Assembly: GCA_963706795.1 (NCBI GenBank)
Contig: OY970170.1
Span: 270,001-302,000 of the forward strand
Direction of reading: 5' to 3'
DNA: 32,000 nucleotides
Source of the DNA: Candidatus Saccharimonadota bacterium
GTDB taxonomy: Bacteria > Patescibacteriota > Gracilibacteria > BD1-5 > UBA2023
In this document: positions 1-32,000 of the stretch, in pieces
Position numbering within the stretch: position 1 is the stretch's first letter
Layout of the letters: every line of letters starts with the position of its first letter
The notes under the pieces: generated by a model
Databases searched by the model: none
Told to the model about the DNA's origin: nothing
Seen by the model: only the letters and a program-made list of their open reading frames with translations
Position numbers and translations under genes: made by a program

Positions 1-33
1 AAAAAATCACTCAGTTAACTGAGTGATTTTTTT
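1..33 (-). terminator. Rho-independent terminator downstream of the HxlR gene (looks bidirectional)
   Basis: A6 run, stem tcactcag (7-14) / ctgagtga (19-26) with loop ttaa, then a T7 run. Confidence 0.7.
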
Positions 34-89
34 GTTCTACTGCAGGTTCTAAGAAATAGAAAATAAACCCGATAAATCATGGAAAATAG

Positions 90-440
90 CTAATTACTTG
101 AGTCTTTATTTTCTAGATTCTCTAAGCCAAAAGAAGCTAATGCTTCCATAATTGGTAATGTATTTATACCAATCTTGGTCAGGCTATATTCTACTTTTGG
201 AGGCACTTCTGGATAGGATTTTTTTGAAACGAAGCCATATTTTACTAAAGCATTGAGTTCTTGGATAAGCATTTTTTCACTGATACCAGGGATAGCTCTT
301 TTAAGTTCACCAAAGCGTATAACTCTCTCATTTATTTGAAACAATATCAGGAGTGTCCACTTTCATCAAAGGAGTCTTAGCGTTCTTCGTATCGGACATC
401 CTTCGTCTGAAGGTTTTATGATTTTTAAAAAAACTTCCAT
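90..440 (-). CDS. HxlR-family winged-helix transcriptional regulator (117 aa, table 25)
   Basis: Track ORF 90..344 continues upstream through tandem in-frame TGA TGA (363-368) to an ATG at 440. The product MEVFLKIIKPSDEGCPIRRTLRLLGGKWTLLILFQINERVIRFGELKRAIPGISEKMLIQEL... fits the HxlR signature CP..TL..iGGKW..lIl..L....RF.EL.r.iPgIS.kmL. Stop is TAA. Confidence 0.9.
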
Positions 441-465
441 AATATTTCTTTTTACCCGTATAAAA

Positions 466-518
466 CTTACCTAAGAGTGAGGTACATACTTTTAGGTAGG
501 TACTTGTATAAAGGTAAG
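466..518. promoter_or_regulatory. Candidate operator/promoter repeats in the HxlR / SnoaL-like divergent intergenic region
   Basis: cttacctaa (466-474) is inverted against ttaggtag (492-499), an 8/9 match. There is a further aaggtaag (511-518) and a duplicated ggtac core. No consensus is known to me, so this is pattern only. Confidence 0.2.
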
Positions 519-644
519 AAAACTATAGCATAAAGCAACTTTATAATTTAATAAAAATTACATTCCAAAATCTAGGTGTCTTATACACCTACGAATAACA
601 CTTATATCCACTAGAACGTAACTATTTTTAATCTAAGAACCAAT

Positions 645-1031
645 ATGAAAGCAATAGAAGTAGTAGAAGCATATTCAATAGCCCTTTGAAAAGGAGATAT
701 TCCTGCAGCATTCTCATATTTCAGTCATGATGCAAAATGGCATCAACCCTGAAATAATCAGTTTTCTGGAACAAAAGTAGGACTTGAGGCCATCGGAAAA
801 ATGCTTGACGACATGATGAGAGTAACACAAGGTTCACTCGTTATTCACTCGATAGGAGCTATGATGGTAAATGATAATTTTGTTTCTTGTCCTGTTCGTT
901 TTAGTGCTAAAAATGGCACTAAAACGATTGATATGAACGGAAGTGACTTGTATGAAGTTACGGAAGGAAAAATTGTTCAAGTATGGCTCTTTTCTGAAGA
1001 TCAAGACGCTGAAGATGAGTTTTGGAAATAA
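645..1031 (+). CDS. SnoaL-like / NTF2-fold protein (128 aa, table 25)
   Basis: An ATG at 645 lies in frame with track ORF 801..1031 across TGA codons at 687-689 and 750-752. The product MKAIEVVEAYSIALGKGDIPAAFSYFSHDAKWHQPGNNQFSGTKVGLEAIGKM...EDEFWK shows the typical SnoaL_2/NTF2-like pattern (gD.....f..d..Wh.pG...f.G..G). It is divergent from the HxlR regulator, a common pairing. Confidence 0.75.
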
Positions 1032-1077
1032 TCTACCAAAAAGATAAAAATATTTCTCACTCATAGAATCTCCTATT

Positions 1078-1108
1078 AAAAAATCACCCATTAAATGGGT
1101 GATTTTTT
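1078..1108 (+). terminator. Rho-independent terminator
   Basis: aaaaaa tcaccca ttaa(a) tgggtga tttttt directly after the TAA at 1029-1031. Confidence 0.75.
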
Positions 1109-1156
1109 ATTTAAGCAAACCTATGCTACGAAGGACAAATATTCAGAATAAAGAAT

Positions 1157-1185
1157 TTGACAATCCCCTTTATCTGGACATAAAT
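1157..1185 (+). promoter_or_regulatory. Sigma-70-like promoter for CDS 1224..1640
   Basis: TTGACA (1157-1162), a 17-nt spacer, then ATAAAT (1180-1185). An AAGGAG Shine-Dalgarno lies about 8 nt before the ATG at 1224. Confidence 0.45.
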
Positions 1186-1223
1186 CATACGTTGTTTCAA
1201 ATCAATCCAACAAGGAGAACGTA

Positions 1224-1640
1224 ATGATTGTCGGAATAATAGAAGGGCAAATAGACAGGATGCAATACTCTCATATTGCGGCTATCTACGACGAAAATGG
1301 GCGCTTCCCCCTAACTTGGGTGGGCGATTTCATGAGTGGGGGTTTTGGCATCCATACACCACTCGGTACTGTCTTCAGTGAGAAAGCTAAAAACTTTGTG
1401 AGAGAGCAAACACACCACACGATGGTGTGTTACCCAGCGAAACATGATGATATCAAAAAGATTACATCATGCCTCACGGAATGCTTAAATAAACTCGATA
1501 TTCCCGAAGGGGAAACTGTAGCCTTGCATATACCAATATGTCCAGGCGAGACCCCCGTCTTGAATCATTACCCATTCAGTCTCTTGGGCGCCATCGCGTG
1601 CTCCAATAAGTATGTGGTCGTCCATTATGGACGCTACTAA
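1224..1640 (+). CDS. Hypothetical protein (138 aa), no family recognised
   Basis: Intact ORF with a strong SD (caaggagaacgtaATG), a TAA stop and its own promoter and terminator. It contains no TGA. Confidence 0.6.
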   Translation: MIVGIIEGQIDRMQYSHIAAIYDENGRFPLTWVGDFMSGGFGIHTPLGTVFSEKAKNFVREQTHHTMVCYPAKHDDIKKITSCLTECLNKLDIPEGETVALHIPICPGETPVLNHYPFSLLGAIACSNKYVVVHYGRY

Positions 1641-1651
1641 TGAATGAATTG

Positions 1652-1687
1652 AAAAACCCGAAGCATAATGCTTCGGGTTTATTTTTT
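1652..1687 (+). terminator. Rho-independent terminator
   Basis: aaaaa cccgaagc ataat gcttcggg tttatttttt. Confidence 0.8.
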
Positions 1688-1736
1688 AGAGAAATAACAT
1701 TTGCATCCCTACAAAAATCTCCTATCATTAAACCAT

Positions 1737-2060
1737 ATGGTTGAACAATCACCCGCTACTGATCAGATATTCCATGCCCTTGCAGATGCGACGAGGCGGG
1801 ATATTTTGCGTCGGGCGATCGTGAGTCACCATACTATTTCGAGTCTTGCGAATGACTATGAAATGAGCTTCACTGCGGTAGCTAAGCATATAAATGTCCT
1901 TTGCAAAGCTGAACTCATCCGCAAATATAAGGTTGGTCGCGAACAAACGATCGAGGCGAATATCCAAAAGATTCAAGAAGTTTGAGCTATGCTTGACGCC
2001 TACGAATCCCTCTGGAAAGATCGCTTTGAAGCCTTAGATACTTTACTTCAAACCCTTTAG
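1737..2060 (+). CDS. ArsR/SmtB-family HTH transcriptional regulator (107 aa, table 25)
   Basis: MVEQSPATDQIFHALADATRRDILRRAIVSHHTISSLANDYEMSFTAVAKHINVLCKAELIRKYKVGREQ... is a typical ArsR HTH_20 pattern. It reads through the TGA at 1983-1985 to the TAG at 2058-2060 (tail ...IQEVGAMLDAYESLWKDRFEALDTLLQTL). I prefer the ATG at 1737 over the track's TTG at 1701. Confidence 0.85.
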
Positions 2061-2064
2061 TCCT

Positions 2065-2556
2065 ATGTACTCATCTCCTATTATCCACAAGGATTTTGCA
2101 GCCAAAAAGATCACAATCGAAAAGATTTTTAATGCGCCGCTCTCAAAAGTATGGCGAGCCCATACGGATGCAGATCTTCTCGTAAAGTGGTGGGGTCCAA
2201 AAGAATGGCCTGCCGCGAGTAAGTCATTTGATTTTAGAGAAGGTGGTCACTGGCATTACAACATGACCGGACCGGACGGCACACAGATGTGGGGCTGGGT
2301 GGATTATCTCAAGATTATTCCCCAGGAAAGTATTGCCGCAAAAGACTGTTTTGCAGACGCAGAAGGCAACAAAAATCCAGAAATGCCTTCAAATAATTGG
2401 CTCACTGAGTTTGAAGATCAGGGCGAAAAAACCAAGATCACAGTCGAGCTCTCATTTGAAGCAGCTGACAAGATGCAACAGATCATCGATATGGGATTTG
2501 AGCTCGGATTCTCAGATGCACTCAATAACCTTGATATGCTTCTTGAGAAGATCTAA
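2065..2556 (+). CDS. SRPBCC-superfamily protein, AHSA1 (Activator of Hsp90 ATPase homolog 1-like) type (163 aa)
   Basis: ITIEKIFNAPLSKVWRAHTDADLLVKWWGPKEWP...FDFREGGHWHYNMTGPDG...GWVDY is the classic AHSA1/SRPBCC pattern. It starts 4 nt after the ArsR stop, which is the usual ArsR-SRPBCC pairing. Confidence 0.85.
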   Translation: MYSSPIIHKDFAAKKITIEKIFNAPLSKVWRAHTDADLLVKWWGPKEWPAASKSFDFREGGHWHYNMTGPDGTQMWGWVDYLKIIPQESIAAKDCFADAEGNKNPEMPSNNWLTEFEDQGEKTKITVELSFEAADKMQQIIDMGFELGFSDALNNLDMLLEKI

Positions 2557-2568
2557 TTCACACTCAAT

Positions 2569-2595
2569 AAAAATGCACCGAAACGGTGCATTTTT
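2569..2595 (+). terminator. Rho-independent terminator
   Basis: aaaaa tgcaccg aaa cggtgca ttttt. Confidence 0.8.
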
Positions 2596-2750
2596 AAATA
2601 CGTGAATATTTCGTGAATAAGGACTCGTCCAAGCGAAACTGTATTGATAAAGCTCACTCGATATGTAAGATTTCTTCAACGTCAGTATTTCAGAAGATTC
2701 CTTCTGTAATGGGAAAAATTACAGAATACTTAGCAAAATTTAAATCACTT

Positions 2751-4052
2751 ATGTACCACTCTTCTCTTACAAAAATATTCGTCTCCTTTGCTCTCTGATG
2801 TATCTCGCTCGCGATCGGGAATATGAGTCACGCAAGTCAGGATACGTGCGACACGGATTACGGCTATACTCCAGGTGTTGCAGGCTGTTATCGTTTCGTA
2901 GATCGTGGTGATGGTGGTCGTAAGGATATGTATGATCAGCCAACGACGGGTGTGCGTGAATTGGATATCATTCTAGAGAAAGAAACTGATCTCAGCATCA
3001 AGGCATCTCTCAAAGATAAACGCATTCGTAACCAGAGTATCGCTGCCGAAACAACCCTTAACCATCTCGGAAGCCTCCTCCCAGACGGCACTGGGAGTAT
3101 CGTCCATGCAACACTGACAACTACGAAAGATTTTAAGGATGATAAAATTTCGTCGATCCAAAATAAGCGTGCATTCAACTATGATACTGTAAACAAGAAA
3201 CTCATCTCTGTCGATGAATTACTCTCAAAGAACGACAAGCAAAAACTTACAAACGATCTCAAGAAAGACGCACGATGCCCGCTTCTCAGCAAAGATATTT
3301 TTGCGTATTCTTTTGTGAATGCCGATAATGCTGGCAAAATCCAAAGCCTCCTTCTCTATCCGTGTATTAATACCGCGTTTTCTATAAAGATAAACTACCC
3401 TTCGCTCAGACTACTTCCCGATGAGTCAGGTTGCAAGATCATGAAAGGATCAAGGTATTCTTGGTCAAATTATGACTATTCAATTGAGAATCGAGTGAAG
3501 ATAACGGCAGACCTCCTCGTCTGCAATCCTCCTCTACCAACAGGCGTGCAGAAGCTCGATGCAGCCATCAACACTAAAGAGAAGCAGCTCATTCAGAAAT
3601 TCTTGCAACCAGATTCTAATGCATGGGAGTATAGATTTTACCCAAAAATCGTGAATGCAGGGAGAATAACGAGTGTGTTCGTAGATGTAAGCATACCCGG
3701 TGGGCGTGGAAAATACAGCTCCAATGAATACCTCGTATTCAACTACAATAAATCGACTGGGAAATTCCTCACTTTGGAACAAGTTTTTACCAAAAAAGAA
3801 ATCGCTACCGCAGCCAAGAAGATCATCAGTGTTACTGAAGCGAAATCTTATTCTTGGACTGGGGAAGGCAGCTACAATCCCTACGGCACACGCGGAAACT
3901 GTACCCAGCAAGATTACACTAGCCTTTTCAATCTTCATACCAATGATTCAGGGAAGGTAACCGCCATTACTTTCTACAATCAGTGTGCATCGAATATGTT
4001 ACCGATCAAACTCTCCTATCCATCGTTTGAACTTATAGAAAATGATAAATAG
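2751..4052 (+). CDS. Secreted hypothetical protein (433 aa, table 25), no family recognised
   Basis: Track ORFs 2613..2798 and 2823..4052 share one frame and are joined by the TGA at 2796-2798. Starting at the ATG at 2751 gives a signal-peptide-like N-terminus, MYHSSLTKIFVSFALGCISLAIGNMSHASQ. Stop is TAG. The start is uncertain (ATG at 2709 or GTG at 2613 are possible). Confidence 0.6.
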
Positions 4053-4108
4053 GCATAAATAGAAATTATTTATTCAAATCGCGGGTTACACGTATGTGTT
4101 TTCAATTT

Positions 4109-4135
4109 AAAAATACACCGAAATGGTGCATTTTT
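4109..4135. terminator. Bidirectional rho-independent terminator between convergent genes
   Basis: aaaaa tacaccg aaa tggtgca ttttt. It is a near copy of the 2569-2595 terminator, with one stem mismatch. Confidence 0.65.
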
Positions 4136-4147
4136 ATATGGTTCGAT

Positions 4148-4762
4148 CTATCTCTTCCAAATATATCGAATCAATACCTCATCGAGCCAGGCGATCGCAC
4201 CAGGAATAATTCCAAAAATCAGTGGAATAATGTAGAGCAGCAGAGAAATATGCGGAAATGTAAACGCAAGAGCGATCCCAATCAGCGCAAATCCCACCGG
4301 AAATACCACACGAATTACCCCATATCGCGTATCGAGCGCTGTAATATTTGTCATTTCAGTCTCTGGGTGTATTCGGATAATATATCGCATGAGATTGAGA
4401 GAAGCGATGATCGCAAGGACATTGACACCGTACACAATTACCGCCACAGGATCTACCAAATGACGACCTAAAAGATTCGCCGAAAATGGCAGCAGTGAGA
4501 GGAAAAAGAGGAAGAGAATATTTGCATTTGCAAGCTGTCTATCGATTTTCTTTGCAAAGATAGTCACGAGATAATGGTGTGTGAACCAGTAAGTCGTAAG
4601 CGTCACAAACACGAGCAAATGAGCAAAAAGCGCTGGTAAAATCTCATGAAGCCCTTCTATCAGATTTGTGGAATTCTCTGGAATTTTGAGCTCCAAAACC
4701 AAAAGCGTCAGCGTGATTGCAAACACAGCATCTGCAAGATTTTCGATACGGGCTTTACTCAT
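4148..4762 (-). CDS. TMEM175/DUF1211-family membrane protein (putative K+ channel), 204 aa
   Basis: The N-terminal RIENLADAVFAITLTLLVLELKIP matches the DUF1211/TMEM175 signature (R...fsDgVFAIaiTLLvLel). Several hydrophobic helices follow. Stop is TAG. Confidence 0.85.
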   Translation of the reverse strand: MSKARIENLADAVFAITLTLLVLELKIPENSTNLIEGLHEILPALFAHLLVFVTLTTYWFTHHYLVTIFAKKIDRQLANANILFLFFLSLLPFSANLLGRHLVDPVAVIVYGVNVLAIIASLNLMRYIIRIHPETEMTNITALDTRYGVIRVVFPVGFALIGIALAFTFPHISLLLYIIPLIFGIIPGAIAWLDEVLIRYIWKR

Positions 4763-4785
4763 AAAAATGGGGAATGAATGGGGAA

Positions 4786-4813
4786 AGTATAGTTTGTGTG
4801 AAATTTAAAACAA
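4786..4813 (-). promoter_or_regulatory. Possible sigma-70-like promoter for the DUF1211 gene
   Basis: On the minus strand: TTGTTT (4808-4813), a 16-nt spacer, then TATACT (4786-4791), about 24 nt upstream of the ATG at 4762. Confidence 0.35.
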
Positions 4814-4908
4814 GCATCTTTTAATTATGTGACGATTCACTGCCAAAACTCTTTTGATTTTAAAAAAGTTCGTTACTATACCACGTCTATTAATTTTATC
4901 GTTCTTTC

Positions 4909-5460
4909 ATGAATAAGCTCATCATTACAGCACATCCAAGCTCGCAAGGTTTTACTCATAAAATCGCCGAAAAACTCGCAAATCTCTCCGAAAAGCAGGG
5001 GCAAAAAGTAGAAATCCTCGATCTCTACAAGACTGATCTCAAGCAGGATTTCCTCGCATTTGAAAATATAAAGGAAATGGGGAAAGACGAAGTTACAAAG
5101 GCTATGCAGGCAAAGATTACATGGGCAGATGAGCTCGTTTTTGTATTCCCCATTTGGTGGGGAGATACTCCTGCGATTATGAAGAATTTTATTGACTGTA
5201 ATTTTGGTGCCGGTTTTGCATTTAAGTTTGTGGATGGTAAATCCATTGGGCTCCTCCCTGGTAAAACAGCTCGTATTATTGCGACGTCTGGAGCACCCTC
5301 GTTTTTATATACATGGGTCTTGCATGTGCAGCTCATGTGGAACCTCAACCGCATTAAATTCTGTGGGATCAAACAAAAATCATTTACGGTTTTTGGAAAC
5401 ATGGATAAACCAGGTACCAACAAAGATGCTTACCTCAAACAAGTCGCCGCACTCGTGTAA
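4909..5460 (+). CDS. Flavodoxin-like fold NAD(P)H-dependent oxidoreductase (Flavodoxin_2 type), 183 aa
   Basis: MNKLIITAHPSSQGFTHKIAEKL...KITWADELVFVFPIWWGDTPAIMKNFIDCNF is the hallmark of NAD(P)H dehydrogenase (quinone)/general stress protein 14-like proteins. Confidence 0.85.
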   Translation: MNKLIITAHPSSQGFTHKIAEKLANLSEKQGQKVEILDLYKTDLKQDFLAFENIKEMGKDEVTKAMQAKITWADELVFVFPIWWGDTPAIMKNFIDCNFGAGFAFKFVDGKSIGLLPGKTARIIATSGAPSFLYTWVLHVQLMWNLNRIKFCGIKQKSFTVFGNMDKPGTNKDAYLKQVAALV

Positions 5461-5463
5461 TCC

Positions 5464-5496
5464 AAAAGAGCAGAATGACTTCTGCTCTTTTATTTT
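5464..5496 (+). terminator. Rho-independent terminator
   Basis: aaaa gagcaga atgact tctgctc ttttatttt. Confidence 0.75.
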
Positions 5497-5559
5497 GCGA
5501 TCCAAACTTCATTGCCACAGTGATTTTTCTGATTATAGTGCAGAAAACATCCCCTCCTT

Positions 5560-6063
5560 ATGTCTCACCTCGTACAACTCACAGATCAAGACGATCGCTT
5601 CCTCGGACACAAAATGCGTGACGAATTAGTTCCGACTGATATTTTTAGATGCATTAGCGTACATATCACCGATCTCAGTGGCGAATACGTCCTCCTCCAA
5701 AAACGTAGCATGACAAAACCTACAAGTCCATGATTTTGGACAACAGGCGTAGTCTGAACCCTCGAAGACGGTGATACCTACGAGACGGGAGCACTTCGTG
5801 AAATCGCAGAAGAAATCGGAATAGATGCATGCATACTCACATCACACGGAGTTGCTTATCGCCCAAATCAGGCAGGCGGAGGACTCCAACGAATGCTCTT
5901 TACGACCCAAATACCACTCGACAGCATATTTATACTCCAAGAGAGCGAAGTCTCAGAGGTCCGCTGGATCACCCTCGATGAACTTCGCATCTGGGCGAGT
6001 GAATCACCACATACTCTTGCAGGTGGTGCACTCGATATTTGGAGAACGCTGGGGCTCATTTAG
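5560..6063 (+). CDS. NUDIX hydrolase, isopentenyl-diphosphate-isomerase-like subtype (167 aa, table 25)
   Basis: This gene is absent from the ORF track because two TGAs (5731-5733, 5755-5757) split it. The hand translation from the ATG at 5560 reads ...VLLQKRSMTKPTSPGFWTTGVVGTLEDGDTYETGALREIAEEIGI...SEVSEVRWITLDEL.... It contains the KR...K...PG.W motif and the Nudix box (G..E.GE.....A.RE..EE.Gi). Stop is TAG at 6061-6063. Confidence 0.8.
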
Positions 6064-6068
6064 AGATT

Positions 6069-6097
6069 AAAAAAATCAGGTTTACCTGATTTTTTTA
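6069..6097. terminator. Short bidirectional terminator between the NUDIX and FemAB-family genes
   Basis: aaaaaaa tcagg ttta cctga tttttttt. The stem is only 5-7 bp. The FemAB-family stop codon (6082-6084) lies in the loop. Confidence 0.55.
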
Positions 6098-7101
6098 ATC
6101 CAACGAAGGAGCGAGAAAAAGAGATATTTGATCTTTTTTACTACAAAAATACGCTTCCCTGGAAAGACGTGCTCTGCTCCACCAAATTTGTGCTTGAAGT
6201 CAGAAACTCCTGCAAGTCGGTGCCCCTGTACTCAATTTGGAGCAATACCCAAGAAGTCGTACTGAGTACAGCCTGCAGACTTCCCTGCTCGCATCATTTG
6301 CCACTGGAGGAGATACGCAGGCATGAATTTGCGCTTCGCATTATCAGAGGTCGAGGCTCCATAGTAATAAATCGCGGTCTTCCCTTCGATCACGAGAATG
6401 GCTGCTGCGATAACTTCTCCATCTTTTTGAGCAAGGTAGAGACCTTCCTCTGGACCTTTTCGTGAAGCAAGCAATGCTTCATAATATTTACGCGAATTAC
6501 CAGCAAAGCCATCGCGCTCAAGCGTCTCCGAAAGCAATGCCATAAAGGCGTCAATATCGGCCGAATTTCCGTCCGAATGCCTCACACTCACCCCTTGTTT
6601 TTCAGCAAGACGGATATTATATCGCCCCTTCTGGTGCATCTGTGCAAGGATATCATCCTCACTCGCCGTAATATCAACCAGCAGTGTGTGTTTTTCGATA
6701 AAACCCTTGTATTCGCCATAAGCGAAGCACTCAAAAGTGTACTCAGTCACCGGTTCAAGTTGCAAAAAAACCGCATTACACTGACGAGTAAGTACAATCA
6801 TCGCTTCCTCTAATTGAACCTCGTGCGAATATATATTTGGTCCGCCAATACAAAAAAGCCCAAATTGACCAAAACCAATCGAACGCTTTTCGATGAGTGC
6901 ATATGCGAGGAGCTTTTCCTTATCAAAAACACCGACAAAATAGGCATCTGAGAGTGCATGGGCATGTGAGAGCATCTGTGTCCATGCTATCTTTTGCCAG
7001 ACAGGTTCGTAGCCCGACATGCCATTCCAAAACTCCAAAATCGCTTTTTCGATCTCAGAAGAAAATTCATTAAGGCATGTTGTACGAATTTGCATAGGCA
7101 A
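6082..7101 (-). CDS. FemAB-family peptidoglycan interpeptide-bridge aminoacyltransferase (339 aa, table 25)
   Basis: Track ORF 6232..7101 (...HQKGRYNIRLAEKQGVSV...GKTAIYYYGASTSDNAKRKFMPAYLLQWQMMRAGKSAGCTQYDFLGIAPN) reads through the TGA at 6232-6234. It continues as GVQGHRLAGVSDFKHKFGGAEHVFPGKR..., the expected FemAB C-terminus (G...FK..FGG). Stop is TAA at 6082-6084. Confidence 0.85.
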
Positions 7102-7191
7102 AAGGCTATGAAAACAGCTCTAAAATGCAATACATTTGCGTTTCGGGGTATGATTTGTTATATTTTTTTAGAACATATTTCTTTTCATTAT

Positions 7192-7542
7192 ATGAATACG
7201 CCTATCGAAGTAAGTACCAAGAATGTAAATGATGTCATGGTATTTGAGTTCACTGGTGAGCTCGACGAGACGAATGCTGACAAAACATTCACTTCTATTT
7301 ATAACGCAATCGGTGACTTTGCAGGGAAAAAAGTCCTCTTTAATCTTGCTGGGCTCAAGTATCTCAACTCGAAGTCTATCGGATACATCGCTGATATCTT
7401 CTCAAATATCGAAGACGGTAATGGAAAAATGACGATCTCTAACATGACCGAGGAAGTAAAAGATACTCTCGAGCTCGTAGGAATCACGACTATTATCCAG
7501 ATCGCCGACAACGAAGCTGACGGACTCGCCATGATGGCATAA
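7192..7542 (+). CDS. STAS-domain protein (SpoIIAA-like anti-sigma-factor antagonist), 116 aa
   Basis: MNTPIEVSTKNVNDVMVFEFTGELDETNADKTFTSIYNAI...LFNLAGLKYLNSKSIGYIADIF...GKMTISNMTEEVKDTLELVGITTII is the canonical STAS pattern, including the L.yinS.giG phosphorylatable-Ser region. The track's upstream extension to 6994 overlaps the FemAB-family gene and is rejected. Confidence 0.85.
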   Translation: MNTPIEVSTKNVNDVMVFEFTGELDETNADKTFTSIYNAIGDFAGKKVLFNLAGLKYLNSKSIGYIADIFSNIEDGNGKMTISNMTEEVKDTLELVGITTIIQIADNEADGLAMMA

Positions 7543-7556
7543 ATTGTCAAGCAATT

Positions 7557-7583
7557 AAAACCGCCCGAATAGGGCGGTTTTTT
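7557..7583 (+). terminator. Rho-independent terminator
   Basis: aaaa ccgccc gaata gggcgg tttttt. Confidence 0.85.
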
Positions 7584-7631
7584 GATTTATGGGAGATTTT
7601 CTGAGAAGATAGATGAAATCAATACCCATCT

Positions 7632-9332
7632 ATGTCAGAAAAAAATACGAACGATATTGCGTCTACGACCGTAGAGCAGGCTTCTACAAAGAATGAAGTT
7701 CATCCTGTCTTCACCGAAAAGCCACAAACTCGTGAGCAGATTGGTCTCAAAGCGGCTAATGATCGCATTCGCATTCTTCAATGAGAAGAGGCAAAAATTA
7801 CGGATATCGAGCGAAAGCGCGAGATCCGTACTCAGATCAATTCGATCCGTCGTGAGAGCAATCGCAACGCACAAAAGGATGCCTATATGAATCCGAGCCT
7901 TTCTCAGGATGAGAAATTTTCGGCACGCGCAAAAGAACTCCTTGGGGATGGAGCGCTCGACACGGTTTCGGCGAAGAATCTTCTCACACTTGAGCGCACA
8001 CGACGAGGATCACTCTCGAAATTTTTTGCTTTTAAAAAGACCGTAGATGCTCAGGGTCTCGACCTCGAGGAGCCTCTCGATATAACAAAAGTAAAAGAAG
8101 GTGACGATATTGTTATCGATTTTTGACGGAATTCTGGTGCAGATATCAAGGTCGGTGCAGGTGATCTTCTGCCAATGAACATTAAAGCCGTCTCTATTAC
8201 GGACAATCATGGTCGTGTTCGAGTAGGTGTTCGATCGATCGCAAGTGGCAAAGTAGGATACTACGATGCCAGCGGATATATGGAAATCCACAATGGATAC
8301 TCCATTCACGTCCTCACCGAAGCAGAAACAAAGGCAGCGGTTGGCGCACTGAGTAGCACAGTAACTCTCAGTACTGACGAAACCAAAGAAAATGAAGCAA
8401 TGGATTCTTTTATGGAACAGGCAGATCGATTCCCTTCTCTTGCTCAGAGACTCACGGGAGCAAATATCGATCAATACAAATCATACCAAGAAAAGGCCAC
8501 AGCACTCGCAAAACAGATCGAATCAGAAACCGGAATCCCGTGGCAAGTAACCTATGGACAAGCTACGCTCGAAACCGGTTACGGACAGCATGCCCCAGGC
8601 AATAACTACTTTGGCATGAAGGGATCTGGTCAGTCACAGACCACTAAAGAGGTTATCAATGGTGTTGAAGTCACCGTAAAGGCAGGATTTAAAACCTATG
8701 CCAGTATGGAAGAATCTTTTGCGGACTATGCACGACTTCTCTCGACAAATGCGCGCTACAAAGGTGCATTCGAATACAAGAATGATCCCAAGGCATTTCT
8801 CCAAACTGTTATTGCTGGAGGATACGCGAGTGATCCAGCCTACGTCTGAAAAGTAGAAGCTATTTGGGGGGATTTTGATCGCATCCACAATGCAACAACT
8901 GAGAGTGTTGCAGGAATTCAGATCAATCCAGATATCAAAGTAAAACCAGATACACTCATTAGCTACGCAGAAGGCTATCTTGGTATGAAATATCAACTCG
9001 GGGCTGATGGCAAAAATGCAATTGACTGTTCACAGCTTGTCGTCGAATCCCTCAAAAAGGCAGGAATGGTAGATACTGGTTTTGACACTACTGCCGCAGG
9101 CTTTCATTCAATTGCAAAACACAAAAATCCACACGAAGTACAGCGATGAGATCTCGTATTTCTGCGTACTGGTAGCAAGATTACCCATGTTGAGATCGCC
9201 ACTGGTCCTGCAATAAATGGAGTCATCCCAATCCTAGATGCAAGCGGACGAAGCAACGCCGGCAAGGTTGCCTATCGCGAGCAACCAATTGACGGCCACG
9301 TCATAGTCGGAACACCACCGTTCTATGCATAA
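7632..9332 (+). CDS. Bifunctional peptidoglycan hydrolase: N-acetylglucosaminidase (FlgJ/Glucosaminidase-type) domain plus C-terminal NlpC/P60 endopeptidase (566 aa, table 25)
   Basis: One frame stays open from the ATG at 7632 to the TAA at 9330-9332, across TGAs at 7782, 8124, 8847 and 9147. The middle region GIPWQVTYGQATLETGYGQHAPGNNYFGMKG...ESFADYARLL is the glucosaminidase motif. The C-terminus YLGMKYQLGADGKNAIDCSQLV...EVQRGDLVFLRTGSKITHVEIA is NlpC/P60 with its catalytic Cys and His. Confidence 0.85.
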
Positions 9333-9367
9333 AAAAATCCCCACCTAAAAGGTGGGGATTTAATTTT
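9331..9367. terminator. Bidirectional rho-independent terminator
   Basis: aaaaaa atccccacc taaaa ggtggggat ttaatttt, lying between convergent genes. Confidence 0.8.
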
Positions 9368-9456
9368 ACTAATGAACACAAACAACAAATTGTGATTGTG
9401 TTTTAAAGTGCTGCAAATAGATTTATTTGAAAGTGACAACGAGAGGATGAGACTTG

Positions 9457-9966
9457 CTAGTCTCCGTGACGAGTAAAGCCACCTTTTGAATCACGCGTGC
9501 CTAAGTCGCCTTGTTCATTCCTTTGAAAAGAATTTTCTTGGGAATAGTACGATTCGGCATAGCGTGAATTATCAGAAGAACTGCCGGAGTTACCCTTCTT
9601 TTTGTCTCTACCAAAAAGAACTCCTATGATGATCACTACCGCAAGAATGATACCTTTCCACCATACACCAGTATCACCTTTCGTCTTTGTATATTCACCA
9701 TTTGCAATCTTCTGCTCGGCAGCTTCGATGTCTGCCTTGATCTTTTCGACTTGAGCAAGCTTGCTCTTGAGTCCATCAACAAGCGCTTCCTTGTTGTCGG
9801 ATGCATCGAACGCTTCAAAGAGGTCTTTAGCTTGAGCTTGAACTACACCTCTTTCTTTCTCAAGTTTTTTGATTGAACTCTGCAGTTCATCGAGTGTTGC
9901 TGCAGAAACTATGGCTGGATGCACGAAAAGTGCAACCAGGACTAACATCATCGATAAAACCTTCAT
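9457..9966 (-). CDS. Hypothetical membrane-anchored coiled-coil protein (signal peptide, helical ectodomain, TM, Ser/Gly-rich tail), 169 aa
   Basis: GGAGG lies 5 nt before the ATG at 9966. The N-terminus MKVLSMMLVLVALFVHPAIVSA looks like a signal peptide. A heptad-like region LDELQSSIKKLEKERG...KIKADIEAAEQKI follows, then a TM helix WWKGIILAVVIIIGVLFG, then RDKKKGNSGSSS. Confidence 0.65.
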   Translation of the reverse strand: MKVLSMMLVLVALFVHPAIVSAATLDELQSSIKKLEKERGVVQAQAKDLFEAFDASDNKEALVDGLKSKLAQVEKIKADIEAAEQKIANGEYTKTKGDTGVWWKGIILAVVIIIGVLFGRDKKKGNSGSSSDNSRYAESYYSQENSFQRNEQGDLGTRDSKGGFTRHGD

Positions 9967-10067
9967 CACAACCTCCAAATTGGTAGTTGAAAATATTTCT
10001 GTACTCTCGAAATAAGACGCAAGTTACACCTGTCGATTATCAGATGTAACCTTCAAATGAGCTAGAA

Positions 10068-10535
10068 TTAGTTTTTTCTCTTTTGAATCCTTTCTAAGAT
10101 TTCATACGCCTGTCTTTTAAGTTCGGCGTCTGTGGGTTTTTTAGGTTTCGTTTCTATTGGTTTCGTTTCAGGTTTTTTCTGAAATGAGATGGTATTATTA
10201 ATATCTGTACAGGTGCCTTCTTCCCATGGCCCATTCTTGAGTCGAATTTTACAAGCCCCATTGAGATCATTTTGATGCCAGATGCCCTGGAATTGTTTGC
10301 CGTTCGATAATGTATATGTACCAAACCCTTGGCGATACATTCCAGAAAAATTTCCTTCGTAACTATTTCCTGAGTTATCCAGAAAATAACCTATACCAGT
10401 TATACAATTTCCGCTAATACAACGTGGATCTTTTTTAATTTCCGGTGCATCGGGTTTTGTATATGAATACTTGCTCGATCCACATCCTGACAGACAAAAA
10501 ATGATGAACAAAGTCATCAAAGAAAGCAGTTTCAT
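10068..10535 (-). CDS. Lipoprotein with MORN-like repeats (155 aa)
   Basis: The lipobox MKLLSLMTLFIIFCLSGC is present. YEGNFSGMYRQGFGTYTLSNGKQFQGIWHQNDLNG resembles MORN repeats (YeGe...g.r.G.G.y...nG..y.G.w..n). The tail is K/P/E-rich. Confidence 0.7.
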   Translation of the reverse strand: MKLLSLMTLFIIFCLSGCGSSKYSYTKPDAPEIKKDPRCISGNCITGIGYFLDNSGNSYEGNFSGMYRQGFGTYTLSNGKQFQGIWHQNDLNGACKIRLKNGPWEEGTCTDINNTISFQKKPETKPIETKPKKPTDAELKRQAYEILERIQKRKN

Positions 10536-10678
10536 GATTTTTCCTCTCGTTTGTTAATGATCACTTGTTTTTCAGATTTTGTGAAAAGACATCTGTTTTA
10601 TACTCAAAACCGCATTAGTGTCAACTAATCAAGGCTCATTCAGCACTTCCTATTGCAAAGTTCGTAATATACCTCGGA

Positions 10679-11866
10679 TTAAAATATCCCAAGTTGACCA
10701 CTTGCAGGAGCTTCAACATTATCGAGATATCTCCAGAGTGTTTTGATGTCTTCTTTGAGTTCATATCCAATAATCTCGACATCAGCGGTGAGGAGTTTTT
10801 TGATAAACTCAGCAAATGGAACACGCGAGACATCTACAAAATATCTCCCAACTCCAGGAATATCAAGTGCGCATCCAGTAAGAGTTTCTGAGGTGCTACT
10901 TGTAGCAATTGCTACGCGTCAGGCTTGCAAGATCTGTACAAATATATGATCGAGTTTTTCGGTTTCGTCGACCCGCTCATAGTTGATACCTAGGGACTCG
11001 TAATTCGCGAGTACTTGCTCCTCATCCGGTAAAAGTGAACGAAATTCGAGTTCTCGGAAAAAATCTCGAACCGCAGGATTAACAATTGGACGATCTTTAA
11101 AAGCATGGGCCCCAAGATCAAAATCAAAGGCAACATTTGTATCAATGCTCGCAAGTTGCTTTGATAAAAAGGCGACTTCGCGGTTTTCTTCGAGAACAGC
11201 GCGTGTCTTTTCGGGCATTTTATCGAGGTTTTCGTAGATTGATTCGAGTGAACCAAATTCTGTAATGAGTGACTGTGCCTTTTTAGGACCAAAGCCGTGA
11301 ATTCCAGGAATATTGTCCGAAGTATCACCGGTAATTGCGAGATAATCTACGACGAATTCTGGGCCTACTCCAAATTTTTCACGGGCCTGCTCATCTCGTG
11401 CGATCATTCGCTTCATCGTGTCATAGACAGCAACATTCCCGCCAATAAATTGGTAGAGGTCCTTGTCCCCAGAGAGAATATAGAGATCATTTTCTTTATC
11501 CGTGCGGAGTTTTGTTACGAGTGTTCCGATGAGATCGTCTGCTTCAAATCCCATGAGCTCAAGCACAGGGATATCCATTGCAGCAAGGAGCTTTGTAATA
11601 TATTTTTCTTGGGATTTGAGATCGTCTGGCATGCGATCACGTGTTCCTTTGTACTCAGGATATATCTTCTCTCTAAAGGTCGCACCTTTCGCGTCCATCA
11701 CAAAGAGGAGAATGTCTGGTTTTTCACTCGAATGCAGTCCAAGAAGCGCTTTTGCGATACCAAATACCGCATTTACTGGCTCCCCTGCCTTGGTCGTAAA
11801 AGCAGGTACCGCATAAAACATACGATAGATGAGATTATAGCCGTCAATGAGAAATATTTTACGCAT
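10679..11866 (-). CDS. Pol I-type 5'-3' exonuclease (FEN-like) with a short vestigial 3'-5'-exonuclease-like tail and no polymerase domain (395 aa, table 25)
   Basis: MRKIFLIDGYNLIYRMFYAVP...GEPVNAVFG...EYKGTRD...GFEADDLIGTL...ILSGDKDLYQ...LAITGDTSDNIPGIHGFGPKKA is the canonical 5'-nuclease plus H3TH pattern. It reads through the TGA at 10919-10921 into GRVAIATSSTSETLTGCALDI...IIGYELKEDIKTLWRYL and stops at the TAA at 10679-10681. Confidence 0.85.
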
Positions 11867-11880
11867 GAGCCAAGGACGAA

Positions 11881-12309
11881 TTACTTGTTGCCAGTGGTTC
11901 CAAATCCACCACGGTCGACGTTATTCATTGCTTCAACGAGCTCAAAATCCGCGCGTTCGATTTTTACAAAAACCCCCTGACCAATACGCTCGCCCTTCTC
12001 GATAGTTACGGACTCTTTGCGCATATTGATAAACGGGAACTTGATCGTGTCTGTCTCACCGCAATAATCTCCATCGATAATCCCTACCGAATTTGTCTGC
12101 ATAAGACCAAAATTCTTAAAGGTGCTTGACCTTGGCTGCGTCTGGAGAAGATATCCTGCTGGCGTCTCGATGACAGTACCTGTATCTACAAGCTTAAATT
12201 CTCCTGGTCCAAAAGTAACTGTTTCTGAGGCTTCAAAGTCAAAAGCACATGCTCCTGAGGTCTTGTATTCGAGGGCTTTACCCGATTGATTTTTGATTCG
12301 TACTTTCAT
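11881..12309 (-). CDS. dut: dUTP diphosphatase (dUTPase), 142 aa
   Basis: SGACAFDFEA...PRSSTFKNFGLMQTNSVGIIDGDYCGE...GERIGQGVF...RGGFGTTGNK shows all the trimeric dUTPase motifs. Confidence 0.9.
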   Translation of the reverse strand: MKVRIKNQSGKALEYKTSGACAFDFEASETVTFGPGEFKLVDTGTVIETPAGYLLQTQPRSSTFKNFGLMQTNSVGIIDGDYCGETDTIKFPFINMRKESVTIEKGERIGQGVFVKIERADFELVEAMNNVDRGGFGTTGNK

Positions 12310-12358
12310 GAAAAAAAATTATAGAGAGAGTATATCTACGGGCCAAAAAATACGGAAT

Positions 12359-12384
12359 AAAAAAGTCCCGATCGGGACTTTTTT
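12359..12384 (-). terminator. Rho-independent terminator of the CARDB gene
   Basis: aaaaaa gtcccg at cgggac tttttt (palindromic). Confidence 0.8.
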
Positions 12385-12392
12385 AGAGAGAG

Positions 12393-13625
12393 CTAGTTAT
12401 AGTTAACGTATACGTTTTGTGTATAGCTATTATTGCCTTTATCTCGTTCGAGGATGGCATTGAGTGTATCAACATCGGCTCGTACTGTGTAGCTTCCGCT
12501 GTAGTAGAGATACATGAGCGCGAACTGTACATAGACATCCTGACACGTGTTGGCAGCGAGACTCGACGAGAAATTTACGCTTCGTACCGTTCCGCCAATA
12601 GTGAGCTGGAGATTAGTAGTCGTACCCGAAGTCATGCTTGAACCGTTGTTGCAGACATTAACAATGAATTCTCGTGCGATTCCATTCTGCTTGATATTGC
12701 GAACTACAAGATCAGCACGGTTTTCGTAACAGCTCGAGTTATTGTTGTAGCAATTACTATTGTTGTAGTTGTAATTGCAGTTTCCATTATTGGAATTGTA
12801 GCAATTGTTGTTGTAGTTATTACTCGTATTGCAGTCGTAGTAATAATTTGAATTATTCGTCGAATTATTTGAACCGTTTACGTAGTCGAATGTGTTGTAT
12901 GTATTCGTCTTTGTACCAGAGCGATATCCAGTTCGGCATGGGTAGCAATTGCTGCCAGTACAGTAGGTACTGTATGAGTTTGTTCCAGCGTATGGATTCT
13001 CGCGATAGATGTAGACTACCCCATTGCTTGTATTTGATCCCTGCCCAAAGAATGGACCAGCAGGACTAAAATTAATCGGATCTACAGTAGACGTATTGTT
13101 GTAGTAAGAGCCATTATTGTACGAATTATTATTCGTTGGCTGATACCAAGTGGTTGCACTATTTGAATTTCCCCAGAGATCAGTCGAAGGATTATTAGAA
13201 ATCACTTCTCGATCAGTCATTGGAGTCGTTGATCGGAGGATGTATTTATTGTTACTTGTTTCGATCTCGCGGCGAGCTCCGTCCCATCGGATAGTTGCTA
13301 CGATATCGTAATTACGATCTGCAGGCTTCCCAAAAGTACCAGCCGAAGAAATCTCAAATGACTGACATCGTCCAGATTGGATAGACACTCCATCAATCGT
13401 GCGTTCTGCAGTTTTACCAACAGAGCCACGAAGTGAGAGGACAAGGCTTCCAAGACCATTGGCCGTATCTCCTCGATTACATACTGTGAGTGTGTATGTT
13501 CGAGCAGTTTTTTGAATAAATTGAGTGAGCTCAAGATCTGGCACTCCATCATAGAGCGCATTAAATCCAGCGAATGTGCTCATTGGAAGTGTAAGTGCGA
13601 GGATTGCGAGGAGAGCGCGACGCAT
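12393..13625 (-). CDS. Secreted protein with two CARDB-like domains flanking an Asn/Tyr/Cys/Ser-rich low-complexity core (410 aa)
   Basis: The signal peptide is MRRALLAILALTLPMSTFAG. The N-terminal PDLELTQF...YTLTVCNRGDTANG...ETSNNKY and the C-terminal ADLVVRNIK...FIVNVCNNGSSMTSG...ERDKGNNSYTQNV both fit the CARDB pattern (pDL.v......v.V.N.G.........E.ne.NN). Stop is TAG. Confidence 0.7.
   Translation of the reverse strand: MRRALLAILALTLPMSTFAGFNALYDGVPDLELTQFIQKTARTYTLTVCNRGDTANGLGSLVLSLRGSVGKTAERTIDGVSIQSGRCQSFEISSAGTFGKPADRNYDIVATIRWDGARREIETSNNKYILRSTTPMTDREVISNNPSTDLWGNSNSATTWYQPTNNNSYNNGSYYNNTSTVDPINFSPAGPFFGQGSNTSNGVVYIYRENPYAGTNSYSTYCTGSNCYPCRTGYRSGTKTNTYNTFDYVNGSNNSTNNSNYYYDCNTSNNYNNNCYNSNNGNCNYNYNNSNCYNNNSSCYENRADLVVRNIKQNGIAREFIVNVCNNGSSMTSGTTTNLQLTIGGTVRSVNFSSSLAANTCQDVYVQFALMYLYYSGSYTVRADVDTLNAILERDKGNNSYTQNVYVNYN
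12695..13175 (-). repeat. Low-complexity coding tract (N/Y/S/C-rich) inside the CARDB gene
   Basis: It encodes ...NNSYNNGSYYNNTS...NNSTNNSNYYYDCNTSNNYNNNCYNSNNGNCNYNYNNSNCYNNNSSCYEN. The DNA is dominated by AAT/AAC/TAC/TGC/AGT codon repeats. Confidence 0.6.
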
Positions 13626-13653
13626 ATTTTGACAAGTTATGATTACAGGGTCT

Positions 13654-13680
13654 ACTATAGTAAATAGTACGGATTGTCAA
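13654..13680 (-). promoter_or_regulatory. Possible sigma-70-like promoter of the CARDB gene
   Basis: On the minus strand: TTGACA (13675-13680), a 15-nt spacer, then TATAGT (13654-13659). The spacer is short, so this is tentative. Confidence 0.3.
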
Positions 13681-13726
13681 GTATAATATTCAGATATCTT
13701 TAAAATAAAAGCGGGGAACTGGTAAC

Positions 13727-13767
13727 AAAAAAACAGAGATTTTAAACATCTCTGTTTTTTAAAAAAA
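13727..13767 (-). terminator. Rho-independent terminator (bidirectional-looking) of CDS 13778..15430
   Basis: aaaaaa acagagat tttaaac atctctgt ttttt aaaaaaa. Confidence 0.75.
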
Positions 13768-13777
13768 TGCCACGTAT

Positions 13778-15430
13778 CTACACTTTTTTTAATTTCTTTG
13801 GTTCAATGATTTTCTCTACCTCCCTGCTGACAACGGTAGCATGGAGATCAGAGAGGATTTTATTCTCTGGATAGGCCTCAAGGAGAGATGAACAGGTTTC
13901 GATATTATTTTTGAGGCGATTAAGTGAAGAAAATATCTGCGAGAGTTTGGTATCTGCTTCTGAGATCTCCGCCACCGTAGCAAGACCCCTCATCTCTTTT
14001 GTTGTTTTATCAAAATCCGTGCGGTGCTGTCTAAAACCCAAATGATACGCCTCAAGGCTTAAAAATGTTGTCTGGAAAAGACGATAGCTCTCAACGGTCA
14101 TCGCGATAGTCTCGATAGCGCCACTAATAGCCTCTGTAATGTCCGCTTCGATAGGCGCTTCACCCTTGAGTTTTCGCAGGAGAACATCTTCTTTGCGCGG
14201 AGTATAACTGACTCAGCCGAGAGAGCTCTCAAGCATTTTTCGAATATTTTCTGGGCTTAAACCACCAATCTGAGATGCAATCAACTCACGATTTTTGAGA
14301 ATTTGCTGATTGAGAAGGGAAAGTTTGGCAAGAACCGTGCTGAGCTCGTGAACTTCGCTTTGGTACTGCGCGAGCTCATCTTCTTCTTGGCCAGATCTAT
14401 TTTCTTGTCTTACTGTTTTACGTTTATCTTGAGCTTTTTCAGGATCTTTGGCCTTTCGGAGGAGATTTCGAGGGTTGCTTCTGCGAGCAAGATTGTCTTC
14501 GTGCATAAGCACACGACCATTTACTCGTTCAGCGTTTGAGAGCATTTTTGGGTATTCGATCTCGAGACTTCGAGTTTGTTCAAATATTTCCTTAATCTTT
14601 AGAAACTCTTGCAGTGTCTGATCAGGATGTGCCTCAATAAATCTCTTGCGCGCTCTGTGAAGGGCTCCGCTCCATGATTCAATTCTTTTTTGAAGCGCTA
14701 ATTCCTGAAAAGCATTAAAAGAATCGAGTGGATATTTTTCGAGAACTTTGCTCTGCATTTGTTTTATTGCATCCTCTTGGATATCAACCTCTTCGAGCAA
14801 TTTACGGACATGAGCGCGGATATCGCTTGATACGAGCTGAGAAAGCCTCACGGACGAGGGAAACATCAAGAGGTCGAATTGCGAAGCCTTCTCTCATTCA
14901 GACTGTATTCCTAAGAGATCAAGAAGCACTGAAATTCTTGGCCTTGTATTGTGAGGATTAAGCTCGAGTGATTCATCTACCTTAAAAAGCACCTCTTGAT
15001 GCTTCGATATATCTTTTTTTGGCGTATCGTAACCGTATTTGTCACTGAGCATCATGATTACTGTTTCGAGAATGTTTTCTTTGGTGCTTTTTGTGCGCTC
15101 TTTGCGAGCAAAAAACTGCACAATAGGTGCAAATCGCTCTCCAAACAAATAATTTCTGAGTTGTCTCTTTTGGTCATCCGAGAGCGTATCGTCATCGATC
15201 TCGAGCTTATCTTCGATTTCGATAAATTTAGTGATCGCTTGCCAGATACCTTCTGCCATACTCTCGGCTGGTCGAGTCTGCTGCAGCGTCCATTTAGCGA
15301 GCTTTGGAGAAGGTTCTCCAAGAGCGACAACACCATTCATGCTAGACATATTGCGAAATTTATAGCCTAAATAACTTGTGTAGTAATACGCAGATACCCC
15401 ACTCGAGTCAAACGAATGTGATAATTTCAT
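13778..15430 (-). CDS. Hypothetical, predominantly helical or coiled-coil protein (550 aa, table 25), no family recognised
   Basis: Track ORFs 14894..15430, 14213..14869 and 13778..14101 share one frame (the 1653-nt span is divisible by 3). They are joined only by TGAs at 14894-14896 and 14213-14215, and the intervening codons contain no TAA or TAG. Stop is TAG, followed by a terminator. Confidence 0.65.
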
Positions 15431-15494
15431 GTCTTTTTCCGTTTTTTTCTCTGTTTGATGATCTATTGTTGCCTCGCCATTTAATTATTTATAT

Positions 15495-15866
15495 ATGCAA
15501 GAAAACGAAAAAGCGCAGTACCGCCAAGCCTTTAAAGAAGGTGCCCAAAAAGAAGCTCACAAAGAGCTCCAAAATCTCATGAGAACCGTCGTAAAAACCC
15601 ACATCGATGAGCCAGGATGAACACAAAATATTTATAAGCTCTTCTCAGATATCTATGATGATGTCTTTTTGGATATGTATAACAAAAAGATCGACCTCAA
15701 ACGCAAAACACGCCACATGCTCGAGATGCTTTCGCTTCCTCATACACATAGACCATACGAAGAACGCATCAAGCTCTATCACGACATCATCGAAAATCGC
15801 ACTTACTACCAGCGAAAGCCAAAAGCAGAGAATACAGATGAAGAGGTTGAAGCTGCAAATTCGTAG
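15495..15866 (+). CDS. Hypothetical helical protein (123 aa, table 25)
   Basis: The ATG at 15495 is in frame with track ORF 15669..15866 across one TGA (HIDEPGGTQNIYK). Stop is TAG. It is divergent from 13778..15430. Confidence 0.5.
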
Positions 15867-15913
15867 AAATATTTCGCCGAATTTTCCGTTTTTTTCGTAG
15901 GGAGGCAGACTAT

Positions 15914-15952
15914 AAATCAGGCAAGTTCACGAACGAGACTATTTCCTGATTT
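15914..15952 (+). other. Inverted repeat (8-bp arms, 23-nt loop) just upstream of the 860-aa gene
   Basis: aaatcagg (15914-15921) pairs with cctgattt (15945-15952). It could be a weak terminator for 15495..15866 or a translational control element for 15960. Confidence 0.25.
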
Positions 15953-15959
15953 TAGCCAC

Positions 15960-18542
15960 ATGTACAGCGCCCGAGAGTCACCTTATGCACTCGAGTCTAT
16001 TCCTCAGAAGAGTTTTTCGCTGCGCGAAACAGCGCTTGCACTCTTTGGTGAAAATCAAGCGCGTAAAAAATCCTCTACCTATGAAAAATTCAAAGCAGAC
16101 TGGAAGCGAGATGCAAAAAAGCGACTTATTCTTGGTGTCACGCTCGCGGGATGAGCGATCATTGCAACAGCAACTGGAGCTACCGCTATAGCTGGCGCCA
16201 TGATTGCCACACGAGCTGCGATTGGCGCGATCTGAGGGTTTATCACCACCGAAGCGGCCTTTGATCTCGGAGCCCAAAAATTCGACGGATGAATGTTTAA
16301 AGAGCTCCTTCGTACAATCGAAGAATCCGACAATTTTGAAGAAGTACTCGAGGTGATTGCAAGGATCGAAAACGATCAGAGCATCGCCGATCTCGAGGCA
16401 GCATTCCAAAAGGCCGAAGAGAAAAACGAGCGTTTTAAGATGATACGCAAAATATCCGCCTGCACAGTTGGTGCTGTCATGTGAATTATTGGCGGATCTC
16501 ATGTGGCTGAGGCAGTCAATTGATTACCGACTATATCAGTCCAGTCAGAAATACATGCATCTCAAATTGCAGAAGTTTCTGATGTTCCAATTACTGATGA
16601 TATTTCTCCTGTGCCTCAGAATCTCAGTATTGAAAATACAGGAGATACTCAGCAGCAGCCCGTTACAAACAAACTCATAGACGAAGTATTTGCTGATATC
16701 AGATCCGATCACCCGACGCAAAATTATATTACGCTCGAACAGGCAGTGCGGCGCATCGAATGACTCAAACAAGGAATTTCGCTTACTGAAAGTGAAAAAC
16801 TCATTCCCATGAATTCGAGTATTTCATCACTCATACATGATCCGGACGGAAAAATTGTCCACATTATGAAGGATCTCGGATACCAAAATCCCAACGAAAC
16901 CGTTGATCACGCAGCTCGCAGACTGAGTTCCGAAAAAATACGCGTGATTCTGCAAAAATATTATGAAGAGGCACCACCAATCGAGATCGAGCAAGTATGA
17001 AGTCCTTCCTTAACTCAGCAAATCAGCATTCCGGAAGTCGCCTCAGAAGAAATTCATGAGAATATTGAGATTGCTCATCCCGAAACTGTAGTAACAGAGA
17101 TCGCAAAAATCGAACCAACCGCGATCCAAGTGTCATCATCCAATTCCCTGCTCTATACAATTGGTGCCTCAGTTATTGCGGTAGGAGTTGCGCTCGGCCT
17201 CATCTCAAAAAAGAAAGCGCGACAAACACGGGTTTCAAACTCAGATACTTCTGTTACAGCAGGACCGCCAGAGCCTACTACGACAGCTCCGAACACTACA
17301 GAAGAAGAGACATCATGAGCTCACATCACAGATACTCCCACAGAAACAACGATCCCTACAGAACCACCAACAGAAGTGTCTACTGAGTCTCCTTCGCAGC
17401 CAGACACTTCTGAGACCGCGGAAGATGCAAATCTATCAGACTCACTTCCTACAACTGAGACATTTCCTCCTGTAAATAATGCCGCACAAAAAACTCATAC
17501 TCCAAGCGCGGAAATCGCTTATGAATGAACACTCTACGACGAAATAGAGACAAGTCTTACCGAATGCTTTGAATGAGATTACAAATGGGTACGAGATGAT
17601 TCGAGGCAGCTTGAGACGACATCGGAGCGACGACTCGTCTTCATTGGGAATACGATTGGTGGAAACTTTGACGCACACGTATTACTTTCTGGATCGACCT
17701 ATCGAATTGCCATCATATGGTACGAAGATGATACACCCATCCATCATGAGGATTCAGGTATTCTCTCGCTCGAAGATATTCCGCAAGGAAGCAAGCAACA
17801 AGAATACCTGAGCCAAGAGATTGATGACGTCTTTTTTAGACTCCTTGATTTCCGTGAGGCGCAAAAAACTGCCGAGATGCGATCTCTTGAAAGTGTGGGG
17901 ATGTATAGAAGTGACCTCGCGAAAATATATGAGCAACTCGAACATCCAGAAATTCTTGCAAATAACTGGGAAACGGGTGGTTGGTGGTTCATGGATTGTT
18001 ACCGCATCAGGAATGGACACATCACCATGATCAATCTCAGAAATCCACCATTTGAAATCCTGGAAGTTTCATCGGTAGAGATGTCACTTCAGAAAAATGA
18101 AGCAGGATATAGCTATTTTAAAAGGAAGGTTGAGGATTTTATATCACTGAGTTACAGCGCAAAAGAGACTCTTTGGGCGATGCGACGCTACTCTGCAGAA
18201 AAACTTACTCATCCAAATGCGCTTCCTCCAGTGGGTATGGTATTTGATTATAACTGGCACAAACACTGTTCATCAACTCTCATGCACCCAAGTGGCGGGG
18301 ATATCAACGAAGCAGCGCCAGAAGCCTTTATAAAATCACCAAATCTACAGACATTTACATGGGCAATCGTCACGCCACTCTCGAGATCGGACTATATTCC
18401 CATGAGTCATCAGGTCATCTTTGGAGATGGTGCACGCAAATACGTACTGAGCCTTTGGGCTCTCAATAGAGATCCAGAGGACATTCATACCCGATATACT
18501 TACGAGGATCTGCGAACGATAAACGTTCGCATCATCGACTAG
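15960..18542 (+). CDS. Large membrane protein (860 aa, table 25): N-terminal Gly/Ala-rich TM region, a second TM, a Thr/Pro/Glu-rich linker and a C-terminal globular domain with a JAB/MPN-like metalloprotease motif (putative)
   Basis: Frame 0 is open from 15960 to the TAG at 18540-18542. It has 10 in-frame TGAs and no TAA or TAG (parsed codon by codon) and links track ORFs 15960, 16293, 16809, 17130 and 17877. The TM helices are AIIATATGATAIAGAMIATRAAIGAIGGFITT and LLYTIGASVIAVGVALGLISKKKAR. The C-terminus has NNWETGGWWF...ITMINLRNPP...VGMVFDYNWHKHCSSTLMHPSGGDI. There is no obvious SD, so the start is uncertain, and internal starts cannot be excluded. Confidence 0.6.
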
Positions 18543-18548
18543 ATTCCA

Positions 18549-18614
18549 GCACATTCGTGTGCCGGAAGGAGGGCGTTGCGCTATCGCTCTCCTTCCGGTG
18601 CAAGAATGCACCGG
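18549..18614 (+). promoter_or_regulatory. GC-rich structured intergenic element with mutually exclusive hairpins (possible attenuator, terminator or cis-regulatory RNA)
   Basis: H1 is gcaca-ttcg-tgtgc (18549-18562). H2 is ccggaaggag (18562-18571) pairing with ctccttccgg (18589-18598) around a 17-nt loop. H3 is ccggtgca-agaa-tgcaccgg (18595-18614). H2 and H3 compete for ccgg at 18595-18598. H3 is followed by attgttcatt. Confidence 0.4.
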
Positions 18615-18649
18615 ATTGTTCATTAACACTCTCAGAGAAAGGATACATC

Positions 18650-19156
18650 ATGCACTCTTTTTGGACTTTGCTCAAGGCAGATTTTCTTGCGGAGACACTG
18701 TCAAAAGTGCTCTTCTCAGGGAAGTACCCAAAACTGGTAGCGTTCATTATTTTGTTTTTTGTAGGCATCTATTTGTGTCTACGGCATCTATTGAGACTGA
18801 CTACTTGGATGGGACATTTGCCATTTAAGACTCAGTGGGTTCGAGCTTTTCGTTCGATCAAACAAACGGCAAGTGTGGCCAAAAAATTAGGCGACAAGGT
18901 GTCTCCTGCGGGCGGTAATAGTGACTATTTTGAGCTCGTGATTACGGGTTCAAATTGGGCACAACAAATCCACACGATACGCTACAGGATCAACAAACGA
19001 ACGGGGCTTTTAAATATTGTATTCTTACGACAGAATACCGAATTTCAGGCACATTATGCTTTTTTAATTCAGCACGCTGGCTTGGAACCTGGGTTCGAAA
19101 TGATCGCAGATTCCCTTCCACGTATTCATCAAAAAATCCGGACTAATTTACTGTAG
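18650..19156 (+). CDS. Hypothetical single-pass membrane protein (168 aa); first gene of the E2/E1 operon
   Basis: The ATG at 18650 follows gagaaaggatacatc (an SD-like AAAGGA). The TM helix is KLVAFIILFFVGIYLCL. The C-terminal domain of about 100 aa has no recognised family. Stop is TAG, 8 nt before the next gene. Confidence 0.55.
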   Translation: MHSFWTLLKADFLAETLSKVLFSGKYPKLVAFIILFFVGIYLCLRHLLRLTTWMGHLPFKTQWVRAFRSIKQTASVAKKLGDKVSPAGGNSDYFELVITGSNWAQQIHTIRYRINKRTGLLNIVFLRQNTEFQAHYAFLIQHAGLEPGFEMIADSLPRIHQKIRTNLL

Positions 19157-19164
19157 GAGTTATC

Positions 19165-19413
19165 ATGAAATATATCATTGTTATTCTTTTTGTGCTCGTG
19201 TTTGCTGGATGTTCAACGCCAATGAATCAGACGCAATATTCGTCACCACAAAGGGTCAATTATACACAGAGGAACGAAGTACGAACCTCACCTTCCGCCG
19301 AATTCGATCTGGCCGAATATCTTTCGGAATTCTACCGAACACCGCAAGTGGTGGAATCACAGAGTCCACGCCTCAAAAAACGGCTTGATCGGATCAAAAA
19401 AGCAACGGAGTAA
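19165..19413 (+). CDS. Small lipoprotein (82 aa)
   Basis: SD taggag, the lipobox MKYIIVILFVLVFAGC and a TAA stop. The next gene starts 3 nt later. Confidence 0.7.
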   Translation: MKYIIVILFVLVFAGCSTPMNQTQYSSPQRVNYTQRNEVRTSPSAEFDLAEYLSEFYRTPQVVESQSPRLKKRLDRIKKATE

Positions 19414-19416
19414 ATC

Positions 19417-20307
19417 ATGAAAATCTATATTTTTTGCCTGCTTCTCTTCCTTCCATTAAGTATTTACGCGAAGGAGTCGGCAAATATTGCCAGCATGAGA
19501 ATCTATCTAGAAACCATCAATCAAATACGAAAGGACGAACGAATCAAGGCTCAAAAGATATATGCGGCTTTTCGAGCGGGTGAACTCGATGAAGAAGATG
19601 CGGAGAAGGCATTCGATAAAATCGATACCCGAATCGAAACACTTAATAAAGAGAAAGAGTACATTGAGCAATCAATCATCCATGAACAAAAGAGCCTAGA
19701 TACCGTATCTCAAGATACTCCTTCTCCGCCTGTTGTTCCTGCTCAAGTGCTAAATATTTCTGCTTCAGATGCTGCTGCAAATCTGGACTACCCTCAGGTA
19801 AAAACTCCAACTCAGCCGCCTGCCCCGATTGTGAGACATGCGGGTTTAGCATTTTTGGATGGGGTTTTATATATCGGTCGGTTTATCCTGATCGCATTTT
19901 TTGTTGCCGTAACTGCAATCGTTGGAATTAAGGCCTATGTCTCAAAAACAAAGCCCAAAGAAACGACTGTGGAGACTCAAAGAATCCATTCAATCCGACA
20001 AATTGGAACATCTACACCTCAAAATCAAGAAGCTTTTACCTCAGAAACAAGCATTGTTCAGGCAGAAGAGGAAATTGAAGTTATAGATATTTCGTCCGAA
20101 CCCGAAGTTGCTGAAGAAATCAGTCCTGAAGTCATCACTCCAATTCCCGAAGCAGTAACGACGCCGACGGACACCTTGGACTCACCTCAGATTTTTGAAA
20201 CAACCGAAACAGTGACACTCGTGGACACGGATATTTTTGCAACGAAAGTTACTGAACATCCAGACATCCAGAATAGGCGCCATAGCGGCGAAATCACAAA
20301 CATCTAA
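19417..20307 (+). CDS. Hypothetical type-I membrane protein (296 aa): signal peptide, coiled-coil ectodomain, TM and an acidic Thr/Pro/Glu-rich cytoplasmic tail
   Basis: The signal peptide is MKIYIFCLLLFLPLSIYA. The helical region is RIYLETINQIRKDERIKAQKIYAAF...TRIETLNKEKEYIEQSI. The TM helix FILIAFFVAVTAIVGIKAYV is followed by SKTKPKE (positive-inside). The tail reads EPEVAEEISPEVITPIPEAVTTPTD.... Confidence 0.7.
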   Translation: MKIYIFCLLLFLPLSIYAKESANIASMRIYLETINQIRKDERIKAQKIYAAFRAGELDEEDAEKAFDKIDTRIETLNKEKEYIEQSIIHEQKSLDTVSQDTPSPPVVPAQVLNISASDAAANLDYPQVKTPTQPPAPIVRHAGLAFLDGVLYIGRFILIAFFVAVTAIVGIKAYVSKTKPKETTVETQRIHSIRQIGTSTPQNQEAFTSETSIVQAEEEIEVIDISSEPEVAEEISPEVITPIPEAVTTPTDTLDSPQIFETTETVTLVDTDIFATKVTEHPDIQNRRHSGEITNI

Positions 20308-20326
20308 TTTTCGAAAGGAATGTTGT

Positions 20327-20794
20327 ATGGAAGATACAGAATCTCTCCCAAACTGGATACGGCAGAATCCTGAAAGATTTCAGAAAAGACTCAAAGAGGA
20401 AGCAAAACTCCTCTATAAAGATTTTCCAAATCTGGGATTTTATCGAGATGGTCTTGTATTATATATAGAAGGACCGGTTGTCTCTCGAAGTTTTAACGCA
20501 TACAGAATTCGTGTGCGCTATCCCGAAGAGTATCCATACGCCCCAGCAGAAGGCTATGTGTTAGACCAGGATGTCCGTGATTATGCAAGAAACATAAGTG
20601 CTCATACACTTCATCATTACGGCGATACTGGGGATGAATGGGGTATGCAGCTCTGTTTGCAAGATATCAGCGAATGGAAGATCAATGACTCTGGTATTTC
20701 GATCGCGCAGTTTACGATCTTGTGGCTGAATGCTTATGAATTTTTTCGAATTAAGGGTTACTGGCCCCTCAGGGCTGGTGATTCAACATTTTAA
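20327..20794 (+). CDS. Ubiquitin-conjugating-enzyme (UBC/E2)-fold protein, prokaryotic E2-like (155 aa)
   Basis: SD aaagga precedes the start. The sequence aligns by eye along the whole UBC core. The N-terminal helix is RLKEEAKLLYKDFPNLGF. LYIEGPVVS...YRIRVRYPEEYPYAPAEGYVL corresponds to I.GP...pY.gg.f.l.i.fp.dYPf.pP.v.F. HHYGDTGDEWGMQLCLQDISEW corresponds to HPNi...G.ICLdiL...W, with the candidate catalytic Cys at 20654-20656. Confidence 0.75.
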   Translation: MEDTESLPNWIRQNPERFQKRLKEEAKLLYKDFPNLGFYRDGLVLYIEGPVVSRSFNAYRIRVRYPEEYPYAPAEGYVLDQDVRDYARNISAHTLHHYGDTGDEWGMQLCLQDISEWKINDSGISIAQFTILWLNAYEFFRIKGYWPLRAGDSTF

Positions 20795-20812
20795 AACAAC
20801 AAGGAGTAGATC

Positions 20813-21862
20813 ATGAAAGAAGAATACAAAATCCCTGGAATGCCTGATGTCGGAACACCTGGCAATCGCAGAAACATTCAAACAGAAGCACTCGAAAACA
20901 TGTTTCGAGAATTCAATAATGGTGAAGGTATGCTCATCACCCGAGAAGGTATGCCTATAGCCAAAAGCACGCTTCCTGGTAATCCGTCTGATTTTGCAGA
21001 ACTTCGCAATATTCGGACAAGTATGGCGGATGCAGACATTGCATCTAATCCGTATCATGCACCCAATCCACGCCGTGATACACTGATGCCACCTCTGCGT
21101 GGCAAATGTATGACGATCGTTGGTTTGGGTGGAGGAGCTAATATTCCTATTGAGCTCCTCAAATGTGGCGTAGATCATTTTCATTTGATTGACCATGATA
21201 TTCTGGAGCCGGCCAATGCCATTAGGCATCCCTGCTCCAAGCGATATTTTGGACTTCCAAAAGTCGAAGCCGTCAAACTCCATATGCTCGATCTCACTTC
21301 GCAAGAAGTCGAGATCACGGCGCATAACTACAATGTGTTTGATGACCGCAAAAAAACGATCGATATCATCGAGCAATCCGATGTACTCATTGTTGCGACT
21401 GACACCGAAGCTTCTCGGCATTTTCTTAATGAAATCGCAGTTAAAGCAGGTGTGCCAGCTGTATTTGTGGGTATGTTCGAAAATGGTTCTGGTGGCGAAA
21501 TCTTTGCCGCCTTGCCGGATGCGCCATGCTATTGCTGCCTGGCAGAACATCTGGGTCGCGAAAAATTCCTCACAGAATACCGCGAAACCACCAAAAAAGC
21601 GGACTGCAGTTCGGCCCGTGACACCTCAGCAATGCCGGCTCTCGGTATTGATCAGGGGCTTCTTGCGCTCATTGCAGCTCGTAAGTCCGTGGATATCCTT
21701 CTCTCTGGAGTGCAACACTCTCTCCCTCCACTCGGAGGTAATTGGATCATTTTTTCGATTTTCGGTATTCCAAAAATACTCGAGACATCGCTCTCATCGA
21801 TCCAATCCGACCTCACGCGACATCCTAAATGTTTCGCGTGTGGCGAACCAACGCTCACATAG
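20813..21862 (+). CDS. ThiF/MoeB-family E1-like adenylyltransferase (349 aa)
   Basis: A strong SD (aaggag) precedes the start. CMTIVGLGGGANIPIELLKCGVDHFHLIDHDILEPANAIRH...GLPKVEAVKLHMLDL...VEITAH...SDVLIVATDTEASRHFLNEIAVKAGVPAVFVG...GGEIF...PCYCCL aligns with E. coli MoeB: the nucleotide loop GLGG.G, the D.D....sNl.R motif, the ..TDn Asp and the first CxxC. A second CxxC (CFAC, 21830-21841) completes the zinc tetrad. An N-terminal extension of about 95 aa is uncharacterised. Confidence 0.85.
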   Translation: MKEEYKIPGMPDVGTPGNRRNIQTEALENMFREFNNGEGMLITREGMPIAKSTLPGNPSDFAELRNIRTSMADADIASNPYHAPNPRRDTLMPPLRGKCMTIVGLGGGANIPIELLKCGVDHFHLIDHDILEPANAIRHPCSKRYFGLPKVEAVKLHMLDLTSQEVEITAHNYNVFDDRKKTIDIIEQSDVLIVATDTEASRHFLNEIAVKAGVPAVFVGMFENGSGGEIFAALPDAPCYCCLAEHLGREKFLTEYRETTKKADCSSARDTSAMPALGIDQGLLALIAARKSVDILLSGVQHSLPPLGGNWIIFSIFGIPKILETSLSSIQSDLTRHPKCFACGEPTLT

Positions 21863-21880
21863 TACTAAAGTGTGCAGCGT

Positions 21881-21912
21881 AAAATATCCCCTTCAACCGA
21901 AGGGGATATTTT
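21881..21912. terminator. Bidirectional rho-independent terminator between the E1-like and UPF0489 genes
   Basis: aaaa tatcccctt caaccg aaggggata tttt. Confidence 0.8.
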
Positions 21913-22621
21913 AATATTCAAAAACTCTCTTGAGCATATCAATTGCACGCGCTTGATCGATAAAAAACGGGCTCGTCGCGATCGTGATACATGAAACCTG
22001 TGAGGCAAAATGGAGAATGACTTCTTTTTTGAATGCAAAATCAATATCGTTGAGCTCAGGAGCAAAAAAATCAAGATCGAGATTAAGGATCGAATTTTTT
22101 GAAATCATCGAATGGCGCTCACGCGTAAGATCGCCTTCTCATTCGATACGAATCATCCGCCCAATGAGGCCTTCAGCCATGGCAGGCTTTATATAGTTGC
22201 CAACATTGCACTCAAAATTGGTAAATTCAAAGACCCTCCCCATATCGAGTGAGTCAGGTTTTTGAAGTGTGAAGGTATTCTCCCAAAGATCCGAATGCTC
22301 ATCGATGTGCACAAGGGTCGCCCCATCTTGGAGAATGCCATTTGATCGTGCTTCGTACCAAAAATAGAGCGCATGGTTGTGGTTATCAAAGATCGTAACT
22401 GGAATACCATTCCATGAGGTTGAAACAAAATTTTTGAGTCCATACGCCTCAATGCAACGACCATCATCCTCAGCTACAAACACAAGGTTTTTGCTCTCGC
22501 GCACGTCATCAAAACTTCATTTAATAAGTCCTGGTACCACCAATGCACCTTCCCATCCAAGTGGTGCAAGAGCACGATTCCCTTTTAAATCCGTGAGGAG
22601 GAACGAGTCACTATAGTGCAT
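21911..22621 (-). CDS. UPF0489-family protein (236 aa, table 25)
   Basis: Track ORFs 22139..22504 and 21911..22108 are in frame and joined by the TGA at 22139-22141. The frame extends upstream through the TGA at 22517-22519 to the ATG at 22621. The motifs FDNHNHALYFWY, LVHIDEHSDLW, NVGNYIKPAMAEGLI and LNLDLDFF match my recollection of UPF0489 (C5orf22-like: DH.e.L..., HfDsHpDl, LDIDLDfF). Confidence 0.65.
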
Positions 22622-23192
22622 GGCCTGACTCAAAAAGCGCATGAAGCTCTACAAGAGTAGACTCGATGTCCTCATTTACGATGCGAATATCATAAAAATG
22701 TCGCTCTTCCATCTCGACGAGTGCATTTGCATAGCGGATTTCGAGATCTTCAGGAGAATTCACACCACGTCCAATAAGCCTTGATTTGAGGACATCAAGC
22801 GATGGTGGCTCAAGAAAAATACTCGTCACTTCATATCCTGCATCCTCGAGCACTGGCTTGAGATGAACCATGCCTTGAGGATCGATGATATAGAGTGGTT
22901 TCTTACCAAGCTCTACAATGCGCTCAAGCTCCTCAAAAGTCGAGCCGTAATAGTTTCCATGCACAATTGCATATTCGATGAGTTTTTTGTCATGAATCGC
23001 CTCCTTAAAATTATCAGCGGACCAAAAATGGTAGTGTACGCCATCCACTTCTCATGGCCTCACTGCACGGGAAGTGGTAGTGATTACTTTTTCGATGCGA
23101 GTATCGGGATGTTCATATTTGTAAGTCTCCCAAACGGTGGTTTTACCAACGGCAGAAGGTCCTGAAAGAATGAAAACGTGTGGCTGATTCAT
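22611..23192 (-). CDS. gmk: Guanylate kinase (193 aa, table 25)
   Basis: The ATG at 23192 gives MNQPHVFILSGPSAVGKTTV...ITTTSRAVRPGEVDGVHYHFWS...YAIVHGNYYGS.... The P-loop and the TTR..RpGE.dG.dY.F motif are both present, with the RPGE Gly encoded by the TGA at 23052-23054. Its end overlaps the UPF0489 start by 11 nt. Confidence 0.92.
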
Positions 23193-23201
23193 AGAGTGAA
23201 A

Positions 23202-24308
23202 TTATTGCGCACTGATGATGAGGGCTCGGTTTTCAACCTTGCTCCACTTACGCATCCATTCTGAAACTGGATATACGTGTCGTCCAGTATATACATCCCA
23301 TACGATAATATGTGATGGTTTTTCGGGAGTTCCATAGTATCCCATGAGGATAAATGCATGCTCGCCATTCCAAGCCTTTACTTCGATTTTTTCAAGATTA
23401 GGTCCGATGTATGACCAGTTGAGAGTACGATCCTTATCTAAGCTCGCACAAACATTTTTGGCATTTACACCGAGCGTGTTGGCTTCGCGGGTAGTTACTT
23501 CTGAAGCAAGTCCATCCTCAGCATTTGGATCTGTACACCAGTCACCCCAGAGCTGCACTCTCTTGCCAGATTTTATAGCAGTGAGTACTTCTGTAAGACG
23601 CTTTGAGACATTTGCAGTTTCTTGCGGAAGTGCGGTAGTGAGATTATTTTTCTTGTAAAGTTCAGTGATCGGAGTTTCGTATACTCCATATCCAGTCATC
23701 TTTCGCTGACTTCCATAAATATCACCCACGAATCCTGCATCTGGATTTCCCCAAATACCGAACTGGTCTACACCGAGACCATAGTACTGCTTCAAGATTG
23801 ATGCTTCGAGCATATCTTCTGTGACCGGAGCCTGAGTCATCGTAGTGATCACCGCAGAAGTTGCAGAAATCTCACAGCTTAGTGGACGCTGTTGAATACT
23901 GAGTCCACTAAATGTCTTGGTTGTATCAAATACTTCTCCGGTTGGCAGAGTATTTTTGTGACTCTGCACCTCCATAGTAATCTGTCTATTAAGTTTGAGT
24001 TTCGATTTATTCAATGCACTAAGCATCGGAGTAGTAAGTTTCGTATTTGCGACTACGCGATCGATTCTTCGTGTTGTTTCGAGCATGAAATCCAGTCGAT
24101 CAATCGTTGGATTTTGAGCGAGGTACCCGTAGTACTTACCGAAATCTATATTCGATCGAGGGAAAAGGATCGCAAGACTTCCGCTTCATTCTGCTGGATA
24201 GCATGACATCGTCGAGCCTGTTCCACTACATGTCGCAGGGCTCGCTGCAAATGCTGTCGAAATACTTCATACAAGGAGAACTGCTGCTACCAAACAAATC
24301 CGCTTCAT
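23202..24308 (-). CDS. Secreted C39-like (Peptidase_C39_2/YvpB-like) cysteine peptidase (368 aa, table 25)
   Basis: Track ORF 23202..24086 extends upstream through two TGAs to the ATG at 24308. This gives the signal peptide MKRICLVAAVLLVGSISTAFAAS. SIQQRPLSCEISATSAVITTM has a Q...C nucleophile context, and WNGEHAFILMGYYG provides the His, consistent with the C39-like papain fold. The subfamily is not certain. Confidence 0.6.
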
Positions 24309-24355
24309 GCAAAGAATATTAAGTAAATAATTGCGACTCAAGATAAGAATAATTT

Positions 24356-24392
24356 AAAAAAGATAAAGCGACAATGTCGCTTTATCTTTTTT
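24356..24392 (-). terminator. Rho-independent terminator of the A2M-family gene
   Basis: aaaaaa gataaagcgac aat gtcgctttatc tttttt (11-bp stem). Confidence 0.85.
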
Positions 24393-24399
24393 GGTTGGA

Positions 24400-27300
24400 T
24401 TATTCTACAACAACTTCCTTCCCTGCGCTTCGTCCGAAGACTTCTGAATTTGAGAATTCAAATACACGACTTGGGCGGACGGAATACGTACCTGCATGGG
24501 TCATACGAATGGTATATCCAAATCCATAATCCCCTCCATTCATCGAGTCTGCAGTAGCAAAATATCGATCATCACGATATTCTTCGTGGCTAAAGAGTTG
24601 CGTGCTGTAACTGTCTATTTCATGTCCAAGATTTGAAGCACGCGGACCTGCATTATCTGGAGAAGTCGGCACATTGATCGCGCTCGTATTCGCAACATCT
24701 TTACTCTCAGTTGCGAGCACTGTATTCACCAGCTCGGAACCTGCAGGAATAAATCATTCGAAGGCTGGTTGGCTGCGATCCTCGCTCGTGATGAGACGAT
24801 TATATGCGTAGACGAGATCACCGATCTTAAATTTAGTCTGTGTCGTGAGATAGGTCACGATCTCTTTCGGATATTTAAGTGCGCTGTATTCGATCTCACC
24901 ATTTGCATATTTTGCCCATTCTTCATTTTTGAGGGCTTCTATTTTTTTGAAATCCTTGAGGAGATAATACGTTGTATCAACATAGAATCCTTCATCTCGA
25001 GCAGCAATATTCTTAGCTGGAATCGTGTATGCAAGTGAGAGATCGTAATAGAGGGTTCCCTTTCCTTCCTTCTCAAACGTAAATGTCGTGTTTGTAGGAA
25101 GCGAAGAAGCCAGCATATTTTGTGAGAAGACTCCAAAACGGTCACTTCCTGTAATTTTTTTCTCAACGAGGAGATTGCCATCGGATTTTACACGGGCGAT
25201 CATATCGACATTTTTGAGTTCGCCAGTGCTTGTGAGATACGTCCCCAGCGCTCGAATAATTGCGGCGGTTTCTTCGGTAGTTCCGTAGCTTCCATCAGAA
25301 TTTTTAGTATTGAGGAGGAAGCGATTCATATTATCAAGAACCATATCAACATCCGTAAACGAAGATCGTCCGAGCATAGTTACTGCCTCGATAAATGACG
25401 CGGTATTTTCGATACGAGAATATTCTCCATCACCCCCAACGAATGCTCCGCGAGGATTGATCACTACATCATTTTTAAGAATCGTATCGATGCGTGATTT
25501 TGCCTCCACCTGCATAGACTTTTTGTCTGTCTCTGGGATATCTCGTTGTGCTACAAGCACTGCAATCGTACGAAGCTCTGCAAAAATATCAGAAGGCGTA
25601 AACTTAGAATTATCGATGAGCTTGTACATCTTGAGAACTTCCGTGTCTGATGGAGTAATGGCAAGAATGGATTCTATAGCTGCAAGGCGATAAGATTCTG
25701 GATATTTACAATCGTATGTCGGCTTTGGAATGCAACCCTCAAATTTACCATCATAGAATCGAGATTTGAGATATTTAATAGCGTTGGACTCGAGCTTTTG
25801 ATCGATCGCAAATCCGAGTGATTTGAGGTCAGCGAGTGTGCGAACCACATACGACGTGAGTTTAAAATCCGCGGTCGTGTTATTGGTTGTATTCCAATAA
25901 ACAAATCCACCAGAATTTTTCTGAACATCACCGATCGTTGCAATATAATCGAGCATCGTTTGCTTGATCGAAACATTCGTATATCCCGTTTGTGCATCGA
26001 CATATCTTGGTATCGTGTGTGTGACAAGATCAAATGGCTCACCAATGGCAGTATAGAGTTTTTTGAGCTCGATATTTGGCACAAGCATACTCGTCTTTTG
26101 CCATGTTCCGCCGTATGGATATTCATTAAGCTGCTTCATTCCCTGTGCGAGCGAACCAAGGAGCGACGTGCTGTAATTGATCTGTACTCGTGCATCTTTT
26201 GAGAGACCACCGAGCACAAGTCGCTCGTCGACAGATTTATCTGTAGTCTTACCAATCGTAGCCGTACGCTCAGGAGTAGACGGCATGAGAATAGGAAGAA
26301 TATTCTCCACCTGATCTTCATTGCCCTTGGCATCGACCGCCTTAAAGGTAATCTTTGAAGCAAATGCTGGTGCTTCGTCGAGATTAGAATGTGGTACAAG
26401 TTTAAATCGAGCAACGGCAGATTCACCATTTTTGATGAAGAGTTTTGTACCACCTGTATCAATGTCCGCATTATCAGCACTCGCAGTGATCGTGATATTT
26501 GCATCTTCACCCGTCTTATTAAAGATCACTGGTGCGAGCATAACACTATCGCCAGACACTAGGAATCGTGGAAGATTCTCAGATACGAGCACCGCCTTGG
26601 TAGTCATGATGCTGGTCTTACCCACGCCGATACGATTATCGACTGGAGTTGATACTACCGACTCAATGACCCAAGTTGTGAGATTATCCGGAAGCTTATC
26701 CGCCGAGATTTTTGCCTCACCGTTGGCGTCGGTACTAAAATCAGATTTCCAAAATGCAGTATCCTTAAATACTCCTCGCTTCTTTTTGGCATCACCTCAT
26801 TTTGTACCATCTCCGGCACCTCCCTTCTCACCATTTCAGGTATTTTTTACCTCGAGTTTTTCGATGAGATTAACCAGTGAGATATGAGTAGTAACGCCCA
26901 GATAGCGTTTCATGTCATAAAAGAAGGCAAACGGATTTTTTTGTGGATTTCCCATGAGTGCGAGCACACTCTCATCAACGATCGAGAGTGAACCATTCGC
27001 ATCTTTTACCGGATTGCCATTTGCATCCTTCACCCTAACAGTCACATCAACCGCATCACCTGGCAGATATCGAGTCTTGGATGGGATAACTTCTACAGAG
27101 AGTTTTTTGTCATCCGATATCACCTTGAGTACCGCGAGTGCACGCTTGTAGACTGGTAGTTCCATCTTGTCGTCCTGACCGATGAGGTAGACCTTTACGT
27201 AGACATTGGGGATATAGCTCATCTGGATCGGCACCTCAATGCGCTCTGTGTAGCTCGTAATATCCTTGGTATAGCTATCGAGGATGGCTTCATCTTTTTC

Positions 27301-30300
27301 GATCGAGACAAAATATTTGCCCGTTTTGACTGGAGATTTGAGTGTGAGTACTGCAGTCTCACCTGGCTTCAGAATATTTTTTTCGGCCACAAGATCTGTG
27401 ACAGAATTATTCCCATTATTCCAGAGCATATAGCGGTCAGACTGGACGTAGATAGTACGAGAAGAGACGAATGTCTTACCATTTGCTCCCGTGTAATTGG
27501 CACGAATTTCGTATTCACCATCAGAGTCCGTTCGGAAAGTAACTTGGAATTCCCCTGAGTCATTAGATTTTACATCGATATCTTTTTCTTTCTTCTCTTC
27601 TACAGCGTAATCATCATAGAATATTCCATCAACTCATTGTTTTTTGGTCGCTTTCCATTCGCGGTGAATAACTTGGACTATAGCTTTTGCGCCCTTTTTA
27701 CCCACAGCATCATATCCGAGGATGACACCATCAACACGGATATCACTGTCTTTTGGATACCAATATCCTCATCTCAGTCCAACGTAACCATCAGTAGTAT
27801 GGAGAACTTCGGTATGAGATTTATTGACAGTTTTTTGCGTGTCAGGATCTTTGACCTCTACATTGTACGTGTAGAGTTTTTCACCATTTGGATTGTCGCC
27901 ACCATTTTGGTCCTTATCCGCTTTTGGATAGTCGAATGTAAATGAGCCATTTCCATTTTCATCGATCTTGCCATCACCGGTAGTGATCGTCATATCCGAA
28001 TATGCACACACTCCCCAATAGAGACAATCAAAATAATCATATCCACTTCCAAATTGGTAGTCAGAGTATTTCTTCGCATCAAAGAAGTAGTTCTGAGCGA
28101 GCACTGAATAATGAAACGAAGTGTTCACCATCTTGCCACCAAAATAGTATTCACTCGAGATATTCATCTTGGTAGAGTCACCGAGAAAATGATCCTTTGA
28201 TTCAGAGGCTACAGCCACCTTGAAGGTCGGTTTTTTGTAGGCTTCGATATAAAAACTCGCGTCATTATAGATATAGGCTCCTGCGTCATTAGTTGGCCCA
28301 TACATAAATTGATTACCGCCCTTGATATAGAGCTCGAACGAAATACGTCCAAAACTTGATTCGGTTGGGATCGTGAATTCTCCATGAAAATTCGAATTGG
28401 CATCGAGCGTTACAGGGAATTCTGTAAAGAGGGAACCATCTTCTTTGATGAGCCTGACTTTACCGGCTGTATTTTTAGATTTTGTGTACCCAGTTGGCTC
28501 AAATGTACGTAGAAGTCACTTGAATTGTATCTTGTCACCTGGTCGATAAATCGGACGATCTGTGTAGATATATGCAAAGTCTTTGACCATCGAAGATGCC
28601 TGACCTGAGATATATCCAAAATCGTAATTCCCAGCTTCATCCTCATTTGCAAGCACTGCATATTTGCCATCTTTTTCAGCAAGAATAAGTCGATGTGCGC
28701 CCGAGATTTCGTAGAGATTTTTAGATTTAATATATGTCGCTTTAAAGTCGGTATTCTCAACAAGATTGCCAGCATTGACTGTATACGCATGAAATGTAGC
28801 CCCTTCGATTACCTGTTTCCCATCAATCGATGTGAGGAAGAGATATTGCTTGTTTGCGCCAGCCTCGAGAGCCATCGCAAGACCAGAGCGCACATAGATA
28901 TTGAGGAATTCTTTGCCATCTAATCGACTCTTGCCTGATCCAAGATTATAACCACCAGTTGTACTCGCTCGTACAAACACAAATGGTGAATTAAATGGAC
29001 GACCGAGGACATCCTTCTCGATATCAAATCGATTATTCGTGATTGACCACGCCTTATTTGCAACCTTGAGTGTCTTTTTGATAGAAGTTCCTGCTGTGCA
29101 TTTTGGCTCGAATCATCCATTGTAGAAGTTTGTAAGATAATCCGCATATCCCGCAATATCCGTCTCGCAGATTTCAATATTAACTTCATTCAGATTGATT
29201 GTCTGCAAATTTGCGATGATCGGAAGACTGCTTGGGATCACATTAATATTCTTCGAAACCGGCGAATAGACATATTTATCAGCGTCCTTGATATCACCCG
29301 CTACAATACCCTTCTTTTCAAATGGCTGCGCAATAGGATTGCCTACCTGATCCCCAAGAGTTGGCTTGATACGAAGATCGTACGAACTATGTGGCTGAAA
29401 TCTTGTCCCGAGAACATAGGCGTATTTTCCTGGAATACTCTTACAAAGATCGACCGTTTGATAGATATTAGTAACTTCGTTATAGATAGATGTATCGTCC
29501 TCACGAATAGATCTGATTGGTGATTTTGGAGTCGTCTCAAATTGCGTCTCAAGACCATATGTACCCTGATATTTCGAAGTCAACGGACTTGTAAAATAGA
29601 TACAGCTCTCCGTATTTGAAACATATGTAAAATCGCTCGCTATAAACTTTGGTGCGGTCTTCATCTTTTCGACAATATCGGCCTTGATGTGTTCGTTAGA
29701 ACTGCGATCAATCGTAAGTGCATATTCGGTATCATCTGCGAGTTTTTGACCAATCTCACACTTGAGTCGGTATTTATCATCAACGAGTTTTTTAACTTTT
29801 TTGCCGCCTTCAAATGCTTCATTCTCATTTTGCGTATATGAGAGCTTGCATTCACTGCGTCCATCCTTGGATACAAGATATGGCTTAATCTTTGCAATAT
29901 CTATTTCTTCGCCAAATGAGAGCACAAAGAAGAGTTGGTTGCTCGGAATAATACGAGGCTTGCCTGGATCAGGTAGATCACTCATTTCTTTTGTATCAAT
30001 GAGTGCGCCTGTCTCACTATAAATCGATCGAAATACCTGTGTATTTTGCAAGAAATCAGTCGATCTAAAGTCATAACTCTTTGAGCCTGTCATCGCGAGA
30101 TTCCCACCAACTGGTGTAATAGAACCCGAAAACGTCACCTTGTAGTCACTCGAATACGCGAGTCCTGGACTCGAGTTCTTTACAATAAGAAATCTGCGTC
30201 CCGCATCAGCTGCACCGTTTTCTGTTACCGCAGTCACTCCAATGTCCTTTCCAAATTCTGTAACATGCAAGAGAGGAATAAGATCTGCCGTCTTCACTGG

Positions 30301-31284
30301 CGTATTAAAACTGAGTGGAATCCCCTTCAATGGAGAAAAATTCTGTGAAGGAGTTAACACTTCGAGTCTTGGAGTCTCAAAAGTAGCAGTTTTCGTCTCG
30401 GAAAGTGGATAAAGTAAACCTTCTCTGGAAGCTACCTTAATATCAAATTTTGTCGCGTATGGAAGTGGATTTGTTGGCACAAATTCAAGAATCGATCCAT
30501 TCGTCCAATTACATTTTCATTCCACTGCCGGAGTAATCTCGAGCGGACATGGCAGCGCATCTTTATTCGCCAAACTCGCAAGCGGAATCATTGGAATATT
30601 AAAAAGCACAACGATATTTTTACTCACATTTGCAAGTCGCCCATCAGGCATGATGCGCATAGCTTTTGCTCCAGCGATTGCCTCTATCTCGTAGGTGATA
30701 TCCTGTCCGAGCTTTGTTCCGTATTTGGATTTAATATCGCCTGAGAGAGTAATCGTGTAGTGATCTCCGATTTTAAGCTTGTTCGAGAGTTTGTAAGAGA
30801 TGATATTCCCATCTTTGAGAGAAGCTTCTCCTGCTACATATGGTGCAAATCGGACACTTTCTTTGGTGATCGAACCCGCATCGAGTTCTTTCGAAAATGT
30901 AATATCGATCGATGGTACGTCGTATGGAATCTTTTTGTATTCAAAGCTCCAATTACCAGCTACCACCGAAGGCGCAGCCAGGAAATATTGAGCACCAAAT
31001 ATTCCGACAGCCACAACAACAATCGCGGCAAATGCTCCAGAATATATCTTGGTATGTGCCATAAAGTTAGCACGAATCCGAGCAAAGAAGCCTTCGCCCT
31101 TTTTGATCTGAATGCCATCTTTAAGAAGCTCTTCTTTGAGCTTCATCGCAAATTGCTGGTCGAATTTTGTATCGGGTTTTTCGGCAAGCAGGGTTTTGAT
31201 GGCTTTCATAATTTCTTTTTTATGATCGGCGAGAGACGGGTCTACAGCGACGAGCTCTTCAAAGATTTTTGCAGCTGATTTCAT
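24400..31284 (-). CDS. Giant membrane-anchored alpha-2-macroglobulin-family protein (2,294 aa, table 25) with an anti-sigma-like cytoplasmic N-terminus and no thioester motif
   Basis: Seven track ORFs (30517..31284, 29113..30480, 28516..28980, 27769..28305, 26836..27429, 24754..26625, 24400..24729) share one frame (the 6885-nt span is divisible by 3). All gaps were parsed codon by codon and contain only TGAs, 8 in total (24754, 26797, 26836, 27634, 27769, 28516, 29113, 30517). Hallmarks are the MG2-like DRPIYRPGDKIQFKG, the A2M-domain RGVFKDTAFWKSDFSTDANGEAKISADKLPDNLTTWVIESV, the thioester-site context LNEYPYGGTWQKTS, and the C-terminal PAFEGFIPAGSELVN. The N-terminus is about 75 helical residues followed by the TM helix IYSGAFAAIVVVAVGIFGAQYFL. 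Confidence 0.85.
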
Positions 31285-31286
31285 AT

Positions 31287-31841
31287 CTAAAAAAGGAAAA
31301 AGAAGAGGAACATAGCAATATTCGCCGCAATTTTTGCGAGCGTTCGAGAGATGATTTTTTTGACGTTTGAAAGGGATTCACCACTGATTTCTGCGATTTC
31401 TGCATATTTGAGATCGTCCCAAACTGCCATGAGCACAATGTCCTTATCTCGCACCGGAAGGGTTTCGAGATAAGCAAGGACTTTACCAAGACGCTCTTTT
31501 GCATCTATCGCACTTGCGTGGTCAGTCTGCTCTCCGAGAGACTCAGCGTGATCATCGAGTTCTTCATGCTGCTTGAGAGTTCGAGAGCGATCGACAATCG
31601 TGTTATACGCAATCCGAAAAAGCCACGACGCGAGTTCGGATTCGGACGAGCCACCAAAGCTTTCAAATGATTTCAGCGCTTTATAAAACGTATCCGAGGC
31701 AATTTCTTCGGAAGCGTCTCGATCGAATGTTCGATAGAACGCAAAATCGTAAATACGCTTGATAAAGGAATCATAGATTATCCCAAAAGATTCTCTATCT
31801 CCTGCGCGAAAAGATTCGATGGCAGACTCTAATTTTTGCAT
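31287..31841 (-). CDS. ECF-type sigma-70 family RNA polymerase sigma factor (184 aa)
   Basis: MQKLESAIESFRAGDRESFGIIYDSFIKRIYDFAFYRT...ASEEIASDTFYKALKSF...ASWLFRIAYNTIVDRSR is region 2. LETLPVRDKDIVLMAVWDDLKYAEIAEISGESLSNVKKIISRTLAKI is the region 4 HTH. I prefer the ATG at 31841 over the track start at 31889. The TAG stop is 2 nt before the A2M-family ATG. Confidence 0.85.
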   Translation of the reverse strand: MQKLESAIESFRAGDRESFGIIYDSFIKRIYDFAFYRTFDRDASEEIASDTFYKALKSFESFGGSSESELASWLFRIAYNTIVDRSRTLKQHEELDDHAESLGEQTDHASAIDAKERLGKVLAYLETLPVRDKDIVLMAVWDDLKYAEIAEISGESLSNVKKIISRTLAKIAANIAMFLFFFLF

Positions 31842-32000
31842 AACCAGAAAACAAAGTGATGAATACCAAAGCCTATAACGAACACCCAAAAATAAGGTGA
31901 CAATTTAAAGTTAGTTTCATCTCTTTACTTGTTTTTGCAAAGATAAAATCTCACAGATAGCTTCCGATTGATTCTCCTATATAAATCACTATGCTATGTG

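Follow-up and report, generated by a model that had tools for sequence, protein, structure and literature searches.

Sequence evidence for UGA read as glycine (NCBI translation table 25) in a 32-kb segment of a Gracilibacteria-type genome

NCBI translation table 25, the Candidate Division SR1 and Gracilibacteria code, was reportedly described in 2013 by Campbell et al. and by Rinke et al., and its proteomic validation is said to have come from Hanke et al. in 2014. The tRNA hallmark of the code is a UCA anticodon combined with the glycine identity elements G1:C72, C2:G71, G3:C70 and U73. Table 4, in which UGA is read as tryptophan, is used by Mycoplasmatales, Hodgkinia, Nasuia, Zinderia, Stammera and others, insect and ciliate endosymbionts among them. 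In Gracilibacteria and Absconditabacteria, UGA is translated as glycine, with a tRNA-Gly(UCA) and without RF2 (PMC8629427). For Absconditabacteria, Codetta predicts an extended recoding, in which UGA becomes glycine and CGA and CGG become tryptophan (Shulgina and Eddy 2021, PMC8629427). BD1-5 genomes are without prfB, one closed genome measuring 1.34 Mb (PMC6851277), and PMC4032931 is cited for proteomic validation.

The window studied here, meaning the whole 32-kb stretch of DNA that was analysed, is very probably chromosomal DNA of a member of the Gracilibacteria (BD1-5-type, Patescibacteria/CPR) that uses table 25, with UGA read as glycine and UAA and UAG as sole terminators. We found no qualitative difference from that code: UGA is sense at glycine positions, TAA and TAG are the only stops, the nearest relatives are Gracilibacteria MAGs sharing the trait, and the source genome is small (~1.27 Mb; a 1,267,896-bp contig), a size typical of the group. 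The window does depart from some table 25 relatives in usage, since UGA is a minor glycine codon here (40 of 658, ~6%) at a GC content of ~42%, against 65-90% of glycines in those relatives. The UGA-to-glycine change is shared with Absconditabacteria, which belong to the same wider clade. With table 4 the window has in common the captured stop codon and the effect on ORF calling, and RF2 loss would be the presumed prerequisite in both; the amino acid differs, being glycine and never tryptophan, and so does the phylum. The glycine reading is correct but ordinary, as this code has been known from Gracilibacteria and Absconditabacteria since 2013.

TGA as a sense codon

Treating only TAA and TAG as terminators, we curated a set of 30 genes in the window, 16 ending in TAA and 14 in TAG. 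In-frame TGAs number 40, at 4.1 per 1000 codons, and are spread over 15 of the genes (Table 1). A hand count in the preliminary description, about 40 in 15 of 30 genes, agrees with the curated set, and the seven TGA positions quoted there (363-368 on the minus strand, 23052-23054, 9147-9149, 5731-5733, 5755-5757, 28516-28518 and 6232-6234) are all correct on the coding strand. Its further statement, that every gene ends in TAA or TAG and that neither codon ever interrupts a frame, is partly true by construction, because TGA had already been called as sense. What stands is that none of the 30 genes has a TGA close to its C-terminus as a candidate true stop, and that homology extends past every TGA for which a homologue exists.

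Table 1. Genes of the window with their in-frame TGA codons, domain or frame evidence, and residues aligned to the TGAs
Gene	Position	Strand	In-frame TGA	Domain or frame	Residues opposite TGA
HxlR-family regulator	90..440	-	tandem 366-368 + 363-365 (aa 25-26, 'LLxxKW')	Pfam HxlR, 9.5e-26, aa 24-112	PDB: AG, GG, TS, GG, GG
SnoaL/NTF2-like gene	645..1031	+	687-689 (variable column), 750-752	Pfam SnoaL_2, 1.5e-10, aa 7-112	PDB: aa 15 Q, N, T, G, G; aa 36 G, G, G, D, D
Small ArsR-like regulator	1737..2060	+	1983-1985	Sole Pfam match weak HTH_5; frame open 24 codons beyond TGA
Hypothetical secreted protein	2709..4052	+	2796-2798 (uncertain; within gene only if ATG 2709 is the start)
Nudix hydrolase	5560..6063	+	5731-5733, 5755-5757	Pfam NUDIX, 1.7e-13, aa 33-143	PDB: aa 58 G, G, N; aa 66 (first Nudix-box Gly) G, G, G
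FemAB-family peptidyltransferase	6082..7095	-	6232-6234 (aa 288)	Pfam FemAB, aa 223-330	PDB: P, F or S
Glucosaminidase + NlpC/P60 cell-wall hydrolase	7632..9332	+	7782-7784, 8124-8126, 8847-8849 (aa 406), 9147-9149 ('xDLVF')	Both Pfam domains in a single frame	aa 406 E/R/D (variable); 'xDLVF' G in 5/5 PDB chains
5'-3' exonuclease	10679..11866	-	10919-10921	Pfam 5_3_exonuc_N + 5_3_exonuc; L011 orthologue aligned aa 2-395, 49% identity, across TGA and 79-aa tail	K
Hypothetical 550-aa gene	13778..15430	-	14894-14896, 14213-14215	550-codon frame without TAA/TAG; no homologue in Pfam or related loci
Small hypothetical gene	15495..15866	+	15618-15620	Start uncertain; open frame 15387-15866; no Pfam match
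Hypothetical 860-aa gene	15960..18542	+	ten; first bases 16152, 16233, 16290, 16482, 16521, 16761, 16998, 17316, 17526, 17574	L014 orthologue aligned aa 15-860, 42% identity	L014: TGA, G, S, G, gap, G, A, I, Q, K
UPF0489-domain gene	21911..22642	-	22517-22519, 22139-22141	Pfam UPF0489; L014 orthologue 75% identical	L014: G, TGA
Guanylate kinase (Gmk)	22611..23192	-	23052-23054 ('RPxE')	Pfam Guanylate_kin, 6e-35, aa 6-188	PDB: S, G, G, G, G; Gracilibacteria orthologues: G in 4/4
Peptidase_C39_2-like gene	23202..24308	-	24267-24269, 24186-24188 (putative signal peptide/N-terminus)	Pfam domain aa 141-256
Bacterial alpha-2-macroglobulin (A2M), 2294 aa	24400..31284	-	eight; first bases 30517, 29113, 28516, 27769, 27634, 26836, 26797, 24754	Pfam Big_5, MG2, A2M_BRD, A2M, bMG10 in order, one frame	25 orthologues: four columns only G or TGA, one G/S, none W
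Other 15 genes, including AHSA1-like, TMEM175, flavodoxin-like, STAS, dUTPase, E2-like, ThiF/E1 and ECF sigma factor			none

The coding density of greedy ORFs rose from 0.685 under table 11 to 0.907 with TGA as sense, whereas control recodings of TAA or TAG reached only 0.76, and the longest ORF grew from 624 to 2341 codons, a jump seen in the TGA recoding only; chance would not come near producing such a pattern. Pfam domains cross TGAs in the HxlR, SnoaL, NUDIX, FemAB, glucosaminidase plus NlpC/P60, Gmk, UPF0489 and A2M genes, and full-length orthologues continue across those of the 860-aa hypothetical gene and the 5'-3' exonuclease. About 4 of the 40 TGAs hinge on the choice of start codon and fall in putative signal-peptide or N-terminal regions (2796-2798, 24267-24269, 24186-24188 and 15618-15620). 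The long form of the hypothetical secreted protein gains a signal-peptide-like N-terminus, and table 11 calls begin at 2823; the two TGAs of the Peptidase_C39_2-like gene are uncertain because a shorter, 257-aa gene call exists; and a start at 15429 in the small hypothetical gene would take in two more TGAs upstream. Certain ORFs gave way to other genes in the curated set. Antisense ORFs picked by the greedy model at 20561-21823 (-) and 633-1091 (-) lie where Pfam points to the real genes ThiF (20813-21862, +) and SnoaL (645-1031, +), and an ORF at 7299-7532 (-) was replaced by the STAS gene at 7108-7542 (+), following existing gene calls.

Judged from the sequence, TGA is a sense codon. The scarcity of in-frame UGA, together with the retention of a UGA stop and RF2 in some Gracilibacteria-labelled MAGs (PMC8629427), would also suit a leaky or partial reassignment, with UGA mostly glycine yet a terminator in some genes or contexts and RF2 retained. 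Such dual use is highly unlikely in our view, as TGA is needed as a stop in none of the 30 genes, the C-terminal and homology observations above run against it, and the adjoining 9.8 kb holds 45 more TGAs that are read through. Genes that appear fragmented under table 11 could, in turn, carry true stops, either as pseudogenes or through assembly or sequencing errors, or could encode selenocysteine. We regard this as barely credible. The interruptions are TGA only, never TAA or TAG, and frameshifts are absent; an independently assembled Logan contig is identical to the window over a 10,714-bp overlap; and the positions are conserved as glycine or TGA across 25 genomes. Selenocysteine, expected at few sites per genome and opposite Cys or Sec in homologues, would have to account for 40 sites in 32 kb at which the aligned residues are glycine, not cysteine, and an Rfam scan of the window and locus L001 returned no matches, so that neither a SECIS element nor a tRNA-Sec was seen.

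The amino acid assigned to UGA

The assignment was examined in an alignment of the A2M protein, comprising 26 sequences (the window and 25 orthologues) with 895 TGA occurrences. The residues opposite TGA (G 0.58, S 0.07, A 0.06) have the same profile as those opposite ordinary GGN glycine codons (G 0.59, S 0.07, A 0.05), which bears out the table 25 meaning given in the preliminary description. The log-likelihood for TGA as glycine was -1457, against -3685 for the runner-up residue, and the glycine enrichment of TGA columns that the same description had named as a check is present, with glycine best by more than 2000 log units. Five of the eight window A2M TGAs lie in columns with a glycine majority, as do 103 of 159 GGN codons (65%) and 2.2% of non-glycine residues (P = 6e-5).

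Solved structures mostly have glycine at the second of the two HxlR positions, in Gmk, at both Nudix positions, in NlpC/P60 and at SnoaL aa 36. The TGAs had earlier been placed on family-invariant glycines; mostly glycine is indeed found in the PDB columns of HxlR, Gmk, Nudix and NlpC/P60, and the claim was overstated for FemAB, where aa 288 falls in a variable column because its PDB homologues show P, F or S. Some 40% of window TGAs lie in such variable, non-glycine columns, further examples being glucosaminidase aa 406 and A2M aa 724, 1172 and 1483; therefore no single site of this kind proves glycine. In this respect the TGAs are no different from ordinary GGN glycines.

A tryptophan reading has one public gene call behind it: the Logan copy of Gmk from this DNA is full-length and has W at the TGA. 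Table 4 also yields the same ORF structure and the same gain in density as table 25. No tryptophan column matches a window TGA in the A2M, PDB or orthologue alignments. Trp was never found opposite the TGAs of the named motifs in solved-structure alignments, and W is absent from the six commonest partners of TGA columns in the A2M alignment. The TGA profile (G 0.58) is unlike that of TGG, as W codon columns of the same alignment give W 0.66, and none of the 12 window A2M tryptophans lies in a glycine-majority column, compared with five of eight TGAs. The relatives, moreover, are Gracilibacteria, outside the lineages known for table 4. We hold a tryptophan reading to be very improbable; on the alignment evidence UGA stands for glycine.

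The extended Absconditabacteria code was considered for the window and rejected on codon usage and alignment. CGA is common, with 114 uses in the window, and the 23 in A2M lie opposite R (0.30) and K (0.19); CGG is used 19 times, in typical arginine contexts. Because CGA is common in R/K columns and CGG stands in arginine contexts, the CGA/CGG-to-tryptophan variant is absent here. Both codons keep their arginine meaning, with no recoding beyond UGA in the window.

Annotation under tables 11 and 4

The biology being established, the value of the assignment is practical, as annotation under the wrong code garbles half of the window's genes. Under table 11, 15 of the 30 genes fall into ~55 pieces, the 2294-aa alpha-2-macroglobulin into nine. 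Fragments of this kind had been predicted from the letters, and the public protein collection does store the Gmk of this DNA as 46-aa and 145-aa pieces. A table 4 call is a second route to wrong proteins: a UGA-recoding heuristic that defaults to table 4 puts tryptophan at conserved glycines. Both the fragment error and the tryptophan error are public for this genome. Any downstream reading of the window's domains, operons, E2/E1 pair and A2M locus requires table 25.

Relatives, decoding and UGA usage

The preliminary description had inferred a lineage known for table 25. A2M orthologues lie in 25 loci, all of them from MAGs whose record titles name Gracilibacteria, 'Peribacteria' or Patescibacteria; the best match is 65% identical, and in-frame TGAs are present in every locus. 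From this one protein family and the record titles, the lineage appears to be Gracilibacteria-type, in agreement with that inference. The Logan contig reaches 9.8 kb past the right edge of the window, and the 45 TGAs of this flank include some at classic glycine motifs, namely a Rossmann 'TxGAGFIG', a transglycosylase 'xGSTIT', a transpeptidase 'xSTLKP' and an HhH 'LPxVG'.

By analogy with the literature on the lineage, a tRNA-Gly of its own, with anticodon UCA, would decode UGA, and the genome would lack prfB, encoding release factor 2, through loss, so that UAA and UAG would be read by RF1. The exclusive use of TAA and TAG as stops in the window fits such a loss without proving it. ARAGORN found no tRNA genes in the window, the 9.8-kb flank or the Logan loci L001 and L002, and the 25 related loci yielded ordinary tRNAs only, none with a UCA anticodon. 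No release-factor gene lies within the 32-kb window and its 9.8-kb flank.

Among the A2M orthologues of the clade, the UGA share of glycine codons ranges from about 1% to 90%, with the window at ~6%. Two relatives at 35-37% GC already have a share near 80%. If this usage pattern held genome-wide, the clade might present successive stages in which a captured stop displaces GGN, with drivers beyond AT pressure alone, such as changes in the tRNA-Gly set, and with the window's organism at an early, low-usage stage; we offer this as a speculative and rather doubtful reading. Just beyond the window, in a low-GC glycan gene cluster, UGA is several-fold denser than in the window itself.

Reading frames and terminators

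We counted stop-to-stop frames 100 or more codons long in the window (32 kb, about 42% GC) under four stop-codon sets, and computed coding density for each code from a greedy set of non-overlapping ORFs. As the preliminary description had anticipated, re-calling with TGA as sense in place of table 11 raised the coding density and lengthened the longest ORF.

Open reading frames under four codes
Code	Codons in frames	Longest frame (codons)	Coding density	Longest ORF (codons)
Standard stops TAA, TAG, TGA (table 11)	14,119	680	0.685	624
TGA as sense	27,766	2347	0.907	2341
TAA as sense (control)	19,540	680	0.763	624
TAG as sense (control)	19,545	680	0.764	624

A gene set curated with Pfam matches and gene calls on matching Logan contigs comprises 30 genes and covers 92% of the window. 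Fifteen of the 30 contain in-frame TGA, 40 in total, identical to the counts proposed from the sequence alone, and every TGA coordinate proposed there is a TGA on the coding strand. For about four less certain TGAs, the choice of start codon is decisive. The genes terminate in TAA (16) or TAG (14), the two codons read by RF1. The claim that all 30 end in TAA or TAG is circular in its literal form, being true by construction once TGA is declared sense; what stands is that none of the 30 has a TGA near its C-terminus usable as a true stop, and that homology extends beyond every TGA for which a homologue exists. A dual meaning of UGA, as both stop and glycine, is very unlikely, as no gene in the window supports it.

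Pfam domains span TGA in the HxlR, NUDIX, FemAB, glucosaminidase plus NlpC/P60, guanylate kinase, UPF0489 and SnoaL_2 proteins. The 2294-aa alpha-2-macroglobulin (A2M) carries Big_5, MG2, A2M_BRD, A2M and bMG10 in order, in a single frame across its TGAs. For a hypothetical gene of 860 aa, which contains ten TGAs, the closest relative, locus L014, supplies an orthologue (42% identity, aa 15-860), and the 5'-3' exonuclease aligns with its orthologue in the related locus L011 over aa 2-395, through a TGA and a 79-residue tail. A Logan contig, L001, matches the window without a single difference across a 10,714-bp overlap and reaches 9.8 kb beyond its right edge, adding eight genes with 45 further in-frame TGAs. 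Many of these occupy the glycine positions of textbook motifs: Rossmann 'ILITxGAGFIG', transglycosylase 'QxGSTIT', transpeptidase 'xSTLKPF', HhH 'LPxVGPYTA' and Nudix 'xES'.

Residues aligned with TGA

The TGAs had been described as falling on family-invariant glycines. Alignment with solved structures gives Gly throughout at NlpC/P60 and the Nudix-box position; for FemAB the description is wrong, because the column is variable.

PDB residues aligned with TGA positions of the window
Position	PDB residues	Column
HxlR tandem TGA-TGA	AG, GG, TS, GG, GG
Guanylate kinase 'RPxE'	S, G, G, G, G
Nudix aa 58	G, G, N
Nudix aa 66 (Nudix-box Gly)	G, G, G
SnoaL aa 36	G, G, G, D, D
NlpC/P60 'xDLVF'	G (5/5 chains)
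FemAB aa 288	P, F, S	variable
Glucosaminidase aa 406	E, R, R, D, D	variable
SnoaL aa 15	Q, N, T, G, G	variable

By scanning the A2M protein against GTDB species-representative genomes, we obtained 25 loci, whose orthologous frames, translated with X in place of TGA, were aligned with that of the window (26 proteins). At four of the eight window TGA columns (aa 256, 923, 1217 and 1496), all other sequences hold G or TGA alone; aa 2177 is G/S and the three remaining columns are variable. We then profiled the residues found in other sequences opposite each codon class. The profile of TGA (n = 895 occurrences; G 0.58, S 0.07, A 0.06) follows that of the glycine codons GGN (G 0.59, S 0.07, A 0.05) and not that of the tryptophan codon TGG (W 0.66, Y 0.10, F 0.07). 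The profile-column reassignment check that had been proposed, run on this alignment as a Codetta-style log-likelihood, favours G for TGA (-1457), with S as runner-up (-3685). Five of the eight window A2M TGAs lie in G-majority columns (binomial P = 6e-5 against an overall background of 6.6%), as do 103/159 GGN codons (65%) and 2.2% of non-Gly residues. Tallied over structures and orthologues, the majority partner is G or TGA for 18 of the 31 window TGAs with any homologue column (P about 5e-14 at the A2M background rate).

Table 4, which assigns UGA to Trp, yields the same ORF structure but is plainly contradicted by the column test, with no W in the window's eight A2M TGA columns across the 26 proteins and a TGA profile of G; we regard it as extremely unlikely. 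The probability that pseudogenes, sequence errors or selenocysteine account for the interruptions is negligible: these are exclusively TGA, the independent assembly L001 is identical over the overlap, the columns are kept as G or TGA in 25 genomes, and the aligned residue is never Cys. In the window, UGA acts as a sense codon and occupies glycine positions; the in-frame TGAs are confirmed, and their interpretation as glycine is supported.

Lineage, decoding and public annotation

All 25 related loci come from MAGs whose titles name Candidatus Gracilibacteria, Candidatus Peribacteria or Patescibacteria group, and all carry in-frame TGAs in the A2M orthologue (best locus, 65% identity to the window protein), in keeping with the proposed origin of the contig in a lineage that reads UGA as glycine. 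The window's TGA-free proteins are also found on a single NCBI/ENA contig and in Logan contigs from run ERR12037365. A further CGA/CGG to Trp change is predicted for Absconditabacteria (PMC8629427). It is inapplicable in the window, because the 114 CGA codons align with R/K columns and the 19 CGG codons stand in ordinary Arg contexts. With CGA/CGG retained as Arg, and given what the nearest relatives are called, the BD1-5/Gracilibacteria side is favoured over SR1. For BD1-5, a closed genome of 1.34 Mb has been described (PMC6851277).

TGA usage varies among the A2M frames. In seven loci (L016, L018, L020, L021, L023, L026 and L027) it is the main glycine codon, with a share of 65-90% (in one example, 104 TGA vs 11 GGN); its share is 1-21% in the remaining 18 loci and the window. 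Five of the seven have a GC content of 21-27%, and L018 and L026 of 35-37%. CGA and CGG are nearly absent from these seven frames; opposite the sole CGG of L016, the other sequences have Trp in 100% of cases, which fits the predicted Absconditabacteria CGG to Trp change, although this is a single codon.

In this lineage, tRNA-Gly(UCA) decodes UGA and prfB, the RF2 gene, is absent (PMC8629427; PMC6851277; gTranslate preprint); proteomic confirmation that UGA is translated as Gly is credited to Hanke et al. 2014 (PMC4032931, as cited in PMC6851277). Going by the literature on the lineage, tRNA-Gly(UCA) would decode UGA here too, and prfB would be absent. There are no tRNA genes in the window, L001 or a second Logan contig, L002, and no UCA-anticodon tRNA in the 25 related loci; an Rfam scan of the window and L001 gave 0 matches.

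The prediction that table 11 would fragment genes is realised in the public protein collection, where NCBI/ENA-derived calls split the guanylate kinase into pieces of 46 and 145 aa. A Logan-derived call gives 193 aa with Trp at the TGA, the table 4 result, and the collection has no version with Gly. Contigs of one organism have evidently been called with differing codes. The code is already known, because the window represents NCBI table 25, which was defined for this very lineage; the practical point stands that a wrong code puts wrong proteins into public collections, here one enzyme in two wrong forms.

Other genes in and beside the window

Coordinates of individual features
Feature	Position	Strand
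TGAs decided by start-codon choice	2796-2798, 24267-24269, 24186-24188, 15618-15620
Hypothetical secreted protein, 410 aa	12393-13625	-
E2-like protein	20327-20794	+
ThiF/E1-like protein	20813-21862	+
Guanylate kinase	22611-23192	-
A2M (2294 aa) and ECF-type sigma factor	24400-31841	-
Glycosyltransferase / Nudix / epimerase cluster	L001:1-3377
Class A penicillin-binding protein (Transgly + Transpeptidase)	L001:6299-8332

A small E2-like protein (best PADLOC E2 models, 1.5e-8; no Pfam matches) adjoins a ThiF/E1-like protein (PADLOC E1-E2 models, 8.7e-27). The pair, kept in L014, is reminiscent of a CBASS Cap2-type module in split form or of a bacterial module for ubiquitin-like conjugation; no cyclase gene was seen close to it. 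The A2M gene lies directly 3' of the ECF-type sigma factor gene, and the class A penicillin-binding protein gene about 2 kb upstream. Linkage of A2M with PBP1C is known in other bacteria, and this arrangement may be analogous. Just past the window's right edge, the glycosyltransferase / Nudix / epimerase cluster (35-39% GC) has 25 TGAs in about 1100 codons vs 4 per 1000 in the window, and may represent an island of distinct composition or one acquired by transfer. The hypothetical secreted protein, with a long Asn/Tyr/Ser-rich low-complexity middle and no Pfam matches, has one weak relative, at 27% identity, in L011.

Follow-up and report, generated by a model that had tools for sequence, protein, structure and literature searches.

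The locus considered here raises the question of whether a large membrane protein, encoded close to genes for ubiquitin-like conjugation enzymes, carries a JAB/MPN-type zinc peptidase at its C-terminus and, in that case, which substrate an enzyme of this kind might process. The gene occupies positions 15960..18542 of the window (the whole stretch of 32,000 nucleotides that was analysed) and, like all features given with coordinates below except one bidirectional hairpin, lies on the + strand. Translated with table 25, it codes for an 860-aa protein with a C-terminal JAB domain. The ORF includes 10 in-frame TGA codons, all within codons 1-539. UGA is a sense codon across the window, as TGA read-through raises the number of ORFs of at least 150 aa from 36 to 63 and also gives a 2,294-aa gene. 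The codon is read as glycine: UGA columns of the alignment pair with Gly in relatives, and the motif ETGG, for example, appears as 'ETWW' under table-4 translation. No tRNA genes, which would allow a direct check of this decoding, were found in the window. At full length, the relatives measure 778-906 aa and have the same architecture as the window protein.

The motif strings by which the sequence-only reading had recognised a JAB-like domain are all present where it had placed them. The first, NNWETGGWWF (aa 668-677, nt 17961-17990), includes Glu671 in E-T-G-G-W-W (17970..17972), which is the proposed general base. The second, GHITMINLRNPPFEIL (aa 686-701, nt 18015-18062), contains the strand-end motif N-L-R-N-P (aa 692-696, 18033..18047), for which the family consensus is N-L-x-N-P with an invariant Pro. 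The third, HKHCSSTLMHPSGGD (aa 767-781, 18258..18302), reads H767-K-H769-x8-S778-x2-D781 and thereby represents the JAMM zinc-ligand/oxyanion signature with one extra residue. Both peculiarities pointed out at the time were also confirmed, as the His-to-Ser spacer counts 8 residues and the distance from Glu to HxH is long, 96 residues. In the AF2 model described below, this distance results from a two-helix elaboration and short strands inserted among the canonical elements.

Conservation of the same residues in orthologues had been proposed as a check, and it argues against a chance resemblance. Specifically, an exhaustive HMMER search provided 34 relatives of the window protein, and this 34-member family shows no variation at Glu, HxH, Ser or Asp, apart from a single degenerate copy (P0030). 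The family consensus is E-T-G-G-F-W ... N-W-H-K-H-P-x5-P-S-x2-D, and the canonical H-x-H-x7-S-x2-D spacing is found in 19 of the 22 motif-bearing sequences, one being that of the soluble L022 lineage. The window protein has a Cys after HxH where the family usually has Pro, and it shares the x8 spacer, a sub-clade variant, with P0035, P0006 and P0019. The domain might instead be a catalytically inactive MPN scaffold (MPN-minus), devoted to partner binding only, an idea to which P0030, with Asp in place of Glu and Tyr in place of the first His, and the deviating spacing of the window protein lend some appeal. Yet all members but P0030, the window protein included, keep the five catalytic positions, which is not as expected of a pseudoenzyme, and independent lineages share the x8 variant; an inactive scaffold is therefore very improbable.

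Structure prediction and fold searches were the second check put forward by the sequence-only reading. From the family alignment, AF2 gave a model with a pLDDT of 91.6 and a pTM of 0.87, in which the order of the elements is that of an MPN domain, with the Glu just ahead of a beta-strand, HxH ending a strand and S..D opening the next helix; a model from the single sequence reached a pLDDT of 30.5 and was left out of the fold search. In the PDB, the top Foldseek match of the family model, and the sole credible one, was 5cw3_B from an MPN complex (prob 0.98, E 2.3e-3, 229 aligned columns). The match is modest (TM 0.29/0.35, rmsd 7.3), no PDB match reached E <=0.001, and all those following 5cw3_B had E values of at least 0.25, while the viral library returned just small-fragment matches to uncharacterised proteins. 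The entry 5cw3 is the BRCC36/KIAA0157 MPN heterodimer, a eukaryotic soluble K63-specific deubiquitinase complex, and the match, at 10% sequence identity, is at the fold level only. In BRCC36, the Glu-to-HxH distance is also unusually long. On the whole, the model provides moderate, not strong, support for an MPN fold, and neither check, of conservation or of fold, spoke against the JAB reading.

Profile searches with the family point to the same class of enzymes. All 16 PADLOC families matched by the relatives are JAB families of the CBASS type; a single model matches as many as 9 of 20 members, and the best E value is 9.5e-6. Compared with PDB sequences, the family profile matched 9ild_A ('Peptidase') on WHxHP..PSxxD with E 0.0037; a literature search did not reveal what 9ILD is. 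Moreover, hhalign aligned the family to a soluble, E2/E1-linked JAB lineage with 94.5% probability (E 7e-8, 49 columns), and no similarity to this lineage was detected for the Glu-bearing half alone (prob 0.2%). Sequence similarity to known JABs is limited to 25-49 residues around HxH..S..D. Single-sequence searches with the window protein or its C-terminal domain gave no match in Pfam, NCBIfam, PADLOC or PDB sequences. In particular, Pfam Prok-JAB (PF14464) did not match the window protein even at E up to 1-10, and its scores for relatives (12-17 bits) and for L022 (20 bits), from alignments that span only profile positions ~70-99, did not reach the cut-off of 25. A word-indexed search of 5.8-billion proteins found the window protein alone, profile searches with a JAB-only alignment reached no annotated JAB family, and a literature search found no paper describing this JAB family.

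It could be argued, from the curated family thresholds that are never reached, from the N-terminal half of the domain that shows no profile similarity to the JAB lineage and from the modest fold-search score, that the likeness of the motif is coincidental and that a different fold, or another kind of hydrolase merely located beside E1/E2, is encoded here. The chance that this is so is nevertheless minimal, as independent tools converge on JAB/MPN and on nothing else, the exact JAMM spacing is found in most members, the predicted element order is that of MPN and the linkage to E2/E1 is conserved. Most likely, residues 643-860 form a genuine, though highly diverged, JAB/MPN+ zinc peptidase domain, as judged from the alignment and the predicted fold.

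The layout of the whole protein suggests how such a domain would be held at the membrane. After a K/R-rich N-terminus, hydropathy and charge bias indicate a Gly/Ala-rich hydrophobic hairpin, TM1-TM2 (aa 56-97, 16125..16250), at positions that are hydrophobic in relatives too, followed by TM3 (aa 164-184, 16449..16511), whose charge bias (K+R = 5 before and 0 after) is that of an in-to-out segment. The region from aa 185 to 395 (16512..17144) would accordingly be extracytoplasmic. This predicted domain matched no family. Within the N-terminal part, conservation is highest in a segment of this domain, FADIRxDHPxQxYxTLEQAVRRIEGL, with tblastn E values down to 1e-37 across loci. The last hydrophobic segment, TM4 (aa 396-416; 17145..17222 including the residues that follow), leads directly into KKKAR (aa 417-421, 17208-17222), which would place all downstream parts in the cytoplasm. 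The cytoplasmic location assigned to the JAB side by the earlier reading thus agrees with the positive-inside charge bias. Following a low-complexity Pro/Thr/Glu-rich linker (aa 422-556, 17223..17627), where the model begins with low pLDDT values, a four-strand beta-meander and a long helix (aa 557-642, 17628..17885; E18-59 and H72-103 in AF2 domain numbering), conserved in relatives, precede the MPN core (aa 643-860, 17886..18539), which is supported by alignment, AF2, Foldseek, PADLOC and hhalign. Within the core, the two-helix elaboration mentioned above (aa 714-750, 18099..18209; AF2 helices 175-192 and 195-211 in domain numbering) separates the Glu strands from the strand that bears HxH.

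The genes downstream bear on the function of the domain. The JAB gene had been described as lying directly upstream of the E2/E1 genes, which is not the case: three small membrane or lipoprotein genes on the same strand intervene (18650-19156, 19165-19413 and 19417-20307). A gap of 107 nt, with a terminator-like hairpin (18594..18615, 9-bp stem, consensus match only), separates the JAB gene from the first of them, and from there through the E1 gene the spacers measure 3-19 nt. The first gene, g21, encodes a protein of 168 aa with one TM segment and a conserved C-terminal domain whose last residues are L-R-x-N-x-L. In six related loci a g21-like gene directly follows the JAB gene, and in L002 and L012 one is found at another place in the module. 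The second encodes an 82-aa lipoprotein (lipobox L-V-F-A-G-C), with positional equivalents in L003 and L020. The third, g23, encodes what we call the tail protein, consisting of a signal or TM segment, a coiled coil, a TM segment and a cytoplasmic tail.

The assignment of the E2 and E1 genes is well founded. The E2 gene (20327..20794) codes for a 155-aa protein of the CBASS type (PADLOC E2, 1.5e-8), whose orthologue in L001 matches Pfam E2-CBASS, and its candidate catalytic residue, Cys110 in Q-L-C-L (20654-20656), is also found in the E2s of L003, L020 and L022. A lone 'Cyclase' match (E 0.0068) falls on this E2, at model positions 426-535 of 542. The E1 gene (20813..21862) codes for a 349-aa ThiF/Cap2-like adenylating enzyme (Pfam ThiF, 6.9e-21; PADLOC Cap2-type E1-E2, 8.7e-27; also matched in NCBIfam), with a G-L-G-G-G nucleotide loop (21122-21148) and two C-x-x-C pairs (21524-21541 and 21827-21844). 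A bidirectional terminator-like hairpin (21889..21905), between the E1 gene and a convergent UPF0489 gene, likely marks the end of the gene block.

This linkage is conserved. A DNA pattern search gave 23 loci, and in 25 related loci from Gracilibacteria/Peribacteria the JAB gene is accompanied by an E1 gene in 15, by an E2 gene in 11 and by a g21-like gene in 8, with sequence ending at the block edge in most of those where no E1/E2 is visible; L003 and L020 show full synteny with the window module. Together with the conserved motif and the predicted fold, the conserved linkage supports the original idea of a membrane-tethered JAB working with E2 and E1. As for the classical E1-E2-JAB triad that had been proposed, the three enzymes are indeed linked, but profiles from Pfam, PADLOC and NCBIfam, searched at E up to 1, detected no Ubl, ThiS/MoaD or DUF6527 in the module genes; a cryptic beta-grasp fold in g21 is conceivable. 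Usual proximity to E2/E1 genes points to an undescribed membrane-bound conjugation module that lacks a recognisable ubiquitin gene.

The closest known counterpart is type II CBASS ('6b') with its Cap2 and Cap3 proteins, as CBASS JAB models are the only library models matched by the family and the neighbouring E2 and E1 match CBASS E2 and Cap2-type models. The likeness may extend to the modifier. The E1 of type II CBASS acts, with no Ubl involved, on the C-terminal tail of cGAS, which is disordered and ends in Gly (10.1101/2022.03.31.486616). The module has no recognisable beta-grasp Ubl and encodes a protein whose C-terminal tail contains a conserved Gly. The g23 tail, R-R-H-S-G-E-I-T-N-I (20275..20304, Gly291 at 20287-20289), is cytoplasmic by charge bias, on the same side as the JAB domain. 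It conforms to the pattern [DNS]-G-x-[VI]-[PST]-x-x-[LI]-x-stop, which 10 of 15 distinct CPR loci contain, always adjoining E2 or E1; as a regular expression, the pattern matches 17 of 1,309 open frames, 10 of them tail proteins. The motif was not found in five loci where E2 is out of view or in the upstream membrane proteins of the soluble L022 system, and the JAB-E1 gaps of L007, L011, L016 and L018 hold no small tail-protein ORF. The literal 'HSGE' tail occurs in the three closest loci only, and the bodies of the tail proteins vary fast among loci. Other features differ from CBASS. Specifically, E2 and E1 are separate ORFs in the window, whereas Cap2 is an E2-E1 fusion; Cap3 is a soluble protein of ~160 aa, whereas the window-type JAB forms the C-terminus of a four-TM protein of ~800-900 aa and adds the beta-meander/helix module and the two-helix elaboration; the module has no CD-NTase or nucleotide-activated effector; and the Gly of its candidate substrate, a membrane protein, is internal, with 5-9 residues after it.

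The explanation that best accounts for these observations as a whole, and that we hold with good confidence, is that residues 643-860 are a cytoplasmic, membrane-held JAB/MPN+ zinc metallopeptidase of an Ubl-like conjugation module with separate Cap2-like E2 and E1, proposed to operate on the g23 tail as follows. Zinc would be bound by His767, His769 and Asp781, with a water molecule activated by Glu671 and the intermediate stabilised by Ser778. The modifier would probably be the disordered cytoplasmic C-terminal tail of g23, encoded immediately before E2. The JAB domain would cut after the conserved Gly (...RRHSG|EITNI), thereby exposing it, and/or would later strip the tail from its targets. 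The exposed Gly would then be adenylated by E1, carried as a thioester on Cys110 of E2 and finally joined to a membrane target. That g23 is the protein trimmed and conjugated is suggested by its tail motif and by the position of its gene.

The residues that follow the tail Gly could equally be a docking motif rather than a leaving group, and this leads to a possible, if rather unlikely, alternative, in which the JAB is purely a Cap3-like deconjugase, a negative regulator that frees targets of the modifier and has no role in precursor processing. The residues after the Gly would then serve for docking or regulation, or else E1 would act on a different protein. The CBASS JAB models that are the closest library matches of the family fit such a role, and g21-like proteins also possess a conserved extreme C-terminus, L-R-x-N-x-L. 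On the other hand, the tail Gly is never C-terminal, as 5-9 residues always come after it, and E1 enzymes of the ThiF/MoeB/Uba group require a free C-terminal carboxylate, normally that of Gly or of another small residue. The C-termini of the JAB protein, of E2 and of g21 were considered as E1 substrates and rejected: these proteins finish in a beta-strand (the JAB protein among them) or in Leu (the g21-like proteins among them) and have no conserved Gly there.

Trimming by the JAB domain, as preferred here, has parallels. QbsD and Mec+ (CysO pathway) are JAMM enzymes that trim C-terminal residues or adducts of a ThiS/MoaD-like protein for a ThiF/MoeB-type E1, which is the logic proposed for the g23 tail; their substrates, however, are beta-grasp sulfur carriers of soluble biosynthetic pathways that work with no E2. 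The Bil (BilA-D) and Bub (type I BubAB/BubCD/BubE) systems share with the module the gene set of E1, E2 and JAB/JAMM. In Bub, a JAB domain cleaves a pre-protein and exposes its reactive C-terminus (PMC11601596), the same role proposed for the window JAB. Nevertheless, both Bil and Bub encode a beta-grasp Ubl, which was not seen in the window module, nor were the tandem IAD-AAD-CYS domains of the Bil E1 or the DUF6527 protease and JAB-E1 fusion of Bub, and neither system is known to have a membrane-anchored JAB. The soluble lineage detected by hhalign consists of L022, from an Anaerolinea MAG with an E2 / JAB-fusion / E1 operon, and six relatives (P0041-P0046). It has in common with the window family the distinctive G-N-W-H-K-H-P-G-x5-PS-x-G-D signature and the E2/E1 neighbours. 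It differs in having no TM segments and a classical short distance between E-T-G-E-S-L-V-G and HxH, and its JAB is joined to a C-terminal domain of an unrelated kind.

The kinship with CBASS could also indicate a role in anti-phage defence, of the abortive-infection type, for a module that would descend from type II CBASS and would not be a housekeeping envelope pathway. The tail protein would then be the effector, primed by conjugation and restrained by the JAB. PADLOC models derived from CBASS are matched by E2, E1 and the JAB alike, a weak holin-like match (E 0.0018) falls on the membrane protein that L022 encodes ahead of E2, the fast variation of the tail-protein bodies is in line with such a function, and E1/E2 are UGA-free in UGA-rich genomes, like most predicted Gracilibacteria phages. 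We regard this scenario as unlikely, if worth bearing in mind: Pfam and PADLOC searches found no CD-NTase or known effector, and no model for either matched any of the six genes of the module or those flanking it; the surroundings consist of housekeeping genes and are no defence island; and the module is widespread and partly syntenic over the whole CPR clade, which looks more like vertical inheritance.

To our knowledge, the bacterial ubiquitin-like conjugation systems characterised to date, namely type II CBASS, Bil and Bub, are soluble, and we know their JAB only as a small free protein or fused to E1. The module is unusual in that its JAB is fixed in the membrane behind an extracytoplasmic domain, in that neither a Ubl nor a CD-NTase was recognised in it and in that the tail of a membrane protein is apparently the modifier. 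It is restricted to one clade of CPR bacteria, which are tiny and depend on hosts. If confirmed, the preferred reading would extend the Cap2-type principle of Ubl-free conjugation past immune signalling enzymes to envelope proteins and would offer a tractable case of transmembrane control over a deubiquitinase-like enzyme. A broader proposal, tentative and on balance doubtful, is that Gracilibacteria/Peribacteria possess a membrane-embedded ubiquitin-less pathway, in which the cytoplasmic tail of a membrane or surface protein serves as the modifier, is trimmed after the conserved Gly by a sensor-like four-TM JAB and is ligated by a split Cap2/ATG7-like E1 and an ATG3/10-like E2 to a membrane-proximal protein or conceivably a lipid. 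The pathway may even be wired to the genetic code, with UGA-free genes for E1, E2, the tail protein and g21 set against an antagonistic, UGA-rich JAB gene; if so, a loss of UGA decoding, for example during infection, would tip the balance towards conjugation.

The avoidance of UGA in E1/E2 is a separate, statistically robust oddity, which might be a sign of gene regulation that depends on the genetic code, or of genes moving between lineages with different codes. The E1 and E2 genes are nearly UGA-free in genomes that use UGA as a common Gly codon (P ~1e-61). Recent horizontal transfer was rejected as the sole cause, since the GC3 of E1 is equal or close to that of the host in L001, L007 and L011 while the gene has 0, 0 and 1 TGA codons, respectively.

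The C-terminus of the 860-aa membrane protein carries a putative JAB/MPN+ motif, for which the alignment of its family is decisive. The encoding ORF (15960-18542, plus strand) contains 10 in-frame TGA, all within the first 539 codons, and the window is broken up under table 11. When TGA is read as sense, ORFs of at least 150 aa increase from 36 to 63, and a 2,294-aa ORF with 8 in-frame TGA (24400-31284, minus strand) is seen only under table 25; from this gain it follows that the organism recodes UGA. Moreover, TGA positions in the window align with Gly in relatives, as, for example, in E-T-G-G. No tRNA gene is found in the window, and a UGA-decoding tRNA is therefore unseen. All the strings cited by a sequence-only reading, which had made the JAB/MPN-like assignment, are found in the translated ORF, namely Glu671 (17970-17972), GHITMINLRNPPFEIL (18015-18062), H767-K-H769-x8-S778-x2-D781 (18258-18302) and KKKAR (17208-17222), all on the plus strand.

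Taken alone, the window protein has no match in Pfam, NCBIfam or PADLOC, nor among PDB sequences, and a word-indexed protein database search returns the self-match only. An exhaustive HMMER search yields 34 relatives, several of them of 778-906 aa with the domain C-terminal, whose consensus is L-E-x-P-E...E-T-G-G-F-W-F...N-L-x-N-P...N-W-H-K-H-P-x5-P-S-x2-D. The Glu, both His, the Ser and the Asp are invariant, so that the conservation in orthologues implied by a catalytic role is borne out, barring one degenerate copy, P0030, where Asp replaces the catalytic Glu and Tyr the first His (D...Y-K-H), so that it is probably a pseudo-peptidase. The 8-residue His-to-Ser spacer, pointed out earlier as a deviation, is real and recurs in the family members P0035, P0006 and P0019, the exact JAMM spacing H-x-H-x7-S-x2-D being present in 19 of the 22 motif-bearing sequences. 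In PADLOC, all 16 families matched by family members are CBASS-type JAB (at most 9 of 20 members per model; best E 9.5e-6); Pfam Prok-JAB is matched below threshold, and the family profile aligns with PDB 9ild_A 'Peptidase' at W-H-x-H-P...P-S-x-x-D (E 0.0037). These library alignments cover only 25-45 residues at the active-site strand and helix. No model of this JAB family exists in any library examined, and no published description was found in a literature search. One Gracilibacteria contig (JANJWP010000024.1; loci L014 and L017) bears two paralogous membrane-JAB genes.

AF2 on the window sequence alone was useless, and the model used was obtained with the family alignment (pLDDT 91.6, pTM 0.87). 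Its elements succeed one another as beta-alpha, a strand directly after the Glu, more strands, helices, the strand ending in HxH, the helix starting with S..D and four strands; as modelled, this is the MPN order. Invariance and predicted structural position point to Glu671 as the probable catalytic Glu. The Glu-to-HxH distance, already noticed as long, is 96 residues, the length being made up in the model by two inserted helices (aa 714-750) and short strands, and a four-strand beta-meander with a long helix (aa 557-642) precedes the JAB core. When an MPN/JAB fold was sought with Foldseek against the PDB, the best match and sole outlier was the BRCC36-KIAA0157 MPN complex 5cw3_B (prob 0.98, E 2.3e-3, 229 aligned columns, TM 0.29/0.35), all other matches having E of at least 0.25; the viral library was uninformative for this model. 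The domain is predicted, with high confidence, to be a diverged MPN+ peptidase.

Hydropathy and charge bias predict an N-terminus inside, a Gly/Ala-rich hairpin (aa 56-97) and then a cytoplasmic loop. TM3 (aa 164-184; five K+R before, none after) would lead to an extracytoplasmic domain (aa 185-395; 16512-17144, plus strand) that includes the best-conserved N-terminal motif, and TM4 (aa 396-416) is followed by KKKARQTR. The linker, the beta-meander and the JAB domain are predicted on the cytoplasmic side, in agreement with the orientation previously deduced from the KKKAR after the last TM. E1 and E2, being signal-less and ATP-dependent, must act in the cytoplasm, the side predicted for JAB. 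The domain at aa 185-395 matches no known family and might serve in sensing or in interactions; it holds the family's most conserved stretch, FADIRxDHPxQxYxTLEQxVRRIEGL (tblastn E down to 1e-37).

Downstream lie the genes for E2 (20327-20794, plus strand; CBASS E2 models 1.5e-8), whose orthologue at locus L001 carries Pfam E2-CBASS, and E1 (20813-21862, plus strand; ThiF-type 6.9e-21, closest to the Cap2 E1 module at 8.7e-27). The JAB gene does not directly precede them, as had been stated, three small same-strand genes being interposed: g21 (18650-19156), a lipoprotein gene (19165-19413) and g23 (19417-20307). Intergenic gaps from g21 to E1 are of 3-19 nt, with one hairpin after the JAB gene and one after E1. 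A DNA signature scan of GTDB species genomes gave 23 loci, mostly in Gracilibacteria, Peribacteria and 'Patescibacteria group' MAGs, plus one Anaerolinea contig. The linkage to E2/E1 is conserved: among 25 loci, 15 have E1 adjacent to the JAB gene, 11 have E2 and 8 have a g21-like gene, most of the others being cut at block edges. Loci L003 and L020 share the window order, in which membrane-JAB is followed by g21, lipoprotein, g23-like, E2 and E1 and, convergent to these, by a UPF0489 gene. In the window the latter (21911-22642, minus strand; Pfam 1.9e-9) is convergent to E1, which it also adjoins in L003, L019 and L020; it may reflect synteny alone or be a seventh component. The locus is not in a defence island, as the flanking genes (FemAB, glucosaminidase/NlpC-P60, 5'-3' exonuclease, dUTPase, guanylate kinase, sigma factor) are housekeeping.

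Of the E1-E2-JAB triad suggested by the sequence-only reading, the JAB beside E1/E2 stands, in a module without a Ubl match: Pfam, NCBIfam and PADLOC give no Ubl, ThiS/MoaD, CD-NTase or effector match to any module gene. The original observation is confirmed and its interpretation supported; past 'JAB peptidase acting with E2/E1', the mechanism is one that we infer. JAB, CBASS-type E2 and Cap2-like E1 are known kinds, and their arrangement is not known. Specifically, E2 and E1 are split, JAB would sit at the cytoplasmic C-terminus of a protein with four TM segments and an extracytoplasmic domain, and the module, in which no CD-NTase, effector or Ubl is recognised, has a membrane protein as candidate modifier.

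This membrane protein, immediately upstream of E2 (8 loci) or E1 (2 loci), combines a conserved end with an unconserved body. The tail follows the pattern [DNS]-G-x-[VI]-[PST]-x-x-[LI]-x-stop and lies in the window at 20275-20304, within the protein encoded at 19417-20307 (RRHSGEITNI before the stop), with equivalents in L001 (NIDGRVPVDLL), L002 (RFDGRISDDLI), L003, L004 (SYNGTVPKNLV), L009 (RADGVVRDSSLY), L012 (RDNGVIPEDIV), L017 (SASGDVPDSFH), L019 (PRDGEVPEGLS) and L020 (LHSGEVPNHLT). The tail expression matches 17 of 1,309 open frames, 10 of which are the tail protein; the motif was not found in 5 loci with E2 out of view or in the soluble lineage L022. Charge bias predicts the tail on the cytoplasmic side. 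Type II CBASS has no Ubl, its E1 acting on the disordered, Gly-terminated tail of cGAS (10.1101/2022.03.31.486616). From this precedent and the conserved tail we infer a trimmed and ligated substrate: JAB would trim the tail by cutting behind its conserved Gly, and/or deconjugate it, and E1 and E2 would ligate it to some target. This reading, drawn by analogy, is tentative and falls somewhat short of even chances, with the tail protein as a candidate Ubl-less modifier. A second pair, consisting of a lipoprotein (155 aa) and a signal/coiled-coil/TM protein (169 aa), lies at 9457-10535 (minus strand) and resembles the lipoprotein and g23 architecture; it does not carry the Gly-tail motif, its last residues being GGFTRHGD.

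The DNA signature also located L022, a small, unannotated soluble lineage with six relatives, in an Anaerolinea sp. MAG (GC 0.57), where E2 (146 aa), a JAB fusion (396 aa) and E1 follow in this order at 904-3434. This lineage serves as a bridge in the JAB assignment: profile-profile comparison of the family with it gave 94.5% probability (E 7e-8, 49 columns); with the Glu-bearing half alone, zero similarity was detected. The fusion carries the same GNWHKHPG..PSxGD signature as the family. Two paralogous membrane proteins precede the module, and one of them shows weak similarity of a holin-like kind (E 0.0018).

The use of TGA was compared in eight heavily recoded loci (L001, L002, L004, L007, L011, L016, L018, L021), where the JAB gene and unrelated neighbours have about 5-8 TGA per 100 codons, and 66-100% of the Gly-type codons of the JAB gene are TGA. 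For the E1 genes of these loci, 145 TGA would be expected over 2,337 codons and 2 are present (P about 1e-61); for the E2 genes, 26.5 would be expected over 455 codons and 0 are present (P about 1e-12). The one g21-like gene has 0 in 178, and the three tail-protein genes (L001, L002, L004) have none. In the window, 10 of the 30 Gly-type codons within the first 539 codons of the JAB gene are TGA, as against 0 of 71 for the JAB domain together with the five genes downstream. Some loci have E1 and E2 of higher GC content, and base composition does not fully explain the scarcity of TGA; as GC3 equals or approaches that of the host in L001, L007 and L011, recent transfer alone is insufficient. The scarcity may stem from selection for translation that does not depend on UGA decoding, from traffic across the code boundary or from a bias in expression. 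Predicted Gracilibacteria phages are mostly TGA-free too (PMC10746230). Finally, a 488-codon open frame with extreme Asn/Ser/Tyr low-complexity repeats (NNSNYYYDCNTSNNYNNNCYNSNN...) at 12393-13859 (minus strand) is antisense to a 416-codon frame with 9 TGA.

Follow-up and report, generated by a model that had tools for sequence, protein, structure and literature searches.

We found that a small uncultivated bacterium carries a conserved gene cluster whose enzymes are related to those of the bacterial cGAS immune system. In this cluster E1, E2 and JAB enzymes are coupled with four membrane proteins and with a leader RNA of their own, without a cGAS-like enzyme, which is a previously undescribed arrangement. 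The cluster occupies 15960-21862 of the window, the 32,000 nucleotide stretch of DNA that was analysed, and consists of g0, the leader RNA, g1, g2, g3, E2 and E1 (Table 1). Searches with Pfam and PADLOC profiles detected no CD-NTase, Ubl or known effector in the cluster, in line with the first-pass annotation, which had found no CD-NTase and no effector that it could name. Our data support the folds and families of E1, E2 and JAB, the catalytic residues, and the co-occurrence of these enzymes with four envelope proteins. We give slightly better than an even chance to the explanation that the cluster encodes a conjugation module that is related to that of type II CBASS but has no CD-NTase, is divided among separate genes and anchored at the cytoplasmic membrane, and has the g3 tail as its likely substrate.

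Table 1. Coordinates of the cluster, its parts and the convergent downstream gene in the window.
Feature	Position	Strand	Description
g0	15960..18542	+	860 aa, ten in-frame UGA (Gly), code-25 translation
g0 JAMM motif (putative)	17970..18302	+	E671-T-G-G-W ... N-W-H767-K-H769-x8-P-S778-G-G-D781
Leader element	18552..18630	+	14-bp hairpin, second hairpin, conserved box before g1
g1	18650..19156	+	168-aa membrane protein
g2	19165..19413	+	82-aa lipoprotein, lipobox FAGC
g3	19417..20307	+	296-aa bitopic protein
g3 C-terminal tail	20275..20304	+	RRHSGEITNI; putative substrate of E1 or site of JAB processing
E2	20327..20794	+	155-aa UBC-fold enzyme, E2-CBASS family
E1	20813..21862	+	
E1 N-terminal module	20813..21028	+	~72 aa, conserved in E1 orthologues
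E1 adenylation domain	21029..21862	+	ThiF fold, Pfam ThiF 6.9e-21
Terminator hairpin	21880..21912	both	-21.4 kcal/mol, z = -5.9
g6	21914..22642	-	243-aa peptide-arginase-like protein, UPF0489/PF12640, 2 UGA codons

The first-pass annotation had read this region as a five-gene operon for membrane-associated ubiquitin-like conjugation; its observation was confirmed and its interpretation is partly supported. The ORFs for g1, g2, g3, E2 and E1 all lie on the + strand, separated by 8, 3, 19 and 18 nt in that order, and AAGGA, AGGAG or GGAG is found upstream of each, so the five ORFs, the 3-19 nt gaps and the Shine-Dalgarno sites are as described. The listed motifs are present in the translations, and the reported hairpin and strong terminator are real (fold z = -4.6 and -5.9). 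The terminator is terminator-like on either strand, hence bidirectional and common to the cluster and the convergent gene g6. The genome reads UGA as glycine (code 25), as had been guessed: in the guanylate-kinase RPGE motif the conserved Gly is encoded by UGA, and in a comparison across orthologous loci in-frame UGAs mostly aligned with Gly (62/~156).

E2 has the UBC fold and belongs to the E2-CBASS family; its catalytic Cys110, encoded by TGT at 20654-20656, is conserved. His96 is also present, and the characteristic motifs are YPEEYPYAPAEG and GMQLC(110)LQD. The protein matched the PADLOC CBASS E2 models (1.5e-8) and falls in Pfam PF26395 (E2-CBASS) by precomputed annotation. Its family profile found 8hsb_B, the E2 of E2-CBASS, at E = 1.2e-9, with eukaryotic E2s at ~1e-4, and all top Foldseek matches of the AF2 model (pLDDT 94) were UBC or UEV folds. 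The UBC fold and aligned catalytic Cys proposed from the sequence therefore hold. All 10 closest homologues have Cys110, and His96 is likewise invariant in the close family. Several more distant members lack the Cys, which suggests that non-catalytic roles exist in the E2 family.

E1 is a dedicated ThiF-fold enzyme whose nearest counterpart is the E1 half of Cap2 from CBASS. Its best matches anywhere were the PADLOC CBASS E1-E2 (Cap2) models, at 8.7e-27 over the C-terminal E1 half, and its weaker relatives were UBA5 (1.5e-8), MoeB (2.9e-8) and MccB (4.6e-5). The protein contains GLGGGAN (residues 104-110), DHD (127-129), IRHPC (137-141) and ATD (195-197), together with the zinc CxxC pairs CYCC (239-242) and CFAC (340-343). 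In the E1 alignment (A4) the columns D127/D129, R138-H-x-C141, K150 and T196-D197 are invariant, as is Cys265 in a KxDCxSxRD loop. The ThiF fold and the CxxC zinc motifs would also be expected if E1 were the genome's ordinary ThiF/MoeB, acting in thiamine or molybdopterin sulfur transfer and lying beside E2 by coincidence. We consider this extremely improbable and effectively refuted, because E1 scored 37-55 bits against the NCBIfam ThiF/MoeB equivalogs and reached none of their cut-offs (~150-650 bits), and because E2 adjoins E1 in 16/16 other loci; moreover, no ThiS or MoaD lies nearby and the closest profiles are those of Cap2. This supports the first-pass annotation, which had read the gene as E1-like.

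E1 orthologues share an N-terminal module with the pattern EYxIPG...G-x-PGNR...NG...I-T-x-x-G...LRNIxTSM. Three loci (L016, L017 and L019) encode this module as a separate ~85-aa ORF between E2 and g0, and the E1 in these loci lacks it. This pattern of fusion and fission suggests that the module is functionally tied to E1. MccB (microcin C7 synthetase) and RRE-bearing E1-like RiPP enzymes likewise have a ThiF fold that follows an N-terminal extension of ~95-110 aa, and E1 residue 93 aligns with MccB residue 111. In MccB, which acts on a peptide C-terminus, we take this stretch to be the peptide clamp. E1 might then be a peptide-modifying adenylating enzyme of this kind, which would make a C-terminal adenylate on the g3 or g1 tail and from it an amide, a thiocarboxylate or a cyclised product, with no protein-protein conjugation; E2 would serve as a scaffold, and the neighbouring g6 could be a partner. 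The g6 protein, which has the metal motifs DNHNH, HIDEHSD and DLDFF, matches the peptide arginase OspR (PDB 8brp, 7.7e-12) and Pfam (1.9e-9), and its gene adjoins 12/16 other loci of the system. However, when we examined 80 metagenomic loci with g6 homologues (flanks up to 6 kb), E1, E2 and g0 were found in 0/80; g6 is probably a conserved neighbour and not a dedicated component. MccB also works without E2 or JAB partners, whereas the conserved Cys and His of E2 and the presence of a JAB fit a thioester relay, and E1 resembles MccB less closely than it does UBA5 or MoeB, and much less closely than Cap2. We therefore regard the peptide-modifying alternative as very unlikely.

Upstream of the leader lies g0, which, as judged from its motif and weak profile matches, is a membrane-anchored, Cap3-like JAB. 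By the positive-inside rule, a basic N-terminus is followed by a TM hairpin (~aa 56-101), a cytoplasmic helical segment, TM3 (~165-187), a conserved ~200-aa ectodomain (DIRxDHPxQ...), TM4 (397-417) and a T/P/E-rich linker, and the C-terminal JAB/MPN+ domain (~aa 563-860) is predicted to be on the cytoplasmic side. The JAMM register is that of E. coli YicR. Orthologues share the form E...WHKHx7-8PSxGD, and columns E152, N246, W247, H248, K249, H250, P258, S259, G261 and D262 are invariant in the g0 alignment (A3). PADLOC searches with g0 orthologues returned JAB models exclusively, positioned at the JAMM motif (6/6), and 2/11 family members matched Pfam Prok-JAB. Using hhalign, the g0 domain aligned with a Pfam-validated Prok-JAB adjoining a related E2 (prob 81%, E = 1.2e-5). 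A PDB profile search with the JAB region found no JAB, and the single-sequence AF2 model for the JAB assignment had a pLDDT of 30. Orthologues of g0 are found in 11/16 other loci, and in L018 the domain stands alone. In L016, L017 and L019 g0 is located between E2 and E1, which indicates that it belongs to the system and that the five-gene unit first proposed is too small. The code-11 loci L011, L012, L014 and L015 contain no JAB within 8 kb.

A structured element between g0 and g1 had been taken as the boundary of the operon. We found that the structure is real, with a hairpin at 18549-18614 of -43.6 kcal/mol (z = -4.6) that was equalled by no shuffle, but that it is a conserved internal leader element with covariation and not a boundary. 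Pairing was observed in 96.7% of cells compared with 51-59% when slid, and 7/14 leader pairs have compensatory changes; the observed values were reached by 0/500 shuffles. The hairpin loop GCGCUAYCGC is invariant, a variable second hairpin overlaps the 3' arm of the 14-bp hairpin, and an invariant box, G-YUC(A/G)UUAACA, lies ~20 nt ahead of the g1 AUG in the window. The covariance model scored 66-78 bits in 13 loci, with one copy per locus and always directly upstream of g1. It found no further copy below E = 0.4 in 723 kb, and the leader matched no Rfam family.

The three proteins encoded behind the leader are predicted envelope proteins. In g1 a conserved N-terminal amphipathic segment (FxxxKAEF) is followed by one or two TM helices, and a ~110-aa domain that contains an FGD motif; the C-terminus, Y..LRxNxL, is conserved, and Arg164 in it is invariant. 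Orthologues are present in 14/16 other loci, and g1 had no significant match in Pfam, PDB, NCBIfam or PADLOC. The lipobox Cys of g2 is kept in 7 aligned orthologues, its C-terminus (L+RI+..TE) is conserved, and it matched Pfam LPAM_1 weakly. The g3 protein is bitopic: behind a signal peptide and an extracellular coiled coil, a TM segment (aa 154-175) leads into a cytoplasmic linker that is acidic and variable. This architecture is kept in 12 aligned orthologues with sequence conservation limited to the tail, since the last ~10 residues are the sole conserved part of the cytoplasmic region. The tail motif, [HRK]-[SD]-G-x-[VI]-P-x-x-[LF]-x-COOH, in which the Gly is invariant, was found in 16 loci that span both genetic codes (15/16 other loci). 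This suggests that the g3 tail is the likely activated C-terminus and E1 substrate; the assignment to g3 is not unique, because the g1 C-terminus is conserved too.

The last residue of the g3 tail is variable (I, L, T, R or S), and E1 substrates are normally Gly- or Ala-terminated. This would fit a different explanation, in which the tails of g3 and g1 only dock, recruiting E1, E2 and JAB to the membrane, and a different protein (a Ubl from another locus, the g1 soluble domain or the ~85-aa E1-linked module) is the actual modifier. The module is a stand-alone small protein in the clade of L016, L017 and L019, and neither it nor the g1 domain has an assigned fold. However, neither the free module nor g1 terminates in Gly or Gly-Gly, β-grasp families were matched by no protein of the cluster, and in most loci the C-terminus of the module would be buried by its N-terminal fusion to E1. 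We consider a docking-only role for the tails quite unlikely.

The same gene order was found in 16 other Gracilibacteria and Peribacteria loci with two genetic codes, so the arrangement is more than chance. The co-occurrence of the envelope genes with the enzymes in related genomes supports the first-pass annotation. Housekeeping genes flank the cluster (Gmk or Cmk, an RNase J-like gene, polA), and the RNase J-like gene and g6 are recurrent neighbours of the system. In the defence-system library, the entries most similar to E2, E1 and JAB are CBASS components, and the E2 family is patchy and rare, with 43 clusters at E<1e-3 among 1.84 billion representatives. CBASS effectors are often small TM proteins. 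These observations could be accounted for by an anti-phage abortive-infection system of the type II CBASS lineage in which membrane proteins replace the cyclase and its nucleotide-activated effector, and in which infection-triggered conjugation or deconjugation frees a membrane-disrupting activity of the g0 four-TM module, g1 or g3. We think that this is unlikely. No defence genes were found beside the cluster and no relatives on viral contigs or phage or plasmid records, and the conserved ectodomains and the lipoprotein would be superfluous for an intracellular phage sensor. Lineages with different genetic codes also share the gene order and the leader RNA, which argues for vertical inheritance. 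It thus seems that some Gracilibacteria carry the cluster as part of their vertically inherited equipment, and that it is not a mobile defence island.

If the cluster is a membrane-tethered conjugation module, as we favour, E1 would adenylate a protein C-terminus in the cytoplasm, and this C-terminus would be handed to E1 Cys265, then to E2 Cys110, and ligated onto a target amine, possibly on an envelope component, as the first-pass annotation had suggested. The JAB may undo the ligation, mature the C-terminus, or both. The g3 tail could be used unprocessed or after a JAB cut behind the invariant Gly (between HSG and EVPDSLT); if JAB exposes this Gly, the JAB-less loci L011, L012, L014 and L015 would need another protease. 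The ~72-aa N-terminal module of E1 may hold the g3 tail, and the ectodomains of g0, g2 and g3 may connect conjugation with some feature of the cell surface. There is precedent in the CBASS cyclase, where Cap2 activates and conjugates a conserved disordered C-terminal tail and not a ubiquitin fold (PMC11153139, PMC10097602). One CBASS cyclase was conjugated to PspA, and some cyclase was in the membrane fraction (PMC11153139).

The best solved relative of E2 is that of E2-CBASS (type II short CBASS; SmCdnG-SmE2, PDB 8hsb/8yjy/9kkb), which has no E1 or JAB and in which E2 is covalently linked to the CD-NTase CdnG (PMC12948482). In contrast, E1 and JAB are present here and the cyclase is absent. 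The bacterial ubiquitination-like antiviral systems Bil and Bub and the prokaryotic Iyer-Burroughs-Aravind operons have separate E1, E2 and JAB genes in one operon, as does our cluster. However, these systems encode a β-grasp Ubl, which we could not recognise here, and they are cytosolic and found in defence contexts, whereas our cluster has four membrane proteins. Type II CBASS Cap2/Cap3 resembles the cluster in several ways: the closest profiles of E2 and E1 follow the Cap2 domain order, a JAB is the partner, and the conjugated part would be a conserved disordered C-terminal tail, as proposed here for g3 and shown for the cyclase. Unlike type II CBASS, the cluster has no CD-NTase or nucleotide-activated effector, has three more envelope proteins and a dedicated leader RNA, has a candidate tail that is not Gly/Ala-terminated, and lies in a chromosomal syntenic context and not in a defence island. 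E2 and E1 are separate genes, unlike in Cap2, and E1 has an extra N-terminal module; unlike Cap3, the JAB forms part of a larger protein with four TM segments and an ectodomain. The first-pass annotation had held that the architecture matches no described system known to it. The arrangement is indeed undescribed, but because the g0 JAB belongs to it the system is nearer to the known E1/E2/JAB modules of Cap2/Cap3 than was claimed.

The first-pass annotation described a unit of five co-directional genes, encoding three envelope proteins (g1, g2 and g3), an E2-like protein (E2) and an E1-like protein (E1). Their coordinates proved exact, with gaps of 8, 3, 19 and 18 nt and a Shine-Dalgarno site before each gene, and every protein motif quoted from them was found in the translated sequence. 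We found, however, that the unit is larger. When the window proteins were searched by tblastn, the genes were found to co-occur in 16 other loci, in favour of the first reading, and the upstream gene g0 belongs with them, being present in 11 of the 16. It lies between E2 and E1 in L016, L017 and L019, and its C-terminal domain is a separate gene in L018. The g0 protein is 860 aa long and its gene contains ten UGA codons, so a table-11 reading yields fragments only.

The earlier guess that this genome uses genetic code 25, in which UGA is read as Gly, was right: UGA is decoded and aligns mostly with Gly. Long reading frames were seen in the window only with UGA read through, one window UGA corresponds to the conserved Gly of the guanylate kinase RPGE motif, and the in-frame UGAs of the orthologous loci are also mostly aligned with Gly. 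UGA makes up 10 of the 46 Gly codons in g0 (22%) and none of the 55 in the five genes downstream, the window average being about 5-10%. A foreign origin of the five genes was considered and rejected, since 0 UGA where about 4 are expected (P about 0.02) is too weak. As a separate observation, in several orthologues from genomes clearly decoding UGA as Gly, a TGA replaces the TAA or TAG of the other orthologues right after the conserved C-terminus (see the table), and in L019 g2, g3 and E2 fuse into one open frame when TGA is read through. Either these proteins carry read-through extensions or UGA is context-dependent in those genomes. If real, such extensions would bear on a tail that needs a free end.

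E2 was modelled with AlphaFold2 on the family alignment (pLDDT 94, pTM 0.88) and the model was compared with the PDB using Foldseek. All 50 matches listed were E2 or UEV proteins (probability 0.96-1.00, TM-score about 0.45-0.5), and C110 was aligned, which upholds the first reading of a UBC fold with an aligned catalytic Cys. The family alignment contains the motifs YP..YPY.PP, a conserved His, G..LC and W.P...WLHAYE, and no substitution of H96 or C110 is seen among the 10 closest homologues. The catalytic Cys is missing from five distant members of the 30-sequence set (P0026, P0033, P0046, P0047 and P0053; alignment A1), which are presumably UEV-like and non-catalytic. The family profile matched 8hsb_B, the E2 of E2-CBASS, at 1.2e-9 and many eukaryotic E2s at about 1e-4, and the CBASS "E2" models of PADLOC matched E2 at 1.5e-8. 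A precomputed Pfam assignment places E2 in PF26395 (E2-CBASS); since a local Pfam scan gave no match at E<=1, its predicted membership of that family is marginal. Word-indexed homologue searches with E2 and with the JAB domain of g0 returned the query itself as sole match. Finding relatives of E2 needed an exhaustive HMMER scan, which yielded 43 at E<1e-3 among 1.84 billion representatives; the search for loci used a narrower E2 alignment. In L016, a 150-aa ORF between E2 and g0 ends in TGKFILPQ, similar to the E2 C-terminus TG.WILPE, and may be a second, divergent E2 paralogue.

E1 is a ThiF-fold protein (Pfam, 6.9e-21), and its best matches in any library were the CBASS Cap2 "E1-E2" models, the top one at 8.7e-27, on the C-terminal E1 half. 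In line with the annotation, E1 is not an ordinary MoeB or ThiF: the best score against the NCBIfam ThiF/MoeB equivalogs was 55 bits where the cut-off is 159, and every cut-off was missed. A small GG-ended protein, as a ThiF or MoeB partner, was not found among the cluster proteins. The nucleotide loop, the catalytic Asp and the Cys loop after the Zn motif of a canonical E1 are all present. Invariant in the 15 E1 sequences aligned (alignment A4) are GLGGG, D127/D129, R138-H-x-C141, K150, T196-D197, the CYxC zinc motif and Cys265. The last sits after the Zn motif in a KxDCxSxRD loop and is the putative catalytic Cys.

Residues 1-72 of E1 form a conserved module (G-x-PGNR ... NG ... I-T-x-x-G). 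In L016, L017 and L019, which form one clade, this module stands on its own as an ORF of about 85 aa, placed between E2 and g0, and E1 begins just ahead of GLGGG. This fusion or fission of a module of about 72 aa indicates that it is functionally tied to E1. The E1-like protein MccB carries an N-terminal peptide clamp and aligns to E1 at a comparable offset; by analogy, the module may hold a substrate tail. It has no C-terminal Gly, which argues against the module being a Ubl.

We consider it likely that g0 is a membrane-anchored, Cap3-like JAB, that is, a JAMM de-conjugating protease presumed to have the MPN fold. Its sole invariant polar residues lie in the last 300 or so (E671-T-G-G-W ... 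N-W-H-K-H-x7/8-P-S-x-G-D), and they match the JAMM signature E...HxHx7Sx2D, with E671, H767-K-H769, S778 and D781 invariant in 11 orthologues (alignment A3). When six orthologues were run against PADLOC, all six matched CBASS JAB models only, always at the JAMM motif and weakly (E = 0.001-0.05). Two orthologues matched Pfam Prok-JAB and one matched RadC. Using hhalign, the motif was in register with that of E. coli YicR and, in the same register, with a Prok-JAB that adjoins a related E2 and passes the Pfam threshold (probability 81%, E = 1.2e-5). An AlphaFold2 model of the JAB domain from single sequence reached pLDDT 30, too low to be of use, the C-terminal domain profile had no match in the PDB, and neither this profile nor that of g1 gave anything significant against PDB, Pfam and NCBIfam. 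The positive-inside rule would place the g0 N-terminus and the JAB in the cytoplasm and, outside the cell, the roughly 200 conserved residues that separate TM3 from TM4. The enzymology of the cluster is well supported.

The structured element ahead of g1, previously taken as a boundary of the operon, does fold as described (-43.6 kcal/mol, z = -4.6) but is instead a conserved leader upstream of g1. The leader was aligned from 13 loci, including JAB-less code-11 loci where it follows an RNase J-like gene, and significant folding was found for the g0-g1 spacer of every locus. It consists of a 14-bp hairpin with GCGCUAYCGC invariant in its loop, a second, variable hairpin, its 5' arm overlapping the 3' arm of the first, and an invariant G-YUC(A/G)UUAACA box (UCAUUAACA) 20-55 nt ahead of the g1 start codon. 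In the first hairpin, 96.7% of cells were paired compared with 51-59% when the partners were slid, compensatory changes occurred in 7 of the 14 pairs, and 0 of 500 shuffles reached the observed values. Its G·U pairs agree with an RNA read from the + strand. Scored with a covariance model, the 13 copies reached 66-78 bits, one per locus and always upstream of g1, with no further match below E = 0.4 in 723 kb of sequence. No Rfam family matched the leader, and no tRNA or Rfam element was found anywhere in the window. We conclude that the leader is an undescribed, operon-specific structured RNA motif. The overlapping alternative hairpins suggest a switch, and the SD-like GGAG in the 5' arm and CUCC in the 3' arm make a translational or termination switch conceivable; this is speculation. 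At the other end of the cluster, the terminator reported earlier was recovered as a hairpin of -21.4 kcal/mol (z = -5.9), terminator-like on both strands.

All relatives came from Gracilibacteria, Peribacteria or unclassified Patescibacteria MAGs. The flanks otherwise hold housekeeping or cell-surface genes, viral contigs and plasmids contained no relatives, and the cluster occurs under two genetic codes. Together this speaks for vertical inheritance rather than a mobile defence island, although the family is rare (43 E2 relatives).

Two recurrent neighbours were tried as components and rejected. The convergent gene g6 encodes a peptide-arginase-like protein (UPF0489/PF12640, OspR-like; 8brp at 7.7e-12) with intact metal-binding motifs, and it adjoins E1 in 12 of the 16 other loci. 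As a dedicated part it could stand in for a deconjugase or make an ornithine acceptor; we set this aside as the main reading. We examined 80 metagenomic loci with g6 homologues (33-57% identity) and found no E1, E2 or g0 in a flank of up to 6 kb, about half of the loci having several kb on the relevant side. We therefore treat g6 as a syntenic neighbour that does not depend on the system. The g6 family is widespread in metagenomic contigs (at least 367 matches), and we know of no role for it outside RiPP clusters. The window lacks the second candidate, the RNase J-like MBL/β-CASP gene, whose repeated upstream position in other loci looks like synteny. Other neighbours were noted in passing. 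A few kb away from the cluster, both the window (2347-codon open frame from stop to stop, 9 UGA) and L002 carry a giant α2-macroglobulin-like gene, and a similar gene lies directly beside a distant E2-E1 pair in L104, an unrelated code-11 contig. This could be coincidence or a surface-protein link. The window also encodes a secreted cell-wall hydrolase that combines glucosaminidase and NlpC/P60 domains, and a Peptidase_C39_2-like protein, both with in-frame UGA, which may bear on an epibiotic or predatory lifestyle.

Coordinates of cluster genes, RNA elements and neighbouring features
Feature	Locus	Position (strand)
g0, probable JAB protein	window	15960-18542 (+)
g1	window	18650-19156 (+)
g2	window	19165-19413 (+)
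g3	window	19417-20307 (+)
E2	window	20327-20794 (+)
E1	window	20813-21862 (+)
g6, peptide-arginase-like	window	21914-22642 (-)
Hairpin ahead of g1	window	18549-18614
Terminator hairpin	window	21880-21912
Leader	window	18552-18630 (+)
Leader	L002	5835-5912
Leader	L004	5979-6056
Leader	L005	5633-5717
Leader	L006	6760-6834
Leader	L008	6414-6490
Leader	L009	6258-6334
Leader	L010	6342-6417
Leader	L011	6574-6649
Leader	L012	6581-6655
Leader	L014	6651-6728
Leader	L015	1986-2061
Leader	L018	5878-5956
Free E1 N-terminal module	L016	about 545-805
Free E1 N-terminal module	L017	about 7360-7620
Free E1 N-terminal module	L019	about 8480-8740
150-aa ORF, possible E2 paralogue	L016	2350-2802
TGA at C-terminal end: g1	L005	about 6234
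TGA at C-terminal end: g3, E1	L008	
TGA at C-terminal end: g1, g2, g3, E1	L010	
TGA at C-terminal end: E1	L017	
TGA at C-terminal end: g2, g3	L019	
α2-macroglobulin-like gene	window	24403-31443 (-)
α2-macroglobulin-like gene	L002	10489-16867
α2-macroglobulin-like gene	L104	1-3572
Cell-wall hydrolase	window	7620-9329 (+)
Peptidase_C39_2-like protein	window	23205-24308 (-)
306-aa Pro/Thr-rich protein, 68-aa ORF, E2 (144 aa), ThiF (278 aa), 354-aa protein without matches	L104	3780-7343
The same five genes	L105	693-4256

The substrate and the biological role we infer. In g1, an amphipathic segment at the N-terminus and the C-terminal Y..LRxNxL are conserved; the protein also has one or two TM helices and a domain with an FGD motif, and no relatives of known function were detected. 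The g2 orthologues keep a lipobox and a basic C-terminal helix. In g3 the architecture is kept (signal peptide, coiled coil, TM segment and variable cytoplasmic linker), and sequence conservation is confined to the extreme C-terminus. There g3 carries, in 16 loci, [HRK]-[SD]-G-x-[VI]-P-x-x-[LF]-x with an invariant Gly, for example HSGEVPDSLT and RDGVVPERLR, the window having RHSGEITNI; in most loci seven residues follow the Gly. In type II CBASS, cyclases present a conserved terminal peptide on a disordered linker to Cap2 (PMC11153139, PMC10097602). Since g3 likewise ends its cytoplasmic linker in a conserved peptide, we propose its tail as the E1 substrate. By this analogy, E1 would activate the tail either as it stands or after a JAB cut behind the Gly. 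The proposal has weak points: the final residue of the tail varies and is neither Gly nor Ala, no JAB lies within 8 kb in four code-11 loci, and the tail of g1 competes for the same role.

We tentatively extend this to a reading that we regard as possible rather than probable, in which the transmembrane g3 is itself the "ubiquitin". The membrane-anchored JAB would mature its cytoplasmic tail, and the split Cap2-like E1/E2 would activate the matured tail and ligate it covalently to targets. Events outside the cell, sensed through the ectodomains of g0, g2 and g3, would gate the reaction, and the private leader RNA would control it. If the transmembrane "ubiquitin" were real, an episymbiotic CPR lineage would possess an outside-in signalling device that runs on ubiquitin-like chemistry. 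A tail-of-membrane-protein substrate would extend "Ubl-less" conjugation past CBASS, be a first case of ubiquitin-like chemistry coupled to bacterial cell-surface proteins, and offer a concrete way into the surface biology of Gracilibacteria, a group whose dealings with hosts or prey are barely understood. The analysis also yields four new protein families (g1, g2, g3 and the N-terminal part of g0), along with a new RNA motif and a well-defined test in vitro.

A literature search found no description of the cluster. Cap2/Cap3-type conjugation is known to date for regulating cGAS-like cyclases in phage defence. Here the same enzyme trio is kept without cyclase or effector, split into genes and fastened to the membrane, and is inherited with its own RNA leader across two genetic codes. 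The early statement that no CD-NTase, Ubl or effector is present held in the family searches. Type II CBASS is expected to have a CD-NTase, whereas no cluster protein matched one in PADLOC or Pfam; the sole "cyclase" match, PDLC00816, is to a fusion model and aligned to its C-terminal end, which is E2-like. It also has a nucleotide-activated effector (Cap4, Cap5, CapV, TM proteins with SAVED or STING, etc.), and no effector family was matched here, nor do the TM proteins g0-g3 contain recognisable sensor domains. Finally, Cap2 is an E2-E1 fusion, while here the homologues of the two halves of the Cap2 models are separate ORFs 18 nt apart. On these three grounds membership of CBASS fails. Bil/Bub systems encode a β-grasp Ubl with a C-terminal Gly, and no Ubl family was matched in the cluster, which therefore appears, as far as the family searches go, not to be of Bil/Bub type. 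Relatives of E2 from outside the clade occur in other variants: E2 with a Prok-JAB in L103, and E2 with ThiF beside a Pro/Thr-rich envelope protein and α2-macroglobulin in L104 and L105. That 306-aa Pro/Thr-rich protein carries a TM at the N-terminus and, at the C-terminus, a TM with a basic anchor. In function, type II CBASS with its Cap2/Cap3 module comes closest; among solved proteins, the E2 of E2-CBASS is nearest.
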